Assembly (NCBI GenBank): GCA_959020415.1
Contig: CAUERX010000001.1
Coordinates: 15,442-79,441, forward strand
DNA length: 64,000 bases
Direction of reading: 5' to 3'
DNA from: an uncultured bacterium
Lineage (GTDB): Bacteria; Bacillota_I; Bacilli_A; RF39; UBA660
Position numbers and translations under genes: made by a program. Under the pieces are notes generated by a model that worked only from the letters and a program-made list of their open reading frames with translations, was not told where the DNA came from and made no database searches. Of the stretch, positions 1 to 64,000 are shown piece by piece (the stretch's first letter is position 1; the number at the start of each line of letters is the position of its first letter).

Positions 1-1866
1 TTAGATAATGATTTTGATATGGCATTAATCAAGGAAACGGTAACAAATTTTCCATTGATGTTTGGCTATTTATTACATGCATTAACTTTAAGTGTAACAA
101 TTATTGTCGTAGCGGTTCCAGAGGGGCTGCCAATGATGATTACATTAGTTCTTTCATCTAATATGAAGAGAATGCTTAAGAGTAATGTTTTAGTTAGAAA
201 ATTAATGGGGATAGAAACTGCTGGAAATATTAACATTTTGTTTACCGATAAAACGGGAACAATCACTAAAGGTAAATTAGAAGTGATTGGTATTAGTGAT
301 CCCAAGGGAAAAATTTATCATGACGAAGAAGAGTTAAAAGAAAATATGGAATTTTATCAACAGGCGAAAATATCTTTAGTGGCTAACAATGCGAGTAATT
401 ATGATGCTAATGGCGGAGTAATTGGTGGGAATATTACAGATAGGGCATTATTGAGCTTTTTCCACAGTAAAAGTCCAAATTTTACAAAAATTGATACAAC
501 ACCTTTTTCAAGTGAGAAGAAGTATGCAGTAACTACAATTAAGTATCATGAGCGAAGACTTAATTTAATTAAGGGAGCAACGGAGGTTATTTTAGATAAA
601 TGTACTCATTACTATGATAACGGGAAAAAGGTTGGATTATTTCATCAAGAAAGGATATATAAACAAATTGAAGAGGCGACGTCTAGAGGAATAAGGGTTT
701 TAGCATTTGCGACAATGGATGTTAAAGACAGACTTAGCCGAATGACATTAATTGGTCTCGTATATATTAAAGATGAGGTAAGGCCAGAGGCTATTGAAGG
801 GCTTGATTTAATTAGAAAGGCTCATATTAATACAGTTATGATTACGGGAGATAATATTAAGACGGCGACATCAATTGGTAGGGAGGTTGGCTTATTAACA
901 AGTAAAGATGACGTAGTTTTGACTAGTAGTGAATTACATAGAAAATCGGATGAGGAAGTTAAGGCATTATTACCACGATTAAAAATTATTGCGCGTTCAT
1001 TGCCACAGGATAAAAGTCGTTTGGTTAAATTAGCTCAGGAAGCTGATTTAGTGGTTGGAATGACAGGTGATGGGGTTAATGATGCACCAGCGCTTAAAAA
1101 AGCAGATGTAGGCTTCGCAATGGGGTCTGGTACTGAGGTGGCAAAAGAGGCTAGCGATATTGTAATTTTAGATGATAATTTATTATCAATTTCTAATGCG
1201 GTATTATATGGTAGAACGATTTTTAAAAGTATTAGAAAATTTATTGTTTTTCAGCTTACAGTTAATCTATGTGCGGTAAGTATATCTATTATTGGTCCGT
1301 TTATTGGAGTCGATACACCAGTTACGGTTATTCAAATGCTTTGGATTAATATGGTTATGGATACTTTAGCCGGAATAGCTTTCTCATTTGAGCCTGCGCT
1401 TAAAGAATATATGAACGAAAAGCCAAAGTGTAAAGATGAGATGATAATAAATGATTATATGAAACAGGAGATATTTATTACAGGAACATTTTCGGCACTA
1501 TTATGTATAATTTTCTTAAAGAGTCCATTTATCCACAGTATATTTGGTGATGGAAGTACAGCTGATTTGATGACGGCATTCTTTGGATTATTTATATTTA
1601 TTAGTATTTTTAATAGTTTCAATGCTAGAACGCATAGACTGAATTTACTCGCCCATATTTCAAAAAATAAAGTATTCTTAGTGGTAATATTATTTATACT
1701 AATCGTTCAAATATATTTAATTTATTATGGTGGTGATATGTTTAGAACATATGGACTTACGATGTTTGAATTTGAAGTGATGGTATTACTGGCGTCATTA
1801 GTAATTCCAATAGATTGGATTAGAAAACTAATTTTACGAAAACGGGGAGAAATTGGTGGCGTCTGA
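1..1866 (+). CDS. P-type cation-transporting ATPase (Ca2+-ATPase-like), 5' end cut by window edge
   Basis: Frame open from nt 1. DKTGTIT phosphorylation motif, ITGDN, GDGVNDAPALKKADVG hinge, C-terminal TM helices. Confidence 0.9.
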   Translation, partial: LDNDFDMALIKETVTNFPLMFGYLLHALTLSVTIIVVAVPEGLPMMITLVLSSNMKRMLKSNVLVRKLMGIETAGNINILFTDKTGTITKGKLEVIGISDPKGKIYHDEEELKENMEFYQQAKISLVANNASNYDANGGVIGGNITDRALLSFFHSKSPNFTKIDTTPFSSEKKYAVTTIKYHERRLNLIKGATEVILDKCTHYYDNGKKVGLFHQERIYKQIEEATSRGIRVLAFATMDVKDRLSRMTLIGLVYIKDEVRPEAIEGLDLIRKAHINTVMITGDNIKTATSIGREVGLLTSKDDVVLTSSELHRKSDEEVKALLPRLKIIARSLPQDKSRLVKLAQEADLVVGMTGDGVNDAPALKKADVGFAMGSGTEVAKEASDIVILDDNLLSISNAVLYGRTIFKSIRKFIVFQLTVNLCAVSISIIGPFIGVDTPVTVIQMLWINMVMDTLAGIAFSFEPALKEYMNEKPKCKDEMIINDYMKQEIFITGTFSALLCIIFLKSPFIHSIFGDGSTADLMTAFFGLFIFISIFNSFNARTHRLNLLAHISKNKVFLVVILFILIVQIYLIYYGGDMFRTYGLTMFEFEVMVLLASLVIPIDWIRKLILRKRGEIGGV

Positions 1867-1920
1867 ATTTGCATTTTCTTCAATTTCTGTTATAATAAAT
1901 GGCATAAATGAGGTGGTTAT

Positions 1921-2526
1921 ATGACTATTAAGAATTTTAGTTTAACTCAAAAGGCAGGAGCAGTGTTAACGTCATTTGCTTTGGTAACTACGTTAGTTGG
2001 TTGTGGTAATACAAAAAGCACTTCAGAAGAACCTGAAGTAGATACAGCGATAGGGGCTTCGACTGAGAAACCACAAATTGATTCAGAAGTTTTAGCTAGT
2101 CAAGAAGAGGCTTCTTCGGCGGTTGAATCTGCGGTTACTATAATGATCGAAAGTACTGAGGCTTTAGCAGAATCATCTGAAGAAGCTAAACAAACTGAAT
2201 CATATCAAGCTGCTAAAGAAACGACGAAGCAAAATTTTGATGATTTGTTTGGTTTTCTGTTTCAAGATGAGGAAATTGCCGGTTATACTATATCGGAAGT
2301 TGGTAGAAATACTGTATCATTTTGTAAAGATGGTCTTGTTACTTTGGACGCATATATTGAATCTTATATACCAGAATATAAGGATAAGGCAAAAGAAAAA
2401 CTTAAAAGTGCGGGTGTTTGGGTTGAGGATAAGTTAACTGACCTTGGAGCATGGGGAATAAACAAAAGTAGTGAGTTAAAGGAAAAGACTTTGCAGAAAT
2501 ATTATGATAAATATGGGAATAATTAA
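1921..2526 (+). CDS. Putative lipoprotein, unknown function
   Basis: N-terminal signal peptide ending in lipobox LVGC. GGTGG SD-like motif upstream. Acidic, low-complexity mature part. Confidence 0.6.
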   Translation: MTIKNFSLTQKAGAVLTSFALVTTLVGCGNTKSTSEEPEVDTAIGASTEKPQIDSEVLASQEEASSAVESAVTIMIESTEALAESSEEAKQTESYQAAKETTKQNFDDLFGFLFQDEEIAGYTISEVGRNTVSFCKDGLVTLDAYIESYIPEYKDKAKEKLKSAGVWVEDKLTDLGAWGINKSSELKEKTLQKYYDKYGNN

Positions 2527-2899
2527 GTTATAATTATTATTCCAAAATTAGTTTGGATATTTTATTACCATGACGCAGTAAAGGAAGAAAAGGTTAAAAA
2601 ATATGGACAAAATTAATTTTGTTCATTTTTTTATTTTAAAGTTTTAAAAAAAAATTGGAATTTTTTGTCAAAAATAGTGGAAAAATGTTTTTAAATGTGG
2701 TATATTGAAATAGCGGTAAACATATTGCAATTGAATATAGAAAGGTAACATTTATGCTAGATTTTTTGCGTGTTGTTTGTAATAAAATCGCATAAATTTT
2801 TTGTTATAAGGACTAATATAGTGTTTAATTATAACAATTAATTTAGGTGATTAAAGTAGTGACAAATGGATTGTAATTAAATAGGGAAAGGAAATATTT

Positions 2900-3601
2900 A
2901 TGTTAAATTTTATAGTTTGTGACGATGAAAAGAAATACAGAGATTTTGTTGAGGGCGTGATCAATAAATATATGATGAAAAATCAACATGAATATCAAAT
3001 TCATATATTTAATGATTATAATAGGCCATTTATGGATATTATTGGAGGTAAACTTCCATTTAAGATCTATATTTTGGATATTGAAACGCCTACTAGATCG
3101 GGATTAGATGTAGCAAGAATTATTAGAAATAAGGATGTTGACAGTGTTATTATCTTTTTAACTGGGCATCAGGAATTAAGCCAGATTGTAATTAAGAATG
3201 AGTTTTTGTTTTTATCTTTTATTAATAAATTTGATGACTGCGAAAATAGGTTGATGGGGTCTATTGATAAGTCATTAAAAGTACTAAAAGCGAGACAAAC
3301 TATTAGATTTAAGGATTGTGGAATAATTTATACAATTTCATTGGATGATATTTTATATGTTACTAAAGATAGCGTTGAAAGAAAAAGTATAATTAAAACT
3401 GATTATTCAGAATTTAGACTTAATAAAACTTTAGGTGAAATAAAAGAAATGCTTAATGATGATTTTATACAAACGCATAGAGCATGTTTAGTAAATAAAA
3501 AAAGAGTAGTAGGGTATAACAAACCAAAAAGAATAATAATGTTTGACACAGGAGAGAAGATAGACTTAGTGTCAACAAGATTTGAAGGGGAATTGATATA
3601 A
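2900..3601 (+). CDS. LytTR-family response regulator (AgrA-like)
   Basis: Receiver domain (CDDE, YILDIETP acceptor Asp, FLTGH) plus C-terminal LytTR-type DNA-binding region. Next gene starts 2 nt after its stop. Confidence 0.85.
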   Translation: MLNFIVCDDEKKYRDFVEGVINKYMMKNQHEYQIHIFNDYNRPFMDIIGGKLPFKIYILDIETPTRSGLDVARIIRNKDVDSVIIFLTGHQELSQIVIKNEFLFLSFINKFDDCENRLMGSIDKSLKVLKARQTIRFKDCGIIYTISLDDILYVTKDSVERKSIIKTDYSEFRLNKTLGEIKEMLNDDFIQTHRACLVNKKRVVGYNKPKRIIMFDTGEKIDLVSTRFEGELI

Positions 3602-3602
3602 A

Positions 3603-4922
3603 ATGGATTTAAAAATAATGGGTGTGTATGCAGTGGGAGGATTTTTTCTTTTTATAGTCATAATTTATGCTTGGCATTTGCTTATGGGAAAAAACGTAAA
3701 TTTGAAAGACTATAAAGTTTATTTGTCATTAATTATAGGCACTGTTTGTGGCTGTGTTATTAATTTTTATTTGCCTTTTGCATTAAAATTAATTTTAATG
3801 GTATTGCTGATGTTTATAATTAATTATTTCTTTTTTTGCAAGAACTCATCAAAGTCATTACTTATAGTAATAGTAACAGAGTTTATGGCTATATTTTCTG
3901 AGTTGTTAGTTGCAATAGTAGCATTTTTATTTGTTGGTAATAATGCAGAAAACATATTAAATAGTTTCAATGGTACTTTATTAATTAGTCTTGGAGTTCC
4001 AATTTTATTTTTTGTTTTTTTTAAGACGAAAATACCATTTAGATTATATGATTATTTGTATAAAACGTTTAACAATATGAAACAAAGTAATTTAATTATT
4101 TATTTTATAGCTACATTAATTTTAATAAGTGTCTTTTTTCTTATGACATATATGGATTTACCTAAAATGGTAGTATTAATATCTAATACAGTTCTAGGGT
4201 TTTTCTATGTAATTATTATTTTAAAATTAGCTAATATTCAAGAAAATTATAGAAAAATTAATAGTAAATATGAAACTAGCATTTCTAGTTTAAAGGAATA
4301 TGAAGATATAATGGACAAGTATAGAATAGCAAATCATGAGAATAAGAATCAACTTTTGACTATAAGGAATATGGTTAAAACAGACGATAAAACGGTTCCT
4401 AACTATATTGATAATCTTATAGATAATAAAATAAAAGATAACGAGAATATCTTTTATAAAACGTCAAAAATTCCTGAAGGAGGATTAAGAGCAACAATTT
4501 ATTCCAAGGTATGTAAAATGGATGAATTAGGTATAAATTATACATTAGATATAGCAAACGATGTAAGGACTGTAGATTTAATTAATTTAGGAGAAAATAT
4601 AATACTTGATGTTTGTAAAATTATTGGTGTATTTTTGGATAATGCAATAGAGGCAGTAGAGAAACTTGACAAGAAAGAGATTGTTGTAGAATTATTTGTT
4701 ATGGATAGTTGTTTATGCATCGATATTTCGAATAATTATGATGGTAGTTTAGATATTAATGAAATTGAAGCTACTCGTTATACGACAAAAGGAGATGGGC
4801 ATGGATATGGATTGTCTTTAGTTAATGATATTTTAAAGTGTGATAAGGCTTTAATAAATGAAAAATCTATAAATCGTGATCGTTTTACTCAAAGGCTAAA
4901 AATAAGAACTTTTGATTTTTAA
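3603..4922 (+). CDS. AgrC-like sensor histidine kinase (HPK10 type), copy 1
   Basis: About 6 N-terminal TM helices, coiled linker, GHKL ATPase region (N-box DNAIEA, GHGYGLSL). Residues 1-424 identical to copy 2; last 15 residues differ. Confidence 0.8.
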   Translation: MDLKIMGVYAVGGFFLFIVIIYAWHLLMGKNVNLKDYKVYLSLIIGTVCGCVINFYLPFALKLILMVLLMFIINYFFFCKNSSKSLLIVIVTEFMAIFSELLVAIVAFLFVGNNAENILNSFNGTLLISLGVPILFFVFFKTKIPFRLYDYLYKTFNNMKQSNLIIYFIATLILISVFFLMTYMDLPKMVVLISNTVLGFFYVIIILKLANIQENYRKINSKYETSISSLKEYEDIMDKYRIANHENKNQLLTIRNMVKTDDKTVPNYIDNLIDNKIKDNENIFYKTSKIPEGGLRATIYSKVCKMDELGINYTLDIANDVRTVDLINLGENIILDVCKIIGVFLDNAIEAVEKLDKKEIVVELFVMDSCLCIDISNNYDGSLDINEIEATRYTTKGDGHGYGLSLVNDILKCDKALINEKSINRDRFTQRLKIRTFDF

Positions 4923-4940
4923 TTAGATGAATATACAGGG

Positions 4941-5059
4941 CATGTTTAGTAAATAAAAAAAGAGTAGTAGGGTATAACAAACCAAAAAGAATAATAATGT
5001 TTGACACAGGAGAGAAGATAGACTTAGTGTCAACAAGATTTGAAGGGGAATTGATATAA
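4941..5059 (+). pseudogene. Duplicated 3' fragment of the LytTR regulator gene (junction remnant)
   Basis: Copy of 3483-3601, encoding the last ~39 codons of the regulator, with no start codon or receiver domain. Confidence 0.8.
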
Positions 5060-5060
5060 A

Positions 5061-6371
5061 ATGGATTTAAAAATAATGGGTGTGTATGCAGTGGGAGGAT
5101 TTTTTCTTTTTATAGTCATAATTTATGCTTGGCATTTGCTTATGGGAAAAAACGTAAATTTGAAAGACTATAAAGTTTATTTGTCATTAATTATAGGCAC
5201 TGTTTGTGGCTGTGTTATTAATTTTTATTTGCCTTTTGCATTAAAATTAATTTTAATGGTATTGCTGATGTTTATAATTAATTATTTCTTTTTTTGCAAG
5301 AACTCATCAAAGTCATTACTTATAGTAATAGTAACAGAGTTTATGGCTATATTTTCTGAGTTGTTAGTTGCAATAGTAGCATTTTTATTTGTTGGTAATA
5401 ATGCAGAAAACATATTAAATAGTTTCAATGGTACTTTATTAATTAGTCTTGGAGTTCCAATTTTATTTTTTGTTTTTTTTAAGACGAAAATACCATTTAG
5501 ATTATATGATTATTTGTATAAAACGTTTAACAATATGAAACAAAGTAATTTAATTATTTATTTTATAGCTACATTAATTTTAATAAGTGTCTTTTTTCTT
5601 ATGACATATATGGATTTACCTAAAATGGTAGTATTAATATCTAATACAGTTCTAGGGTTTTTCTATGTAATTATTATTTTAAAATTAGCTAATATTCAAG
5701 AAAATTATAGAAAAATTAATAGTAAATATGAAACTAGCATTTCTAGTTTAAAGGAATATGAAGATATAATGGACAAGTATAGAATAGCAAATCATGAGAA
5801 TAAGAATCAACTTTTGACTATAAGGAATATGGTTAAAACAGACGATAAAACGGTTCCTAACTATATTGATAATCTTATAGATAATAAAATAAAAGATAAC
5901 GAGAATATCTTTTATAAAACGTCAAAAATTCCTGAAGGAGGATTAAGAGCAACAATTTATTCCAAGGTATGTAAAATGGATGAATTAGGTATAAATTATA
6001 CATTAGATATAGCAAACGATGTAAGGACTGTAGATTTAATTAATTTAGGAGAAAATATAATACTTGATGTTTGTAAAATTATTGGTGTATTTTTGGATAA
6101 TGCAATAGAGGCAGTAGAGAAACTTGACAAGAAAGAGATTGTTGTAGAATTATTTGTTATGGATAGTTGTTTATGCATCGATATTTCGAATAATTATGAT
6201 GGTAGTTTAGATATTAATGAAATTGAAGCTACTCGTTATACGACAAAAGGAGATGGGCATGGATATGGATTGTCTTTAGTTAATGATATTTTAAAGTGTG
6301 ATAAGGCTTTAATAAATGAAAAATCTATAAATAAAAACTATTTTGCTCAAATGTTAAAAATTAAGATGTAG
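5061..6371 (+). CDS. AgrC-like sensor histidine kinase, copy 2
   Basis: Same as copy 1 except the C-terminal tail (NKNYFAQMLKIKM versus NRDRFTQRLKIRTFDF). Confidence 0.8.
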   Translation: MDLKIMGVYAVGGFFLFIVIIYAWHLLMGKNVNLKDYKVYLSLIIGTVCGCVINFYLPFALKLILMVLLMFIINYFFFCKNSSKSLLIVIVTEFMAIFSELLVAIVAFLFVGNNAENILNSFNGTLLISLGVPILFFVFFKTKIPFRLYDYLYKTFNNMKQSNLIIYFIATLILISVFFLMTYMDLPKMVVLISNTVLGFFYVIIILKLANIQENYRKINSKYETSISSLKEYEDIMDKYRIANHENKNQLLTIRNMVKTDDKTVPNYIDNLIDNKIKDNENIFYKTSKIPEGGLRATIYSKVCKMDELGINYTLDIANDVRTVDLINLGENIILDVCKIIGVFLDNAIEAVEKLDKKEIVVELFVMDSCLCIDISNNYDGSLDINEIEATRYTTKGDGHGYGLSLVNDILKCDKALINEKSINKNYFAQMLKIKM

Positions 6372-6392
6372 ATATAATTTTAAGATATATTT

Positions 6393-6431
6393 AAATAAAA
6401 TAGACAAGCTTTTGGCTTGTCTATTTTATTT
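6393..6431. terminator. Bidirectional intrinsic terminator between the convergent kinase and agrD genes
   Basis: aaataaaaTAGACAAGCttttgGCTTGTCTAttttattt. A-run and T-run flank the stem on both sides. Confidence 0.6.
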
Positions 6432-6440
6432 TTTTATTGA

Positions 6441-6566
6441 TTATTTGATTAGACTTTGTGGCGTTTTTTCTTCATCAAGAAAAACTACGAAACAAGCTGT
6501 GCTTCCTATACTTGCGAAGAATGAACCAATTGATGCTAATGCTTCGGCAAATAAATTCATATTCAT
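6441..6566 (-). CDS. agrD: AgrD-type autoinducing peptide precursor (41 aa), absent from the ORF track
   Basis: Translates to MNMNLFAEALASIGSFFASIGSTACFVVFLDEEKTPQSLIK. GAAAGGGGA SD lies 5 nt upstream. Starts 42 nt downstream of the agrB stop. Cys+4 hydrophobic ring motif followed by an acidic, Pro-containing tail. Confidence 0.75.
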   Translation of the reverse strand: MNMNLFAEALASIGSFFASIGSTACFVVFLDEEKTPQSLIK

Positions 6567-6608
6567 GCGTCCCCTTTCTCTCCGTCTATGTTTAAACTAA
6601 GTTAAACC

Positions 6609-7220
6609 TTAATTTAGAACCGTATGGCTATAGTTCTTATAGTTGTCATACGGTAAGCCAAATAGTTTATAAATAGTTGGGGATACAATAAAGCATTGTA
6701 ATATTAGTGCCATTGTAAAGCAATTTGAAATAAAATTATTTTGAATTGTGATTGATAACGTTACAAATATAATTGCAACTACTGTGGATAATAGCTTATA
6801 TGTTTTCCTTCTTTTAGGACTAACTATAGGCCTTTTTTCGGTATCAGCAGGGCTATTTTTATAGATTAATAATACCCCTATTGTACCGAGAATTAATTTC
6901 ATCCAAATTGGCATACTTATTAAAGTGCATAAATATGGAATTCCTATAAACAGAATGGTTGAGCTAATCAAACAGCTAAGACTTGTAGTAGCGTGTAGCC
7001 CAAATGATGGCATTCTAATTATGTTATAAACAATCGTAAAAATTATCAATTCTTTAAGATAACCCAATATAAATGCAATTGCACAAATAACAATGGTTTT
7101 TGTAATAGTAAGATATAGACTAGATAGTCCGTACTTAATTTCTTCTAACTTGATTTCATTATATTCGGGACAATGTCTTTTTATTAAGCTAATGGAACTA
7201 CCTATAACTAATTCTTTCAT
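6609..7220 (-). CDS. agrB: AgrB-family AIP-processing membrane peptidase
   Basis: Polytopic membrane protein with RMPSFGLHA (AgrB R..GG.HA-type motif). ATG at 7220 is preferred over the 7232 track start because an AAGGTGG SD lies 8 nt upstream. Confidence 0.85.
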   Translation of the reverse strand: MKELVIGSSISLIKRHCPEYNEIKLEEIKYGLSSLYLTITKTIVICAIAFILGYLKELIIFTIVYNIIRMPSFGLHATTSLSCLISSTILFIGIPYLCTLISMPIWMKLILGTIGVLLIYKNSPADTEKRPIVSPKRRKTYKLLSTVVAIIFVTLSITIQNNFISNCFTMALILQCFIVSPTIYKLFGLPYDNYKNYSHTVLN

Positions 7221-7545
7221 AAAACCAACCACCTTCTATTTGACGTTTTCATATTATCACTTATATAGGTGGTTAGGTTTGAAAATGTTCTGACTAATTG
7301 GAAAATATGTTCCAATAGACAAGGTAATATAACAATTGATAACACTATTTGTCATTTAAACATTATTTTTGACCATTTATGCAGAAAATGGTTATTCGGG
7401 TTAAATTTCTAGTAGAATACAGACTGTCACCACACATAAGTGACATCAAAAAATGTCGATATTTGTAGGTTCATTTTTGTTGAAAAACAAGGCTGAACGC
7501 GGTATATTGATATTGTAAAGAATTTACTAGAAGGGAGATGTAAGA

Positions 7546-7758
7546 GTGAGAGGTAAAGTCAAATGGTTTAACAATGAAAAAGGCTTCGGTTTTATCGAAT
7601 ACAATGATCAAGAAGATATTTTTGTTCATTATTCAGCAATTCTTACAGAAGGCTACAAAACACTAGTTGAAGGTCAATATGTTGAGTTTGAATTAGTTAG
7701 AACTGACAAGGGACTTCAAGCAAAGAATGTTGTAGAGATTAAAACTGCCCTTGTGTAG
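7546..7758 (+). CDS. Cold-shock protein (CspA family)
   Basis: [12 protein letters not shown] (RNP1) and VFVHYS (RNP2) motifs. GTG start with GGGAG SD. Confidence 0.9.
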
Positions 7759-7848
7759 TTTTTTTATGCATTTTTCCCATGATATCACATAGTTTTACTA
7801 TATTAATTTATTATTAAATGTGATATAATGTAAATGGAGGATGATATT

Positions 7849-8382
7849 ATGGAATACAAAATTCGTGGAAAGAAATTTAAAATCACAGAGGATATTAAAA
7901 ACTATGTGGAAACTAAACTTGGAAAGCTTGATAAGTATTTTGAGACTCCAGAACAATTTGTGGCCACTGTAGTCATTAGACCTGATGGTCCAATGCAAGT
8001 AGTTGAAGTAACCATCCCGGCTAAAAGGATGATCTTACGCGCCGAAGAAGCTAATAAAGATCCTTTTGCAGCTATTGATTTAGTTTTAGATAAACTAGAA
8101 AGACAGATTAGAAAAAATAAAACTCGTATGAGTAAAAAAGCCAATAAGGATAAAATCGTTGGTTTGGCAATTGATTTTGATATTGAAAAAGAAGAGAAAG
8201 ATACGACAAAGATTGTTAAACGCAAAGATATAGAATTAAAACCAATGAGTGATGAAGAAGCTATTTTGCAAATGAATTTAATCGATCATGATTTCTTTGT
8301 CTTTAGAAATGCGAAGAATGGTGAAATCGAAGTTGTTTATAAACGTAAAGACGGCAACTATGGTTTAATTAAGGAAAAATAA
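7849..8382 (+). CDS. hpf: Ribosome hibernation-promoting factor, long form
   Basis: YfiA/HPF N-domain plus C-terminal dimerisation domain (DFFVFRN..G...VVYKRKDGNYGLI). GGAGG lies 9 nt before the ATG at 7849. Extended -10 TGATATAAT at 7821. hpf-secA synteny. Confidence 0.9.
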   Translation: MEYKIRGKKFKITEDIKNYVETKLGKLDKYFETPEQFVATVVIRPDGPMQVVEVTIPAKRMILRAEEANKDPFAAIDLVLDKLERQIRKNKTRMSKKANKDKIVGLAIDFDIEKEEKDTTKIVKRKDIELKPMSDEEAILQMNLIDHDFFVFRNAKNGEIEVVYKRKDGNYGLIKEK

Positions 8383-8469
8383 GACTTTTGGTCTTTTTTT
8401 CTTTTAAGTACTGTTATTTTTAAGGAATTTTTGATAAAATACTATATAGACATTGAAAGGATGACTAAT

Positions 8470-10962
8470 ATGCAATTTTTAAAGAAAATATTTGATCATG
8501 AATATAAAGAATTAGAACGTTTTAAAAATATAGCTGATAAGATTGAAGAATTAGATAGTGAAATGAGTGAGCTTTCTGATAAGAAACTTAAGGCAAAAAC
8601 TAAAGAGTTTCAGGATCGTATAGCCGAAGGAGAAACCGTTGAGGATGTTTTAGTTGAGGCTTTTGCAGTAGCAAGAGAAGCAGCTTATCGTGTTATCGGT
8701 GAAAAACCTTATTATGTTCAATTAATTGGTGGTTTGGCTATTCATTACGGTAATATCGCCGAAATGAAAACTGGTGAAGGAAAAACTTTAACTTCAGTAC
8801 TACCAGCTTATGCTAATGCGCTAACTGGTGATGGAGTACATATTATCACAGTTAATGAATACTTAGCTGGCCGTGATGCTAGTTGGATGGGACAAATCTA
8901 CGAATTTTTGGGATTGACTGTTGGTATTAATTATCGTGATTATTCGCAAAGTGAAAAAAGAGATGCTTATAATTGTGATATCATGTATTCGACCAATAAC
9001 GAAATTGGATTTGATTATTTAAGAGACAACATGGTGGTTAAAGCGGAAGAACGTGTTCAACGACCACTTAATTTTGTAATTATTGACGAGGTGGATTCTG
9101 TATTAATTGATGAAGCAAGAACACCATTAATTATTTCTGGTGGTAGAATGAAATCTGCCAACTTATATATTCAAGCTGATAAATTTGTTAAAGGTTTAAC
9201 GGAAAATGAAGGATATATATATGATGAAAAAACTAAAGCAGTTTCTTTAGATGCTGAAGGAATTAAAAAGGCTGAAAGTTATTTCAATTTAAAAAATTTA
9301 TATGATATTGAACATACTACTTTAGTGCATTTTATTAATCAATCATTACGTGCCAATTATAGTATGAAAAGAGATTTTGATTATGTCGTTCAAGATGGCA
9401 AGATTATTATCGTTGACCAATTCACTGGACGTTTAATGCCGGGGAGAAGTTTTTCTGAAGGGTTACACCAAGCAATTGAAGCTAAAGAAGGTGTAGAAAT
9501 CAATGAGGAGACTAAAACTTTAGCAACTATTACATTCCAAAATTTATTTAGAATGTATAAAAAACTTGCTGGTATGACTGGTACAGCAAAAACTGAAGAA
9601 GAAGAATTTAGAGATATTTATAACATGTATGTTATTCAAATTCCAACTAATAAGCCAGTTATTCGTGAAGATTATGGGGATTTAATTTTTGCAACAGCCG
9701 AAGGTAAGTTTTCAGCTATTGTTAAAGAGATTAAAGAAAGGCATGCTAAAGGTCAACCAGTATTAGTTGGTACAATTGCGGTTGAAAATAGTGAACTTTT
9801 AAGCTCAATGCTAAAAAAAGAACGTATTCCACATGAGGTATTAAACGCTAAAAACAATGCTCGTGAGGCTGAAATTATTGCTAAAGCTGGTGAAAAGGGT
9901 GCTGTTACAATCGCCACTAATATGGCTGGACGTGGTACTGACATCAAATTAGGCGAGGGCGTTAAAGAACTTGGTGGGTTATGTGTTTTAGGTACTGAGA
10001 GACATGAGTCTAGACGTATTGATAACCAACTTAGAGGACGTTCTGGTCGTCAGGGTGATCCAGGAATGACACAGTTTTGTGTTTCATTTGAGGATGAATT
10101 AATGGTTCGTTTTGGAACTGACCGAGCAAAATTAATGCTTCAAAAGATTGGCTTTGATGGAGAGATGAATATTAGAAGTAAATCTTTATCAAAATCAATT
10201 GAGTCAGCGCAAAAGAGGGTTGAGGGTAATAACTTTGATACTCGTAAAACTTTATTAGAATATGACGATGTATTAAATAATCAAAGGGGAATTATTTATG
10301 ATAAGCGTAATCATATATTAGATAGTGAGTCAATCCACCCGGATGTTTTACAAACTTTCTATAATCATATCGAAGCGTTTGTAAAAGATCATGTTAATGA
10401 AGATGGAACCTTAACCGGGTTAGATGTTAGTGAAATTTTAGAGTCAGTTAATCAAAATTTATTACATGATCCACTTGAAATTAGAGAGTTAGATGAACTT
10501 GATGCTGATAGTTTAACACAAACAATTCATGAAGAAGTTGTTAAAGAATATGAAGAAAAGATAAAAGAAATTCCTGGGGAAATTAGAGACGAATTTGAAA
10601 AGGCAGTTTCTCTTAAGGTGATTGATACTCATTGGATGGATCACATTAATGAAATGAGTTTACTCCGTGAAGGTATTCATTTAAGAGGATATGCGCAAGA
10701 AAATCCACTCCGTGCTTATACAGCCGAAGGTTATGAAATGTTTGATAATTTACTTGATACAATAGATGTTGACATTACTCGTTTCTTATTGCATGCAGAG
10801 GTAAGACAAAATACAGAAAGAGAGCAGGTAATAAAAGGTAAAGCGGTTGAGGATCCAAATAAGGTGAAAAAACAGCAGCCCAAAAGAACTAGTAAGATAG
10901 GACGCAATGATCCATGCCCATGTGGTTCGGGTAAAAAGTATAAGAATTGCTGCGGAAAGTAG
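8470..10962 (+). CDS. secA: Preprotein translocase ATPase SecA
   Basis: Walker A MKTGEGKT, DEVD box, C-terminal zinc finger CPCGSGKKYKNCCGK. Start chosen at 8470 (MQFLKKIFD) by SD spacing. Confidence 0.95.
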   Translation: MQFLKKIFDHEYKELERFKNIADKIEELDSEMSELSDKKLKAKTKEFQDRIAEGETVEDVLVEAFAVAREAAYRVIGEKPYYVQLIGGLAIHYGNIAEMKTGEGKTLTSVLPAYANALTGDGVHIITVNEYLAGRDASWMGQIYEFLGLTVGINYRDYSQSEKRDAYNCDIMYSTNNEIGFDYLRDNMVVKAEERVQRPLNFVIIDEVDSVLIDEARTPLIISGGRMKSANLYIQADKFVKGLTENEGYIYDEKTKAVSLDAEGIKKAESYFNLKNLYDIEHTTLVHFINQSLRANYSMKRDFDYVVQDGKIIIVDQFTGRLMPGRSFSEGLHQAIEAKEGVEINEETKTLATITFQNLFRMYKKLAGMTGTAKTEEEEFRDIYNMYVIQIPTNKPVIREDYGDLIFATAEGKFSAIVKEIKERHAKGQPVLVGTIAVENSELLSSMLKKERIPHEVLNAKNNAREAEIIAKAGEKGAVTIATNMAGRGTDIKLGEGVKELGGLCVLGTERHESRRIDNQLRGRSGRQGDPGMTQFCVSFEDELMVRFGTDRAKLMLQKIGFDGEMNIRSKSLSKSIESAQKRVEGNNFDTRKTLLEYDDVLNNQRGIIYDKRNHILDSESIHPDVLQTFYNHIEAFVKDHVNEDGTLTGLDVSEILESVNQNLLHDPLEIRELDELDADSLTQTIHEEVVKEYEEKIKEIPGEIRDEFEKAVSLKVIDTHWMDHINEMSLLREGIHLRGYAQENPLRAYTAEGYEMFDNLLDTIDVDITRFLLHAEVRQNTEREQVIKGKAVEDPNKVKKQQPKRTSKIGRNDPCPCGSGKKYKNCCGK

Positions 10963-11058
10963 CATAAAATAAGGGAAAAACGAATTTTTAAAAATTAACA
11001 AATTTGTTTTTTGTCAACAAATCAAATAAGATGTGGACAAAATCCATTGAAAATAAAG

Positions 11059-11096
11059 GATGTCAGCAAAAATAAATTTGTTGACATCTTTTTTTG
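11059..11096 (+). terminator. Intrinsic terminator downstream of secA, inside the island
   Basis: GATGTCAGCAA-loop-TTGTTGACATC followed by T7. Confidence 0.55.
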
Positions 11097-11111
11097 AGAG
11101 GAGATTATATA

Positions 11112-12038
11112 ATGTGTTGGTGTCTATATTATTTAAAAATTATTGATAATGAAAAAAAGTTGAATTTTGATAGAAAATTTGAAGATGGAGAATTAGATTT
11201 AATATACGAGTGTAATCAAATTCTAGGTGATTTTAATTCATTTTCTGATTATTATTCAATGTTAGACAGTTCATTGCAAGAATTAAAGGAATATATATTA
11301 AAAGTAGAAAATTTTAAATTTAGATTTGCATCTCCCATTATAAAAAAGGGTGTAATTATTGAAATTAATAAAAAGTTTATATGTTTTGCGAGTATGTTTA
11401 AAACTTATTTAGATTACTATGAAGTACAGGTAAAACAAATACATGGTAAAGAATCTAGTGAATTACAAGAATTTAAAAGAAAATGTTCTAAAATTTTTGA
11501 TAAATATTTTGAATATAGATTTTTATATCATTTAAGACATTACTGTGTGCATTACAAATTACCAATTACTAAAGTGTCTCAAAATATAGAAGATAAACAT
11601 AGGATTTTTTATATTGAGAAAGAAAATCTAAAAAATTGGAAAGGTTGGAAACCAATTATAAAAGAAGATATTCAGAATTTGGATAAAGATGTAGATGTTA
11701 AACAATTTATATTAAAAATAGAAAAGATATTAAATGAATTAAATAAGGATATATCCTATTTTAATACCAGTGAAGTTTTAGGTGCAATTAAAATAATGAA
11801 AAAATATGTTAGACCGAGTGAAACTCCTTATATAGTAAAAGAAGAAAAAAGTGCTAATGGTCAGCCAAATTTTAAAATAAAAAATATGATAGATGATTAT
11901 TTTTTAGCAACAAATAATATATTAAAACTAGGCATACTTTCTTGTGCAGTATATAACAAAGAATATGGATTTCAATTCTTTGATCCATTTAATATGATGT
12001 TTACAGAAAAAGAAAAAAAGAAATTTGGATTAGAGTAA
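11112..12038 (+). CDS. Hypothetical island protein with an Rx4H motif (possible HEPN-like)
   Basis: GAGGAG SD before the ATG at 11112. Helical protein with LRHYCVH (R-x4-H). No other recognisable motif. Confidence 0.45.
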   Translation: MCWCLYYLKIIDNEKKLNFDRKFEDGELDLIYECNQILGDFNSFSDYYSMLDSSLQELKEYILKVENFKFRFASPIIKKGVIIEINKKFICFASMFKTYLDYYEVQVKQIHGKESSELQEFKRKCSKIFDKYFEYRFLYHLRHYCVHYKLPITKVSQNIEDKHRIFYIEKENLKNWKGWKPIIKEDIQNLDKDVDVKQFILKIEKILNELNKDISYFNTSEVLGAIKIMKKYVRPSETPYIVKEEKSANGQPNFKIKNMIDDYFLATNNILKLGILSCAVYNKEYGFQFFDPFNMMFTEKEKKKFGLE

Positions 12039-12134
12039 AAATAACATAATATGATTAGTAAAAAGTGTAGTTAAAAGTTGCTACACTTTTTTGTTGTAAA
12101 ATAATAATGATCAAAAAGAAAGGGAGATGATAAG

Positions 12135-13369
12135 ATGATCAATATTAGAAAAAGAGGAAATGTATATCAGTATTGTTTTGAAGCAGGAAAAGTAAATGGA
12201 AAAAGAAAACAAATTACTAAATCAGGTTTTAAAACTAAAAACGAAGCATATATAGCGGGACAACAAGCCTATGATAAATTCATAAATGGAGAAAAAGTTA
12301 ATGAATGTGAGATGTTGTATTCTGAATATTTAGATTATTGGATGAAAGAATATTTTGAAGTAAATTATAAATATTCTACAGCAAAAAGATATAGAGAATC
12401 TTTTAGTAATATAAAAAAAGAATTAGGTAATTATAAATTATCAAAATTAACACCATATATTCTTAATCAAGCATTATTAAAATTGTATCAAACATCTAAC
12501 AAGAAAGAGGCATTAAGGAATTATCAGAAAGTAATTAAAAGTTCTTTAAGAGATGCAACGTATTATTTTGGATTTATTAAAAATAATCCAGCAGGTGATT
12601 TGCAAATACCTAGAGTATTATCATTTGAATTAAAAAAAACGATGTAGGTCACATTTATACTAATGAAGAAATAGAAATTATCTTGAATAGATTTAAAGAT
12701 AATAAAGTGTTTATATGTGCATTTTTTACCGCTTGTTACACAGGAATGAGAACAGGAGAGGTATTTGCTTTAACTTGGGATGATATTGATTTAGATAATA
12801 GAATTATAAAAATAAATAAAACTGTATATGCCAAAGATAACGAGAAAAAAGGTAGATGGTATTTAGGCACAACTAAAACAGTTGGAAGTTGTAGAGAAGT
12901 TTATATTTGTGACACTCTATATTTAGTACTGTGTAATTATAAAAAATTACAAAATAAGTACAAGAAAGAGTATGGAAAGAAGTATAAACAATATGTATTA
13001 GAAGAAGAAAGAAATAAGTATGGTAAGTTAATAGAATATAAGGTTGTAGAAAATAATTCTAAACGTAATAGAGTAAAAATGGTATTTACAAGAAAAGATG
13101 GCACGTATTCTGGAAAAGATATTGTTAAATATCCATTTAGAATTATTCATCACGAACTAGGAATAAAATGCAGGTTTTATGATTTGAGGGGAAGTTTTGC
13201 AACTATTAGTTTAAGAAACGGTTGTGAGATAAAAGATATTGCTGAAGTATTAGGTCATAAGAGAATAGAAACTACAGAAAGATATTATGTTTTAAGTAAA
13301 AGTGAAGATAAGAAACAAGTAACTAAATTATTTGAAATTAGTAGAAATTTTAATAATTTTAATGTATAA
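12135..13369 (+). pseudogene. Tyrosine recombinase/integrase, frameshifted at an A8 run
   Basis: N-terminal arm/SAM-like part is 12135-12647; catalytic part continues in another frame (...RTGE...HKRIETTERYY). The frames meet at A8 (12632-12639). Confidence 0.8.
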
Positions 13370-13406
13370 TGGTATAAATAATACCTAACTTGAAAGGAAG
13401 ATAAAT

Positions 13407-13847
13407 ATGATAAATGAAGAATATGAATTTTTCATTGCTGGAAGAGCAAGAAATAAAGAAAATATATTAAAAATATGTGATATTTTTGATAAATATAACA
13501 TTTCTTATTATTGCTTTCTAAAAAATGAAGATAATTGGGGATATGGAAATAAAAATCAAACACCAGAAGAAAGACAACAAGAGTTTGAATCATTGGGATT
13601 AAAAAGTGATATTGTTCTAAATTTATTTAAACAAGATTTAGAAGGTGAAAAGAGATCAAAAAATTTATTACTTGTATTACCAGCCGGTAAAGCAGCTCAT
13701 ATAGAATCAGGAATAGCTTATGGTATGGGCAAAAAATGTTATGCAATAGGTGAATACGAAGCAACAGATACGTTATATAATATTTTTGAAGAAATATTTT
13801 GTACAGAAAAAGAGTTAGAAGAATTTTTGAGTAAGTATATCAGATAA
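13407..13847 (+). CDS. Nucleoside 2-deoxyribosyltransferase-like protein
   Basis: FFIAGRAR N-terminal strand-loop and AGKAAHIESGIAYGMGKKCYAIGE, resembling the NDT-fold catalytic Glu segment. GAAAGGAAG SD. Confidence 0.5.
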   Translation: MINEEYEFFIAGRARNKENILKICDIFDKYNISYYCFLKNEDNWGYGNKNQTPEERQQEFESLGLKSDIVLNLFKQDLEGEKRSKNLLLVLPAGKAAHIESGIAYGMGKKCYAIGEYEATDTLYNIFEEIFCTEKELEEFLSKYIR

Positions 13848-14085
13848 AAAATATTATTGATTTTGCACATTTGATATACTATATAAAATATAGTATACTT
13901 ATATTGGTGAACGGATGTGGAATGTGGACATTGTCCTCAATTTGTCCACAGTAGATAAAATATTTATAGTAAAGATAGTACCAATAATACTAATAATACG
14001 GATGTTACCTTGTACCAGTATTAAAGAACATACTGATAACACTATAAATACTAATAATATTGATAATATAGGAAAGTCCACTACA

Positions 14086-14127
14086 TGCGGTAGTGGTAAA
14101 AAATATAAACATTGCTGCGGGAAGTAG
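14086..14127 (+). repeat. Displaced copy of the secA 3' end (att-associated repeat)
   Basis: TGCGGTAGTGGTAAAAAATATAAACATTGCTGCGGGAAGTAG encodes CGSGKKYKHCCGK*. Compare secA 10921-10962, CGSGKKYKNCCGK*. Shared ATTGCTGCGG block. Confidence 0.75.
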
Positions 14128-14134
14128 GTAACTT

Positions 14135-14641
14135 ATGGCACAAAATAATATTGTTTATACTAAAGCTAGAGACTTTATTAGTCGTAATCCAGGGACAATT
14201 GCTTGGAGGCTTAGGGCTCATTGTAAAGTGGCTCAAAAGCACATTAATAACGATGAAGAAGTTTTATATGTGTTTGCTGCCCAAAAGGGTGCTAGTGCAT
14301 GGGATATGATTAGTACACACGTTGTTGTTGTAACTAATAAACGTTTAGTAGTAGCACAAAAGAGGTTGATTTTTGGTTATTTCTATTATAGTATTACACC
14401 AGATATGTTTAATGATTTCACAATTAAAATGGGACTTGTTTGGGGAAGAGCTATTATAGATACAGTTAAAGAAACCGTTGTTCTTTCTAATTTGTCTCGC
14501 ACAGCTTTGCAGGAAATTGAAACAGTGCTTTCTAAGTACACGATGCAAAAGAAACGCGATTATGAAACTGAAGTATCTGAAGAGGAAAGAGCCAAATTAC
14601 ATAGTGAACTTGAGAAAATGTCTAAAGAAGGTGAAAAATAG
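14135..14641 (+). CDS. Hypothetical protein, bacterial PH-domain-like
   Basis: Pattern EEVLYVF...VVVTNKRLVV is typical of bPH/YokE-like folds. Starts 8 nt after the displaced secA stop. Confidence 0.45.
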   Translation: MAQNNIVYTKARDFISRNPGTIAWRLRAHCKVAQKHINNDEEVLYVFAAQKGASAWDMISTHVVVVTNKRLVVAQKRLIFGYFYYSITPDMFNDFTIKMGLVWGRAIIDTVKETVVLSNLSRTALQEIETVLSKYTMQKKRDYETEVSEEERAKLHSELEKMSKEGEK

Positions 14642-14712
14642 TCTTTACTATTTCACCTTTTTTCTTGAAATAAGACTTATAATTATATATAATTTATATA
14701 GGAGGTAGTAGT

Positions 14713-15942
14713 ATGAAGTATTTACTTAAGACTTTGTTAATATTACTAGTCTTATTATTCTCCTTAAAATTAGTGATTCATATTTTTGATAAAGGCCATC
14801 ATGTTGATTATTCAATTGGAAATTTTAGCATTGATGAAACTTTAAAAGTAGATAGTTTGGACAAGACTGATAACTATTATTTTAAAATTAGTCACGAAAA
14901 ATTTAAGATGAATTTCCAAGTATTTAAAGATTATAATAAAAGTGAAAAGGTAATTAGTAAGATTAGGTATTATGATGCTGGCGAATATAAATGTATTTTA
15001 CCTATTTTTAAAGGTGGCGACATTTTAACTGATATAATGTGTGTTAAGGATGGGAATATTACTTATTATCACGATCTAGACAATGAGAAGGTAGATAAGT
15101 TTGCTTTGTCTTTAAAGAAAGATGGATATAATAAAGATGATTATAAGGATAAAAACACTGCTAAAAGATTATCAAATACGCAGACACTTTATGAGAAAAA
15201 CTTAATTGATAATCATTATTTGGCTATGGAATCTTATAGAGGTCTTACTTTGGTGAATAGTTCTGTTAAAACGGTGAAATTATTTGATAATGATGTTTAT
15301 AAGAAGCCAGTGAGTATTTTTACTGATAAATATTATATTGTTGCAGATTATAATGAAGAATATACATTTAAGAAATTTTTCGTAGTTAATTTAATTAATG
15401 GGAATGTTAAGGAAATTCGCAGTTATAATGAAATTTCTTTTGATTCAGTAATAGAGGGTGTAGTTGGTGACGACGTTTATATTTTCGACAAAGATGCTGA
15501 AACTCAGTACAAAATTAGTTTAAAGTATGAAAATGTTGAGAAAATTGCGAGTAAAGATGACATAAAATATTATAATGGCAAATGGACGACGATGACTTTA
15601 AATGAGGCACTGGATGGCAAATTATTTGATAATTATTATAGTTCAGATATTGATGGTTATGATAGAGTTAATAAAATTGGTAAGGATGAGGGATTTTATT
15701 ATCTTTATAAAAAAGAAGACGATAAATATTTAGTTTATCGTGCGGATATTCAAAATCCAAAAATGAAAACATATTTATTTACAACTACTGATTTACAAAG
15801 CGTTATATATTTAAATGATTATATTTATTTTAAAAATGGTATGACATTGTACTATTATAGTTCAAATGGGGTGCGCAAGGTAATTGAAAATTCAGAACTT
15901 GAGTTTAATACGGATATTTCTTTTGGTGCTTATATAAAATAA
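14713..15942 (+). CDS. Membrane-anchored hypothetical protein
   Basis: Single N-terminal TM helix, GGAGG SD, long Tyr/Asp/Lys-rich extracytoplasmic part. Confidence 0.5.
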   Translation: MKYLLKTLLILLVLLFSLKLVIHIFDKGHHVDYSIGNFSIDETLKVDSLDKTDNYYFKISHEKFKMNFQVFKDYNKSEKVISKIRYYDAGEYKCILPIFKGGDILTDIMCVKDGNITYYHDLDNEKVDKFALSLKKDGYNKDDYKDKNTAKRLSNTQTLYEKNLIDNHYLAMESYRGLTLVNSSVKTVKLFDNDVYKKPVSIFTDKYYIVADYNEEYTFKKFFVVNLINGNVKEIRSYNEISFDSVIEGVVGDDVYIFDKDAETQYKISLKYENVEKIASKDDIKYYNGKWTTMTLNEALDGKLFDNYYSSDIDGYDRVNKIGKDEGFYYLYKKEDDKYLVYRADIQNPKMKTYLFTTTDLQSVIYLNDYIYFKNGMTLYYYSSNGVRKVIENSELEFNTDISFGAYIK

Positions 15943-15953
15943 GGAGGGACATA

Positions 15954-17210
15954 ATGACAAAGCTTGGATTAGTTTTATCTGGTGGTGGTTCTAAAGGAGC
16001 TTATCAGATTGGTGTTTATAGAGCACTTAGGAAACTTGGGAAAAGGCCAGAAATAGTAACAGGAACTTCAATTGGTGCAGTTAACGGTTTGTTAATAGTT
16101 CAAGGCGATTTATACAAGGCAGCTAAGCTTTGGAAGAATATGTCTTTTTCGACTGTTTATGATGAAGAATCTTTTCATGTATGTGAAAACCCTGATATAG
16201 CGGAAATATATAGCCAATATGTTAAGTCTTTTATTTCAGAAGGCGGAATGGATGTTACTAAGTTGATGGCGATATTTGATCAACTATATGAGCCGCGCAA
16301 TTTCTTTGATTCACCAATTAATTATGGATTAGTTACATATAATTATTCTCAGAATAAGCCTGTAATGATGACAAAAAAGGATTTAAAACCAGAAACCGTT
16401 AAAGACTATGTGGTGGCTTCTGCTTCTTGTTATCCAGCATTTAAACCATATAAAATTGGCGATGAAATTTATATTGATGGTGGCTATTATGATAATTTGC
16501 CAATTAATTTAGCAATTGATTTAGGTGCTGAAGAGGTTGTTGCGGTTGATTTAAAGGCTGTTGGTTTTAAACGTGAACCAAAAAAGGATATTCCAATAAC
16601 GGTTATTGCACCGCGTAATAAGATTGTTTCTTTCTTAGTTTTTGATAAGATGAAATCACGTGAGGCATTACGTTTTGGCTATAATGATACTATGAAGACT
16701 TATGGCAAGCTTGATGGTGATAGATTTACTTTTAAAAAAGGGAACTTGGTTCGTAATTACAATAAATATGCGGAGACTTTTGAAAATGAAGTGCATAAAA
16801 TTATTTCAAATTTAGAGGGCGGTATGCTTGGAAAAATAGCTCAATCTACAATTTTTCAAACTATTGTGAAGAACAAGTTATCTTATCGTAATTTTAATAA
16901 GTTAGTTGAAAAAGCTGGAGCTTGTTTTGGCTTTCAAGAAGATGTTGTTTATAATATCAAAACTTATAATAAAGGATTGTTTAATGAACTTTCTGAAATG
17001 TTACCGATAAGCCGTGAAGTTATAGTGTCAAAAATTAAGAAGAATGAATTTAAGAAAATTATTGATACTAGACAAATCGTAAGATTCTTTTATGATGCGA
17101 TTGTTAATAATAGTTTAGAGGGAACTTTTAAGTTTTTACCAATATTTTCTGATGAGTTTTTAATTGCTTTATATATTTATGTAATCAAGGGAAGGCATAA
17201 TTTTTATTAA
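15954..17210 (+). CDS. Patatin-like phospholipase
   Basis: GLVLSGGGSKGAYQIG oxyanion motif, GTSIG nucleophile elbow, DGG catalytic Asp motif. Confidence 0.85.
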   Translation: MTKLGLVLSGGGSKGAYQIGVYRALRKLGKRPEIVTGTSIGAVNGLLIVQGDLYKAAKLWKNMSFSTVYDEESFHVCENPDIAEIYSQYVKSFISEGGMDVTKLMAIFDQLYEPRNFFDSPINYGLVTYNYSQNKPVMMTKKDLKPETVKDYVVASASCYPAFKPYKIGDEIYIDGGYYDNLPINLAIDLGAEEVVAVDLKAVGFKREPKKDIPITVIAPRNKIVSFLVFDKMKSREALRFGYNDTMKTYGKLDGDRFTFKKGNLVRNYNKYAETFENEVHKIISNLEGGMLGKIAQSTIFQTIVKNKLSYRNFNKLVEKAGACFGFQEDVVYNIKTYNKGLFNELSEMLPISREVIVSKIKKNEFKKIIDTRQIVRFFYDAIVNNSLEGTFKFLPIFSDEFLIALYIYVIKGRHNFY

Positions 17211-17317
17211 TTTGGTTTTACATAGGGAGTGCCTAAAACATATGTAATATAGTGTTTTTAGGCATTTTTCTTGTTATTTATTTGCTATGTGTGTTATAAT
17301 CTTAGAAGGTGATATGA

Positions 17318-18337
17318 ATGAAAAAGACAGTTTTAACGGGCATTAGGCCAACAGGTAATTTACATTTTGGACATTATTTTGGAGCTTGTCAAAACTGGCT
17401 AAAACTTCAAGATAATTCAAATTATGATTTTTATTTGGAAATAGCGGATATTCAGGCTTTAACTGATAATTTTGATAATCCAGAGAAAGTGAGAACTAAT
17501 GTTCGCGAGATAACGATTGATATGCTTTCTATTGGCATCGATCCAGAAAAGATCCATTTGTTTATTCAATCAAAGATACCAGAAATTGCTGAATTAACAG
17601 TACTTTATTCAAATTTGGTAACAATGGCAAGATTATATCGTAATCCTACTGTGAAGACAGAAATTGCTCAGAAAAAGGCTTTATTTGGGCATGACGGTGA
17701 AAGTGTAACCTATGGTTTTGTAGGTTATCCTGTTTCACAGGCTGCTGATATTACGGCTTTTGATGGCCAGCTTATTCCAGTTGGTGAGGATCAATTGCCT
17801 TTAATTGAACAATGCCGCGAAATAGTTCGCAAATTTAATTCTATCTATGGAGATACGTTACGTGAGCCAGAGCCTTTATTATCAGAGACTCCGCGTATTA
17901 AAGGTCTTGATGGCGGGGAAAAGATGGGAAAAAGTTTAGGTAATGGTATTTTCCTTGCTGATGACGAGGAAACTATTAAGAAGAAAATTATGGGGGCAGT
18001 AACAGACCCTGATAAAATTCATAAGGATGACCCGGCTAACCCAGATGTTTGTATGGTTTTTTATTATCACAAATTAATTGGAAGTAATAATTTAGAAAAT
18101 ATATGTAAGGAATGTAAGAGTGGTAAGCGGGGATGTGTTGGTTGTAAGAAAGAATTGGTAGGTAATATGTTAGACTTTTTAAAACCAATTCATGAAAAAA
18201 GGGCCTACTATGAAACACATCCAGAATTCGTTGATGAAATTCTTATCAAAGGAACAAAGAAAGCTCGTAAGAAATCTACTCAGGTTATGAAACAGGTAAA
18301 ACACGCTATAAAAATTGATTATTTTGAAAATGATTAG
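17318..18337 (+). CDS. trpS: Tryptophan--tRNA ligase
   Basis: TGIRPTGNLHFGHY (HIGH-type) and KMGKS (KMSKS) motifs, class Ic size. Extended -10 TGTGTTATAAT upstream. Confidence 0.95.
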   Translation: MKKTVLTGIRPTGNLHFGHYFGACQNWLKLQDNSNYDFYLEIADIQALTDNFDNPEKVRTNVREITIDMLSIGIDPEKIHLFIQSKIPEIAELTVLYSNLVTMARLYRNPTVKTEIAQKKALFGHDGESVTYGFVGYPVSQAADITAFDGQLIPVGEDQLPLIEQCREIVRKFNSIYGDTLREPEPLLSETPRIKGLDGGEKMGKSLGNGIFLADDEETIKKKIMGAVTDPDKIHKDDPANPDVCMVFYYHKLIGSNNLENICKECKSGKRGCVGCKKELVGNMLDFLKPIHEKRAYYETHPEFVDEILIKGTKKARKKSTQVMKQVKHAIKIDYFEND

Positions 18338-18383
18338 TATTTAATATTAATCATTTTTTTTAGCTATTTGGGTATATTTTAAT

Positions 18384-19217
18384 ATGAAGAAAAATATTTT
18401 AAAAGGTTTTATTATTGGAATTGCCAAAATTATTCCTGGGGTTAGTGGAAGTTTACTTGCGATATCATTAGGCGTTTATGAACGGGTGCTTGAAATTATT
18501 GCTAATTTTCGGAATATTACTTGGCGTAAATTTTGCTTTATTTTGTGGTTAGCACTTGGTGCTTTAGTTGGGGTAAGTTTGTTCAGCCGGGGTGTAAAGT
18601 GGCTTTTGAATGAATTTTATTTTCCGACTATGTTACTTTTTATTGGCTTAATAATTGGCGGTCTTCCTGAAATATGGCGAGAAATACGGGGGGGAAAGTC
18701 TGGCTTTAGAAGAATAGTAATTTTCTGTTTGGCATTGACATTTTCTTACAGTCTGGGATCTTTGGGAACACTTGACACACTTGATTCTGGTAACATTTTT
18801 ATTTATTTTGGGCTTGGGTTACTTGAGGCTTTTTCTTCTATAGTACCGGGTATAAGTGGAACGGCTATTTATATGTCTTTAGGGTGTTATGACATGCTTT
18901 TAGACTTTTTTAGTAATATTTTTAATCCGGTATATTTTAAATTTGGTATTGCCTTCGCTATTGGTATTTTGGTGGGTGTTATTATTTTAGCTAAGTTAAT
19001 TACATTGTTACTTAAGCATTATAAGGTGGAGACGTATTTTGCTATTTTTGGTTTTATGGCGGCATCTTTGATTATAATGCTTAAAGAATCTTTTACAGGT
19101 GTATTTAGTGGAGCCGTCAATGGATTTACTATTTTGTTATTTTTACTTGGCATAGTTGGTTTATTTTTGGGCTATAAAATTACGATTAAAATAAATGATT
19201 TATTAGCAAGTGATTAG
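18384..19217 (+). CDS. DUF368-family polytopic membrane protein
   Basis: Two IPGVSGS/VPGISGT repeats, characteristic of DUF368. Confidence 0.8.
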   Translation: MKKNILKGFIIGIAKIIPGVSGSLLAISLGVYERVLEIIANFRNITWRKFCFILWLALGALVGVSLFSRGVKWLLNEFYFPTMLLFIGLIIGGLPEIWREIRGGKSGFRRIVIFCLALTFSYSLGSLGTLDTLDSGNIFIYFGLGLLEAFSSIVPGISGTAIYMSLGCYDMLLDFFSNIFNPVYFKFGIAFAIGILVGVIILAKLITLLLKHYKVETYFAIFGFMAASLIIMLKESFTGVFSGAVNGFTILLFLLGIVGLFLGYKITIKINDLLASD

Positions 19218-19250
19218 AATAAACGCATAATATTATATAGAGGTGATAAG

Positions 19251-19625
19251 ATGGAAAAGAAAATACCAGGTGTATTTGCAAACAAGGTTCCGAGAAAAGC
19301 TGGAAATAATAAGTCGGTTTTTGATTCAAGTAAAGAAGAGATGGGTCTACTTGATGCTGATGACAGAACTTCTAGAGTAGCTAGTAATGGTAAGACTTCA
19401 GGTATAGCTGGTTTAAGTTCTGGTAAAGTGGTTAATAAAAATATTAATCAAAAAATAAATGAGGTATTTAATTCTTCCAACTATATTTATAAAGCTGACG
19501 TTGAGCTGACGTTGAAAAGTGGCACTGTAGTTAAACGTGTTGTTGGTAGAAATTCAACACATTTGATTACGATTGAAAACGAATTAATTCCGATTTCTGA
19601 TGTTATTGATATAAAACGTAAGTAA
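19251..19625 (+). CDS. Hypothetical protein in a spore-coat neighbourhood
   Basis: GAGGTGA SD. Disordered N-terminal half and beta-rich C-terminal part. Adjacent to cotZ/Y-like and cotS-like genes. Confidence 0.45.
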   Translation: MEKKIPGVFANKVPRKAGNNKSVFDSSKEEMGLLDADDRTSRVASNGKTSGIAGLSSGKVVNKNINQKINEVFNSSNYIYKADVELTLKSGTVVKRVVGRNSTHLITIENELIPISDVIDIKRK

Positions 19626-19664
19626 TTTATTGCGAATAAAAAAAGGCTTTTTAAGGCCTTATTT

Positions 19665-20111
19665 TTATACGCATTCAACGAATGTGTCTTGTAAACATTT
19701 TAATGCGCATACGCAGTTTAAGTTCATTGTAAAGAAACTGTTAGTAGCCACATAAGGTATTGTATCTGCTTCAGTTGTATCTGGATTAGCAGCTAGAACA
19801 CGGAAAGTAGCACAGCATCCATCTACTTTTTCAACTCTAAATACACTTGAGCATGTAACACCAACGGTATCGCAAGTAACATTTTCTTTAGTTGTAGGCA
19901 TAGCCCATGGTGTTCCATTACCACAGCAGGTATATAACATTATTGGTCTAGTGTTACAACCTACTGTTGATACTGAACAACCTAGGAAACCACGGTCGCA
20001 GGTATCTAAACATGATTCAGCGCACTCAGCGTTGTCTTGTAATATGTTGATAACTGTTAGAATTTCAGAAATACATCTGCATTCGTTTGAATTGTTATTA
20101 TTGTTACACAT
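19665..20111 (-). CDS. Cys-rich spore coat/crust protein, CotZ/CotY family
   Basis: VFRVEKVDGCCATFRVL and CVCALKCL resemble the B. subtilis CotY/CotZ signature as I recall it. GGGGTGG SD before the ATG at 20111. Confidence 0.7.
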   Translation of the reverse strand: MCNNNNNSNECRCISEILTVINILQDNAECAESCLDTCDRGFLGCSVSTVGCNTRPIMLYTCCGNGTPWAMPTTKENVTCDTVGVTCSSVFRVEKVDGCCATFRVLAANPDTTEADTIPYVATNSFFTMNLNCVCALKCLQDTFVECV

Positions 20112-20274
20112 ATAATCCACCCCTTCATTTATTCTCAATATAACATATTCTAAATGTACAAAAGGGTGTAAAGTAAATACCCAGATGTTGAAGAAAATAA
20201 TATTAAGTTTTATTTATTAATTTTTTTGACATTTCAATTTGTCTATTATCATAAAATTAAATGGGGTGAATATC

Positions 20275-21279
20275 ATGAAAAATGCAATTAATTATTATTA
20301 CAACTTAATTATTGATGATATTCATCAAAATGACAAGATGTATTATTTTGATTATGGTGGAATTCGTTATGCGCTTGTTACTTATTCTGGTGATGTTAAT
20401 GCTTTACAGGAAATTTATAATTTACATCTTAATTTGCTTAGAAATGGAATATATGTTCATCAAATTATTTTAAACAAAGACAAACAAATTGTTACACTTA
20501 TTAATGGTGTTCCTTATGTTTTGATGCAAATAACATATCATGAAGGGGCAATAGATTTTAATAAAATGATAGCGTTTGCTGGGATTGGTGTATTAGATAA
20601 TCTTGAAATTATAGATATAAAAGGTTATGGTTCAGGGCAAATGGGTTATAATGTAGCGTCAAATAATAATTTTCGTGGTAGAACTAAAGGTGGCAAAAGG
20701 TCGGTTAGTAGTTCAATTTTAGAACGAATTGATTGGGGGACTCTTTGGTCTAATAAGAATGATCATTTAGAATACCAAATTAGTCAATTAGGGCAAAAAC
20801 ATCCGTTAATACGAGATAGTTTTAGTTACTTCATTGGCTTGGGGGAAACTAGTATTCAATTGGTCAATACTTTATCTATGGGAAATGTTACTAAAGTTGT
20901 TGCTCATAAAAGGATTAGAGATGATGATACGCTTTTTGATTTATATAATCCTTTGAATCTAATTATTGATAGTGAAGTCCGTGATGCCGCTGAATATTTT
21001 AAAAATAGTTTTTTTAACGGCAAGGATATTACTGATGAACTTAATTATTTTTTGGTGTATTCTAGTTTAAACGGGACTGAATATTTACTTTTTTTGGCCA
21101 GAATGTTATATCCGACGTATTATTTTGATTTATATGAAGATATTATAAGTGGGAATGAAAAGGATGAAGAAATACAAAAAATCATCGAGTTAACCGATGA
21201 TTATGAAAAACTTCTTAAAAATTTATATAGATATTATAAGACTATATTGCAAATTCCGCCAATTGAATGGTTAGAATAG
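20275..21279 (+). CDS. CotS/YutH-family spore coat kinase-like protein
   Basis: Size and N-terminal pattern of YutH/CotS. Adjacent to a YutI-like Nfu gene, as in B. subtilis. GGGGTGA SD before the ATG at 20275. Confidence 0.6.
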   Translation: MKNAINYYYNLIIDDIHQNDKMYYFDYGGIRYALVTYSGDVNALQEIYNLHLNLLRNGIYVHQIILNKDKQIVTLINGVPYVLMQITYHEGAIDFNKMIAFAGIGVLDNLEIIDIKGYGSGQMGYNVASNNNFRGRTKGGKRSVSSSILERIDWGTLWSNKNDHLEYQISQLGQKHPLIRDSFSYFIGLGETSIQLVNTLSMGNVTKVVAHKRIRDDDTLFDLYNPLNLIIDSEVRDAAEYFKNSFFNGKDITDELNYFLVYSSLNGTEYLLFLARMLYPTYYFDLYEDIISGNEKDEEIQKIIELTDDYEKLLKNLYRYYKTILQIPPIEWLE

Positions 21280-21286
21280 TTATAAA

Positions 21287-21550
21287 TTATTCAAGGTTGA
21301 TGTTTGTTATATTAATTACTTCTTTAATGTTTGGGATTTCTTCTTTTAGAGCTGATTCTACGCCTTCTTTTAGGGTAATATCAATAAGCTCGCAGCCTGC
21401 GCAGGCCCCCAACATTTTTATATAGACAATATTGTTTTCATATTTTATGAATTCAATATTTCCTCCATCACTAACTAAAAATGGACGCAATTTATCAATT
21501 ATTTCAATGATTTTTTCTTTTTCTTGATCTTCATTTGTAATTTTTGTCAT
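21287..21550 (-). CDS. NifU-like Fe-S cluster carrier (Nfu/YutI-like)
   Basis: LRPFLVSDGGNIEF...GACAGC motif. Confidence 0.85.
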   Translation of the reverse strand: MTKITNEDQEKEKIIEIIDKLRPFLVSDGGNIEFIKYENNIVYIKMLGACAGCELIDITLKEGVESALKEEIPNIKEVINITNINLE

Positions 21551-21657
21551 TATATCACCGAGTTTATTATATAATAGGATAGGGTGGAAAGTAAAGGTTT
21601 TTCTTTTGATATTTTTGTGATATAATTACTAGTAGGTTTAGATTTAGAGGTGTTTAT

Positions 21658-22035
21658 ATGGCAAAATATGAGAAAGGAAAAATTGTAAGAGGCACAGTAA
21701 CTTGTATTGAGCCTTATGGGGCTTTTGTATCTTTTGATGAAAGGTATACTGGACTTATTCATATTTCTGAGGTATCACGTGGCTTTGTCAGAAGTATTAG
21801 TGACTTTCTAAGTGTAGGTGACCACATTTATGCTGAAGTGTTAGACGTTGATGAAGAGAAATTTCATTTGAAGCTTAGTATTAAAAATGTTCAGTATAAA
21901 GTTAATGGAGCACCACGTCGTAGAAAAGTCGTGGAAACTAAGTCTGGCTTTAAGACTTTAGCTTTAAAACTGCCTATCTGGACAGCTGAAAAAATAAAAA
22001 GTATTAAAAAAGAAGAAAAGAGTATTGACAAATAA
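21658..22035 (+). CDS. S1 domain RNA-binding protein (YugI/GSP13-like)
   Basis: G.IV.G.V..I..YGAFV......GLIHISE, typical S1 fold. Confidence 0.85.
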   Translation: MAKYEKGKIVRGTVTCIEPYGAFVSFDERYTGLIHISEVSRGFVRSISDFLSVGDHIYAEVLDVDEEKFHLKLSIKNVQYKVNGAPRRRKVVETKSGFKTLALKLPIWTAEKIKSIKKEEKSIDK

Positions 22036-22074
22036 TTGTTTAAATGTTATATTTAATTACGTCCAGAGGTAATC

Positions 22075-22151
22075 GGGCGATTAGCTCAGTTGGTTAGAGC
22101 ACCTGCCTTACAAGCAGGGGGTCATAGGTTCGAGTCCTATATCGCCCACCA
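22075..22151 (+). tRNA. tRNA-Val(TAC)
   Basis: Cloverleaf foldable by hand. Anticodon loop cuTACaa. Encoded CCA. Confidence 0.9.
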
Positions 22152-22159
22152 TTTTTTTT

Positions 22160-22235
<76 letters not shown>

Positions 22236-22241
22236 TTTTTT

Positions 22242-22325
22242 GGAGAGGTAGCGAAGTGGCTAAACGCGGCAGACTGTAAATCTGTTCCTTCGGGTTCGAT
22301 GGTTCGAATCCATCTCTCTCCACCA
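22242..22325 (+). tRNA. tRNA-Tyr(GTA)
   Basis: Anticodon loop cuGTAaa, long variable arm, encoded CCA. Confidence 0.9.
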
Positions 22326-22334
22326 TTACTGTAT

Positions 22335-22409
22335 TGCCTCGTGGCCAAGCGGTAAGGCACCACACTTTGACTGTGGCATTCGCTAGTTCGAATCTAGCCG
22401 AGGCAGCCA
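22335..22409 (+). tRNA. tRNA-Gln(TTG)
   Basis: Anticodon loop cuTTGac, acceptor TGCCTCG/CGAGGCA, encoded CCA. Confidence 0.9.
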
Positions 22410-22417
22410 TTATATTT

Positions 22418-22493
22418 GTCCTGTTAGCTCAGTCGGTAGAGCATTTGACTTTTAATCAAAGGGTCGTGAGTTCGAATCTCGCACAGGACACCA
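22418..22493 (+). tRNA. tRNA-Lys(TTT)
   Basis: Anticodon loop cuTTTaa, encoded CCA. Confidence 0.9.
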
Positions 22494-22504
22494 TTTCGTA
22501 TGTT

Positions 22505-22536
22505 AAGAAATCCTTTATTTTTTAAGGATTTCTTTT
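22505..22536 (+). terminator. Terminator of the first tRNA operon
   Basis: AAGAAATCCTT-loop-AAGGATTTCTT followed by a T-run. Confidence 0.7.
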
Positions 22537-22851
22537 ATTAATAATTATTATATATTTTTATAAAAGCAAAAAGATTAGTTAAGTGTATAAGGTGTTGATA
22601 ACGAATAGAAGAATATATTTTATTGATAAAATATATTGCATATAGGTAATAAAAATAAATTTTTAAACATATATTATTTATGGGTTGATAAAAATCAAAA
22701 AATTTGCTAAAATATATTTGCAAATACGTTTTAGATTTGTTTTACATTTAAAAATCTAAAAAAATGCAAAAAAATGTTTATTTTTATGAAAATTATGTTA
22801 TAATTAATATGTTCTGTTTTTAAGAAACAGAATGTAAGTATGAATTTAGAT

Positions 22852-22940
22852 GCCTGAGTGGCGAAATTGGTAGACGCACAGGACTTAAAATCCTGCGGGA
22901 GTCATATCCCGTGCCGGTTCAAGTCCGGCCTTAGGCACCA
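22852..22940 (+). tRNA. tRNA-Leu(TAA)
   Basis: Anticodon loop cuTAAaa, long variable arm, encoded CCA. Confidence 0.9.
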
Positions 22941-22950
22941 TTTCTTGTTT

Positions 22951-23041
22951 GGAGAAATACCCAAGTCTGGTTGAAGGGATTGGTCTTGAAAACCAAGAGG
23001 TCGGAAACGGCGCGGGGGTTCGAATCCCTCTTTCTCCGCCA
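22951..23041 (+). tRNA. tRNA-Ser(TGA)
   Basis: Anticodon loop cuTGAaa, long variable arm, encoded CCA. Confidence 0.9.
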
Positions 23042-23072
23042 ATTTTTGTTTATATTTTGTTTTTGGTAATAT

Positions 23073-23149
23073 CGCGGGATGGAGCAGTTTGGTAGCTCGT
23101 TGGGCTCATAACCCGAAGGTCGTTGGTTCAAATCCAGCTCCCGCAACCA
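23073..23149 (+). tRNA. Initiator tRNA-fMet(CAT)
   Basis: C1-A72 mismatch, three G-C pairs closing the anticodon stem (GGGcuCATaaCCC), encoded CCA. Confidence 0.85.
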
Positions 23150-23155
23150 AAATTT

Positions 23156-23231
23156 GGTCCCGTGGTGTAGCGGTTATCACGTCTGCCTGTCACGCAGAAG
23201 ATCGCGAGTTCAATTCTCGTCGGGACCGCCA
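23156..23231 (+). tRNA. tRNA-Asp(GTC)
   Basis: Anticodon loop cuGTCac, encoded CCA. Confidence 0.9.
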
Positions 23232-23240
23232 TTTTATTTT

Positions 23241-23316
<76 letters not shown>

Positions 23317-23352
23317 TTAAATTATTCGTTCATTTAGACTTACTAAAGTCTT

Positions 23353-23429
23353 GCGCCCATAGCTCAATTGGATAGAGCGTTTGACTACGGATCAAAAGGT
23401 TATGGGTTCGACTCCTATTGGGCGCGCCA
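23353..23429 (+). tRNA. tRNA-Arg(ACG)
   Basis: Anticodon loop cuACGga, encoded CCA. Confidence 0.9.
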
Positions 23430-23432
23430 TTA

Positions 23433-23509
23433 CGGGAAGTAGTTCAACTTGGTAGAGCACTTGGTTTGGGACCAAGCTGTTGCAGGTTCAAATCCTGTCT
23501 TCCCGACCA
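23433..23509 (+). tRNA. tRNA-Pro(TGG)
   Basis: Anticodon loop uuTGGga, encoded CCA. Confidence 0.9.
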
Positions 23510-23521
23510 TTTCGTAAAGAT

Positions 23522-23542
23522 AACCGCGGTAGCGGTTTTTTT
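23522..23542 (+). terminator. Terminator of the second tRNA operon
   Basis: AACCGC-ggta-GCGGTT followed by T6. Confidence 0.6.
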
Positions 23543-23608
23543 ATGTTCAAAATGGAGTGTGTAGCAAATAATGCAACAGCTTAACCAAACCATCTTGTGC
23601 TTTAGTAT

Positions 23609-24346
23609 TTAGTTTAATTTATAATATATTTTTTCTAAATTTTTTTCTTCAATATCAAAACTCGTTCCATGATCATGTATTTGCCCATATCTATATCCAT
23701 CTTTAAAAACGTTAATTCGAAAACTTACTCTGATGCATCCTTCTTCAATTGCTTTAATAAATGTTTTGAAGTCTTTTAATATATATAATTGGTGTTTAGT
23801 GTATCGAAAGAAAACCTCGTTATGCTCAAATTTTCTTTCGGCTTTAACAAATAGTAAATATTTTAATTTTCTATTTACTTTTTCTTCAATCATAGAAAAT
23901 GACCAAGCACAGTTATTATCAATGATTTTTCCCTCGTTATTAAATACATGTAGGACTATTTGCTCTTTTTTGTAATCAACATGTAACTTAAAGTAATGGT
24001 TATTTCCTCCATATACCTTTTTGTTGCTGTAAATAGACATATTGAACACATTTAAATCCTTGTCTTTATAGTATGGATAACTATATAATTCGTGAATTCT
24101 TTTTATCTCGTATAGATAGCTATTAGGCGTTGCGCTAAAAAGAGTTATATAAGTATAAAATTTGGAATTAGTTTTGGTTTTTATTTCAATTTCTCCATAA
24201 TCTGGGATTTCAAAGTTATTTTTTTCAATGCCTAGTGCTTTTTCAAATGTTTTTCCACTGGCGGCTGTTCCTTTAATTTCGCTTTTAATCCATCCCTTTT
24301 CTTTTATTTTTTCCGTTTTAATTATTAGTTCTTTTAAGTCGTTCAT
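23609..24346 (-). CDS. PD-(D/E)XK nuclease resembling the MvaI/BcnI restriction endonuclease family; no methyltransferase nearby
   Basis: PDYGEIEIK (PD...ExK) catalytic motif. N-terminal KIKEKGWI and C-terminal HDHGTSF segments resemble BcnI as I recall it. GAAAGGAAA SD before the ATG at 24346. Confidence 0.55.
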   Translation of the reverse strand: MNDLKELIIKTEKIKEKGWIKSEIKGTAASGKTFEKALGIEKNNFEIPDYGEIEIKTKTNSKFYTYITLFSATPNSYLYEIKRIHELYSYPYYKDKDLNVFNMSIYSNKKVYGGNNHYFKLHVDYKKEQIVLHVFNNEGKIIDNNCAWSFSMIEEKVNRKLKYLLFVKAERKFEHNEVFFRYTKHQLYILKDFKTFIKAIEEGCIRVSFRINVFKDGYRYGQIHDHGTSFDIEEKNLEKIYYKLN

Positions 24347-24545
24347 TGTCGTTTCCTTTCTATAAATTAACTTGTCAAAAATATTTTCTCTTATATATAT
24401 CTTACAATTTTTGTTTTGTAAATCCTTTTTATTTTGCAAAAAAAATTACTTTTTTTAAATTTTCTATTTTTATTGTACTAAGTATTAATTCTTGATATAA
24501 TGTTTAAGTTATGTTGAAGAAAATGCAATAAAGGTAGGTGGGATA

Positions 24546-25295
24546 GTGAAGATTATATCTTGGAATGTAGCTGGGTATCGAGCATGTATTAAAAAAGGTT
24601 TTATTGATTTTTTTGAGAATGAGCAGGCTGATGTTTTTTGTTTGCAGGAAGTTAAAGCGACTGAAGTACAAATACCGTACCATCCAGAGGGATATTTTTG
24701 TTATTTAAATGAGGCAGATAAAAAAGGGTATTCGGGTACTTTGATTTATACTAAAGTAAGGCCTGAGTCTGTTACGTTTGGAATAGGTATTGATGAACAT
24801 GACCATGAGGGTCGCGTTATTACGCTTGAATTAAATAATTTTTATTTGGTTAATGTGTATGTACCTAATGCTAAAAGAGGCCTTGAAAGGTTAGACTATC
24901 GAGTTAAATGGGAAAAAGATTTTCTTAATTATTTGAAGCAGCTTGAAAGAAATAAACCAGTAGTTGTTTGCGGAGATTTTAATGTAGCGCATCAAGAAAT
25001 AGATCTTCGCAATCCTAAACAGAATGTTGATAATGCTGGATTTACATATGAAGAGCGCGGGTGTTTTACTAATTTGCTTAATGCTGGTTTTATAGATACA
25101 TATCGTTATTTTTATCCAAGTAAAGAGGCATATACATGGTGGAGCTATATGTCAGCAGCAAGAGAGCGTAATATAGGCTGGAGAATTGATTATTTTATTG
25201 TGTCTAAACCTTTTATTTCTCATGTTGAAGATTCCGTAATTTATAGTGATGTTTTAGGAAGTGATCATTGCCCAATAGGTTTAATTTTGAAGTAA
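24546..25295 (+). CDS. xth: Exodeoxyribonuclease III (Xth/ExoA family AP endonuclease)
   Basis: KIISWNV.G, LQE.K, GDFNVAH, SDHCP motifs. GTG start with AGGTGGG SD. Confidence 0.9.
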   Translation: MKIISWNVAGYRACIKKGFIDFFENEQADVFCLQEVKATEVQIPYHPEGYFCYLNEADKKGYSGTLIYTKVRPESVTFGIGIDEHDHEGRVITLELNNFYLVNVYVPNAKRGLERLDYRVKWEKDFLNYLKQLERNKPVVVCGDFNVAHQEIDLRNPKQNVDNAGFTYEERGCFTNLLNAGFIDTYRYFYPSKEAYTWWSYMSAARERNIGWRIDYFIVSKPFISHVEDSVIYSDVLGSDHCPIGLILK

Positions 25296-25363
25296 TTTGT
25301 TTTAGAGCATAAAAAAGAACACCTAAAGATAAAATAATAGTGGGTGATAACACGAAAGTTTAT

Positions 25364-25824
25364 ATGAAACCAAGAGTAGAGAAGAAAATTTAATGTATGC
25401 GGAGATTTTGCAGGCAAAAATAGTGAAATTACTGCAATCAATTTGTATGTTTATCAGCACCTTAACTTATTTCAAAATTATCCGACTGTTTCTAAAGATT
25501 TGAAAGAGATAGCGGAGACAGAAATGTATCATTTAAATTTACTAGGTGAAACAATTAAATTATTAGGTGGTGATCTACAGCTATTAATTGCGTGACGGAG
25601 GCTAAAATACCTTGGATAGCCGAAAATGTAAATTATAATGATAATTTAAAAGAAATGATTTTGTATGATATTAATAGTGATTACAAGCAATAACTATTTA
25701 TAGAGAACATAGTTTGTTAATCAATGATAAATATATAAGGTAGTTGTTAAAAGAAATTATTGCTGATGAAGAAGAACATTTAAAAATATTTAGAGGCATA
25801 TATGCGCTGATATGTGATAATTAA
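25364..25824 (+). pseudogene. Decayed ferritin-like (rubrerythrin/bacterioferritin superfamily) gene
   Basis: Recognisable pieces lie in three frames with stops between them: NLMYAEILQ / DFAGKNSEITAINLYVYQH...IAETEMYHLNLLGETIKLLGG / PWIAENVNYNDNLKEMILYDINS / LLKEIIADEEEHLKIFRGIY. No ORF of 60 aa or more. Confidence 0.6.
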
Positions 25825-25918
25825 TCATAGATACGCTAGAAAAATTTTCTATTTTATTGATATGTTTATAATGTAAATGTAGTTAGGAGTTGGAGGGCAG
25901 GAGGGTGGTTTTGGCTAA

Positions 25919-26587
25919 ATGAAAACAGATGTTTCTTTAGAAAATATGTCCCATAGTATTGCATATTGGTATACGGATTTTTATAATACAAAAAGTAAAG
26001 AAATAATTTTTCCAGTAAGGAATAATGAACGCGATTATACATATAAATTACTTAGAATGAAATATAGTGACGCGGATGTTATTGTATCACTAGAAAATAG
26101 AATTTATTAGATAAATAGGGATGTATTTATTGAACGTGAAAGAGAATCGTGTATGGTGTTTGTAGAAGATATAAGTGGTAATAAAATAAAACGAAGAACG
26201 ATAAATGAAATTCAACCTTATTGTCTTTGTGACGAAGATACACCGAAAACAAATGAATACACCGAAAAACTTTTTTCACATAAAATCCCGTTTTCAGTAA
26301 TTGAATTTACTTTTGGACTTAATAGTGAATTTGAGGAATATGATAATTTTTCTGTTAATAAAGTAGTAGAATTTCTTAAAAGCAAAATTAGAGGATTATC
26401 TTATTTGAATTTAGATACAAAAAAAGTTAGAAGTACAGACGTTATTGCTTCAATAAATGCTTCACAGTTATTTATTGTGTTGACAAATAAGGCTGAAAGT
26501 TTAAATGATTTATTAAAAGCTTTTTTTAAGTTTCATTTGAGATTTATATCTTTAAATCAAAAGATTATCAAACTAATTTTGAAATGA
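25919..26587 (+). pseudogene. Hypothetical gene interrupted by one in-frame TAG
   Basis: ORFs 25919-26110 and 26153-26587 share a frame. The only stop between them is TAG at 26108-26110. Confidence 0.45.
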
Positions 26588-26622
26588 AAAAAGTATGGAA
26601 GTAGACTGTATAAATAGATAGT

Positions 26623-26660
26623 GTTCATAGTAAATATTATATTTACTATGAACTTTTTTA
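26623..26660 (+). terminator. Intrinsic terminator
   Basis: GTTCATAGTAAAT-loop-ATTTACTATGAAC followed by T6. Confidence 0.65.
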
Positions 26661-26766
26661 TTTGCAATTGTGGTTATTTTATGTGAGTGTTATTTTCATT
26701 ATAGTTCTACTTTGAAAATAAACATAAATATGTTAAAATATTAATAGTATAAAAAAGGAGGATATT

Positions 26767-27300
26767 ATGAAAATTTTATTAATTATAATTTTAGCAATTG
26801 TTATTTTGATAGTTGTTTTATATAACTATTTAGTAAAACTAAATATAAGATGTAAAAATGCTTGGTCACAAATTGATAATCAATTAAAGAGAAGAGCCGA
26901 TTTAATTCCAAATTTAGTTGAGGTGACTAAAGGATATGCAGCATATGAAAGCCAAGTGTTAGTAGATGTGGTTAATGCAAGAAACCAAGCTAATTCTATG
27001 AGTGATCTTGCTAAGAATACTGAGGAAGTTAGTAATAATTTGAAAAGTTTATTGGCTTTGGGTGAAAATTATCCAGATTTAAAGGCAAATGAAGTTTTCA
27101 AAAATTTGCAGATCGAATTAACAGGAACAGAGGATAAGATTGCCTTTGCAAGACAATTTTATAATGATTCTGTGCAACATTACAATACTGCTATAATGGT
27201 ATTTCCAAATAATATTATGGCAAAGATGATGAAATATAAGGAAAAAGAATATTTTCAAGTTAGTGATAGTGAAAAAGAACTAGTAAAGGTGGAATTATAA
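26767..27300 (+). CDS. LemA family protein
   Basis: N-terminal TM helix plus the LemA signature (WSQIDNQLKRRADLIPNLVE). Paired with an HtpX-like protease. Confidence 0.9.
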   Translation: MKILLIIILAIVILIVVLYNYLVKLNIRCKNAWSQIDNQLKRRADLIPNLVEVTKGYAAYESQVLVDVVNARNQANSMSDLAKNTEEVSNNLKSLLALGENYPDLKANEVFKNLQIELTGTEDKIAFARQFYNDSVQHYNTAIMVFPNNIMAKMMKYKEKEYFQVSDSEKELVKVEL

Positions 27301-27301
27301 A

Positions 27302-28177
27302 ATGATTTTAAGAGATGTACGTAGAAATAAGTTCAAAACTGGATTAATTATTACTTTATTTTTTGTTTTTATTACGCTATTAGTCTATTTTCTTTCTTTA
27401 TGGTTTTTTGATAATGTTTATATTGCTGCCTTTATCGGATTATCTATTTCATTTATTTCAGCATTTGTATCTTACTACAATTCTGATAAAATGATATTAA
27501 GTATTAATAATGCTAGACCAGCAACACGTGAAGAGTTTTTACAATTAAATGTTTCGTTAGAATCTTTATGTATTAGTGCAGGGTTACCAATGCCAAAGCT
27601 TTACGTTATGGATACTCCGGCTTTAAATGCATTTGCAACTGGTAGAAATCCTGAACATTCAGTTGTTTGTGTGACAACAGGATTGCTTGACAAACTAGAT
27701 AAATATGAGATGGAAGGCGTTTTAGCACACGAGTTATCACATATCAAAAATTATGATATTTTAGTATCAACAATAGCTATTGTAATGGTTGGATTTGTTT
27801 CAATTTTAGCTGATATTTGTTCTAGAAGTTTAATTTTTGGTAATCGTGATGAGGATAGTAAAGCAGGGGCTGTTTTAATGATAGTTGGTCTTGTATTTAT
27901 TATTTTATCACCAATTTTTGCGACATTGCTTAAGTTGGCGATATCTCGTAATCGTGAGTATTTAGCAGATGCTAGCGCCGTGGAAATTGCCCGTAATAAG
28001 GAAGGGCTTATTAGAGCTTTAGAAAAGTTGGAAACTGAAAATGAGCCAATTCAGGTTAATAAGGCTACAGAATCTTTGTTTATTGTAAACCCATTAAAGG
28101 GAAAAGAAAAGGATTCTTTATGGAGTACACATCCAAGTACAGTTAACCGTATCCAAAAGTTACAAAATATTCAATAA
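27302..28177 (+). CDS. htpX: M48-family zinc metalloprotease (HtpX-like)
   Basis: HELSHIKNYD (HExxH), four TM segments, EYLADA third-ligand motif. Confidence 0.9.
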   Translation: MILRDVRRNKFKTGLIITLFFVFITLLVYFLSLWFFDNVYIAAFIGLSISFISAFVSYYNSDKMILSINNARPATREEFLQLNVSLESLCISAGLPMPKLYVMDTPALNAFATGRNPEHSVVCVTTGLLDKLDKYEMEGVLAHELSHIKNYDILVSTIAIVMVGFVSILADICSRSLIFGNRDEDSKAGAVLMIVGLVFIILSPIFATLLKLAISRNREYLADASAVEIARNKEGLIRALEKLETENEPIQVNKATESLFIVNPLKGKEKDSLWSTHPSTVNRIQKLQNIQ

Positions 28178-28276
28178 GCCTGATGGCTTATTTTAGTATA
28201 ATGTGAAATTTGTGTGATATACTGGATAAAATGTCGGAAATATGTTATTATTATATAGGAAATGAGGTAGAAATAT

Positions 28277-29134
28277 ATGAATGAAAATAAGAGATTGATT
28301 ATGGTGGGAATTGTTATTGTTGCCGTTGTTGTCATTATTTTATTAATTAGTTTTTGGCCAAAGGCAGATAAAAGCTTTGCTTGTGGAGTAAAAGCCGATG
28401 GTGAATATGAAAAATTGGGCAAAGTTAATTATAAACAATATCAATGTCTAGTAAAAGAAGATAGTAAAAATGCTGTAGTTGTATCAGATGATATGACTGA
28501 TAAGAAAAAGGAAGCATTAAATAGTACAGCAAAAAAAATCGGACATGCTATTTACTATTTAGATAACGAAAAGATTAATTCAGATGATATGAAATCAATT
28601 AAAAAAGATTTAAAGTATCAAGATTCTTCATTTAAAAAAGATGTTATTGTTGTAATTGAAAAAGGTAAAGTTGCTACATATAAAGAAGATATTTTAGATA
28701 ATGCTGATGAATTAAAAACATTCTTATCTGATGCTAAATTAGCTAAATTTGCTTGTAATGCCGCACCGGATAAAGAGTATGAAAATTTAGGTGAATTAGA
28801 TTATGATGGATATAATTGTTTATATGAAAGTGGTGAACCATTCGCTGTTATTTTAGCACAAACAACATGTAGTTATTGTGTTTCGTATAAACCAATTATT
28901 GATGAATATGTAGCTAAGAATAATTTACCTATATATATTATTGAAATTGATCAATTATCTGATGATGAAAGAAATGCTTTACTTTCTTCATTAAGTTATT
29001 TTAAGGATAATGAAAGTTGGGGTACTCCTCTTACTTTGGGTATTAAAAATAAAGAGGTTGTTAGTGAAATAAGTGGATATACTGATGACGAAGGAAACCT
29101 TGATAATTTCTTTAAAGGATTAGGTTTAAAATAA
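28277..29134 (+). CDS. Membrane-anchored thioredoxin-fold protein with internal duplication
   Basis: N-terminal TM helix. Two homologous modules (FACGVKADGEYEKLGKVNYKQYQC / FACNAAPDKEYENLGELDYDGYNC); only the second carries CSYC. Confidence 0.55.
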   Translation: MNENKRLIMVGIVIVAVVVIILLISFWPKADKSFACGVKADGEYEKLGKVNYKQYQCLVKEDSKNAVVVSDDMTDKKKEALNSTAKKIGHAIYYLDNEKINSDDMKSIKKDLKYQDSSFKKDVIVVIEKGKVATYKEDILDNADELKTFLSDAKLAKFACNAAPDKEYENLGELDYDGYNCLYESGEPFAVILAQTTCSYCVSYKPIIDEYVAKNNLPIYIIEIDQLSDDERNALLSSLSYFKDNESWGTPLTLGIKNKEVVSEISGYTDDEGNLDNFFKGLGLK

Positions 29135-29206
29135 GTATTGAGTTTTCAATACTTTTTTTGTTATTTATTTCTTTTTATTTAATATGTTTAAATAAGGAGA
29201 GTGGTT

Positions 29207-29461
29207 ATGGAATTTTTAAATTATATTATGGAAAGTAAATTGATTTTAATCCCAGCTTTATATATTGTAGGTTATATTATTAAGAATACGGCTTTAATAA
29301 GTAATAGATTCATTCCAGTTATTTTATTATTCGTTGGTGTTATTTTGTCTGTATTTATGGGTGGGGATACGATTATCAATAATATCGTACAAGGTATTTT
29401 AGTAGCTGGGGCTACAGTCATGGCTAATCAAATGGTTAAACAAAGTACAAGAAAAGAGTGA
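29207..29461 (+). CDS. Holin-like small membrane protein (phage A118 Hol118-like pattern)
   Basis: 84 aa, three TM segments, charged C-terminus (KQSTRKE). AAGGAGAG SD before the ATG at 29207. Confidence 0.55.
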   Translation: MEFLNYIMESKLILIPALYIVGYIIKNTALISNRFIPVILLFVGVILSVFMGGDTIINNIVQGILVAGATVMANQMVKQSTRKE

Positions 29462-29512
29462 TACTCTTTTTCTTTTTATTTGGGGCGTGTTATAATTAGC
29501 ATAGGTGATATT

Positions 29513-31159
29513 ATGAAAAGAATTAGAGATTATGGAATTATTATTGGTAATGGAAAAACTGGCAAGCTAAATAAAATTACAGATGTTCCAGGAGTTCGTG
29601 TTGGGCACTATACTATTTCAAATGAGAATAATAATACGGGCATTACAGTTATTTTGCCATGTCAGGATAATATATATAAGAATAAAGTAGTTGCTGCTTC
29701 TCATGTTATGAATGGATATGGTAAAACTCAAGGTCTTATGCAAATAGACGAGCTTGGTTATATTGAAACACCAATTGCTTTAACTAGTACTTTAAATGTT
29801 GGTAAGGTCCATGAAGGATTAGTTGACTATATGATTAATGAATGTTTAAAATCTGGCATTGAAGTTAATTCGATTAATCCGGTTGTTGGTGAATGTAATG
29901 ATTGGCCCCTCAATAATATTAAAGATAGGGTGTTAGATAATAATGCGGTGGCCGAGGCTATTGCTAGTGCTACTGTAAATTTTGATGAAGGAGATGTCGG
30001 CGCTGGAAAAGGGACAAGTTGTTTAGGATTAAAAGGCGGAATAGGGTCAGCTTCTAGATTAACTTTGATTGATGATAAGTTTTATACTATTGGTGTTTTA
30101 GTTCAAAGTAATTTTGGCGGGTCAAAAGATTTAATAATTGATGGAAAGCCGGTTGGGGATATTGTTAGTTCTAAGGTTATAGATAATGGTAACGGAAAAG
30201 GGTCGATTATGCTGGTTTTAGCAACAGATTTACCTGTGAGTGATAGGCAGCTAAAACGAATTATTAAACGGGTAGAAGTTGGGCTTGCTCGTATTGGTTC
30301 CTATATTGATCATGATAGTGGTGATGTTGTAATTGGATTTACTACAGCAAACAGAATTAATAAAGATATTGAAGGTAATTTTCGTTCGCAAAAAGTAGTA
30401 GTTGAAGAGAAATTAAACTATGTATTTAGGATGGTGGCTGAGGCTGCTGAAGAAGCAATTTTAAATTCTTTGGCACTGTCTAAAACTTTAGTTGGTTATA
30501 ATGGTAAAACTAAATTTAGTCTTACGGATGTATACCTGAAAGATTATATGAAAAACAAAAACTATAAGGCTTATATTTGTGGAGTAAAGTCAATTAATCA
30601 ATTTCCAGATTATCCTGTTGGATGTGAATCAGTGGCATTGCAAATTCTATTAAATTATTATGGGGTTGATGTTAGTGCCGAGGATATAGTTAACGAGTTA
30701 AAAAAAGGTGATAGACCACATTATGAAGGTGAAACTTTATATGGTGGAAATCCTGAATTAGAGTTCGTTGGTGATCCTAGAGATATTCATAGTTATGGGG
30801 TATATGAGAAACCAATAGCTGATGTAGCTAATAAATTTAAGCCAGGAATAAAAAATATTACGGGAACAGATTTAATAGAATTATTCAAGCTTGTTGATGA
30901 AGGCTATCCAATTCAGGTTTGGTCATCAATTAAGCTTTTAAACCCATTTATTTCGCAAAAGTGGATTTATAAGACTACAGGAGAAACAATTGACTGGAAA
31001 GCTCAGCTACATTCGGTTGTATTGGTGGGGTATTCAGATGATGTGGTTGTGGTTTCCGATCCTGATGTTGGAGCTATTCGAGAATTTGATAGAGGTAAAT
31101 TTGAAGAAGTATATAATTACTTTGGAAAAAGAGCTTTGTATTATAATGAGAAAAAGTAA
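29513..31159 (+). CDS. Fusion of a P1/S58 (DmpA-type) aminopeptidase and a C39-like cysteine peptidase; no signal peptide
   Basis: N-terminal part matches the DmpA/S58 pattern (ITDVPGVRVGH, GTSC). C-terminal ~200 aa has the GCESVALQILLNYYG ... HSVVLVGY Cys/His pattern of Peptidase_C39_2/YvpB-like proteins. Confidence 0.65.
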   Translation: MKRIRDYGIIIGNGKTGKLNKITDVPGVRVGHYTISNENNNTGITVILPCQDNIYKNKVVAASHVMNGYGKTQGLMQIDELGYIETPIALTSTLNVGKVHEGLVDYMINECLKSGIEVNSINPVVGECNDWPLNNIKDRVLDNNAVAEAIASATVNFDEGDVGAGKGTSCLGLKGGIGSASRLTLIDDKFYTIGVLVQSNFGGSKDLIIDGKPVGDIVSSKVIDNGNGKGSIMLVLATDLPVSDRQLKRIIKRVEVGLARIGSYIDHDSGDVVIGFTTANRINKDIEGNFRSQKVVVEEKLNYVFRMVAEAAEEAILNSLALSKTLVGYNGKTKFSLTDVYLKDYMKNKNYKAYICGVKSINQFPDYPVGCESVALQILLNYYGVDVSAEDIVNELKKGDRPHYEGETLYGGNPELEFVGDPRDIHSYGVYEKPIADVANKFKPGIKNITGTDLIELFKLVDEGYPIQVWSSIKLLNPFISQKWIYKTTGETIDWKAQLHSVVLVGYSDDVVVVSDPDVGAIREFDRGKFEEVYNYFGKRALYYNEKK

Positions 31160-31160
31160 A

Positions 31161-31192
31161 AAGAACATCTATTTAGATGCTCTTTTGTTTTA
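31161..31192 (+). terminator. Terminator of the peptidase gene
   Basis: GAACATC-loop-GATGCTC followed by TTTTGTTTT. Confidence 0.5.
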
Positions 31193-31198
31193 ATAATG

Positions 31199-31225
31199 AA
31201 AAACGAGCTTTTTTTAGAAAGCTCG
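31199..31225 (-). terminator. Probable ancestral terminator of tRNA-Ala, now 16 kb from the tRNA
   Basis: On the minus strand, CGAGCTTT-loop-AAAGCTCG followed by T5. Lies 13 nt beyond the outermost tRNA-3'-end repeat at 31239. Confidence 0.5.
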
Positions 31226-31238
31226 AATATCATCATTA

Positions 31239-31254
31239 TGGTGGAGAATAAGGG
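31239..31254. repeat. att repeat copy 1 (distal end of the array)
   Basis: TGGTGGAGAATAAGGG, identical to the reverse complement of the tRNA-Ala 3' end. Confidence 0.85.
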
Positions 31255-31386
31255 TTTATTTATTGACTTTAAATAATTTTAAAAATATAGTTTTCTTTTT
31301 AATTTCAATCTTTTTAGTTTATTTAAGTTTAAAAAGATTGAATGTGAATTTTTAAAAATTAAGGAAAATAAATTATAAAAGTGATA

Positions 31387-31743
31387 TTATGCTAGAGCTG
31401 GTTTATTATGTATAGTACCAATTTTTTTTACAAAACTAGTTTCTTGCTCTTTTTCTTTTTCACCAAATTGTTCGTTTAAAGTTAAAACACTACTTTTATA
31501 TCTATTATATGCGAAATCATAGTCGCCATTTTCAATAGCCTTAACACAAACATCTACAATATGGTTATATATACACTCGTATATTTCCTCGTTATCATCT
31601 AATGCATCAATATTTTCAACTATTATAGGCGCAACTTCATAATATAAAGCAATATCTTCTTTAGAAACAAAATTATCTCTAAACCATCTTAAAACAGTTA
31701 ATTCATAGCAATTGTTATCAAATCCATTTTGAAAATGTTTCAT
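31387..31743 (-). CDS. Hypothetical protein; probably the 3' part of a longer frameshifted gene
   Basis: The frame stays open upstream of the ATG (..SGSCYLTSACMKHF..CYELTVLRWFRDNF). It joins another frame at an A8 run near 31912-31919. No convincing start for the long version. Confidence 0.35.
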   Translation of the reverse strand: MKHFQNGFDNNCYELTVLRWFRDNFVSKEDIALYYEVAPIIVENIDALDDNEEIYECIYNHIVDVCVKAIENGDYDFAYNRYKSSVLTLNEQFGEKEKEQETSFVKKIGTIHNKPALA

Positions 31744-31983
31744 ACAAGCAGATGTTAAATAGCAACTTCCTGAATGGCTATCTTTTTGAGATTTATCGCT
31801 ATTATGAGTTGTCGCACTGTAACTTTTGTTACTACTGTCTACATTAATATGAGCAGCAGAATGATCTGGTGTGCTTGGATCTTTATCATAAAAGGAAATA
31901 TGATCTCTTCTTTTTTTTATCAGTACTTATTTTAATTGTAACGCCTTTATCGTTTACATATTCGCCTCTTTCATTTCTTCCTA

Positions 31984-32304
31984 TTATTTTTCCTCCTTTA
32001 TTAACAGTAATTTTTTATGTAAATTAAATAAATAGTCACTCCATATTTCAATTTGTTCTGCATAAATTCCATCTTCTATAGCATATTTTTCAAGTAAAGG
32101 TAATGATCTAAGATGGACATCATTTAATATATTTGAAGATAGTATATTAAAATCTTTATATTCATCATACTTTATTTTTTGTTTAGCAATTAAATCTAGC
32201 ATTTCTATATATTCTGACTTGTCATCATTATATGGTTGATAATAAATTGCTATAGATAAATTATACAATAATTTTTCAAAAGCTTGTTCTAATTCTTTTG
32301 ACAT
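31984..32304 (-). CDS. Hypothetical helical protein (106 aa)
   Basis: AGGAGAA SD before the ATG. No recognisable motif. Confidence 0.45.
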   Translation of the reverse strand: MSKELEQAFEKLLYNLSIAIYYQPYNDDKSEYIEMLDLIAKQKIKYDEYKDFNILSSNILNDVHLRSLPLLEKYAIEDGIYAEQIEIWSDYLFNLHKKLLLIKEEK

Positions 32305-32559
32305 ATTAATTCTCCTTTCTCACTTATAAATTAAAAGGCGACAAAAATATATAATTTGCCACCAAAAATGAAATAAAAATGTAAGTAAATAAATTGTTTT
32401 AGTAGCAAACTTTCTGCTTCCCAATAATTTATAAACTATATTAACACTCTTTGTTATAAATTTCAATGCTTTTATATAATACAATAAAAAAATAAGGGGA
32501 GAATATAGTGGTATTTAGAATATTTATATTAGTTGTGATTATTTTATGCTTTTTTATTT

Positions 32560-32991
32560 ATAAATAAAACCCTAACAAGAAAGAAGGTTGATGGAAGAAA
32601 TATGATTAATAGTCCGAAAACTGCAAAGTCATATCGCAAGGTTAAATTAGATAAGCGTCTATTATCAAAATTACATGAATATAAAGAAACGTGCTATAAG
32701 TTTGTTGAATTTAATGATAGTTGGTACATATTTGGGTGTTTGAGCCCACTTGCGACAACGACAGTAGCAAGAAAAAAAGATTACTATTGTAATCTAGCTG
32801 GTGTTAAGCAAATAAAAATACACGACTTTAGACATAGCCATGTATCTTTATTACTATCAAAGGGTGTTCCTATTACAGTCATCGCCAAACGACTAGGACA
32901 CTTTGATATTGAAATGACACTTAATACATATTCACATATGTTACCCGGTGACGAGGACAAAGCAATTGATGTCCTTGAAACCTTAATTTAA
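32560..32991 (+). pseudogene. 5'-truncated tyrosine integrase remnant (element A)
   Basis: Homology to the element C and D integrases starts abruptly at INKTLTRKK. Retains HDFRHSHVSLL and LNTYSH but lacks the N-terminal ~240 aa. Confidence 0.8.
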
Positions 32992-33087
32992 AAATAAATT
33001 ACCTTATAATCACACGAGGGATTTTTAAAGGCTAATTAAGTGCATTTATAATTAAAGCCTTGTAAAACAAGGCTTAATTAACTAATT

Positions 33088-33103
33088 TGGTGGAGAATAA
33101 GGG
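33088..33103. repeat. att repeat copy 2 (A/B junction)
   Basis: TGGTGGAGAATAAGGG, preceded by the hairpin AAGCCTTGtaaaaCAAGGCTT and TAATTAAC. Confidence 0.85.
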
Positions 33104-33240
33104 GTATTTATTGACTTTAAATAATTTTAAAAATATAGTTTTCTTTTTAATTTCAATCTTTTTAGTTTATTTAAGTTTAAAAAAGTTTAATGTGAATTTT
33201 TAAAAATTAAGGAAAAAGTGATATAAAAATGATACATCAA

Positions 33241-33981
33241 TTATTTTATATTATATACTCTTTTAGAATTTAAAAATATTTGATGAGATACAGCATCAAT
33301 ATCTTTGTTTTTAATTTTAGCAATTTTTTCAATTATATATTTTAATGACGAGGAATCACATCTACTGTTTTCATCTAAAGGATATGGAGACATTAATGGG
33401 GCATCAGTTTCTACTATAATTTTATCAAGTGGTAAAAAACTTATTATTTCATTATATTTATTATCTCTTGTAATAGGCCCGTCAAAGCCAAAATAAAATC
33501 CTAATTTCAAAAATTTTTTTGCATATTCTAAATTGCCAGAGTAACAATGCATAATACCTTTCTTATTAACTGGATTGTTTATTAATATATTATATAATTG
33601 TTTATGAGCTCTCCGGCAATGAATGACAATGGGTAAATTAAGTTCATTAGCAAGTTTAATATGTTTTATAAAATATTCTTTTTGAAGTTCAATATTTGGA
33701 AATTTATAATCAATGCCAGTTTCCCCTATAGCTACAACCTTATCATTCATAATTTTTTTAGTATTATTTAAATCTTCTTTAGCACCAACATTCATAGGAT
33801 GTAATCCAAGACAGGCAAAAATATTTTTGTATTCGTTTGTATATTGAATCGTTTTCATATTTGATTTATTATTCGTACCTATATTTACAATAATAGTGTT
33901 TTCTAGTTTTTTCAATAGGGATTTTCTATCTTTGTCGAATTCTGCCCAATCATAATGTGTGTGTGTATCAAAATATTTCAT
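33241..33981 (-). CDS. TatD-family metal-dependent hydrolase/DNase
   Basis: YFDTHTH, GETGIDY, VIHCR, ETDAP motifs. ATG at 33981 with a GGTGA SD. Confidence 0.85.
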   Translation of the reverse strand: MKYFDTHTHYDWAEFDKDRKSLLKKLENTIIVNIGTNNKSNMKTIQYTNEYKNIFACLGLHPMNVGAKEDLNNTKKIMNDKVVAIGETGIDYKFPNIELQKEYFIKHIKLANELNLPIVIHCRRAHKQLYNILINNPVNKKGIMHCYSGNLEYAKKFLKLGFYFGFDGPITRDNKYNEIISFLPLDKIIVETDAPLMSPYPLDENSRCDSSSLKYIIEKIAKIKNKDIDAVSHQIFLNSKRVYNIK

Positions 33982-34074
33982 TATAATCACCATTATTAAT
34001 ATATCACATTTTTTTATAGAAATCATTAAAAATACAATAAATATGTTATAATTCTTATACGAGGAAGTGATTTT

Positions 34075-34512
34075 ATGAAAGTATTAACAATTCAAGAGCC
34101 ATATGCAACATTTATAATGCAAGGAATGAAAAAAATAGAAACTCGTAGTTGGAAAACAAAATATAGAGGAGAAATATATATACATGCAGGGAAATCTAAA
34201 AATTTCTTAAAAAAAATAAAAAATAATAAAGTCTTAAAATTGTTAGAAGGTATAGTTTTAAATTATGGAAACATTATTTGTAGGGCAGAATTGGTTGACT
34301 GTATATATATGACAAAAGAATTTATAGACAAAGTTAAGAATGAAAATAATTATGAATATATTCTTGGGGAATATGAGGTTGGTAGATATGCATGGGTTTT
34401 AGAAAATGTACAAGAGTTAGAAAAAAAAGTTTTTGCAAAAGGCAAACTTAATATATGGACATACTCTGAATATTCTGATAACGTGGAGCAATTATCGCTA
34501 TTTGATGAATGA
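34075..34512 (+). CDS. ASCH (PUA-like) domain protein
   Basis: LTIQEPYATFIMQGMKKIETRSW...IYIHAGK, typical of ASCH domains. Confidence 0.75.
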   Translation: MKVLTIQEPYATFIMQGMKKIETRSWKTKYRGEIYIHAGKSKNFLKKIKNNKVLKLLEGIVLNYGNIICRAELVDCIYMTKEFIDKVKNENNYEYILGEYEVGRYAWVLENVQELEKKVFAKGKLNIWTYSEYSDNVEQLSLFDE

Positions 34513-34593
34513 ATAATATAATTAATTGTTAAATTTTTCTTGTAAAAATAATTATTATATGTTAATATAATACCAATTTTGGAGACGATATTA

Positions 34594-35187
34594 ATGGAAC
34601 TAAAACATTTAAAAGATAAAGGAGATATCCAAGAAGGAATTAATGCTTTAACTGCCATTTTTATTGATGAATATCCATATTATAGTGAATGGATTAAAAA
34701 GAAAGAGGAAGAATTTAATATATTTGAAAAAGAGATATTGGCATTAATTGATAAAAATATTATTGTAGGATATGCAATGATACATAATTGTACACCGAAT
34801 TATTTTAAAATAAATGGAATTTATGTATTTCCAGAATTTGAAGGTAATGGATATGCAAGTAATGCAATTATGCAAATGATCGAAGAACAGGCTCTATTTG
34901 GTAAGCAATATGCACTAATTCAAACAAGACTTCACAATAATGCGGTTGTACATATGTTTGATAAAATTGGTTTCGATATTTTGGGCCATAATTTTCATCA
35001 AATAGAGCAAAAGGATAATTGGGTTGCAATGTTCGACATTAATCAAAAATGTGATTATGATGATATGATAGGAATTGCATATAAAGAATATCCTGGTTTT
35101 GAACCTAGGAGTATAGAAGAAATTCAAAATACAAGAGAAAAATATTCTAATTATGATAGAATAAAAAGATTAAAAAAAATACATTAA
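34594..35187 (+). CDS. GNAT-family N-acetyltransferase
   Basis: IYVFPEFEGNGYASNAIMQMIE (acetyl-CoA binding motif A). GGAGA SD 8 nt before the ATG at 34594. Confidence 0.7.
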   Translation: MELKHLKDKGDIQEGINALTAIFIDEYPYYSEWIKKKEEEFNIFEKEILALIDKNIIVGYAMIHNCTPNYFKINGIYVFPEFEGNGYASNAIMQMIEEQALFGKQYALIQTRLHNNAVVHMFDKIGFDILGHNFHQIEQKDNWVAMFDINQKCDYDDMIGIAYKEYPGFEPRSIEEIQNTREKYSNYDRIKRLKKIH

Positions 35188-35263
35188 TATATGTATTTTT
35201 TTATGATATAAATATGATCTGTAAAATAAAAAAACTTATAAAATAAGGACTTAATTGCAAATT

Positions 35264-35278
35264 TGGTGGAGAATAAGG
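35264..35278. repeat. att repeat copy 3 (B/C junction)
   Basis: TGGTGGAGAATAAGG. Confidence 0.8.
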
Positions 35279-35413
35279 AAGAAAATAAAGAATATTAATA
35301 AATTTATTTTTTCTTATAAAATAAGCCGAAAATCTCGTTAGCATTTAGTTAAGAAACTTAAATTATTCTCTTGTTGTGAAATTTATAAGGTCACAATAAG
35401 GAGGAAATTTAGA

Positions 35414-36079
35414 ATGTCAGTATTTAGAATTAATAAAACCGATAATTATACTGTTATGTCTAATTATCATTTAAGAGATAAGAAATTATCTTATAAAGCC
35501 AAAGGATTATTATCATTTATGTTAAGTCTTCCCGATGATTGGGATTATTCAATTAATGGTTTAGTTAGCATTAGTAAAGAAAGTAATAAGGCAATTAGAA
35601 ATGTTTTAAAGGAATTACAAGATAATAATTATTTATCTATTAATAAAATTAAAAATGAGAAGGGTTTATTTAAATATGAGTATCTAATTTATGAAAAACC
35701 AGATACCCCTTTTGTAGATGTGGATAATCTACATGTGGAAAGGGACATACAAATAAATACTAATAAACTAAATACTAATTACAAAGATAAATATGATAAA
35801 CAAGACAGTTTATTTATAAAGGAACTTATTAATCGGAGATTTATAAATAAAGAAGATTTAGAAATACCTAGATATAAGGCTTTATTTGATGAATTATTGC
35901 AGGAGTATAGTTATTATGATTTAATTAAAGTTTGTGGCTATATAGCTGATAAATGGCAAAATAATAGCGGATTAGATGAAAACGGTTTATCTATTTCCAA
36001 TAAATATAGTTATTTTAAGACTGCGTTGATTAATAATTTAGAAAAGATAAACAATGATATTGACCTTGGGTATGATTAA
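35414..36079 (+). CDS. Winged-helix replication-initiator-like protein (DnaD/replisome-organizer N-terminal type)
   Basis: FRINK..NYTVMSN..LRDK.LS.KAKGLLSFMLSLPDDWDYS. Paralog of 40049-40729. AAGGAGG SD. Confidence 0.6.
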   Translation: MSVFRINKTDNYTVMSNYHLRDKKLSYKAKGLLSFMLSLPDDWDYSINGLVSISKESNKAIRNVLKELQDNNYLSINKIKNEKGLFKYEYLIYEKPDTPFVDVDNLHVERDIQINTNKLNTNYKDKYDKQDSLFIKELINRRFINKEDLEIPRYKALFDELLQEYSYYDLIKVCGYIADKWQNNSGLDENGLSISNKYSYFKTALINNLEKINNDIDLGYD

Positions 36080-36088
36080 TTATATTAA

Positions 36089-36127
36089 AAGGATAGCTGA
36101 TTAATTGGCTATCCTTATTTTTTTTTT
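36089..36127 (+). terminator. Intrinsic terminator
   Basis: AAGGATAGC-loop-GCTATCCTT followed by T10. Confidence 0.7.
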
Positions 36128-36358
36128 ATTTAATCATTAAAATTTGTTATTACAAATGCAGGACATATGTGTTTGGTGTCTGACGTTTTTATTTTCGGCT
36201 TTCTTTTTATTTTAGCGGGCTTTTCGACACTGTCGAAATATTTGTCGGACCGCTCTTATCCTGTTACAGAATGTTTTAAGAAAATAAAAATATAGTATTT
36301 ATGGTTTATTTGCAAATCCAAAATTATGTGATATAATGAAATCAATAGGGGTGATATT

Positions 36359-36820
36359 ATGAAAAATAATGAAGTGACTGTATATACAATCGCAGATTTT
36401 TTCTTAAGTAAGTCAAGTTTAACTCCAAAGAAGATACAAAAATTGGTTTATTATGCATATGCATGGTTTATTGCGTTGAACAATGATAGCAGCGAAGATA
36501 TTAATAATGTATTGTTTGCAGAAAGGCCAGAGGCATGGATACACGGTCCAGTTTTCCCTTCATTATATTCTAAGTTTAAATCTTTTAATTGGAATGAAGT
36601 TCCTCAAATAAAAGAAAAAATAACTTTTGAGAGTAAAGATTTAAATGGTTTTTTAGATGATGTTTGGGAAATTTTTGGAAAATATACAGCTGATGAATTA
36701 GAATATATGACACATCAAGACTTGCCATGGAAGAATGCTAGGATAAATTGCGATGCAAACGAGCCTTGTAATAATAAAATATCATTTAAGGATATATTTA
36801 TATATTATAATGGGATATAA
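36359..36820 (+). CDS. Panacea/DUF4065 (SocA-like) antitoxin-type domain protein
   Basis: LTPKKIQKLVYYAYAW...EAWIHGPVFPSLYSKFK matches the DUF4065 core pattern (KLQKLLYY..W...EAW..GPV...Y). Confidence 0.75.
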   Translation: MKNNEVTVYTIADFFLSKSSLTPKKIQKLVYYAYAWFIALNNDSSEDINNVLFAERPEAWIHGPVFPSLYSKFKSFNWNEVPQIKEKITFESKDLNGFLDDVWEIFGKYTADELEYMTHQDLPWKNARINCDANEPCNNKISFKDIFIYYNGI

Positions 36821-37490
36821 ATCAACTAAACAGATTAAAGTCCCGGAATATGAAGAAGAGAAACGACTTTTAAAAGCAGTAGAACAAAAGCCTGTTGATA
36901 ATAGAATTGTTTTCTCTTTTTCTTTTTTTCAAAAACATAGTATAAGGCTTGGCGATTTTAATAATTTTTATCCAAATATCAATAGTTCTTTAAAAGCTGT
37001 TAGTGATTTTTTTGAAACTATTACTTTAATTTCTAAATATGAGAAAAGTCATTTTTTTTCTCCTGAAACAAAAAAGCAATTTCATTATAATGAATTTACT
37101 GATAATGATATAATAGATAAAATTGAAAACATACTTATTAGAGGTTATAATATGCCGCGACAAAAGGTAGATCAATTTGAGCGACTTTTCTTTGAATTTT
37201 CTTTTTATGATGGTAAGAGAGTAATTGGTACTAAAATATATGGAAATTTATTTGAAATACTATTTATTGATTGTAATCACATGATTTGTAAGGATAGTAG
37301 TCGTAATTTAAAAATGAAAGAAGTATATAAAGTTCCTAGCGCTTTTAAAAAGGAAAATTTAAGTGAAGATGTTGAAGAATATGGAAAAATGGAGTTGATA
37401 GAAATGCTAGTGGGAATGGGTCGTTCTGGATTTTACGGAACAATTGAAGAATTTATTAAAGATTTTGATGATTTATTAGAAAAGGTATAG
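36810..37490 (+). CDS. Unknown protein overlapping the Panacea gene by 11 nt; candidate cognate toxin
   Basis: Its ATG lies inside the last codons of the upstream gene (ATGGGATATAA). No recognisable domain. No good SD, so the exact start is uncertain. Confidence 0.5.
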   Translation: MGYKSTKQIKVPEYEEEKRLLKAVEQKPVDNRIVFSFSFFQKHSIRLGDFNNFYPNINSSLKAVSDFFETITLISKYEKSHFFSPETKKQFHYNEFTDNDIIDKIENILIRGYNMPRQKVDQFERLFFEFSFYDGKRVIGTKIYGNLFEILFIDCNHMICKDSSRNLKMKEVYKVPSAFKKENLSEDVEEYGKMELIEMLVGMGRSGFYGTIEEFIKDFDDLLEKV

Positions 37491-37500
37491 TTTGTCTTTA

Positions 37501-37857
37501 TTAATAGTATTTTTCTTTGATATTATTAAACGGGAAATTTGAACTTAAAACTAAAGGTTTACAAGAAACAATATTAATATTATATTTATTTTTTAATACT
37601 ATTTTTGAATTTTCAATTATATTGTTCCATTCATTGTTAGTATATTTTATCTCGCCTAGACTACTATTGGCTAGGCTATAGTAATCAGTATTATCACCGC
37701 GATAATATTTAAACCACAACATTATAAAATGGGCTATATCTTCGGATAGCCTTTTTTGTTTATATTTTTTCTCATGCTCAAAGAAAATATCTAACTTCTT
37801 CTCTCTGGCACCTTCAATGTCTTTATCGTTTTCAGGACATATTTTATTTGTGTACAT
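37501..37857 (-). CDS. Conserved element-backbone protein of unknown function (118 aa)
   Basis: Paralog of 43712-44068 (SEDIAH..MLW.KYYR.DNTDY...ANSS...YTN.EWN.IIENSKI.LK.KYNI). GAGGTGA SD. Confidence 0.55.
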   Translation of the reverse strand: MYTNKICPENDKDIEGAREKKLDIFFEHEKKYKQKRLSEDIAHFIMLWFKYYRGDNTDYYSLANSSLGEIKYTNNEWNNIIENSKIVLKNKYNINIVSCKPLVLSSNFPFNNIKEKYY

Positions 37858-38009
37858 AATGTCACCTCGCACGCATACGCAGAGTATGCTATTAATTGCG
37901 ATTATATAGTGATTGTTTCATCTTGTCAAGGACTTTTTCCATACAATGAGTATGGAAAAAGATAAAACTATGCCATTCGTATTGTGTGCTTTATTAGAGG
38001 TGTTAAAAT

Positions 38010-38222
38010 ATGAAAATAGTGGCTAATGATTATGAAGAAAAAGAAGTAATGAAAATATTAAGAGAATGGTCAGAGAAAAAGCAAGAGGATTTCGGTAAGG
38101 AAATTGGTGTAAGTGGTATGACTATTCAAGGTTATGAACGAGGTATTAGGCGATATACTTTTGAAACTTTAATGAAAATTGCTAAAAAATATGGTTATAA
38201 AGTAACCATCGAAAAGAAATAA
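38010..38222 (+). CDS. Small HTH (XRE-like) regulator, element C
   Basis: QEDFGKEIGVSGMTIQGYERG helix-turn-helix. Divergent from the 118-aa backbone gene. Confidence 0.65.
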   Translation: MKIVANDYEEKEVMKILREWSEKKQEDFGKEIGVSGMTIQGYERGIRRYTFETLMKIAKKYGYKVTIEKK

Positions 38223-38230
38223 TATAAAAA

Positions 38231-38284
38231 AGATTGTAGAAAGATTATAAAAGGATTATAGAAAGACTATAAATTAGATTGACG
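38231..38284. repeat. Four to five tandem 11-bp iteron-like repeats
   Basis: AGATTGTAGAA AGATTATAAAA GGATTATAGAA AGACTATAAAT TAGATTGACG, just upstream of the extended -10 TGTGTATAAT. Confidence 0.6.
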
Positions 38285-38445
38285 ATTTAATTTTTAAGGG
38301 TTAAAATGTGTATAATAGCTAATCATTTTAGTAAAAGGTGATGGCTATTTTTTTGTTCTCTAATTAGGGAATTTCGGACATTTTAGAAAGGAGGATATTA
38401 AAATGTCAAATAACATGATAAAATGTAACATGAAAGGAGGTAAAA

Positions 38446-38739
38446 ATGTCCTATAGGGAAATATTTAAAGTTATTTCAAAAGCATGGTCAAGTGTCGAAG
38501 ACATCATGGCTATTGCAGGTTGTGGTAGAACGGGAGCTACAACGATTAGAGAAACAGTAATTAAAAATATAAGGAAAGAAAATAAAGAAATTCCTTATTG
38601 TAGAAAAAAAGTTGTACCAACAAAAAGAGTTATTGAATTACTTGATTTAGATGTAGATTATATTAAGGATATGGCATTAAAAGAACAAGAATTAGAAAAT
38701 GCCAAGAGCAACGTTGATTATGCCTGTATATCAAGATAA
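38446..38739 (+). CDS. Small DNA-binding protein upstream of the integrase (excisionase/RDF candidate), element C
   Basis: Paralog of 45657-45947. Overlaps the integrase start. AGGAGG SD. Confidence 0.5.
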   Translation: MSYREIFKVISKAWSSVEDIMAIAGCGRTGATTIRETVIKNIRKENKEIPYCRKKVVPTKRVIELLDLDVDYIKDMALKEQELENAKSNVDYACISR

Positions 38740-39799
38740 AAATTCAAAACATTGGTACTACAGAGTATATGCGAATGATAGTTTAGGTAATAGAAAGCAA
38801 TATCAAAATGGTGGCTTTAAAACTAAAAAGGACGCTCTTGAAGCTGAAAGAAATTTTATAGTTGCTAATAAAGACGGTTATTGTGATATTACATTTGAAC
38901 AGTTATGGTTAATTTATAAGGAATATATAGAAACAAAATTAAAATATAATTCGATTAGAAGTATTAAAAACCGTATTGAAATACATGCGTTACCTTATTT
39001 CAAAGATTATAGGCTGGAAAAAATAACAGTTTCTGTATATGTAAAATGGCAAAAACAAATAGATGAAAAAGGTTATTGTTATAAATATAAAAGCGCAATC
39101 CATGGAGCAGTAAGAGCAATGCTAAATTATGCAGTTAGATTTTGTGGTCTTAAAGTTAACATTGCTAGTCAGGTTGGGAATTTTTCTAAACGTGATGAAA
39201 TACTAAAAGAATATAATATTTGGTCTTATGAAGAATTTAAACAATTTATTAGTGTCATTGATAATGATATGTATAAATTATTCTTTGAGGTTTTATATTT
39301 TACTGGAATAAGACAAGGTGAGTGTCTAGCACTTACTTGGAATGATTTACAAGATAACCATTTAATTATTAATAAAACATTAACAAGAAAAAAGGAAAAT
39401 GGTAAAAATATGGTAAATAGTCCAAAAACAGCAAAATCTAATCGCAAAGTAAAGATAGATAAAAAATTGTTAGATAGTTTTAAAAAGTTCAAAGAAAAAT
39501 GCCATAAATTTGTAGAATTTGATGATAGTTGGTACATATTTGGATGTTTAAAGCCGCTTGTTACAACCACAGTAGCACGAAAAAAAGATAAGTATTGTGC
39601 ATTAGCAAATGTTAAGAAAATAAAAATACACGACTTTAGGCATAGTCATGTATCTTTGTTATTATCACAGGGCGTTCCTATCACAGTCATCGCCAAACGA
39701 CTATGACACTCTGATATAGAAATGACACTCAATACTTATTCACATTTATTACCGGGTGATGAGGACAAAGCTATAAATGTTCTCAATAACTTGGAATAA
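38720..39799 (+). pseudogene. Tyrosine integrase with a premature TGA (element C)
   Basis: GGA to TGA at 39704-39706, within the conserved RLGH (remnant A has CGACTAGGACAC; here CGACTATGACAC). The stop lies upstream of the catalytic Tyr (LNTYSH), which continues in frame to 39799. Confidence 0.85.
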
Positions 39800-39896
39800 A
39801 AAATAAAGCCTCTTAAAATCACATAAGGGATTTTTAAGAAATATAATGAGTGATTATATAATTAACCCCTTGAAAAACAAGGGTAATTAACAATAA

Positions 39897-39913
39897 TGGT
39901 GGAGAATAAGGGA
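39897..39913. repeat. att repeat copy 4 (C/D junction)
   Basis: TGGTGGAGAATAAGGGA, preceded by CCCTTGaaaaaCAAGGG and TAATTAAC. Confidence 0.85.
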
Positions 39914-40048
39914 CAAAGTATTATGTTTCGATATAATTCGTTTCCTTGATTTTAAAGGCATTTTGTTAATTATATAAATGTTTAAATACTGAAGAAAGAT
40001 GTTTATTTCTGAATTTTTAAGAACTCTTTAAGGAGGAGAAAATTAGAA

Positions 40049-40729
40049 ATGTCAGTATTTAGAATTGAAAAAAACAAAAATTATACAGTGATGTCAAATC
40101 ATCACTTAAAAGATAAAAATTTAAGTCTTAAAGCAAAGGGTTTATTATCATTTATGTTAAGTTTACCAGATGACTGGGACTATTCAATGAATGGGTTAGT
40201 AGCAGTAAATAAAGAAAATATTAGTGCTATAAGAACAGCTTTGCACGAATTAGAAGAAAATAATTATTTAAAAAGAATAAGACAACAAAAGGAAAATGGT
40301 AAATTTGTATATGAATATATTATTTATGAAGAGCCACCGTATATAGATTTTCTGCATACGGTAAATCCGTATACGGAAAATCATACACAAATAAATACTA
40401 ATATACAAAATACGGATAACAAAGATAAATATGATAAACAAGAATTTCCAATAATAAAAGAATTAATAAATAGAAATTTTATAGATAAGAATGATTTAGA
40501 TATTCCAAAATATTATGATTTATTAAACGAATTATTAGAAGAATATGATTATTATGATGTAGTTAAAGTTTGTGGGTATATTGCTGATAAATGGAAAGAT
40601 AATAATGGTTTTGATGAGAATGGGTTACCTATTGAAAATAAGTATGGTTATTTTAAAGCCTCATTAATTAATAATTTGGAGAAAATTAATAACTATGTTG
40701 AATTAGATTATGAGGACTTGTCTATATGA
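40049..40729 (+). CDS. Winged-helix replication-initiator-like protein, element D
   Basis: Paralog of 35414-36079. AAGGAGGAG SD. Confidence 0.6.
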   Translation: MSVFRIEKNKNYTVMSNHHLKDKNLSLKAKGLLSFMLSLPDDWDYSMNGLVAVNKENISAIRTALHELEENNYLKRIRQQKENGKFVYEYIIYEEPPYIDFLHTVNPYTENHTQINTNIQNTDNKDKYDKQEFPIIKELINRNFIDKNDLDIPKYYDLLNELLEEYDYYDVVKVCGYIADKWKDNNGFDENGLPIENKYGYFKASLINNLEKINNYVELDYEDLSI

Positions 40730-41958
40730 GTTATGCTATATTTAGAGTACAGGCCATTAATACTGTGAGAGATTTATCACAAATAGGTATTCATAATCAG
40801 AGAAAAAAACAAGCATATAAAAGTAACCCAGATATTGATATTAGTAAATCAAAAGACAATATAACTTTGGTGGCTTGTGAGGATAAGTATTTGCAGGCTT
40901 TTGATAGAATGACTAAAGAATATAAAATGCAACACGAAGAAAGAATGAAAACAATGCGAGAAGATCGAAAGAAAAGTTATCATAAAATGTTAGATAGTTC
41001 AAATAGTGTGGTTGCTGATGAATTTCTTTTTACAGCAACCTCTCGCTTTTTTAAGGGAATGAGTAAATCTGAAATTATGAAGTGGGCTGATGGTTGTATG
41101 GACTTTGTTTATAATGAGTTAGGTTATAAAAAGGAACAAGTCTTACATTCAGTAATTCATATGGATGAAAAAACACCACACATTCATTGTGTGGTTGTTC
41201 CTTTAATTAAAAAATATGATAAAAGATGTAAGAAAGAAAAATATACTATATCTAAAAAGGCTTATATCAAAAATAACGAGCATTTAAGCGAGCTTCAAGA
41301 TAGGTACTGTAAATTACTCAATGATAGAGGTTTCGCCCTAGAAAGGGGCATAAAAGGCAGTAAAAATGTTAATATGAATGTTAAGCTATTCAGGCAAGTT
41401 ACTAAAAAATTAAATAATGAAATTAGTAGAGATAATATTGAGCTAGCTAAAGAGTTAAATGATTTAGATAATAAGATGAAATCATCGAAAGAATTAGTTA
41501 TTAATAAAGAGTATGTCAAAGTTAAAAAAGATACTTTTGATAGTATGAATATAGTTATTGATAAGTCTAAAGAAATTATAAATAAAGCACCTGTTTTAGA
41601 TAATTTAATGGATGTAGCGAATGAATGTGTTAATGGTTACAAAGAATTAGAAAAAGAAAATAAAAAATTAACTAAAAAAGTTAATAATTTGCAATATAAA
41701 AATAATGAACTTAAAGAAGAAAATAGAAACCTTAAAAACTATATTTATAATTTATTACAAGGTTTTAAAAAATGGTTTAATAAAATACTTCATTTAGGAG
41801 CAGAACAAGATAAAGAACAAGTTGTTGAAGAAATTAATGATTATTATGATAGTGGTTTTTATGATAAATATGATTTAGAAGATATTACTCATAATACAAC
41901 AAAAGAAAAGGAGATAGAAAAAAACATTTATGATGACTATGATATACCTAGTTTATAA
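40726..41958 (+). CDS. MobV-family (Mob/Pre) relaxase
   Basis: N-terminal MSYAIFR...HNQR and HMDEKTPHIHCVVVP (HxDE...PHxH) motifs, coiled-coil C-terminus. Confidence 0.85.
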   Translation: MSYAIFRVQAINTVRDLSQIGIHNQRKKQAYKSNPDIDISKSKDNITLVACEDKYLQAFDRMTKEYKMQHEERMKTMREDRKKSYHKMLDSSNSVVADEFLFTATSRFFKGMSKSEIMKWADGCMDFVYNELGYKKEQVLHSVIHMDEKTPHIHCVVVPLIKKYDKRCKKEKYTISKKAYIKNNEHLSELQDRYCKLLNDRGFALERGIKGSKNVNMNVKLFRQVTKKLNNEISRDNIELAKELNDLDNKMKSSKELVINKEYVKVKKDTFDSMNIVIDKSKEIINKAPVLDNLMDVANECVNGYKELEKENKKLTKKVNNLQYKNNELKEENRNLKNYIYNLLQGFKKWFNKILHLGAEQDKEQVVEEINDYYDSGFYDKYDLEDITHNTTKEKEIEKNIYDDYDIPSL

Positions 41959-42162
41959 TTGAAAATAAAGGAAAAATATGGTAAAATATATTTAGATTTA
42001 TGCAGTATTAAAATTTATGATTTTAATACTGCTGTTTTTAGAAATGATATAATGAAAAACTATTTAAACAATAAAAAAACAAATGAATTTCCAATTACCA
42101 GTTTTAATTATTTTTTTAGTAATTGCAGTCTTAGTATTTATATTGTTTTACGGAGGTAAAGA

Positions 42163-42795
42163 ATGGCTAACGGTGTTTGTAAAATAAAAAAAATAAGTCC
42201 TAAAATATGTATGTTATTATTTTTGCTATTTTTATTATTTATATGTTGTATGTTAATTACAATAGATTATAACAATAGTTTATCAAGGATGGGGTTAAGA
42301 GTAGATAATTTTAATTGGGAATTAATTAGTATTTTGGTAAATGCTTTAGTGTTATTGTTGGTTTTTATTTTAACGTATTTGTTAATTGATATTTATAATG
42401 TTGAAAAAAATAAAAATAAGAGGAATATAGTAAAACAATTATTAAAAAATGATTATGAAGCGTGTTTACGTTATTTGGATATCCTTTTAGATAAAGAACA
42501 GTTGGTTTATATTTGTAATAAAGTTGATAAAGATAAATTGTTGTGGGAAAACAAGGCATTATTAGAATATGTTGAAAAAACTTTTAACAATGAAAAAATG
42601 ATAGTTGACTATGCTTCACAGGGTGTTGTTGATAGTGAATTGTTTGAAAATTATAATCGTGTTAAAAACACATATAAAGATTTTTTTGTAGGTTTGGTTT
42701 GTTTTAGCGATATTGATGAAAGAATTAGCGGTGAATTTGATAATTGGAATAGCCAGTTAAAGAAGGATATAAAAAAAATATTGGATGAATTATAA
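42163..42795 (+). CDS. Two-TM membrane protein with a cytoplasmic helical domain, unknown function
   Basis: GGAGGT SD. TM helices at about residues 17-35 and 52-75. Confidence 0.5.
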   Translation: MANGVCKIKKISPKICMLLFLLFLLFICCMLITIDYNNSLSRMGLRVDNFNWELISILVNALVLLLVFILTYLLIDIYNVEKNKNKRNIVKQLLKNDYEACLRYLDILLDKEQLVYICNKVDKDKLLWENKALLEYVEKTFNNEKMIVDYASQGVVDSELFENYNRVKNTYKDFFVGLVCFSDIDERISGEFDNWNSQLKKDIKKILDEL

Positions 42796-42835
42796 ATAAA
42801 TATATTACAAAATTATAATGTTAGGGAGTGAGATA

Positions 42836-43615
42836 ATGGATTTATTAGATAAGGATAAATTTTATAAAGTTTTAACAGAACCTACTATGGAAAATTTTAG
42901 ATTTTTGTTACAAAATCATACAGGAGAAGAAGATTATTTAGATTTTAAAGCGGACTGGGAAAGTAATGAGAAAATTGCGAAACATTTGTTGGCTTTAGCT
43001 AATTCTGGAGGTGGGTGTATAGTTTTTGGTGTTAAGCAGGAACTTGATGGAACATTTACCATAAAGGGGCTTTCAAGTTTAAATGATCCGTCTAAATTAA
43101 AAGAGGGAATAAAAGGTAAAATTCCTAATACTTTAAAATATCATATCAAAGATTTTGAGTATAAGTCTGCTGAATATGCTGCTATGAAAAACAAAAAATT
43201 TCAATTATTAATTGTAGAGGATGATCCAAAAAATTTGCCATTTGTATGTTGCAGTAATGGCAAAGATATAAAAGATGGTGCTATATATGTTAGAGATCAT
43301 ACAGAAAGTGTTTTGGCTAACAGTTATCAAATAGATGAAATTATTAATAGGAAATTGAATGCTAAAAAAATACCTAAAGATAGAAATATGGATTTAGATG
43401 AGCACCTTAAGCAATTAAAAATTTTATATAATGAATTAACTTATGTTGAAAGAAATGGTGGACTTATATTTAATTTTGGAGCTATAATGAAAAATATTAT
43501 TGGAAATGGTATGGTTGTTAAAAAAGAAATGTATCCAAAAGAAGATTATGAAGATTTTATTGTAAGAGTTTTAAATTCCAAGAAAAAAAGAATAGAAGAA
43601 GAATTGGATATTTAA
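42836..43615 (+). CDS. AlbA_2 (Schlafen-like) domain protein
   Basis: EEDYLDFKADW....IAKHLLALANSGGGCIVFGV..ELDG...IKGL matches the AlbA_2 core (E.K....AFAN..GG.L..GV.D.G...G). GGGAGTGAG SD before the ATG at 42836. Confidence 0.6.
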   Translation: MDLLDKDKFYKVLTEPTMENFRFLLQNHTGEEDYLDFKADWESNEKIAKHLLALANSGGGCIVFGVKQELDGTFTIKGLSSLNDPSKLKEGIKGKIPNTLKYHIKDFEYKSAEYAAMKNKKFQLLIVEDDPKNLPFVCCSNGKDIKDGAIYVRDHTESVLANSYQIDEIINRKLNAKKIPKDRNMDLDEHLKQLKILYNELTYVERNGGLIFNFGAIMKNIIGNGMVVKKEMYPKEDYEDFIVRVLNSKKKRIEEELDI

Positions 43616-43711
43616 TTATAGTAACACACTACGCTATTGGCAGAGCCAATAGCGATTTTCCTAGCGTAAACAATGTAAGTAATTGGTTTAGCTCTAATGA
43701 GCTAAACCTTT

Positions 43712-44068
43712 TTAATATAAGTTTTCATTGATTTGATTAAATGGAACTGGAGAACTTAATATTAGTGGTTTGTCAGAAATAATAGATATGTTATATTTTT
43801 CCTTTAATATAATTTTAGAGTTTTCTATAATTTTATTCCATTCCTGATTAGTGTAACAATTATCGGCTGTACTGCTGTTAGCCATTCCTAGATAATCTGT
43901 GTTATCTTCTCTGTAATATTTTAGCCATAACATTGCATAATGAGCTATATCTTCGGAAATTCTAACTGCTTTATATGCGTTATATCTGTCATACATTAAA
44001 TCTAGTTTTTTTAATTTTTCTCCAGCAATGTCTTTGCCATCATCTTCTGTTAATTCATTGTAATACAT
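43712..44068 (-). CDS. Conserved element-backbone protein of unknown function (118 aa), element D copy
   Basis: Paralog of 37501-37857. GAGGAGGGA SD. Confidence 0.55.
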   Translation of the reverse strand: MYYNELTEDDGKDIAGEKLKKLDLMYDRYNAYKAVRISEDIAHYAMLWLKYYREDNTDYLGMANSSTADNCYTNQEWNKIIENSKIILKEKYNISIISDKPLILSSPVPFNQINENLY

Positions 44069-44191
44069 TATTTCCCTCCTCTCATCTTTCACTTATAGTG
44101 GAAGTATTGTAAAAATTATCTCATATTCATTATACAATTGTCAAGACTATGAGTGGTATCACTTTTGGTGATATATGGGAGGTTAATGAGT

Positions 44192-44410
44192 ATGAGGGCA
44201 GAAATAACAAAATTAGAGCCAAAAGATATTTTATTATTGATAAGAGAATGGGATGAGGAAACCCAAGAAGAGTTTGCAAAATCAGTTCATAGGAGTTATT
44301 CATCAATTACTAAAATGGAAACAGGGGATAGAAATATTTATTTGCATACTTTTCTTGAATGGTGTAAGTTAAAAGGGATTAAAGTAACTATGGAGAAAAT
44401 AAAAAGATAA
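44192..44410 (+). CDS. Small HTH regulator, element D (paralog of 38010-38222)
   Basis: LLIREWDEETQEEFAK aligns with ILREWSEKKQEDFGK. GGGAGG SD. Confidence 0.6.
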   Translation: MRAEITKLEPKDILLLIREWDEETQEEFAKSVHRSYSSITKMETGDRNIYLHTFLEWCKLKGIKVTMEKIKR

Positions 44411-44423
44411 CGGGTTCAGTAAT

Positions 44424-45041
44424 TTATTCGTTATCTTTTTTATTTAATTCTAAATTAGAATATGTTATATAGGTTGGTTTTGATTTATTATCGTGTAAGG
44501 TGCTTCTTTCTATTAACGTATCGAATTTAGGATATTTACTTTTGTCGAATTTTTCTAAATTAGGTTTCATTAAACGAGATACTTCTTTTAATTGTTCTAG
44601 TATTTCTTCCATTGTAATTTGATTATTATAAAATTCGGGGTGTTCTATTCTATCAATTAAATCAACATATATATTTTTGCATTCTAAAGCATTCCTTCTT
44701 CTTTTATCAATATCATCTAAAACATCAGAATAAAACTTTTGATAACTTTCTATTGCCTTGCGATAATCTTCGGTAGATCGTTTTTCCTCCCTGTTTCTTC
44801 CCCAGTTTATATCTATATCACTATAACCAGCTAATTCCATAAGTTTTACTAAACTTAAGTCTAATACTTCGGCTATTCCTTTTAAATATAAAACATTTGG
44901 TTTTTGCCTTTTACCAGCTTCAATTCTTGATACTTCAGCGCTATCCATATTTGCAAGTTTAGCTAATTGTCTTTGTGATATACCTTTACTCTCACGAGCT
45001 GTTGAAATTAATTGACCTAATTCAGTTTGATTTTTAGCCAT
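44424..45041 (-). CDS. XRE/cI-type HTH repressor with a C-terminal domain
   Basis: GISQRQLAKLANMDSAEVSRIEAGKR HTH. AAGAGG SD before the ATG at 45041. Confidence 0.8.
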   Translation of the reverse strand: MAKNQTELGQLISTARESKGISQRQLAKLANMDSAEVSRIEAGKRQKPNVLYLKGIAEVLDLSLVKLMELAGYSDIDINWGRNREEKRSTEDYRKAIESYQKFYSDVLDDIDKRRRNALECKNIYVDLIDRIEHPEFYNNQITMEEILEQLKEVSRLMKPNLEKFDKSKYPKFDTLIERSTLHDNKSKPTYITYSNLELNKKDNE

Positions 45042-45120
45042 AATAAACACCTCTTTTTCACTTGCTGTTGATAGTTTATCACAAAATGATGTAAAAATCA
45101 ATATTTTTTTCAAAAAAGTG

Positions 45121-45176
45121 TTGACAATTACATCAATAGAGTATATACTATTTTGCAAATGATGTAATTTACATCA
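45121..45176 (+). promoter_or_regulatory. Divergent-switch promoter with operator-like repeats
   Basis: TTGACA (45121), 17 nt, TATACT (45144). Half-site TTACATCA at 45128. Perfect palindrome TGATGTAA-T-TTACATCA at 45160-45176. Confidence 0.5.
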
Positions 45177-45214
45177 CTAGAAAGGAGGGAAAAATACTGA
45201 ATAAAGTACAACAC

Positions 45215-45457
45215 TTGATACCTGACAAAGTCTGGAAAGACAAAAGGGTAAAGTCAGAAGGTAAACTGATATATAGTTATCTATATACCAAGTCCAATGG
45301 TAGATTACTCACAAACTTAAATGTCGGGGAGTTACAACAAGTAGTTCAAATAAGTAATCAAGGGCTTAAAAGAAATCTTGAAAAACTGGAACAAACCAAA
45401 TATCTATTCTACAAAGAATATGATACAGGGATGTATACCATACATTTACTAAAATAG
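45215..45457 (+). CDS. Small winged-helix-like protein (cro/antirepressor position)
   Basis: Divergent from the repressor. TTG start with a GGAGGG SD. Weak support. Confidence 0.4.
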   Translation: MIPDKVWKDKRVKSEGKLIYSYLYTKSNGRLLTNLNVGELQQVVQISNQGLKRNLEKLEQTKYLFYKEYDTGMYTIHLLK

Positions 45458-45656
45458 TTAAAACATTTAGTAATATTAGGTACAGTAAGATGAAAGGCTT
45501 ATGTTAGTACCTTTTCTATAAAACATATAGAATAAAATTTCTAAAACATCAAAGGGAATAACAATTATTCCCTTATAGGGGTACTCTGCCTTTTTGATAA
45601 AGTATACAATTTTGTAATCACTCGTGATAAAATGAATATCGGAAAGGAGGATAGAT

Positions 45657-45947
45657 ATGTCTTATAGTGAATTGTTTAAAATATTATTAAAACCGTGGGC
45701 TAGTGTAAATGAAATAATGAGTATTGCTAACTGTGGCAAAGATAGTGCTACTCAAATAAGAGATAATATTATAGCTCAAATAAAAAAAGAAAATAAGGAA
45801 ATTCCTTATAGTAAAAAAATTGTAGTACCAACAGAAAAAGTTATTGAATATCTAAATCTTGATGTTGATGATATTAAGAATATGGCTTTCAGCGAACAAG
45901 AATTTATGAATTGTAGGACAAATGTAAATGCCAGTTTATCAAAATAA
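45657..45947 (+). CDS. Small DNA-binding protein upstream of the integrase (excisionase/RDF candidate), element D
   Basis: Paralog of 38446-38739. AAGGAGG SD. Confidence 0.5.
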   Translation: MSYSELFKILLKPWASVNEIMSIANCGKDSATQIRDNIIAQIKKENKEIPYSKKIVVPTEKVIEYLNLDVDDIKNMAFSEQEFMNCRTNVNASLSK

Positions 45948-47006
45948 AAAAACAAAACAATGGAAGTTTAGAACTTATGCCGAAGATTTTTACGGGCAAA
46001 GAAAACAATTTCAAAAAAGTGGTTTTAGGACAAAAAAAGAAGCTATACAAGCTGAAATGGAGTTTAAAAATAAATATAGTAATGGTTGTGTAATATGACT
46101 TTTGGCGAATTATGGGAAATATATGAAAAACATATTGAATTAAAATTGAAATATAACTCATATAGAACGATAAAAACTAGAGTTGAAAAACATATATTAC
46201 CATATTTTAAAGATTATAAACTTGAAATGATTAATGCTGCTATATATACAAGATGGCAAAAGTTAATGGAAGATAAAGGTTATAGTTATAAGTATAAAAG
46301 TTCAATGCACGGTACAATAAGAACTATGTTAAATTATGCTATTAAATTCTATGGTTTGGAAACAAACATTGCAAGTAAGGTTGGAAACTTTTCTAAAAGA
46401 AATGAAATTCCGAAACAACCAGATGTTTGGTCTTATGAAGAATTTAAAAAATTTATTGATGTAGTTGATAATGATATGTATAAATTATTCTTTGAAACAC
46501 TTTATTACACAGGAATAAGAAAAGGCGAATGTTTAGCGCTTACCTGGAATGATTTACAAGGAAAATATTTATATATTAATAAAACTATGACTAGGCAAAA
46601 AATAGATGGTGTAAATCAGGTTAATAGTCCAAAAACAACCACATCACATAGAAAAGTAAAAATCACAGAAAATTTGTTATTAAAATTAAATGCTTATAAA
46701 GAAAGATGTCATAAGTTTGTAGGGTTTGAAAATAGTTGGTACATATTTGGTTGTTTGAAACCACTTTCTACGACAACAGTAGCGAGAAAGAAAGATTTAT
46801 ATTGTGAAAAAGCTGGAGTTAAGAAAATAAAAATACACGACTTTAGGCATAGTCATGTATCTTTGTTATTATCAAAGAATGTTCCTATAACAGTTATTGC
46901 GGACCGATTAGGACATTCCGATAAGGAAATCACCCTTAATACTTATTCACATATGTTACCAGGCGACGAAAATAAAGCAGTTGACGCACTGGAAAATTTA
47001 GAATAA
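45928..47006 (+). pseudogene. Tyrosine integrase split by a frameshift near 46090 (element D)
   Basis: The N-terminal 56 codons (MPVYQNKKTKQWKFRTY...SNGCVI*) end at 46098. The rest (..MTFGELWEIY...HDFRHSHVSLL...LNTYSH) is in another frame from 46086. Colinear with the element C integrase. Confidence 0.8.
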
Positions 47007-47100
47007 AAAAACCAAGTTCTTAAAAATAAGAATATTTTAAGTATTTAAACTAGTGATTATATAATTAAACCCTTGATAAACAAGGGACAATTAACAAATA

Positions 47101-47177
47101 TGGTGGAGAATAAGGGATTCGAACCCTTGACCCCCTGCGTGCAAAGCAGGTACTCTAGCCAACTGAGCTAATTCCCC
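47101..47177 (-). tRNA. tRNA-Ala(TGC), integration target of the array
   Basis: Anticodon loop uuTGCac, G3:U70 identity pair, encoded CCA. Its 3' 16-17 nt form att repeat copy 5. Confidence 0.95.
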
Positions 47178-47372
47178 AAAAATTGAGACTGCTTATAAAT
47201 TATAACATGTTATTTAGAAAAAATCAATATATTTGTGAAAAAAAGTTATATTACTATATTATACATCATTAAAAAATATATTACTGAATTTGTTATTTTA
47301 TGGGTTACCATACTTTTGATAAATTGTTCTTCGACATAAATTATATTGTAGATGCAGATTAGGAGGAATACA

Positions 47373-47765
47373 GTGACAACAATCCAAGTAATTTTATCAA
47401 CAGTTGGTGGCTTTTTAGGTCAGTTTTTTGGTGGCTTTGATATGCTGATGATGACACTTGTATCTTTTGTAATAATGGATTATTTAACAGGTGTAATGCA
47501 GGCAATAGTGCATCATAAATTATGCAGTAAGGTTGGCTTTAAGGGAATATTTAAAAAGATATTGATTTTTTTTATAGTAGGAATTGCGGTAAGTTTGGAT
47601 GAGACGTTTGGAACAACTAATTTAAGATATATTGCAATAGTATTTTACATAGTAAATGAGGGAATTTCAGTAATTGAAAACGCAATAGACTTAGGATTAC
47701 CAATTCCCGACAAAATAAAAGCTGTTTTGGATAAATTAAATGAAGAAAAGGTGGAAAGTGGTTAA
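47373..47765 (+). CDS. Holin family protein (phage_holin_4_1/TcdE-like pattern)
   Basis: FVIMDYLTGV...KKILIFFIVGIAV...NEGISVIEN pattern. AGGAGG SD before the GTG at 47373. Confidence 0.6.
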   Translation: MTTIQVILSTVGGFLGQFFGGFDMLMMTLVSFVIMDYLTGVMQAIVHHKLCSKVGFKGIFKKILIFFIVGIAVSLDETFGTTNLRYIAIVFYIVNEGISVIENAIDLGLPIPDKIKAVLDKLNEEKVESG

Positions 47766-47826
47766 CTACTTTTTTTTTAGTATCAATATATATGTACTTT
47801 GTGCTATAATTTAAATAGGTGGTTTG

Positions 47827-48693
47827 ATGATTAAGACAAATGATTTGACAAAATACTATGATAATATATTAGGTATTAAAAATATTTCATTGGAAATTAA
47901 AAAGGGTGAAATTTTTGGCTTACTGGGTCCTAATGGTGCTGGGAAGAGTACATTCATTAATTGTGTTATGCAGATGATAAATAGAACTTCAGGATCAATT
48001 TTTATAAATGGTAAAGAAATTTTACCACGTGATTGTAAATATAAACTTGAAATTGGGTATTTGCCAAGTGAGATTCATTTATATGATGATTTAAAGGTTA
48101 AAGATATGATTCAATATTCGGCTGAATTTTACGAAGGAGATTTAACAGAACGAATTAAATATTTAGTAGAGAAGTTAAAGGTTCCTGTAGAAAAGAAAAT
48201 TGAGGATTTATCATATGGTAATTTAAAAAAAGTGGGAATTGTTTTAGCTATGATGCATAGTCCAGCAGTTTTGATTTTAGATGAGCCAACTAGTGGACTT
48301 GATCCATTAGTTACAGAAGATTTTTTTAAATTATTGGAGGAGGAGAGAAAAAAGGGAACGACGATATTATTTTCAACTCATATTTTAAGTGAAGTAAAAA
48401 AACTTTGTGATCGAATTGGCATTATAAAAAACGGAGAGCTTGTAAAAATTTCAGATGTTAGTAGTTTGGTTGATGATAGTTTTAATATTGTAACAGTGGT
48501 TGGTGCTGAATATAAAAAGATGAGGCTGCCAATTAAGGATATTGTAATTAAGGAAGAAAATAAAAAATCGATAAAATTTATTTATAAAGGAAATATAAAT
48601 GATTTGATACAAGTTTTATCGGCGGTTAAAATTGAACATTTAACAGTTGAAGAACCAGATATTGAAGATATATTTATGACTTATTATAGATAG
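47827..48693 (+). CDS. ABC transporter ATP-binding protein
   Basis: Walker A GPNGAGKST, signature LSYGNLKK, Walker B ILILDEP. Confidence 0.9.
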   Translation: MIKTNDLTKYYDNILGIKNISLEIKKGEIFGLLGPNGAGKSTFINCVMQMINRTSGSIFINGKEILPRDCKYKLEIGYLPSEIHLYDDLKVKDMIQYSAEFYEGDLTERIKYLVEKLKVPVEKKIEDLSYGNLKKVGIVLAMMHSPAVLILDEPTSGLDPLVTEDFFKLLEEERKKGTTILFSTHILSEVKKLCDRIGIIKNGELVKISDVSSLVDDSFNIVTVVGAEYKKMRLPIKDIVIKEENKKSIKFIYKGNINDLIQVLSAVKIEHLTVEEPDIEDIFMTYYR

Positions 48694-48703
48694 GGGGTAT
48701 AAT

Positions 48704-49483
48704 ATGTTTAAAAGAGAAATGAAAGTTAATTTTAAAAGCTTTTTAATCTGGGGTATATCGTTAAGTCTTTTACTTGTTTTGATTTTTGCAATTTATCCAT
48801 CCATTTCAGATAAAATTGAATTTGATGATATGATGAAGAACTTTCCTCCAGAGTTACTTAAAAGTTTTAACTTTGATGTGGTTAGTATTTCTACTGTTTT
48901 TGGTTGGTATGCAAGCGAAGGATTTACAATTGTATCATTGATTGTGGCAATGTATGCTGCAGTATTAGGAGCATCTATTATTTTGAAAGAGGAAAGCGAT
49001 AAAACCATTGAGTTTTTATATTCTAAACCAGTTTCTAGAGGTAAAATTTTATTATCAAAACTTTCATCTGGTGGTTTATATGTTGTTTTTCTTAATATAC
49101 TTATTATGGTGATTACGGGAATTGGTTTTGTTTTGAGTGATGATATGCATACAGTCAAATGGTTATTATTAACGTTGTCACCAATATTAATTGGGTTAGG
49201 CGCTTTTGTTATTTCTGCGTTTGTTTCGTTATTTTTTAAGAAAACAAGAAAGGCTATGGGTGTTGCACTCGGAATAATTATGGGCATGTATGTAGTTAAT
49301 ATGATTGCTAAAATGTCGGATAATGTAGAATTTCTAAAGTATTTTACCCCATTTGGATACATAGATTCTGCAGATATTGTTACTAATGGAGCTTTGCCTT
49401 TGTGTAGTATTGTTGTTGTTATAATAATAATTGTATTTGTGTGGGGATTATGGTTTAGATATGAACGAAAAGAATTTTTATAA
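48704..49483 (+). CDS. ABC-2 type transporter permease
   Basis: Six TM segments, immediately downstream of the ATPase gene. Confidence 0.75.
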   Translation: MFKREMKVNFKSFLIWGISLSLLLVLIFAIYPSISDKIEFDDMMKNFPPELLKSFNFDVVSISTVFGWYASEGFTIVSLIVAMYAAVLGASIILKEESDKTIEFLYSKPVSRGKILLSKLSSGGLYVVFLNILIMVITGIGFVLSDDMHTVKWLLLTLSPILIGLGAFVISAFVSLFFKKTRKAMGVALGIIMGMYVVNMIAKMSDNVEFLKYFTPFGYIDSADIVTNGALPLCSIVVVIIIIVFVWGLWFRYERKEFL

Positions 49484-50132
49484 TGATGATAGGCTAGTAA
49501 ATAGAGAAGATAATGTACCATTAATATTAATTGGTGGAGCATCAGTGGTAGGGAAAACGACAATGGTTAGAAAATTGTTGAAAATATATCCCTACTATTC
49601 TCTTTCAATAGATGATTTAAAATATATGATTAGAAAATCAGGTTATATTGAAAAGCAGCTGTCTTCTCGAGATTTTTACTATCCGAAAACATGGATGGAT
49701 AAGGTTAGAAAAAGAGACTTTGAATTATGGCAATGGACAAAAGAATATATAAGTTCATCGTTAAGCCATAATTTACCATTGATTGTTGAAGGTGGATTAT
49801 GGGCGGATTATGTTAACGAAAGTATTAATGACTTTGTAAGTATTAATAACAAAGTAAAGATTGTCACTTTATTTATAGTTGATAGTACAGATGATAATGA
49901 GGTCAGAGAAAGGCTTTTGAATTTGAAGAAATCCAATCCATATAAGTGGCTTAACAAATATGATAAGCAGCAAATTTCTTTATATGTAAAATGCAATAAG
50001 CTTAGAACAGATAATATTGTTCAGTTAGCTAATAATTATAATTATTTAGTTTATGATATTAATGATTATGAATCTATGGATAAAATGCAGGAAGTTATTA
50101 TTAATGATATAAGAGCTTTAATTGATAATTAA
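49461..50132 (+). CDS. P-loop NTPase/kinase-like protein
   Basis: Walker A GGASVVGKTT. ATG at 49461 overlaps the permease 3' end. Confidence 0.5.
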   Translation: MNEKNFYNDDRLVNREDNVPLILIGGASVVGKTTMVRKLLKIYPYYSLSIDDLKYMIRKSGYIEKQLSSRDFYYPKTWMDKVRKRDFELWQWTKEYISSSLSHNLPLIVEGGLWADYVNESINDFVSINNKVKIVTLFIVDSTDDNEVRERLLNLKKSNPYKWLNKYDKQQISLYVKCNKLRTDNIVQLANNYNYLVYDINDYESMDKMQEVIINDIRALIDN

Positions 50133-50210
50133 GGTTATTAAAAATATTATAGGAGGATATGATGAATAGGCAAAATAGTTAATTTTTCTAGGCATCATAA
50201 ATATTTGATT

Positions 50211-51086
50211 ATGGAAACACCAAAAGAAGAAATTTTAGAATTTATGAAAACTAGACCAGGAACGGTTGGGATAATTGGATATGGTTCTGGAGTAAATCCC
50301 CAGGCTGGCCAAGAAGGACGTAAGCCACAGATTGATTTGATTGTGGTTGTTGATGATTTGAAAAAATGGCATAGGGATAATATTAAAAAGAATCCTCGTG
50401 ATTACTCTTTTTCAGGTCGATTATTTTTTGGACATGCTCCTTTATCTTGGCTAAAGGCTGGTGGGAAAATATGCTATATGACATATATTCCATTTAATGG
50501 TCGTAAATACAAGCTAGGAACTATTGAAAAAACAGATTTTTTAAATGATTTAAGGAATTGGGAAACCTTTTATATGGCTGGAAGAATGCAAAAGCCGATA
50601 TTGATTGTTCAAGATACTGAAGATATTGTAAAAGCAATTGAATATAATCGATATGCAGGAATAATGGCTGCCAAAATGATTGAGGGTGCGGGAGAAGTTT
50701 TACTTAAAGATTTTTATATTACTTTGGCTTCTTTATCTTATATTGGTGATACACGTATGGGAATTGCTGAAAATCCAGATAAAGTTAAAAATATTGTTAA
50801 TGGTAGAATTGATTTTTATGATGAATATTATGGCGCTAATTTAGTTTTAGATGGTGATAAGGTTGTCATTGAAGATAATATAAAAATAGACACTTTGCCG
50901 GATGAATTAGGTGATTATTTAGCGCAGCACAAGGATGTGAATACATCAGTGAGTGTTAAACAATTTTTAATTGAAAAGAATAAAAGCCAGAGTTTAGCAC
51001 AAACAGTTAAAGGATTATTTACAACAGGGCCAATTAAGTCAGTTAAATATGTTGGTGAGAAGCTTAAACGTAAAAAGAAAAAGTAG
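50211..51086 (+). CDS. Mmp37/Tam41-like protein (mitochondrial-type phosphatidate cytidylyltransferase family)
   Basis: GYGSGV..Q.......IDLIVVVDD...WH..N...NP.DYS and DL..WETFYMAGRMQKPI match the Tam41 family pattern as I recall it. Confidence 0.7.
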   Translation: METPKEEILEFMKTRPGTVGIIGYGSGVNPQAGQEGRKPQIDLIVVVDDLKKWHRDNIKKNPRDYSFSGRLFFGHAPLSWLKAGGKICYMTYIPFNGRKYKLGTIEKTDFLNDLRNWETFYMAGRMQKPILIVQDTEDIVKAIEYNRYAGIMAAKMIEGAGEVLLKDFYITLASLSYIGDTRMGIAENPDKVKNIVNGRIDFYDEYYGANLVLDGDKVVIEDNIKIDTLPDELGDYLAQHKDVNTSVSVKQFLIEKNKSQSLAQTVKGLFTTGPIKSVKYVGEKLKRKKKK

Positions 51087-51149
51087 TTATGTTTTTTGAC
51101 ATTACTATTTAAATTTGTTATAATCAGTGACATAGTTAGGTGATGGAAG

Positions 51150-51731
51150 ATGAAAATTAAATCAGTTGAGTTAGCAATTTCAGCAGTTAGACGTAGTCAA
51201 TATCCAACAGATGATTTATCAGAATTTTTACTTATCGGAAGATCTAATGTTGGGAAAAGTAGTTTTATAAATACGCTTGTTAATCGTAAGAATTATGCGC
51301 GTACTTCAGGAAGACCTGGTAAGACCCAAACAATTAATTTTTATAGGGTTAATGATGAATTTTATTTAGTTGATGCTCCAGGGTATGGTTATGCGCAAGT
51401 GGGAAAAACTAAAAGAAAGAAATTCGGATTAATGATTGAAGATTATATTGTTAATCGTAAAAATTTAAAGCAAGTATTTTTACTTATTGATTTTAGGCAC
51501 CGTCCAACTAACGATGATATTATGATGTATAATTATTTGAAGTATTATAAAATACCTGTGACAATTGTTGCAACTAAATGTGATAAAATTGGTATTACGT
51601 TACAACAAAAACAGCGAAATTCCATTTTAGATGATTTAGATTTAGTTGTTGGCGATGATTTTGTAATGTTTTCAAATGTAACTAAAGTTGGTAAAGAAGA
51701 AGTTCTGAAAAAGATAGAAATTACTTCTTAA
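51150..51731 (+). CDS. engB: Ribosome-biogenesis GTPase YsxC/EngB
   Basis: GRSNVGKSS (G1), DAPGYG (G3), TKCDK (G4). Confidence 0.9.
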   Translation: MKIKSVELAISAVRRSQYPTDDLSEFLLIGRSNVGKSSFINTLVNRKNYARTSGRPGKTQTINFYRVNDEFYLVDAPGYGYAQVGKTKRKKFGLMIEDYIVNRKNLKQVFLLIDFRHRPTNDDIMMYNYLKYYKIPVTIVATKCDKIGITLQQKQRNSILDDLDLVVGDDFVMFSNVTKVGKEEVLKKIEITS

Positions 51732-51779
51732 CTTTGTTGCAATTCATAGTTACTTTCATACACTATTTTAGGTGATAAG

Positions 51780-52259
51780 ATGAAGGTAGTTATGGATGAG
51801 AGTATGGTTATATTGTTTTTGAATAAATCTTATATTGAAAGTTTAGATTTTGGCGATAAAGAAAGTACTCAAAAATATTTAAAACAGCTTTTATTGAAGT
51901 TAAGAAATAATTATGATTTAGAATTTAGTGGTTATTATGACATGACTTTGTATATTGATAAGAATTATGGAGTTATTGTTGAAGCAAAGAAAGAGGAACT
52001 AGAATACTTAGATTACTTTAGTAATCAAATAGAAATGAATACAAAAGTAGTCGAAGATTCTTTTTTATATGAAATTACTGATATTGATGATTTTTTGTCT
52101 TCAAAATTTATAATATATCATTTAAGAGATAAAATATATATAGGCATTAAAGAAGAAATTTCAAATATTGAAATGGGATTAATGTTAGAGAAAGCTTGTC
52201 ATATTATTTATGGTGAAGCGGCAATGGAAATAATTAGAAGAGCAAAGGTAGTGAGGTGA
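51780..52259 (+). CDS. Hypothetical protein
   Basis: AGGTGA SD. Sits between engB and der. No motif recognised. Confidence 0.45.
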   Translation: MKVVMDESMVILFLNKSYIESLDFGDKESTQKYLKQLLLKLRNNYDLEFSGYYDMTLYIDKNYGVIVEAKKEELEYLDYFSNQIEMNTKVVEDSFLYEITDIDDFLSSKFIIYHLRDKIYIGIKEEISNIEMGLMLEKACHIIYGEAAMEIIRRAKVVR

Positions 52260-52263
52260 TATT

Positions 52264-53577
52264 ATGCGTAAACCAGTGGTGGCTTTAGTTGGAAGACCAA
52301 ATGTTGGTAAGAGTACTATTTTTAATCGTATGGTTGGTAGTAAAATAGCAATTATCGAGGATACTCCTGGGGTAACTCGTGATCGTATTTATGGTACTGT
52401 TAATTATCGTGATTATAGTTTTCACTTGATTGATACCGGTGGTATTGATATAACAGAGACTAAATTTAATGACGAAATTAAAGGACAAGCTGAACTAGCA
52501 ATTGACGAAGCAGATATTGTTGTATTTGTTGTCGATGGAAAAGAAGGCTTAACGGCTAATGATTATGTGGTTCGTGATATCTTAATGCGAAGTGGCAAAG
52601 ATATTATTGTAGCAATAAACAAGGCTGATACTAAAGCTTTTAAAGAACATAGGTATGATTTTTATGAACTTGGTTTTGATGCTTACATTGAAATAAGCGG
52701 TGAACAAAACTTCGGAGTTTATGATTTGTTAGATGAGATTACCAAGGATTTTAAAGAAATTCCTGAAGAATATGATGATAGTGTTGTTAAGTTTTCAATT
52801 ATTGGCCGTCCAAATGTCGGTAAAAGTAGTTTGGTTAATGCTTTATTAAATGAGGATAGAGTTATTGTTAGTGAAGTGGCTGGAACAACTCGTGATGCTG
52901 TTGATACACCGTTTACTTATCATGGTGAAGAATTTGTTGTAATTGACACAGCTGGAATGCGTAAACGTGGTAAAATATACGAAACTGTTGAAAAATATAG
53001 TTTACTTCGTTCATTAAAAGCAATTGATCGTAGTGATGTTTGCGTTATTGTTATTAATGCGGAAGAGGGAATTATCGAGCATGATAAACATATCGCTGGA
53101 TATGCAATAGAAGCAGGTAAAGCGGTAATAATTGCTGTTAATAAATGGGATTTAATTGAGGATAAGGACAAGAAGATGAGAGAGTTTATTAAAGAGATTA
53201 GAAATAATTTTGCTTTTATGCCTTATGCACCAATAGTTTTCTTATCTGCCCTTACTAAAAGGCGAGTTCATACTTTGATGCCAGTTATTATTAAGGTTAA
53301 TGAAAATGCACATAAAAAAATTAAGACAAGCCTACTTAATAATGTAATTATGGATGCTTATTCACTTAATTTGCCGCCTACTTATAAAAATAAAAGATTG
53401 AAAATTTATTTTGCTGCGCAAGCTGCAACATGCCCGCCAACCTTTAATATTCAGGTTAATAGTAAGGGGTTATTACATTTTTCATACGAGCGATATTTAG
53501 AAAATAAAATTCGTGAAAATTTTGATTTTGAAGGGACACCAATAGTTTTACAATTTAAAAATAAGGGTGAAGAATAA
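52264..53577 (+). CDS. der: GTPase Der (EngA), double G-domain
   Basis: Two G domains (GRPNVGKST twice, DTGG/DTAG, NKAD/NKWD) plus a KH-like C-terminus. Confidence 0.95.
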   Translation: MRKPVVALVGRPNVGKSTIFNRMVGSKIAIIEDTPGVTRDRIYGTVNYRDYSFHLIDTGGIDITETKFNDEIKGQAELAIDEADIVVFVVDGKEGLTANDYVVRDILMRSGKDIIVAINKADTKAFKEHRYDFYELGFDAYIEISGEQNFGVYDLLDEITKDFKEIPEEYDDSVVKFSIIGRPNVGKSSLVNALLNEDRVIVSEVAGTTRDAVDTPFTYHGEEFVVIDTAGMRKRGKIYETVEKYSLLRSLKAIDRSDVCVIVINAEEGIIEHDKHIAGYAIEAGKAVIIAVNKWDLIEDKDKKMREFIKEIRNNFAFMPYAPIVFLSALTKRRVHTLMPVIIKVNENAHKKIKTSLLNNVIMDAYSLNLPPTYKNKRLKIYFAAQAATCPPTFNIQVNSKGLLHFSYERYLENKIRENFDFEGTPIVLQFKNKGEE

Positions 53578-53655
53578 AACTTTGAATTATTCAAAGTTTT
53601 TTGTTTGAAAAAAACAGGACCATTTTTGAATTCGTTCATATACTAATGTAGGAGG

Positions 53656-53907
53656 ATGATGTATTTGCGATTTTCAGATAATTTTTTCGATAGAGTTGAA
53701 AAGAAAACTAATGTAGGGAAGCAAACTATTTTAGATTTAGCCGCTAAACTACAACAAAGTGATCTTAAAAACGAAGAGACATTAAGAGAGGTTATTAATG
53801 AACTTGGTCAAATGACAGGCAAAGAAGTTCCAAAAGAAAAACAAGATAAAATTATAGAAGCGGTAGTTAATGATAAAGTACCGAAAGATATTGATAAATT
53901 GATATAG
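53656..53907 (+). CDS. Stage VI sporulation protein F-like (SpoVIF/YjcC)
   Basis: NFFDRVEKKTNV......LA..L......E.T.R.VI..L......VPKE..DKI resembles B. subtilis SpoVIF as I recall it. Confidence 0.65.
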   Translation: MMYLRFSDNFFDRVEKKTNVGKQTILDLAAKLQQSDLKNEETLREVINELGQMTGKEVPKEKQDKIIEAVVNDKVPKDIDKLI

Positions 53908-53969
53908 TCATCGTTTGGGTGACTTTTTATTGTGGTTAATAAAAAATCACTTATTAAAAAGTGACTTTT

Positions 53970-55195
53970 TTTACTTGGCTAAAATTTTTTTATTGATTTC
54001 TTTTCTATATCGTTTTAATTTATCTTCAATTTTCTTTATAATAGTCGTACTTTTATAGAGGTCAATAAGCTTGCTTTTTTTAATCTTTAAGCTTATAGAA
54101 GTATTTTTGGTTAATTCGTTTAATTATTATTGCTACTTCATTGGCGCTTAAATTTTCATTGCATATTAGATATTTGAATGTTAAATCAGTTGATTTAAAA
54201 TCATCCTTATCTTTTTATCTATAATATTATCTACATAATTGTTAAAAATACTAGCAGATTCGCATACTTTTAATGCTAGTTTTTTGTCAAAAGGGTTATT
54301 AATGATGGTTTTTTTCAATCTGGGTACTTCCAAGCCCATAAATTTTTATTTTCTTTTTGAAGAATATATTTTTGAAGATCACGTGCATACTGATTTAAAG
54401 AAAGTATATCTTTTAACTTAGTCATTTGAATACTTTGATATTTTACCCTTTACTATTTCATTAGTTTCGTTACTTATTTTTATAGGTAGCATAATTTTAT
54501 CAAGGTTTTTATTGATGCTCATTAGGGTAGTAATAGTTTGTTGTCCATTATTTATTGTTGGATTTTTAATACTAATTGTAGATCCGTCATCTTTAATGTC
54601 TTCTGTAATATTAATTCCGTTATTATATTTTATAAAATTTTCTGGTTCATTTTCGATGGTATAAATCATTTTTCATTAGCTTTTAATATGCCTTAACATT
54701 ATTAGAAAAATATTTAGATAGGTCAATCTCTTTTGTATCATTATTTTTTAAATTAATTCCGAGGGAAATTAATAAGTATTTTTTTAAATCTTGATCTTTT
54801 ATATAGAAGGTGAAATTATTATTATCGTCAGTTGATATATTATATATTGGTTCATTTGGGTGTGTTTTAGGCTTTTTAATTTTTAAAGTTAGATTGGTTT
54901 CTTTTAAAGTAAGTAGTTTATTTTCAAAATACATATTATATATTGTTTTTTGCGTGTAATTGTTTTCTTCTTTGGAATTTTCAGAAACGCTACAAAATAT
55001 TTTTTTATCTTGGATTTTAAGTTTGTTATTTTTGATAAAATTGAATAAGTCTTTCGCGTTTTTTGGAGTATTATTATCAATGCATTTATCATAGTTTATT
55101 TTCATGGTCTTATAAGCTGGTGAATCAAGATGGCTAATTTTCACTTGATAAATATAAACTTTTTCTTCATTGCCATAGTATATAGCATCAATTGT
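53970..55195 (-). pseudogene. Decayed abortive-infection-like gene (AIPR-like N-terminal motifs)
   Basis: 5'-truncated frame with ..IDAIYYGNEEKVYIYQVK.. and ..INNGQQTITT... Downstream ~450 nt has multiple stops and frame changes. Very AT-rich insert between spoVIF and spoIVA. Confidence 0.4.
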
Positions 55196-55344
55196 TTATT
55201 AGATTAATTTTTTTAAAAAGACCTCTTTGTAATAATGTAGAACATGGAATGACAATTTAACTTTTATATTATTTTAAGTGATTTTTTTCATATATGATTG
55301 TTTTTCCACATATATTTAAGTAAATTATGGAAAGTAGGGATTAT

Positions 55345-56820
55345 ATGGAAAAAATTGATATCATAAAGAGTATTACAGAAAGAACAGGTGGGGACATATA
55401 TTTAGGCGTAGTAGGTGCTGTTAGAACAGGTAAATCAACATTTATCAAACGATTTATTGAAAACCTAGTTGTTCCTAATATTGAAGATGAATACGAAAGA
55501 AAAAGAACTTTGGATGAGATTCCTCAATCAGCGCAAGGAAAAACAATTATGACAACTGAACCAAAGTTTGTTCCAAGTAATGCAGCTAAAATTAAAATTG
55601 ATGATTTTTCAGCTGACGTTCGTTTAGTGGATTGTGTTGGATACATTATCAGTGGTGCTAAAGGATATGAAGATGAAAATGGTCCAAGAATGGTAAGAAC
55701 ACCTTGGTATGAAGAAGAAATTCCATTCGTTGAAGCGGCAGAAATTGGAACTGAAAAAGTTATTAAAGATCATTCAAGTATTGGTGTTTTAGTAACATCC
55801 GATGGTTCTATTGGCGAATTTTCAAGAAGCGATTACATTGAAGCTGAAGAAAGAATTGCCCTTGAACTTAATGAAATTGGTAAACCTTTTATCGTTATTC
55901 TTAACTCTGTTCATCCAATGTTACCAGAGACTGAAGGATTAGCTGAAGATTTAAAGGAAAAGTACAATGCTCCGGTTATTCCAATGAATATTGATAATAT
56001 GAGTGAAAGAGATGCTTATGGCATTTTAAGAGAAGCATTATACGAATTTCCAGTAGTACGTATTAATGTAGAAATGCCTGATTGGGTAGCATGTCTATCA
56101 CCTAATAATTGGTTAAAAAAATCTTATATAGATACGATTAAAGAAAGTATTTATGAAATAGATAAATTACGTGATATTGAAAACATTACAAATCTTTTGG
56201 AAACCTGCGATTATATAGATAAAGCATATCTATCAGAAGTTAATACTTCAACTGGTGAAGTTAATGTTACTTTAAAAGCGCCAAATGAGCTTTATAATGA
56301 AGTTTTAAAAGAAATAATAGGGGTTGATGTAACTAACCGTTCACAGTTACTTACTCTATTTCAAGATTATAATGAAGCAAAAACAGAGTACGATCAAATA
56401 AAAGATGCTTTGAAAATGGTTAAAAAGACTGGTTATGGAGTGGCAAGTCCAACTTTAGCTGATATGACTTTGGATACTCCAGAGATTATCAAGCAGGGAA
56501 GTCGTTATGGAATTAAGCTAAAGGCAGTTGCTCCATCTATTCATATGATTAGAGTTGATGTGGAAAGCACTTTTGAACCAATTATTGGATCAGAATTGCA
56601 AAGTAAAGAGCTTATTAATTATCTAATGAAAGATAAAGAAAATGATTCTGAGAATATTTGGAAAAGTGAAATATTTGGACGTAGTTTAGATGTTATTGTT
56701 CAAGAAGGCATTCAAGCTAAGTTATCATTAATGCCAGATTCAGTAAGATTTAAGTTGCAAAATACTTTATCTAAATTAGTTAATAAGGGTTCTGGTAATT
56801 TATTTGCAATTGTTTTATAA
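55345..56820 (+). CDS. spoIVA: Stage IV sporulation protein A (spore coat morphogenetic ATPase)
   Basis: IYLGVVGAVRTGKSTFIKRF Walker A and ~492 aa length. Position upstream of hup, as in B. subtilis. Confidence 0.95.
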   Translation: MEKIDIIKSITERTGGDIYLGVVGAVRTGKSTFIKRFIENLVVPNIEDEYERKRTLDEIPQSAQGKTIMTTEPKFVPSNAAKIKIDDFSADVRLVDCVGYIISGAKGYEDENGPRMVRTPWYEEEIPFVEAAEIGTEKVIKDHSSIGVLVTSDGSIGEFSRSDYIEAEERIALELNEIGKPFIVILNSVHPMLPETEGLAEDLKEKYNAPVIPMNIDNMSERDAYGILREALYEFPVVRINVEMPDWVACLSPNNWLKKSYIDTIKESIYEIDKLRDIENITNLLETCDYIDKAYLSEVNTSTGEVNVTLKAPNELYNEVLKEIIGVDVTNRSQLLTLFQDYNEAKTEYDQIKDALKMVKKTGYGVASPTLADMTLDTPEIIKQGSRYGIKLKAVAPSIHMIRVDVESTFEPIIGSELQSKELINYLMKDKENDSENIWKSEIFGRSLDVIVQEGIQAKLSLMPDSVRFKLQNTLSKLVNKGSGNLFAIVL

Positions 56821-56936
56821 GGATAGTTTAACTATTCTTTTTGTTTGACAAAGTTTAGATTATAGATGTAGAATAAAAATGTAACCGATATTTACTCCTA
56901 GAATATCACTTTGTGGTTACTAGGAGGGAGAGTTAT

Positions 56937-57146
56937 ATGACAGATAATATTGGGAAAATAATTCGTGTAAGTTATATTGATGTCTATGAGATACAAAGGA
57001 AACGTTACTTAGAAGTTACTGATCCTGATATCAATATTGGTGAGCGCAAATATAAAGTCGCAGACTATACTGTTGGTTATGTAATTCCCGATAGTAAACA
57101 GGCAAAAGCTTTGATAGGGGCAGAGGTGACAGCAAAGTTTTATTAG
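56937..57146 (+). CDS. Hypothetical small protein, possibly the 5' part of a frameshifted gene continuing to 57328
   Basis: GGAGGGAG SD. The -1 frame is open from about 57120 to 57328, with no start codon of its own. Confidence 0.4.
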   Translation: MTDNIGKIIRVSYIDVYEIQRKRYLEVTDPDINIGERKYKVADYTVGYVIPDSKQAKALIGAEVTAKFY

Positions 57147-57483
57147 GAACCTTCAAAACAACGATTGAAGGTGTTTATATAGCTGAAAAGCTTATAGAAC
57201 AAGCATTCTTATCTGAAAAACAAACTTATGAAAATGCTGGTTGGCCAGTACCGGTAGAAGATGTAATTGCAGCTCAAAGTGATCTTGGAATACAAAAGAG
57301 AGTGACAAAAAAAGTGCCCAAAAACTAAGAGCTTTTTTTTCTTGACGGAAAATGGGTAATAAAATCGTTAAAAAGTTTAAAAACTGTAAAAAAACCTTAA
57401 AATATATTGCTTTTTCCCTTTAAAAATGGTATTCTTTTAATGTAAGCAAACATAGCTTAACAAAATAAGGGAGGTATAGAAAC

Positions 57484-57756
57484 ATGACAAAACAAATGTT
57501 AGTTAATTACATTGCAGAAGAAACAGGTTTCACAAAAGCAGATGCTACTAGAGCTCTAGACGCTGTTATGAACGGGATCGTAGAAGGATTAAAAGATGAA
57601 GGTAAAGTTACTTTAACTGGTTTCTGCACTTTTGCTGCTCAAAAGAAAGAAGCGAGACAAGGTCGTAATCCGAGAACTGGTGAAACAGTTGAAATTCCTG
57701 CAAGAATTGCAGTTTCTATCAAAGCTGGTTCAAAACTAAAAGACGCTTTAAACTAA
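57484..57756 (+). CDS. hup: DNA-binding protein HU
   Basis: 90 aa. GF..F......AR.GRNPRTGE.I.IPA signature. Confidence 0.95.
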   Translation: MTKQMLVNYIAEETGFTKADATRALDAVMNGIVEGLKDEGKVTLTGFCTFAAQKKEARQGRNPRTGETVEIPARIAVSIKAGSKLKDALN

Positions 57757-57799
57757 GGGCTTATTAGCCTTTTTTTCTTGCAATAGTGGAGATGATGAA

Positions 57800-58891
57800 A
57801 TGTATAATTCAGCAATTAAAGTATTAGAAAAAATTACGAGTTTTGGATATAAGGCCTATATAATAGGTGGTTATCCAAGGGATTTGTATTTAAAGAGAAG
57901 TTCGACGGATATTGATATTTGTACTGATGCGACACCTATGGAGATTATGAATATTTTTCCTGAGGTAATAACGACTAATTCAGAATATGGTTCGGTGGTA
58001 ATATCTTTTGAAAAAATTAGATTTGAAATTACAACTTTTCGTAGTGAAGGAAAATATGTAATGCATCGTAAACCTTCTGGAGTAAAGTATATTGATAGTT
58101 TAGAAGAAGATTTAAAAAGGCGTGATTTTACGATCAATACGCTTTGTATTGATAAGGATGGCAAGGAAATTGATTTGCTTAATGCCAAAAGTGATTTAGA
58201 TAATAAAATTGTTAGAATGATTGGCAATCCTAAAGTAAGACTTAAGGAAGATGCTTTGCGTATTTTAAGGGCTATTCGTTTTGCGACGATTTTGAATTTT
58301 GAATTAGAGCCAGTTTTAAAGGCCTATATTAAGAAGTATGGTTCGTTGATTAGAAAATTATCGAGGGATCGTCAAAAAGAAGAATTGGATATAATTTTTG
58401 CTAGTTCAAATAAAGAGTATGGTATAAAGTTATTGTGCGAATTAAGGTTGGCTGATCATTTAGATATTTCTTTGCTTAGGAAAGCGAAAATAACACCTTC
58501 AATGATGGTTACCTGGGCTCAATTAGATGTCTTGGATAAATATAATTTTAATTCAAGCGAGAAGGAAACAATAAGTAAAATTTTAGAACTTAAAGATAAA
58601 GATTTACTTGATAGAAGAGTCTTATATGATTATGGTCTTTATGTTTGTACTTTAGCTAGTGAATTAGATGGGGTCACTAAGAAAGAACTTAATGAAGTAT
58701 ATTCGGAAATGCCAATTCATAGTAAGCTCGATATCGCGTTAGCACCTGTTGAGATATGTGCGATTTTAGATAGAGAGCCCGGAAGTTTTTTAAAAGCTTT
58801 AATTAATGATTTAGAAGATAAAATTTTATCAGGAAAACTTGTTAATCGGAAAGAAGATTTAACTAATTATATTACTAACACTTATAAATAA
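57800..58891 (+). CDS. cca: tRNA nucleotidyltransferase (CCA-adding enzyme, class II)
   Basis: IIGGYPRDL......DIDICT head-domain motif, RRDFTIN, RAIRFA. Confidence 0.8.
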   Translation: MYNSAIKVLEKITSFGYKAYIIGGYPRDLYLKRSSTDIDICTDATPMEIMNIFPEVITTNSEYGSVVISFEKIRFEITTFRSEGKYVMHRKPSGVKYIDSLEEDLKRRDFTINTLCIDKDGKEIDLLNAKSDLDNKIVRMIGNPKVRLKEDALRILRAIRFATILNFELEPVLKAYIKKYGSLIRKLSRDRQKEELDIIFASSNKEYGIKLLCELRLADHLDISLLRKAKITPSMMVTWAQLDVLDKYNFNSSEKETISKILELKDKDLLDRRVLYDYGLYVCTLASELDGVTKKELNEVYSEMPIHSKLDIALAPVEICAILDREPGSFLKALINDLEDKILSGKLVNRKEDLTNYITNTYK

Positions 58892-58920
58892 AACATACCT
58901 TTTAATAAGGGTGTTTTTTT

Positions 58921-59520
58921 ATGAAGAAGATCGGAATATTAGTTTTGATAACGGTAATTACATTGTTTAATATTGATACAAGAGCTTTTGTCGCAAAAAA
59001 AATTGATTTAAAGATAAAAGACAACGAAACAAGTATTGTATTTCTAAGGCTTATTAACAGCACTTCATTACTTATAAATGATGAAGATCATAGTAATTTA
59101 TTTATTTTGAATTATAAAAATGATGAAGGGCTTAAGGAAGTTGTTAAAATTTTTGGAAGTAAACCAGATATATTTTATTTAAATAATACTTTGGATAAAA
59201 AAGTTGATAATGTTTATGTATTTAAGCAGAAAGATTTATTAAAGTTTAGAATTGATAACTATACCCTTTGTATTTATGACAAAAGAAGTCATAATGTAGA
59301 TAATTGCGATTTTGTTTATTTGATGAATTTGAAAGAAGAATTTGAAGTTAATGAAAATATTTCAGCAATTTTCTACGATGACAGGATTGATGAAAAGTGG
59401 CTTAAAAATCTTCAAGAATCATGGGTTGATTATAGTATTGTCAGTCCAGAAAGTTTTACTATTTTGAAGTTAAATGAGGATTCTTATAATATTGTGGTAG
59501 TTCCATCGACAAATAAATGA
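58921..59520 (+). CDS. Hypothetical secreted or membrane-anchored protein
   Basis: N-terminal hydrophobic signal/anchor. No motif recognised. Confidence 0.45.
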   Translation: MKKIGILVLITVITLFNIDTRAFVAKKIDLKIKDNETSIVFLRLINSTSLLINDEDHSNLFILNYKNDEGLKEVVKIFGSKPDIFYLNNTLDKKVDNVYVFKQKDLLKFRIDNYTLCIYDKRSHNVDNCDFVYLMNLKEEFEVNENISAIFYDDRIDEKWLKNLQESWVDYSIVSPESFTILKLNEDSYNIVVVPSTNK

Positions 59521-59551
59521 TTTTAGGCTATAATAATCATTAGGTGGTTTT

Positions 59552-60178
59552 ATGACAGGTAAGATAATTGATATATTAAAAAATGGAAATATTTCTTTTC
59601 CAAAAATGCTATTGACGAATTATAAAAAATTAAAGATTACAGAAAAAGAGTTAATAATTTTGATTTATTTAATCGATGATAATGAGTTTGACCCAGAGAG
59701 AATAGCAATTGATTTAAATATTAAACCAATAGATGTTTTAACGTTGATTAGTAGTTTATCAAAGAAGGATATTGTTAAACTGGAAAGTATAACTAATAAT
59801 AATGTTCGTGAAGAATATGTTTGTTTAGATGAGCTTTACAATAAATTAGCTATTTCTTTAATGGAAAACAAGGTGGAGAGCAAAGAAATTACTTTGTTTG
59901 ATAAGTTTGAAGAAGAATTTGGTCGTACTTTAAGTCCAATTGAATATGAAATTATTGGAGCTTGGATTGAAGGTGATTTTTCAGAAGAACTTATTTTACT
60001 TGCACTTAAAGAAGCAATATACAATGGAGTTTCTAATTTAAGATATATTGATAAGATTTTATATGAATGGAATAAAAAAGGAATAAAGAGCAAGGAAGAT
60101 ATTGAAAAAGAACGGGAAAAGTTCAGTAAAAAAGATTCCAAGAAAGAAGTGTTTGATTATGACTGGCTCAATGAATAG
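59552..60178 (+). CDS. dnaD: DnaD-domain replication initiation protein
   Basis: LSPIEYEII..W......EL...ALKEA...G..N.RYIDKIL..W DnaD domain. dnaD-nth synteny. Confidence 0.8.
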   Translation: MTGKIIDILKNGNISFPKMLLTNYKKLKITEKELIILIYLIDDNEFDPERIAIDLNIKPIDVLTLISSLSKKDIVKLESITNNNVREEYVCLDELYNKLAISLMENKVESKEITLFDKFEEEFGRTLSPIEYEIIGAWIEGDFSEELILLALKEAIYNGVSNLRYIDKILYEWNKKGIKSKEDIEKEREKFSKKDSKKEVFDYDWLNE

Positions 60179-60788
60179 AATTGAAGATTATCTAGATGAG
60201 ATGTTTCCAAATCCACGCTGTGAGCTTAATTATAGTAAAGACTATGAATTAGTCTTGGCGACAATGTTAAGTGCTCAGACAACTGATAAAAGAGTAAATA
60301 TGGTTACTTCTATATTGTTTACGGAGTATCCTAATTTAAAAGCTTTGAGTGAGGCGTCAGTCGATGATATTGTAAAAATAATTAGGCCGATTGGAACTTT
60401 TAATAAAAAGGCTAGTAATGTTATTAACATTGCGAAAAGATTACTTGAAGATTATGGTGGTGTAGTTCCTAATAATCGTGAATATTTAGAAACGCTTCCT
60501 GGGGTTGGTCGTAAAACAACTAACGTAGTTCTTTCTAATATATTTAATGAACCATGTATTGCAGTAGATACTCACGTATCTAGAGTTAGTATTAGACTTG
60601 GATTAGCAAAAGATGGCGATGACCCTTTTACGATTGAAAAGAAATTGACAAAGAAGTTTCAAAAAGAGGATTTATGCAAAAGACATCATCAAATGGTTTT
60701 GTTTGGGCGTTATCATTGTACCGCACGTAATCCTAAATGTGAGGATTGTAAATTAAAAGATATTTGTAAGTATGGAAGAAAGTTATAG
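60159..60788 (+). CDS. nth: Endonuclease III
   Basis: HhH-GPD LPGVGRKTTNVV, catalytic DTH, Fe-S cluster C..C..C...C at the C-terminus. Start ambiguous between 60159 and 60171. Confidence 0.9.
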   Translation: MTGSMNRIEDYLDEMFPNPRCELNYSKDYELVLATMLSAQTTDKRVNMVTSILFTEYPNLKALSEASVDDIVKIIRPIGTFNKKASNVINIAKRLLEDYGGVVPNNREYLETLPGVGRKTTNVVLSNIFNEPCIAVDTHVSRVSIRLGLAKDGDDPFTIEKKLTKKFQKEDLCKRHHQMVLFGRYHCTARNPKCEDCKLKDICKYGRKL

Positions 60789-60841
60789 AGATTATGTTTA
60801 AATAATCTTTTTTAATGCGTAAAAAAAGACGATTGCTCGTC

Positions 60842-63814
60842 TTAACTTACGTTAATTGTTCTAGAAATTGTTTTATCACTGATATTTTCGCCTTCATAAG
60901 TAATTGTATAAGTTATGGTATAAGTACCAGCAGCCGAACCAATTTCTGCTATTGATGAAGGAATAGTACTATTTAGCATAACTTTTGGAGTTATGGTGCA
61001 ATCATTAGTAATATCTTCACCATCTAGAGTAACGGTAACACCTTTATCTGTATATTTAGATCCAAGAGTTAAGTTGATTGATGCTTCACCGTTTAGAGTA
61101 ACGGTAGCATCAGAGGCTGATGAACCTTGATAATCAACTTTAACTTCGGTTCCAGTACTTTCAGCACCTGCAAATTTTGAATAACTTGCTTTAATAACAT
61201 AGGTTGGTGATGAAGTACTTGGAAGTTTTACCGTAGCGCTTCCGTCTTTAACGGTGGCTACTTTAGTTAATCCCGTACCATTTTTAAGATATACATTATA
61301 AACGACACTACCTAATACATTATTATTATATCCCATAATGTAATTTAAATAGGTTGTTTGATCTTTTGAAATTGCGAATGCTTTATTAACGAGTGGACTC
61401 CAATAGTTTCTATTTAGACCATCTGGAGTACCAATTGTTTTCCATGTAATGGTAGCGTTGCGACCTTTAACGGTGGCTTTAGCATTAGTAACATTATCTA
61501 ATGTATTGTATCTGTTTGATACTTCGGTTGGTTTAGCATTTGATTTAAATAGCTCGGTTGTTTTAGCGCTATCTGGAGTGTTGGTACTTGGAAGTAATGG
61601 TGTAGCACAATTTTTCTCAACAGTTACTTCAACCACGCTCTCTGGTTTAGTAAATTTACTACTTGATTTAAAGAAGTTTTTAGCAACTGCTTGGAATAAT
61701 TTTGAATTTTGGCTCGAACCAAATTTGTTATGTCCTTTAGAAATGTCTGAATAACCATACCAAACGGCTATTGAATAGTCTGAGTTGTATCCAGCAACCC
61801 ATAAATCGTTAACGGCATTACTTGGAAGGTTTCTAGCTTTCATTGTTTTTTCATCGAAATTAGTTGTTCCAGTTTTAGCAGCAAATTCGGCACCGTTAAC
61901 ATTGCTATAATTACCTAAAGCTGATTTGCCAGTATCAACAAGCATGTCAGTTACCATATAAGCAGTGTCTTTGCTCATAACTTTTTCTTTTTCTTTCTTA
62001 TTAGTTATAGTTTTATTACTTTGATCGAAAACTATTTTAGTGTAAGTGTATGGTTCATTATAAGTACCATTATTACCGAAAGCCGCATAAGCAGCAGCAA
62101 CAGTAAGTGGTGATTCACCAGTATATCCACCAATTGCATGAGCCTCGTGTATTTTACCGTTTGAAGCTACTTCTGGTGAAAGGCCTAATTTAGTAACGAA
62201 ATCTTTAACATCAGAGTTTTTAACGCTTTGGAAAGTTTTTAGCGCTGGAATATTGCGAGAATCAACTAAGGCTTGACGAATTGTCATAATTCCCTTGTAT
62301 TTACCATCCCAGTTATTAATTTCAGTTCCATCACTATAAGTATATTTATCGTCAATAATTGGATGATATGTATTCCAATTTAAGTATTCAATAGCTGGGC
62401 CATAATCAAATAATGGTTTAGCAGTAGAACCGATTTGTCTTTTAATCATGGTAGCATTATTATATGATTTGGCTCCAGTACGATTACGACCTGCACCAAT
62501 GGCCACTACTGCTCCAGTTTTAGTGTCTAAAACGGTAATACCGGCATCAACTTTGTCGTTTTCCCATTTATAACCGTCACCTTTCATTATTTTAGTGACA
62601 GCATCTTGTTTTTCACGGTCCATAGTTGTATAAATTTTCATTGAATATGAATATGGATCATATCCAGTTTTTTTCTTAACATCAACGGCTACAGTATCGA
62701 TAAAGCCTTGATATTCTTCATAGTTTGTATGAGCAGAATTTCCTTTGATAACAATTTTATCAACAGTCATTTTTTTAGCCATGTTGTATTCTTCATCATT
62801 TATGTATCCGTGACGTTTCATTAATTTTAAAACTATTTGACGGCGTTCTTCTGTTTTATCTGGGTTAATGTTTGGATCATAAGTAACTGGTGATTGGAAC
62901 ATACCGGCGATCATAGCAGCTTCTGATAAATTTAATTCTTTAGCGCTTTTATTAAAATATGTTTTAGCGGCTTGTTCGACACCATAAGCACCACCTCCTA
63001 AATAGTATGAGTTAACATAGAATTCTAAGATTTCTTCTTTTGAATAGTTACGTTCTATTTGGAAGATAGACATATATATATCGGTAAATTTACGTTTAAT
63101 TCCTGCAAACCCACTTGAAGTAGTTGAAGTGAATTGGTTTTTGGAAACTTGCATGGTTAAAGTAGATGCTCCACCTGCATTTTGACCTAATATTTGCCCA
63201 ACAGAGGCTTTTAAGAAACGTGGTAGATCAAAACCGTTATGTTGGAAGAATCTTGAATCTTCCGTAGCAACAATAGCGTTTATTAGTTCCTCGGACATTT
63301 CGTCATATTTGATTTTTTGACGCATTTCTGAACCTAATTGAGCAAATTCTTTACCTTCATTATCATATAAAGTACTTGCTTCTTTAGTATAAAGCTTATC
63401 AGGGTCGAACTTGCCAGCGCTTAATGCGATGTATGCAAAGAAGATAATTGCGGCAATAACGAAGAAGATAAACATTGATAAAAGGACTAATAAAACAATT
63501 TTTCCTTTTTTCTTCTTATTTGATTTATTTTTATTGGGGCGATTTGTTTTTTTCATATTATCACTACTTTCTAAAATTGTTTCGTCTTTAGCTTCAATGA
63601 TCGGTGTTCTTGGTTGGTTTAATTTTTTATGTTTTTCCTTTTGAATGTAAGGAATTACCCATAATAAATTTAAAGCTATAGCAATTAGTAAAATTAAGAA
63701 AAAGTTAAAAAAGAATGAACCTATAATAAGCAAGACAATGCTAAAAAGTAGTACGCCTAGTCGTGCTGGTTTTCTTTTCAAAAATTTAATTATATCTTGA
63801 AGTCTTTCTTTCAT
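60842..63814 (-). CDS. ponA: Class A penicillin-binding protein (glycosyltransferase + transpeptidase) with a long C-terminal Thr/Ser-rich extension
   Basis: GT51 motifs EDSRFFQHNGFD and GGSTLT-type (GASTLTMQ). Transpeptidase STAKP, SRN, KTGT. About 270 extra C-terminal residues. Confidence 0.9.
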   Translation of the reverse strand: MKERLQDIIKFLKRKPARLGVLLFSIVLLIIGSFFFNFFLILLIAIALNLLWVIPYIQKEKHKKLNQPRTPIIEAKDETILESSDNMKKTNRPNKNKSNKKKKGKIVLLVLLSMFIFFVIAAIIFFAYIALSAGKFDPDKLYTKEASTLYDNEGKEFAQLGSEMRQKIKYDEMSEELINAIVATEDSRFFQHNGFDLPRFLKASVGQILGQNAGGASTLTMQVSKNQFTSTTSSGFAGIKRKFTDIYMSIFQIERNYSKEEILEFYVNSYYLGGGAYGVEQAAKTYFNKSAKELNLSEAAMIAGMFQSPVTYDPNINPDKTEERRQIVLKLMKRHGYINDEEYNMAKKMTVDKIVIKGNSAHTNYEEYQGFIDTVAVDVKKKTGYDPYSYSMKIYTTMDREKQDAVTKIMKGDGYKWENDKVDAGITVLDTKTGAVVAIGAGRNRTGAKSYNNATMIKRQIGSTAKPLFDYGPAIEYLNWNTYHPIIDDKYTYSDGTEINNWDGKYKGIMTIRQALVDSRNIPALKTFQSVKNSDVKDFVTKLGLSPEVASNGKIHEAHAIGGYTGESPLTVAAAYAAFGNNGTYNEPYTYTKIVFDQSNKTITNKKEKEKVMSKDTAYMVTDMLVDTGKSALGNYSNVNGAEFAAKTGTTNFDEKTMKARNLPSNAVNDLWVAGYNSDYSIAVWYGYSDISKGHNKFGSSQNSKLFQAVAKNFFKSSSKFTKPESVVEVTVEKNCATPLLPSTNTPDSAKTTELFKSNAKPTEVSNRYNTLDNVTNAKATVKGRNATITWKTIGTPDGLNRNYWSPLVNKAFAISKDQTTYLNYIMGYNNNVLGSVVYNVYLKNGTGLTKVATVKDGSATVKLPSTSSPTYVIKASYSKFAGAESTGTEVKVDYQGSSASDATVTLNGEASINLTLGSKYTDKGVTVTLDGEDITNDCTITPKVMLNSTIPSSIAEIGSAAGTYTITYTITYEGENISDKTISRTINVS

Positions 63815-64000
63815 TAATTACCTCCGTCAAAATACAATTCATCAATAATTTTAAGATAGTCTACTCGTGGATTGTACTTATCTTTAATTATATACCCCGC
63901 TGATTTAAAATATTCTAGTGGTATAGATTTACGTTTGTTATTATTTGAAAACTCAATTAACTTTTCAATTGTTAGTAAATATGTTTCATTTAAATTTGTA
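63814..64000 (-). CDS. recU: Probable Holliday-junction resolvase RecU, 3' end only (5' end beyond the window)
   Basis: Open frame ending ..NPRVDYLKIIDELYFDGGN*. Its stop overlaps the ponA ATG (TAATG). recU-ponA is a conserved Firmicute operon. Confidence 0.55.
   Translation of the reverse strand, partial: TNLNETYLLTIEKLIEFSNNNKRKSIPLEYFKSAGYIIKDKYNPRVDYLKIIDELYFDGGN

What the first reader, a model, noticed from the sequence alone, without database searches (positions are those of the whole stretch)
31239..47177. Four integrative elements accreted in tandem at tRNA-Ala(TGC), marked by five copies of the tRNA 3' end
TGGTGGAGAATAAGG(G) is the reverse complement of the 3' end of the minus-strand tRNA-Ala at 47101-47177. 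It recurs at 31239, 33088, 35264 and 39897.

The repeats divide 16 kb into four segments:
- A, 1.8 kb: gene fragments and a truncated integrase.
- B, 2.2 kb: TatD-ASCH-GNAT, no integrase.
- C, 4.6 kb: rep-like gene, Panacea pair, regulatory module, RDF-like gene, integrase.
- D, 7.2 kb: rep-like gene, MobV relaxase, TM+AlbA_2 pair, regulatory module, cI/cro-like switch, RDF-like gene, integrase.

The sequence to the left of copies 2, 4 and 5 shares a hairpin (CCTTG-5 nt-CAAGG) plus TAATTAAC, consistent with a common attP arm.

A hairpin with a minus-strand T-run at 31199-31225 looks like the tRNA's original terminator, now stranded 16 kb away.

Element D has the gene set of an integrative mobilizable element (relaxase, no conjugation genes).
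Basis: seen in the sequence. Interest (0 to 1): 0.7.

Follow-up and report, generated by a model that had tools for sequence, protein, structure and literature searches.

The report
Decayed mobile-element array at tRNA-Ala
Four small mobile DNA elements have piled up one after another at the end of a tRNA-Ala gene in an uncultured human-gut bacterium; this is a clear example of a well-known process (tandem accretion), and here every integrase gene is broken, so the pile is probably stuck.

Summary
TGGTGGAGAATAAGG, the 3' end of the minus-strand tRNA-Ala(TGC), occurs exactly five times and cuts 16 kb into segments of 1849, 2176, 4633 and 7204 nt.

- one contig has an empty site, with tRNA-Ala running straight into the terminator at 31204-31225;
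- three contigs carry a single C-like element;
- one has a D-like element directly at the left flank;
- B-like 2.17-kb cassettes bounded by the same core occur beside tRNA-Ala in another species.

Every breakpoint falls on a repeat copy.

Corrections and additions:
- All three integrase genes are defective: A is 5'-truncated, C has a nonsense codon before the catalytic Tyr, and D is frameshifted. The array is probably frozen.
- The shared "arm hairpin" is best read as a replacement terminator for the tRNA, brought in by each element. It shows covariation.
- The family also targets tRNA-Pro 7.7 kb away; that site is unoccupied in the window.
- B is an integrase-less cassette (CIME-like).
- A's integrase remnant and C together form a circular permutation of the single element found in sister strains.

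This is a new member of a known kind, of moderate interest.

The parts
31204..31225 (-). Native intrinsic terminator of tRNA-Ala, now 15.9 kb from the gene
   Evidence: Terminator scan finds CGAGCTTTCTAAAAAAAGCTCG followed by TTTTTC. In the empty-site contig L022 it follows the tRNA's CCA after 14 nt.
31239..31254 (+). Core copy 1, the distal end of the array
   Evidence: Exact match. Synteny of L001, L004, L005, L023, L024 and L038 with the window ends at 31254.
31255..33087 (.). Segment A: a decayed remnant. It holds a 130-nt arm shared with B (31257-31386), the 5'-degraded CFI-box-CTERM-like gene (31387-31899, minus strand), a 106-aa ORF (31984-32304, minus strand), a 19-codon hydrophobic mini-ORF (32508-32567), an integrase 3' third (about 32558-32991) and an arm with a hairpin (33057-33073).
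   Evidence: The remnant plus arm is 98% identical to the 3' end of the intact L001 element.
33088..33103 (+). Core copy 2
   Evidence: Exact match. It is the boundary of B-like cassettes in other assemblies.
33104..35263 (.). Segment B: integrase-less cassette (CIME-like) carrying TatD 33241-34026 (minus strand), ASCH 34075-34512 and GNAT 34579-35187, with a decayed arm hairpin at 35235-35250.
   Evidence: Pfam. The same 2.17-kb unit lies between two cores in L025-L028 and L033, next to tRNA-Ala or next to a rep-element.
35264..35278 (+). Core copy 3 (16th base is A)
   Evidence: The single elements of L001, L004 and L005 begin here.
35279..39896 (+). Segment C. Genes in order: rep-like 35414-36079; cargo = Panacea 36359-36820 plus a 245-aa partner 36753-37490; 123-aa gene 37501-37872 (minus strand); HTH_3 38010-38222; RDF-like 38446-38739; integrase pseudogene 38699-39799 with an in-frame TGA at 39704-39706; terminator hairpin 39867-39883.
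   Evidence: It is 96-98% identical to the L001 element except for the cargo and the last ~560 nt.
39897..39912 (+). Core copy 4
   Evidence: The L038 D-like element starts here directly after the native left flank.
39913..47100 (+). Segment D, an integrative mobilizable element. Genes in order: rep-like 40049-40729; MobV relaxase 40726-41958; inverted repeat/terminator 42002-42032; cargo = TM protein 42163-42795 plus AlbA_2 42818-43615; 126-aa gene 43712-44092 (minus strand); HTH 44153-44410; cI-like HTH_3 44424-45158 (minus strand); 80-aa ORF 45215-45457; RDF-like 45657-45947; integrase split by a 1-nt frameshift near 46081-46099 (ORFs 45928-46098 and 46086-47006); terminator hairpin 47070-47086.
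47101..47177 (-). tRNA-Ala(TGC). Its last 16 nt (47101-47116) are core copy 5. A promoter-like site lies at 47227-47199.
   Evidence: The 46 nt at the 3' end are identical in L022.
23493..23515 (+). Unoccupied second attachment site of the same element family: the 3' end of tRNA-Pro(TGG) plus 6 nt
   Evidence: A 23-nt direct repeat flanks a sister element in L022. D-like elements sit here in L030 and L031.

Best explanation
**What it is.** This is a tandem-accretion array. Small integrative elements of one family have inserted by tyrosine-integrase site-specific recombination into the last 15-17 nt of tRNA-Ala(TGC), which cover the T-stem 3' strand, the acceptor 3' strand and CCA.

**How one insertion works.**
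- The element brings a replacement tRNA 3' end.
- About 12 nt further on, it brings its own hairpin plus T-run, which terminates the tRNA in place of the native terminator.
- The displaced old 3' end stays behind as a dead repeat copy on the far side of the element.

**How the array forms.** Repeated insertion gives native terminator | c1 | A | c2 | B | c3 | C | c4 | D | c5-tRNA.

**The four parts.**
- C and D are full-format elements: rep-like gene, a variable cargo slot, a divergent regulator pair, a small RDF-like gene and an integrase next to the tRNA. [quoted passage not shown]
- B is an integrase-less cassette with both att ends (CIME-like).
- A is a decayed remnant.

**Current state.** All three integrase genes in the window are inactivated, so the array is most likely locked in place and decaying.

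**Shown:** the repeats, the gene content, the strain-to-strain boundaries, the empty site and the integrase lesions.
**Inferred:** the recombination mechanism, terminator function, order of arrival, and immobility.
For: **Repeats and genes**
- Five exact core copies, all in one orientation.
- Gene content from Pfam, PHROGs and NCBIfam.

**Same-species contigs** (flanks 95-97% identical to the window)
- L022: empty tRNA-Ala site, with the tRNA followed directly by the native terminator.
- L001, L004, L005: one C-like element lying exactly between window 31254/35264 and 39913/47101, with intact 359-366-aa integrases.
- L023, L024: a different element (RVT_1 cargo) after the distal core.
- L038: a D-like element (94.3% nt identity) directly after the left flank.

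**B as a discrete unit**
- In L025-L028 and L033 the B-like unit lies between two cores 2173-2177 nt apart. It sits next to tRNA-Ala or next to a rep-element.

**Mobility of the family**
- Sister elements sit at tRNA-Pro with a 23-nt direct repeat.

**Integrase lesions**
- TGA is a normal stop codon in this window.
- No other integrase of this family is present in the window.

**Terminator reading of the hairpin**
- The scan calls the hairpins on the tRNA strand.
- Every core copy, native or element-borne, is followed at a fixed distance by a hairpin plus T-run.
- Of the 7 stem pairs, 96.4% of cells are paired and 4 pairs show compensatory changes; 0 of 500 shuffles reach this.
- The internal copy at c3, which no longer terminates anything, has lost 3 nt of its stem.

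**Published mechanism**
- Integration, decay to a CIME, then a new integration at the attR site is described in PMC5704250.
- Tandem arrays at ssrA are described in PMC3146451.
Against: - No read-level or experimental evidence exists for this contig. The nonsense codon and the frameshift could be sequencing or assembly errors, in which case C and D would still be mobile.
- The empty-site contig L022 starts inside the tRNA. Only 46 nt of the tRNA are attached to the flank.
- The window covers only 64 kb of a 94.9-kb contig, so a working integrase elsewhere in the genome could still act in trans.
- The simple order 'oldest distal, newest proximal' does not explain the mosaic between A's remnant, C and the L001 element.
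- Terminator function is inferred from sequence only. In the window's own copies 2, 4 and 5 the T-run is interrupted (TTTAATTATA).
- 'Rep' and 'RDF' functions are unproven. AlphaFold models were too poor to test them (pLDDT 57 and 46).
Confidence: 0.85

Rival explanations
1. Assembly chimera. Elements from several co-occurring strains, each with one occupant at tRNA-Ala, were concatenated by the assembler through the shared core and arm sequences. No single genome would then carry four elements.
For: - The source is evidently an uncultured organism assembled from a metagenome; relatives are MAGs or metagenome contigs.
- Sister strains carry only one element each.
- A's right end is 98% identical to the element of another strain type.
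Against: - Exact identity between junctions is only 15-17 nt, shorter than usual assembly k-mers.
- The longer shared stretches are 74-93% identical, too divergent to collapse.
- Two-element tandems recur in independent assemblies: B|rep-element in L028 and L033, and tRNA|B|X in L026.
- Internal decay (c3 hairpin, c3 16th base, truncated A) fits real age rather than stitching.
Confidence: 0.05
2. The C-type elements are phage satellites (PICI- or PICMI-like), not conjugation-mobilized elements. They have an integrase, a divergent regulator pair, a small Xis-like gene, a replication initiator and a defence-type cargo. They would be induced and packaged by a helper phage. The array is still accretion, but the transfer route differs.
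For: - The rep-like N-terminus matches phage replication-initiator families (phrog_4707 at 1e-22, phrog_428).
- The integrases are 37% identical to Firmicutes phage integrases.
- C-type elements lack a relaxase.
- Cargo looks defence- or TA-like: Panacea, RVT_1, HATPase_c, AlbA_2.
Against: - No capsid, terminase-small-subunit or packaging-redirection gene is present in 4.4-7.2 kb.
- No close relative was found in IMG/VR.
- D and its relatives carry a bona fide MobV relaxase fused to the same rep module, which points to conjugative mobilization.
Confidence: 0.12
3. The array is still active. The TGA in integrase C and the frameshift in integrase D are sequencing errors or are tolerated (an arm-less 306-aa integrase made from 46086, or an integrase supplied in trans). 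The elements would then still excise singly or as composites.
For: - Each gene has a single lesion; otherwise C is 92% and D 70% identical to the intact L001 enzyme over the aligned parts.
- D's second ORF keeps the core-binding and catalytic domains, including R, HxxR, H and Y.
- The rest of the genome was not seen.
Against: - C loses the conserved His and the catalytic Tyr.
- D loses the Arm-DNA-binding domain, which is present in all intact relatives.
- The frameshift is not in a homopolymer.
- TGA is a used stop codon here.
- No other integrase of the family is in the window.
Confidence: 0.15

Closest known systems
Tandem accretion of ICE/IME/CIME elements at tRNA or protein-gene 3' ends in Firmicutes (ICESt1/CIME of Streptococcus thermophilus; IME_Sag2603_tRNAlys; reviewed in PMC5704250)
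   Same: - Site-specific tyrosine-integrase insertion into the 3' end of a tRNA gene.
- Direct repeats of the target end between the elements.
- Decayed residents that keep their att sites (CIMEs), with newer elements added next to the target gene.
- Small MobV-type IMEs without a T4SS.
- The three-step model in the review fits point by point.
   Different: - The host is an uncultured, low-GC gut 'Tenericutes'/Bacilli lineage.
- The elements are very small (2.2-7.2 kb).
- Four units lie in one array, and every integrase is inactivated.
- The integrase-less cassette B has a conserved size and content across species, rather than being a one-off deletion product.
- Excision and transfer are untested here.
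Dehalococcoides ssrA-specific genomic islands (PMC3146451)
   Same: Multiple tandem islands bounded by a short (20-bp) direct repeat of the 3' end of a small RNA gene. Their number varies per strain. Some islands lack the integration module and are interpreted as cis-mobilizable. The elements are classed as IMEs.
   Different: - Those islands use a serine (CcrB-like) recombinase and tmRNA as target. Here it is a lambda-type tyrosine integrase with an arm-binding domain, and the target is tRNA-Ala or tRNA-Pro.
- The cargo differs: rdhA genes there, TA- or defence-like genes here.
Small mobilizable MobV plasmids of Firmicutes (pMV158-type, 4-8 kb)
   Same: D's relaxase is a MobV equivalog. Its N-terminal relaxase domain is 44-48% identical to MobV of 4-8 kb plasmids. 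The rep and mob genes are adjacent and overlap.
   Different: D is chromosomally integrated, with an integrase and att sites. Its rep-like protein shares only an N-terminal HTH (HTH_36/DUF6017-like) with plasmid and phage proteins. No oriT was identified.
Phage satellites (PICI / PICMI) and other small defence-carrying islands
   Same: Integrase, divergent regulators, Xis-like gene, replication initiator and a variable accessory slot with defence- or TA-like genes. Size is comparable to the smallest satellites.
   Different: No packaging or capsid-remodelling genes. No helper phage is known. A relaxase is present in the D-type. No close hits in viral contigs.

Membership tests
Tandem accretion array of site-specific integrative elements | Direct repeats of the target gene's 3' end delimit each unit, all in the same orientation as the intact target | tested here: met
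   Five exact 15-nt copies on one strand, the last inside tRNA-Ala.
Tandem accretion array of site-specific integrative elements | Units are independently present or absent among related genomes, with boundaries at the repeats, and an empty site exists | tested here: met
   States seen: empty (L022), C-like only (L001, L004, L005), D-like at the flank (L038), B-like alone or with a rep-element (L025-L028, L033)..
Tandem accretion array of site-specific integrative elements | Excision and integration catalysed by the element's integrase (circular attP form, repaired attB) | not testable with these tools
   Needs PCR or reads. No circular contig was recovered, and the window's integrases are all defective.
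Integrative and mobilizable element (IME): segment D | Own integration module (integrase plus att sites) | tested here: inconclusive
   The att copies and a three-domain tyrosine integrase are present, but the gene is split by a frameshift. The D-like relatives fetched (L030, L038) end before the integrase.
Integrative and mobilizable element (IME): segment D | Relaxase and/or oriT, but no conjugative pore (T4SS/T4CP) genes | tested here: met
   MobV equivalog at 114.9 bits against a cutoff of 100; Mob_Pre at 2.4e-28. No other D gene matches a conjugation family. The oriT was not located.
Integrative and mobilizable element (IME): segment D | Demonstrated mobilization by a helper conjugative element | not testable with these tools
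   Experimental.
Cis-mobilizable element (CIME): segment B | Flanked by attL and attR but lacks recombination and transfer genes | tested here: met
   Cores lie at 33088 and 35264. The only genes are TatD, ASCH and GNAT. The layout is the same in five other contigs.
Cis-mobilizable element (CIME): segment B | Derived from an ICE or IME by deletion, and mobilizable with or by a neighbour | not tested
   No integrase remnant is seen in B. Segment A, which has the same 130-nt arm plus an integrase remnant, could be an intermediate. Mobility is untested.
Lambda-type tyrosine integrase (active enzyme) | Complete R-H-R-H/W-Y catalytic set plus an N-terminal arm-binding domain in one reading frame | tested here: not met
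   A has the C-terminal 129 aa only. C stops before the His and Tyr. D has its arm domain in another frame. It is met in L001, L004 and L022.
Phage satellite (PICI-like) | Genes for hijacking helper-phage packaging (terS, capsid-size redirection, or cos/pac) | tested here: not met
   No such Pfam, PHROGs or NCBIfam hits in C or D.

The most novel reading that the evidence does not exclude
The tRNA-Ala site works as an integron-like platform in this gut lineage.
- Integrase-less cassettes such as B (2.17 kb, conserved in size and content across species, with both att arms) are non-autonomous hitchhikers. They would be inserted and excised in trans by the integrases of the rep-type elements.
- Every unit carries its own tRNA terminator, so any order of units keeps the tRNA functional.
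- Homologous crossovers between the integrase genes of neighbouring units (the circular-permutation relation between A's remnant, C and the L001 element) would regenerate intact, mobile elements out of 'dead' arrays.
Probability: 0.2. Interest if true: 0.6.

Novelty: new member of a known kind. Interest (0 to 1): 0.4.

Why it matters
- It documents an undescribed, widespread family of very small integrative elements in uncultured gut Bacilli/'Tenericutes'. The rep-like protein has about 6000 relatives.
- The family has at least two tRNA specificities and a swappable cargo slot. The slot carries TA- and defence-like genes: Panacea, a reverse transcriptase, HATPase_c and AlbA_2.
- It gives a complete natural series for one locus: empty, single, tandem and decayed. 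Such a series is useful for calibrating island-finding software and for studying how arrays freeze.
- The idea that each element carries its own tRNA terminator is a simple, testable explanation for conserved 'arm' hairpins next to tRNA-targeting att sites.
- None of this changes current concepts. Accretion at tRNA genes is textbook.

Tried and rejected
**Led nowhere**
- Exact-protein look-ups of both flank genes found nothing.
- IMG/VR scans gave only distant N-terminal matches for the rep-like protein and none for the integrase.
- PADLOC gave no defence-system call for the Panacea pair or the TM+AlbA_2 pair. TatD matched QatD only at family level.
- AlphaFold models of the RDF-like protein (pLDDT 57) and of the conserved 118-123-aa protein (pLDDT 46) were too poor for a fold search. 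'RDF' therefore stays a positional guess.
- A's interior (31387-32550) matches none of the fetched loci.
- No oriT was identified for D.
- A literature search for mobile elements in RF39-type bacteria found nothing.

**Considered and rejected**
- Recoding of TGA (code 4 or 25) as an explanation for the stop in integrase C. TGA ends 7 of 57 long ORFs in the window.
- Segmental duplication as the origin of the repeats. The segments differ in content, and identity ends at the core.

**Not resolved**
- The exact order of arrival, and the origin of the A/C/L001 mosaic.

Full report
**1. The observation**

ARAGORN places tRNA-Ala(tgc) at 47101-47177 on the minus strand. The 15-mer TGGTGGAGAATAAGG is the reverse complement of its last 15 nt: part of the T-stem, the acceptor 3' strand, the discriminator base and CCA. 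It occurs five times without mismatch, at 31239, 33088, 35264, 39897 and 47101, always on the + strand. Shuffled sequence gives 0.24 matches even with two mismatches allowed.

- Identity extends to 16 nt in four copies (copy 3 has A) and to 17 nt between copies 4 and 5.
- The spacings are 1849, 2176, 4633 and 7204 nt.
- The arms to the left of copies 2, 4 and 5 share CCTTG-N5-CAAGG and TAATTAAC. Copy 3 has a decayed version.
- The hairpin plus T-run at 31204-31225 on the minus strand is found by the terminator scan.
The MobV relaxase is above the curated equivalog cutoff.

**2. The organism and the natural experiment**

The left-flank peptidase gene finds 'uncultured Tenericutes bacterium UMGS841' (a human-gut MAG) at 98% aa identity, plus further metagenome contigs of the same species. 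These relatives, and contigs reached through protein look-ups, give a series of occupancy states.

| State | Contigs | Detail |
|---|---|---|
| Empty site | L022 | The tRNA-Ala 3' part (identical over 46 nt) is followed after CCA by TAATGAT.ATATTCGAGCTTTCTAAA..., the sequence left of copy 1 with its terminator |
| One C-like element | L001, L004, L005 | Synteny with the window stops at 31254, resumes at 35264, leaves again for a different cargo, resumes to 39913, then jumps to the tRNA and the right flank |
| Another element with a reverse-transcriptase cargo | L023, L024 | Lies after the distal core |
| D-like element at the left flank | L038 | 94.3% identical to 39893-42036, then different cargo |

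Every breakpoint is a repeat copy.

The boundary at copy 2 is supported differently. The TatD-ASCH-GNAT unit occurs in another species as a 2173-2177-nt block between two copies of the same core. It lies directly beside tRNA-Ala in L025-L027, or between a distal core and a rep-type element in L028 and L033.

**3. What the units are**

*C and D share a backbone.*
- It consists of a rep-like gene, a terminator, a variable cargo slot, a conserved 118-126-aa gene on the other strand, a small HTH regulator, a 96-97-aa gene overlapping the integrase start, and a three-domain tyrosine integrase next to the tRNA.
- The cargo slot differs in every relative examined:

| Element | Cargo |
|---|---|
| Window C | Panacea pair |
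| L001 | 436-aa membrane protein |
| L004 | Two small membrane proteins |
| L022 | HATPase_c protein |
| L023 | RVT_1 |
| Window D | TM + AlbA_2 |

- D adds a MobV relaxase overlapping the rep gene. It therefore has the gene set of an integrative mobilizable element.
- 'Rep' rests on an N-terminal HTH shared with phage replication initiators and plasmid DUF6017 proteins.
- 'RDF' rests on gene position only. Structure prediction failed.

*B* has no recombinase at all but keeps both arms. That is the definition of a CIME.

*A* is debris. It holds:
- a 130-nt arm 93% identical to B's;
- a CFI-box-CTERM-like gene whose frame lacks its first ~20 codons and a start codon;
- an ORF of unknown function;
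- a 19-codon hydrophobic mini-ORF;
- the last third of an integrase gene, with its arm.

**4. All integrases in the window are broken**
- A keeps 129 C-terminal residues.
- C has TGA in place of the Gly of RLGHSD, upstream of the catalytic Tyr.
- In D the arm-binding domain (45928-46098) and the rest (46086-47006) are in different frames, because of a 1-nt loss that is not in a homopolymer.
- TGA is an ordinary stop codon in this window.
- The single elements of L001, L004 and L022 have intact integrases of 358-366 aa.
- No other integrase of the family lies in the window.

The array is thus most likely immobile unless an enzyme is supplied from elsewhere, or the lesions are errors.

**5. The hairpin**

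On the tRNA strand, every core copy is followed about 12 nt after CCA by a 6-9-bp hairpin and a T-run. This holds for native flanks and for element arms, at tRNA-Ala and at tRNA-Pro.
- Stem sequences differ: GCCTTG/CAAGGC, CCCTTAT/ATAAGGG, ACCATTA/TAATGGT.
- Pairing is nonetheless kept. 96.4% of cells are paired, four of seven pairs show compensatory change, no shuffle reaches this, and slid controls fall to 25-62%.

I read this as a replacement terminator that each element carries together with the replacement 3' end. The copy at c3 no longer follows a tRNA and has lost three stem bases.

This is inference from sequence. The alignment is small, the sequences are related, and in the window's copies 2, 4 and 5 the T-run is interrupted.

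**6. A second target**

In L022, the strain whose tRNA-Ala site is empty, a sister element (rep 85%, integrase 56% aa identity) lies at the 3' end of tRNA-Pro(tgg). It is flanked by a 23-nt direct repeat and has the same arm hairpin. D-like rep+MobV elements occupy the same site in L030 and L031. In the window this site (23493-23515) is unoccupied.

**7. An unexplained mosaic**

The L001 element is 96-98% identical to C from copy 3 through rep, and again from the regulators through two-thirds of the integrase. Identity then drops to 76-86% for the last ~560 nt. Exactly that stretch is 98% identical to A's remnant. The switch point in C (about 39370) coincides within about 20 nt with the left edge of A's remnant (about 32558).

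The window segment [A-right | c2 | B | c3 | C-left] is therefore a circular permutation of the L001 element, opened inside the integrase gene, with B at the core. A crossover between integrase genes (a circle into a resident element, or the reverse) would explain it. I could not decide between these. It does mean that 'A then B then C then D' is too simple.

**8. Comparison with what is known**

[quoted passage not shown] The present locus fits this kind on every sequence-level criterion (see the membership table). Excision and transfer cannot be tested here. The phage-satellite reading of the relaxase-less members is not excluded, but it lacks any packaging gene. Assembly chimerism is unlikely: the exact junction repeats are only 15-17 nt, and tandems recur in independent assemblies.

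**9. Verdict**

It is a new member of a known kind. It is a clear, well-documented example in an uncultured gut lineage, of moderate interest.

Noticed in passing
window 23433-23515: The tRNA-Pro(tgg) 3' end is an unoccupied second attachment site of the same element family. It is occupied in L022 (rep-HATPase_c-int element, 23-nt direct repeat) and in L030 and L031 (rep+MobV).
   Followed up: yes
window 32558-33103 and 39365-39913; L001 14770-15374: A's integrase remnant and C's chimeric integrase make the region A-right|c2|B|c3|C-left a circular permutation of the single element seen in sister strains. The breakpoints coincide within about 20 nt.
   Followed up: partly
window 42002-42032 (segment 41953-42040): A 14-bp inverted repeat plus T-run lies after rep/mob. 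The ~85-nt segment is 81-83% conserved after the rep gene of the L004 and L022 elements, which lack MobV. It could be a terminator, or a candidate origin or oriT.
   Followed up: no
window 32508-32567: An RBS plus a GTG mini-ORF of 19 mostly hydrophobic codons (VVFRIFILVVIILCFFIYK) abuts the integrase remnant in A. It may be a type-I-toxin-like peptide or may be chance.
   Followed up: no
window 31387-31899 (minus strand): ORF118 is the C-terminal CFI-box-CTERM-like domain of a ~187-aa protein family (86% identical to P0241). The frame is open upstream, but the first ~20 codons and the start codon are missing.
   Followed up: yes
L029 6850-12589; L039 7344-10248: The TatD-ASCH-GNAT trio, and MobV relatives at 52-69% identity, also occur next to large serine recombinases in other gut Bacilli. 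The modules are therefore shuffled between elements that use different integration enzymes.
   Followed up: partly
window 22075-23509: An array of 12 tRNA genes on the + strand, ending in the tRNA-Pro that serves as the alternative att site.
   Followed up: no
window 12650-12946: A weak (34% aa) tblastn match to the integrase catalytic region, far outside the array. It may be another recombinase gene or remnant.
   Followed up: no
L032 1217-8308: A larger relative at tRNA-Ala carries a long cargo: NUDIX, radical SAM, an epimerase, an Apyc1-like metallo-beta-lactamase and a Zeta toxin. The cargo slot can therefore grow well beyond that of C and D.
   Followed up: no
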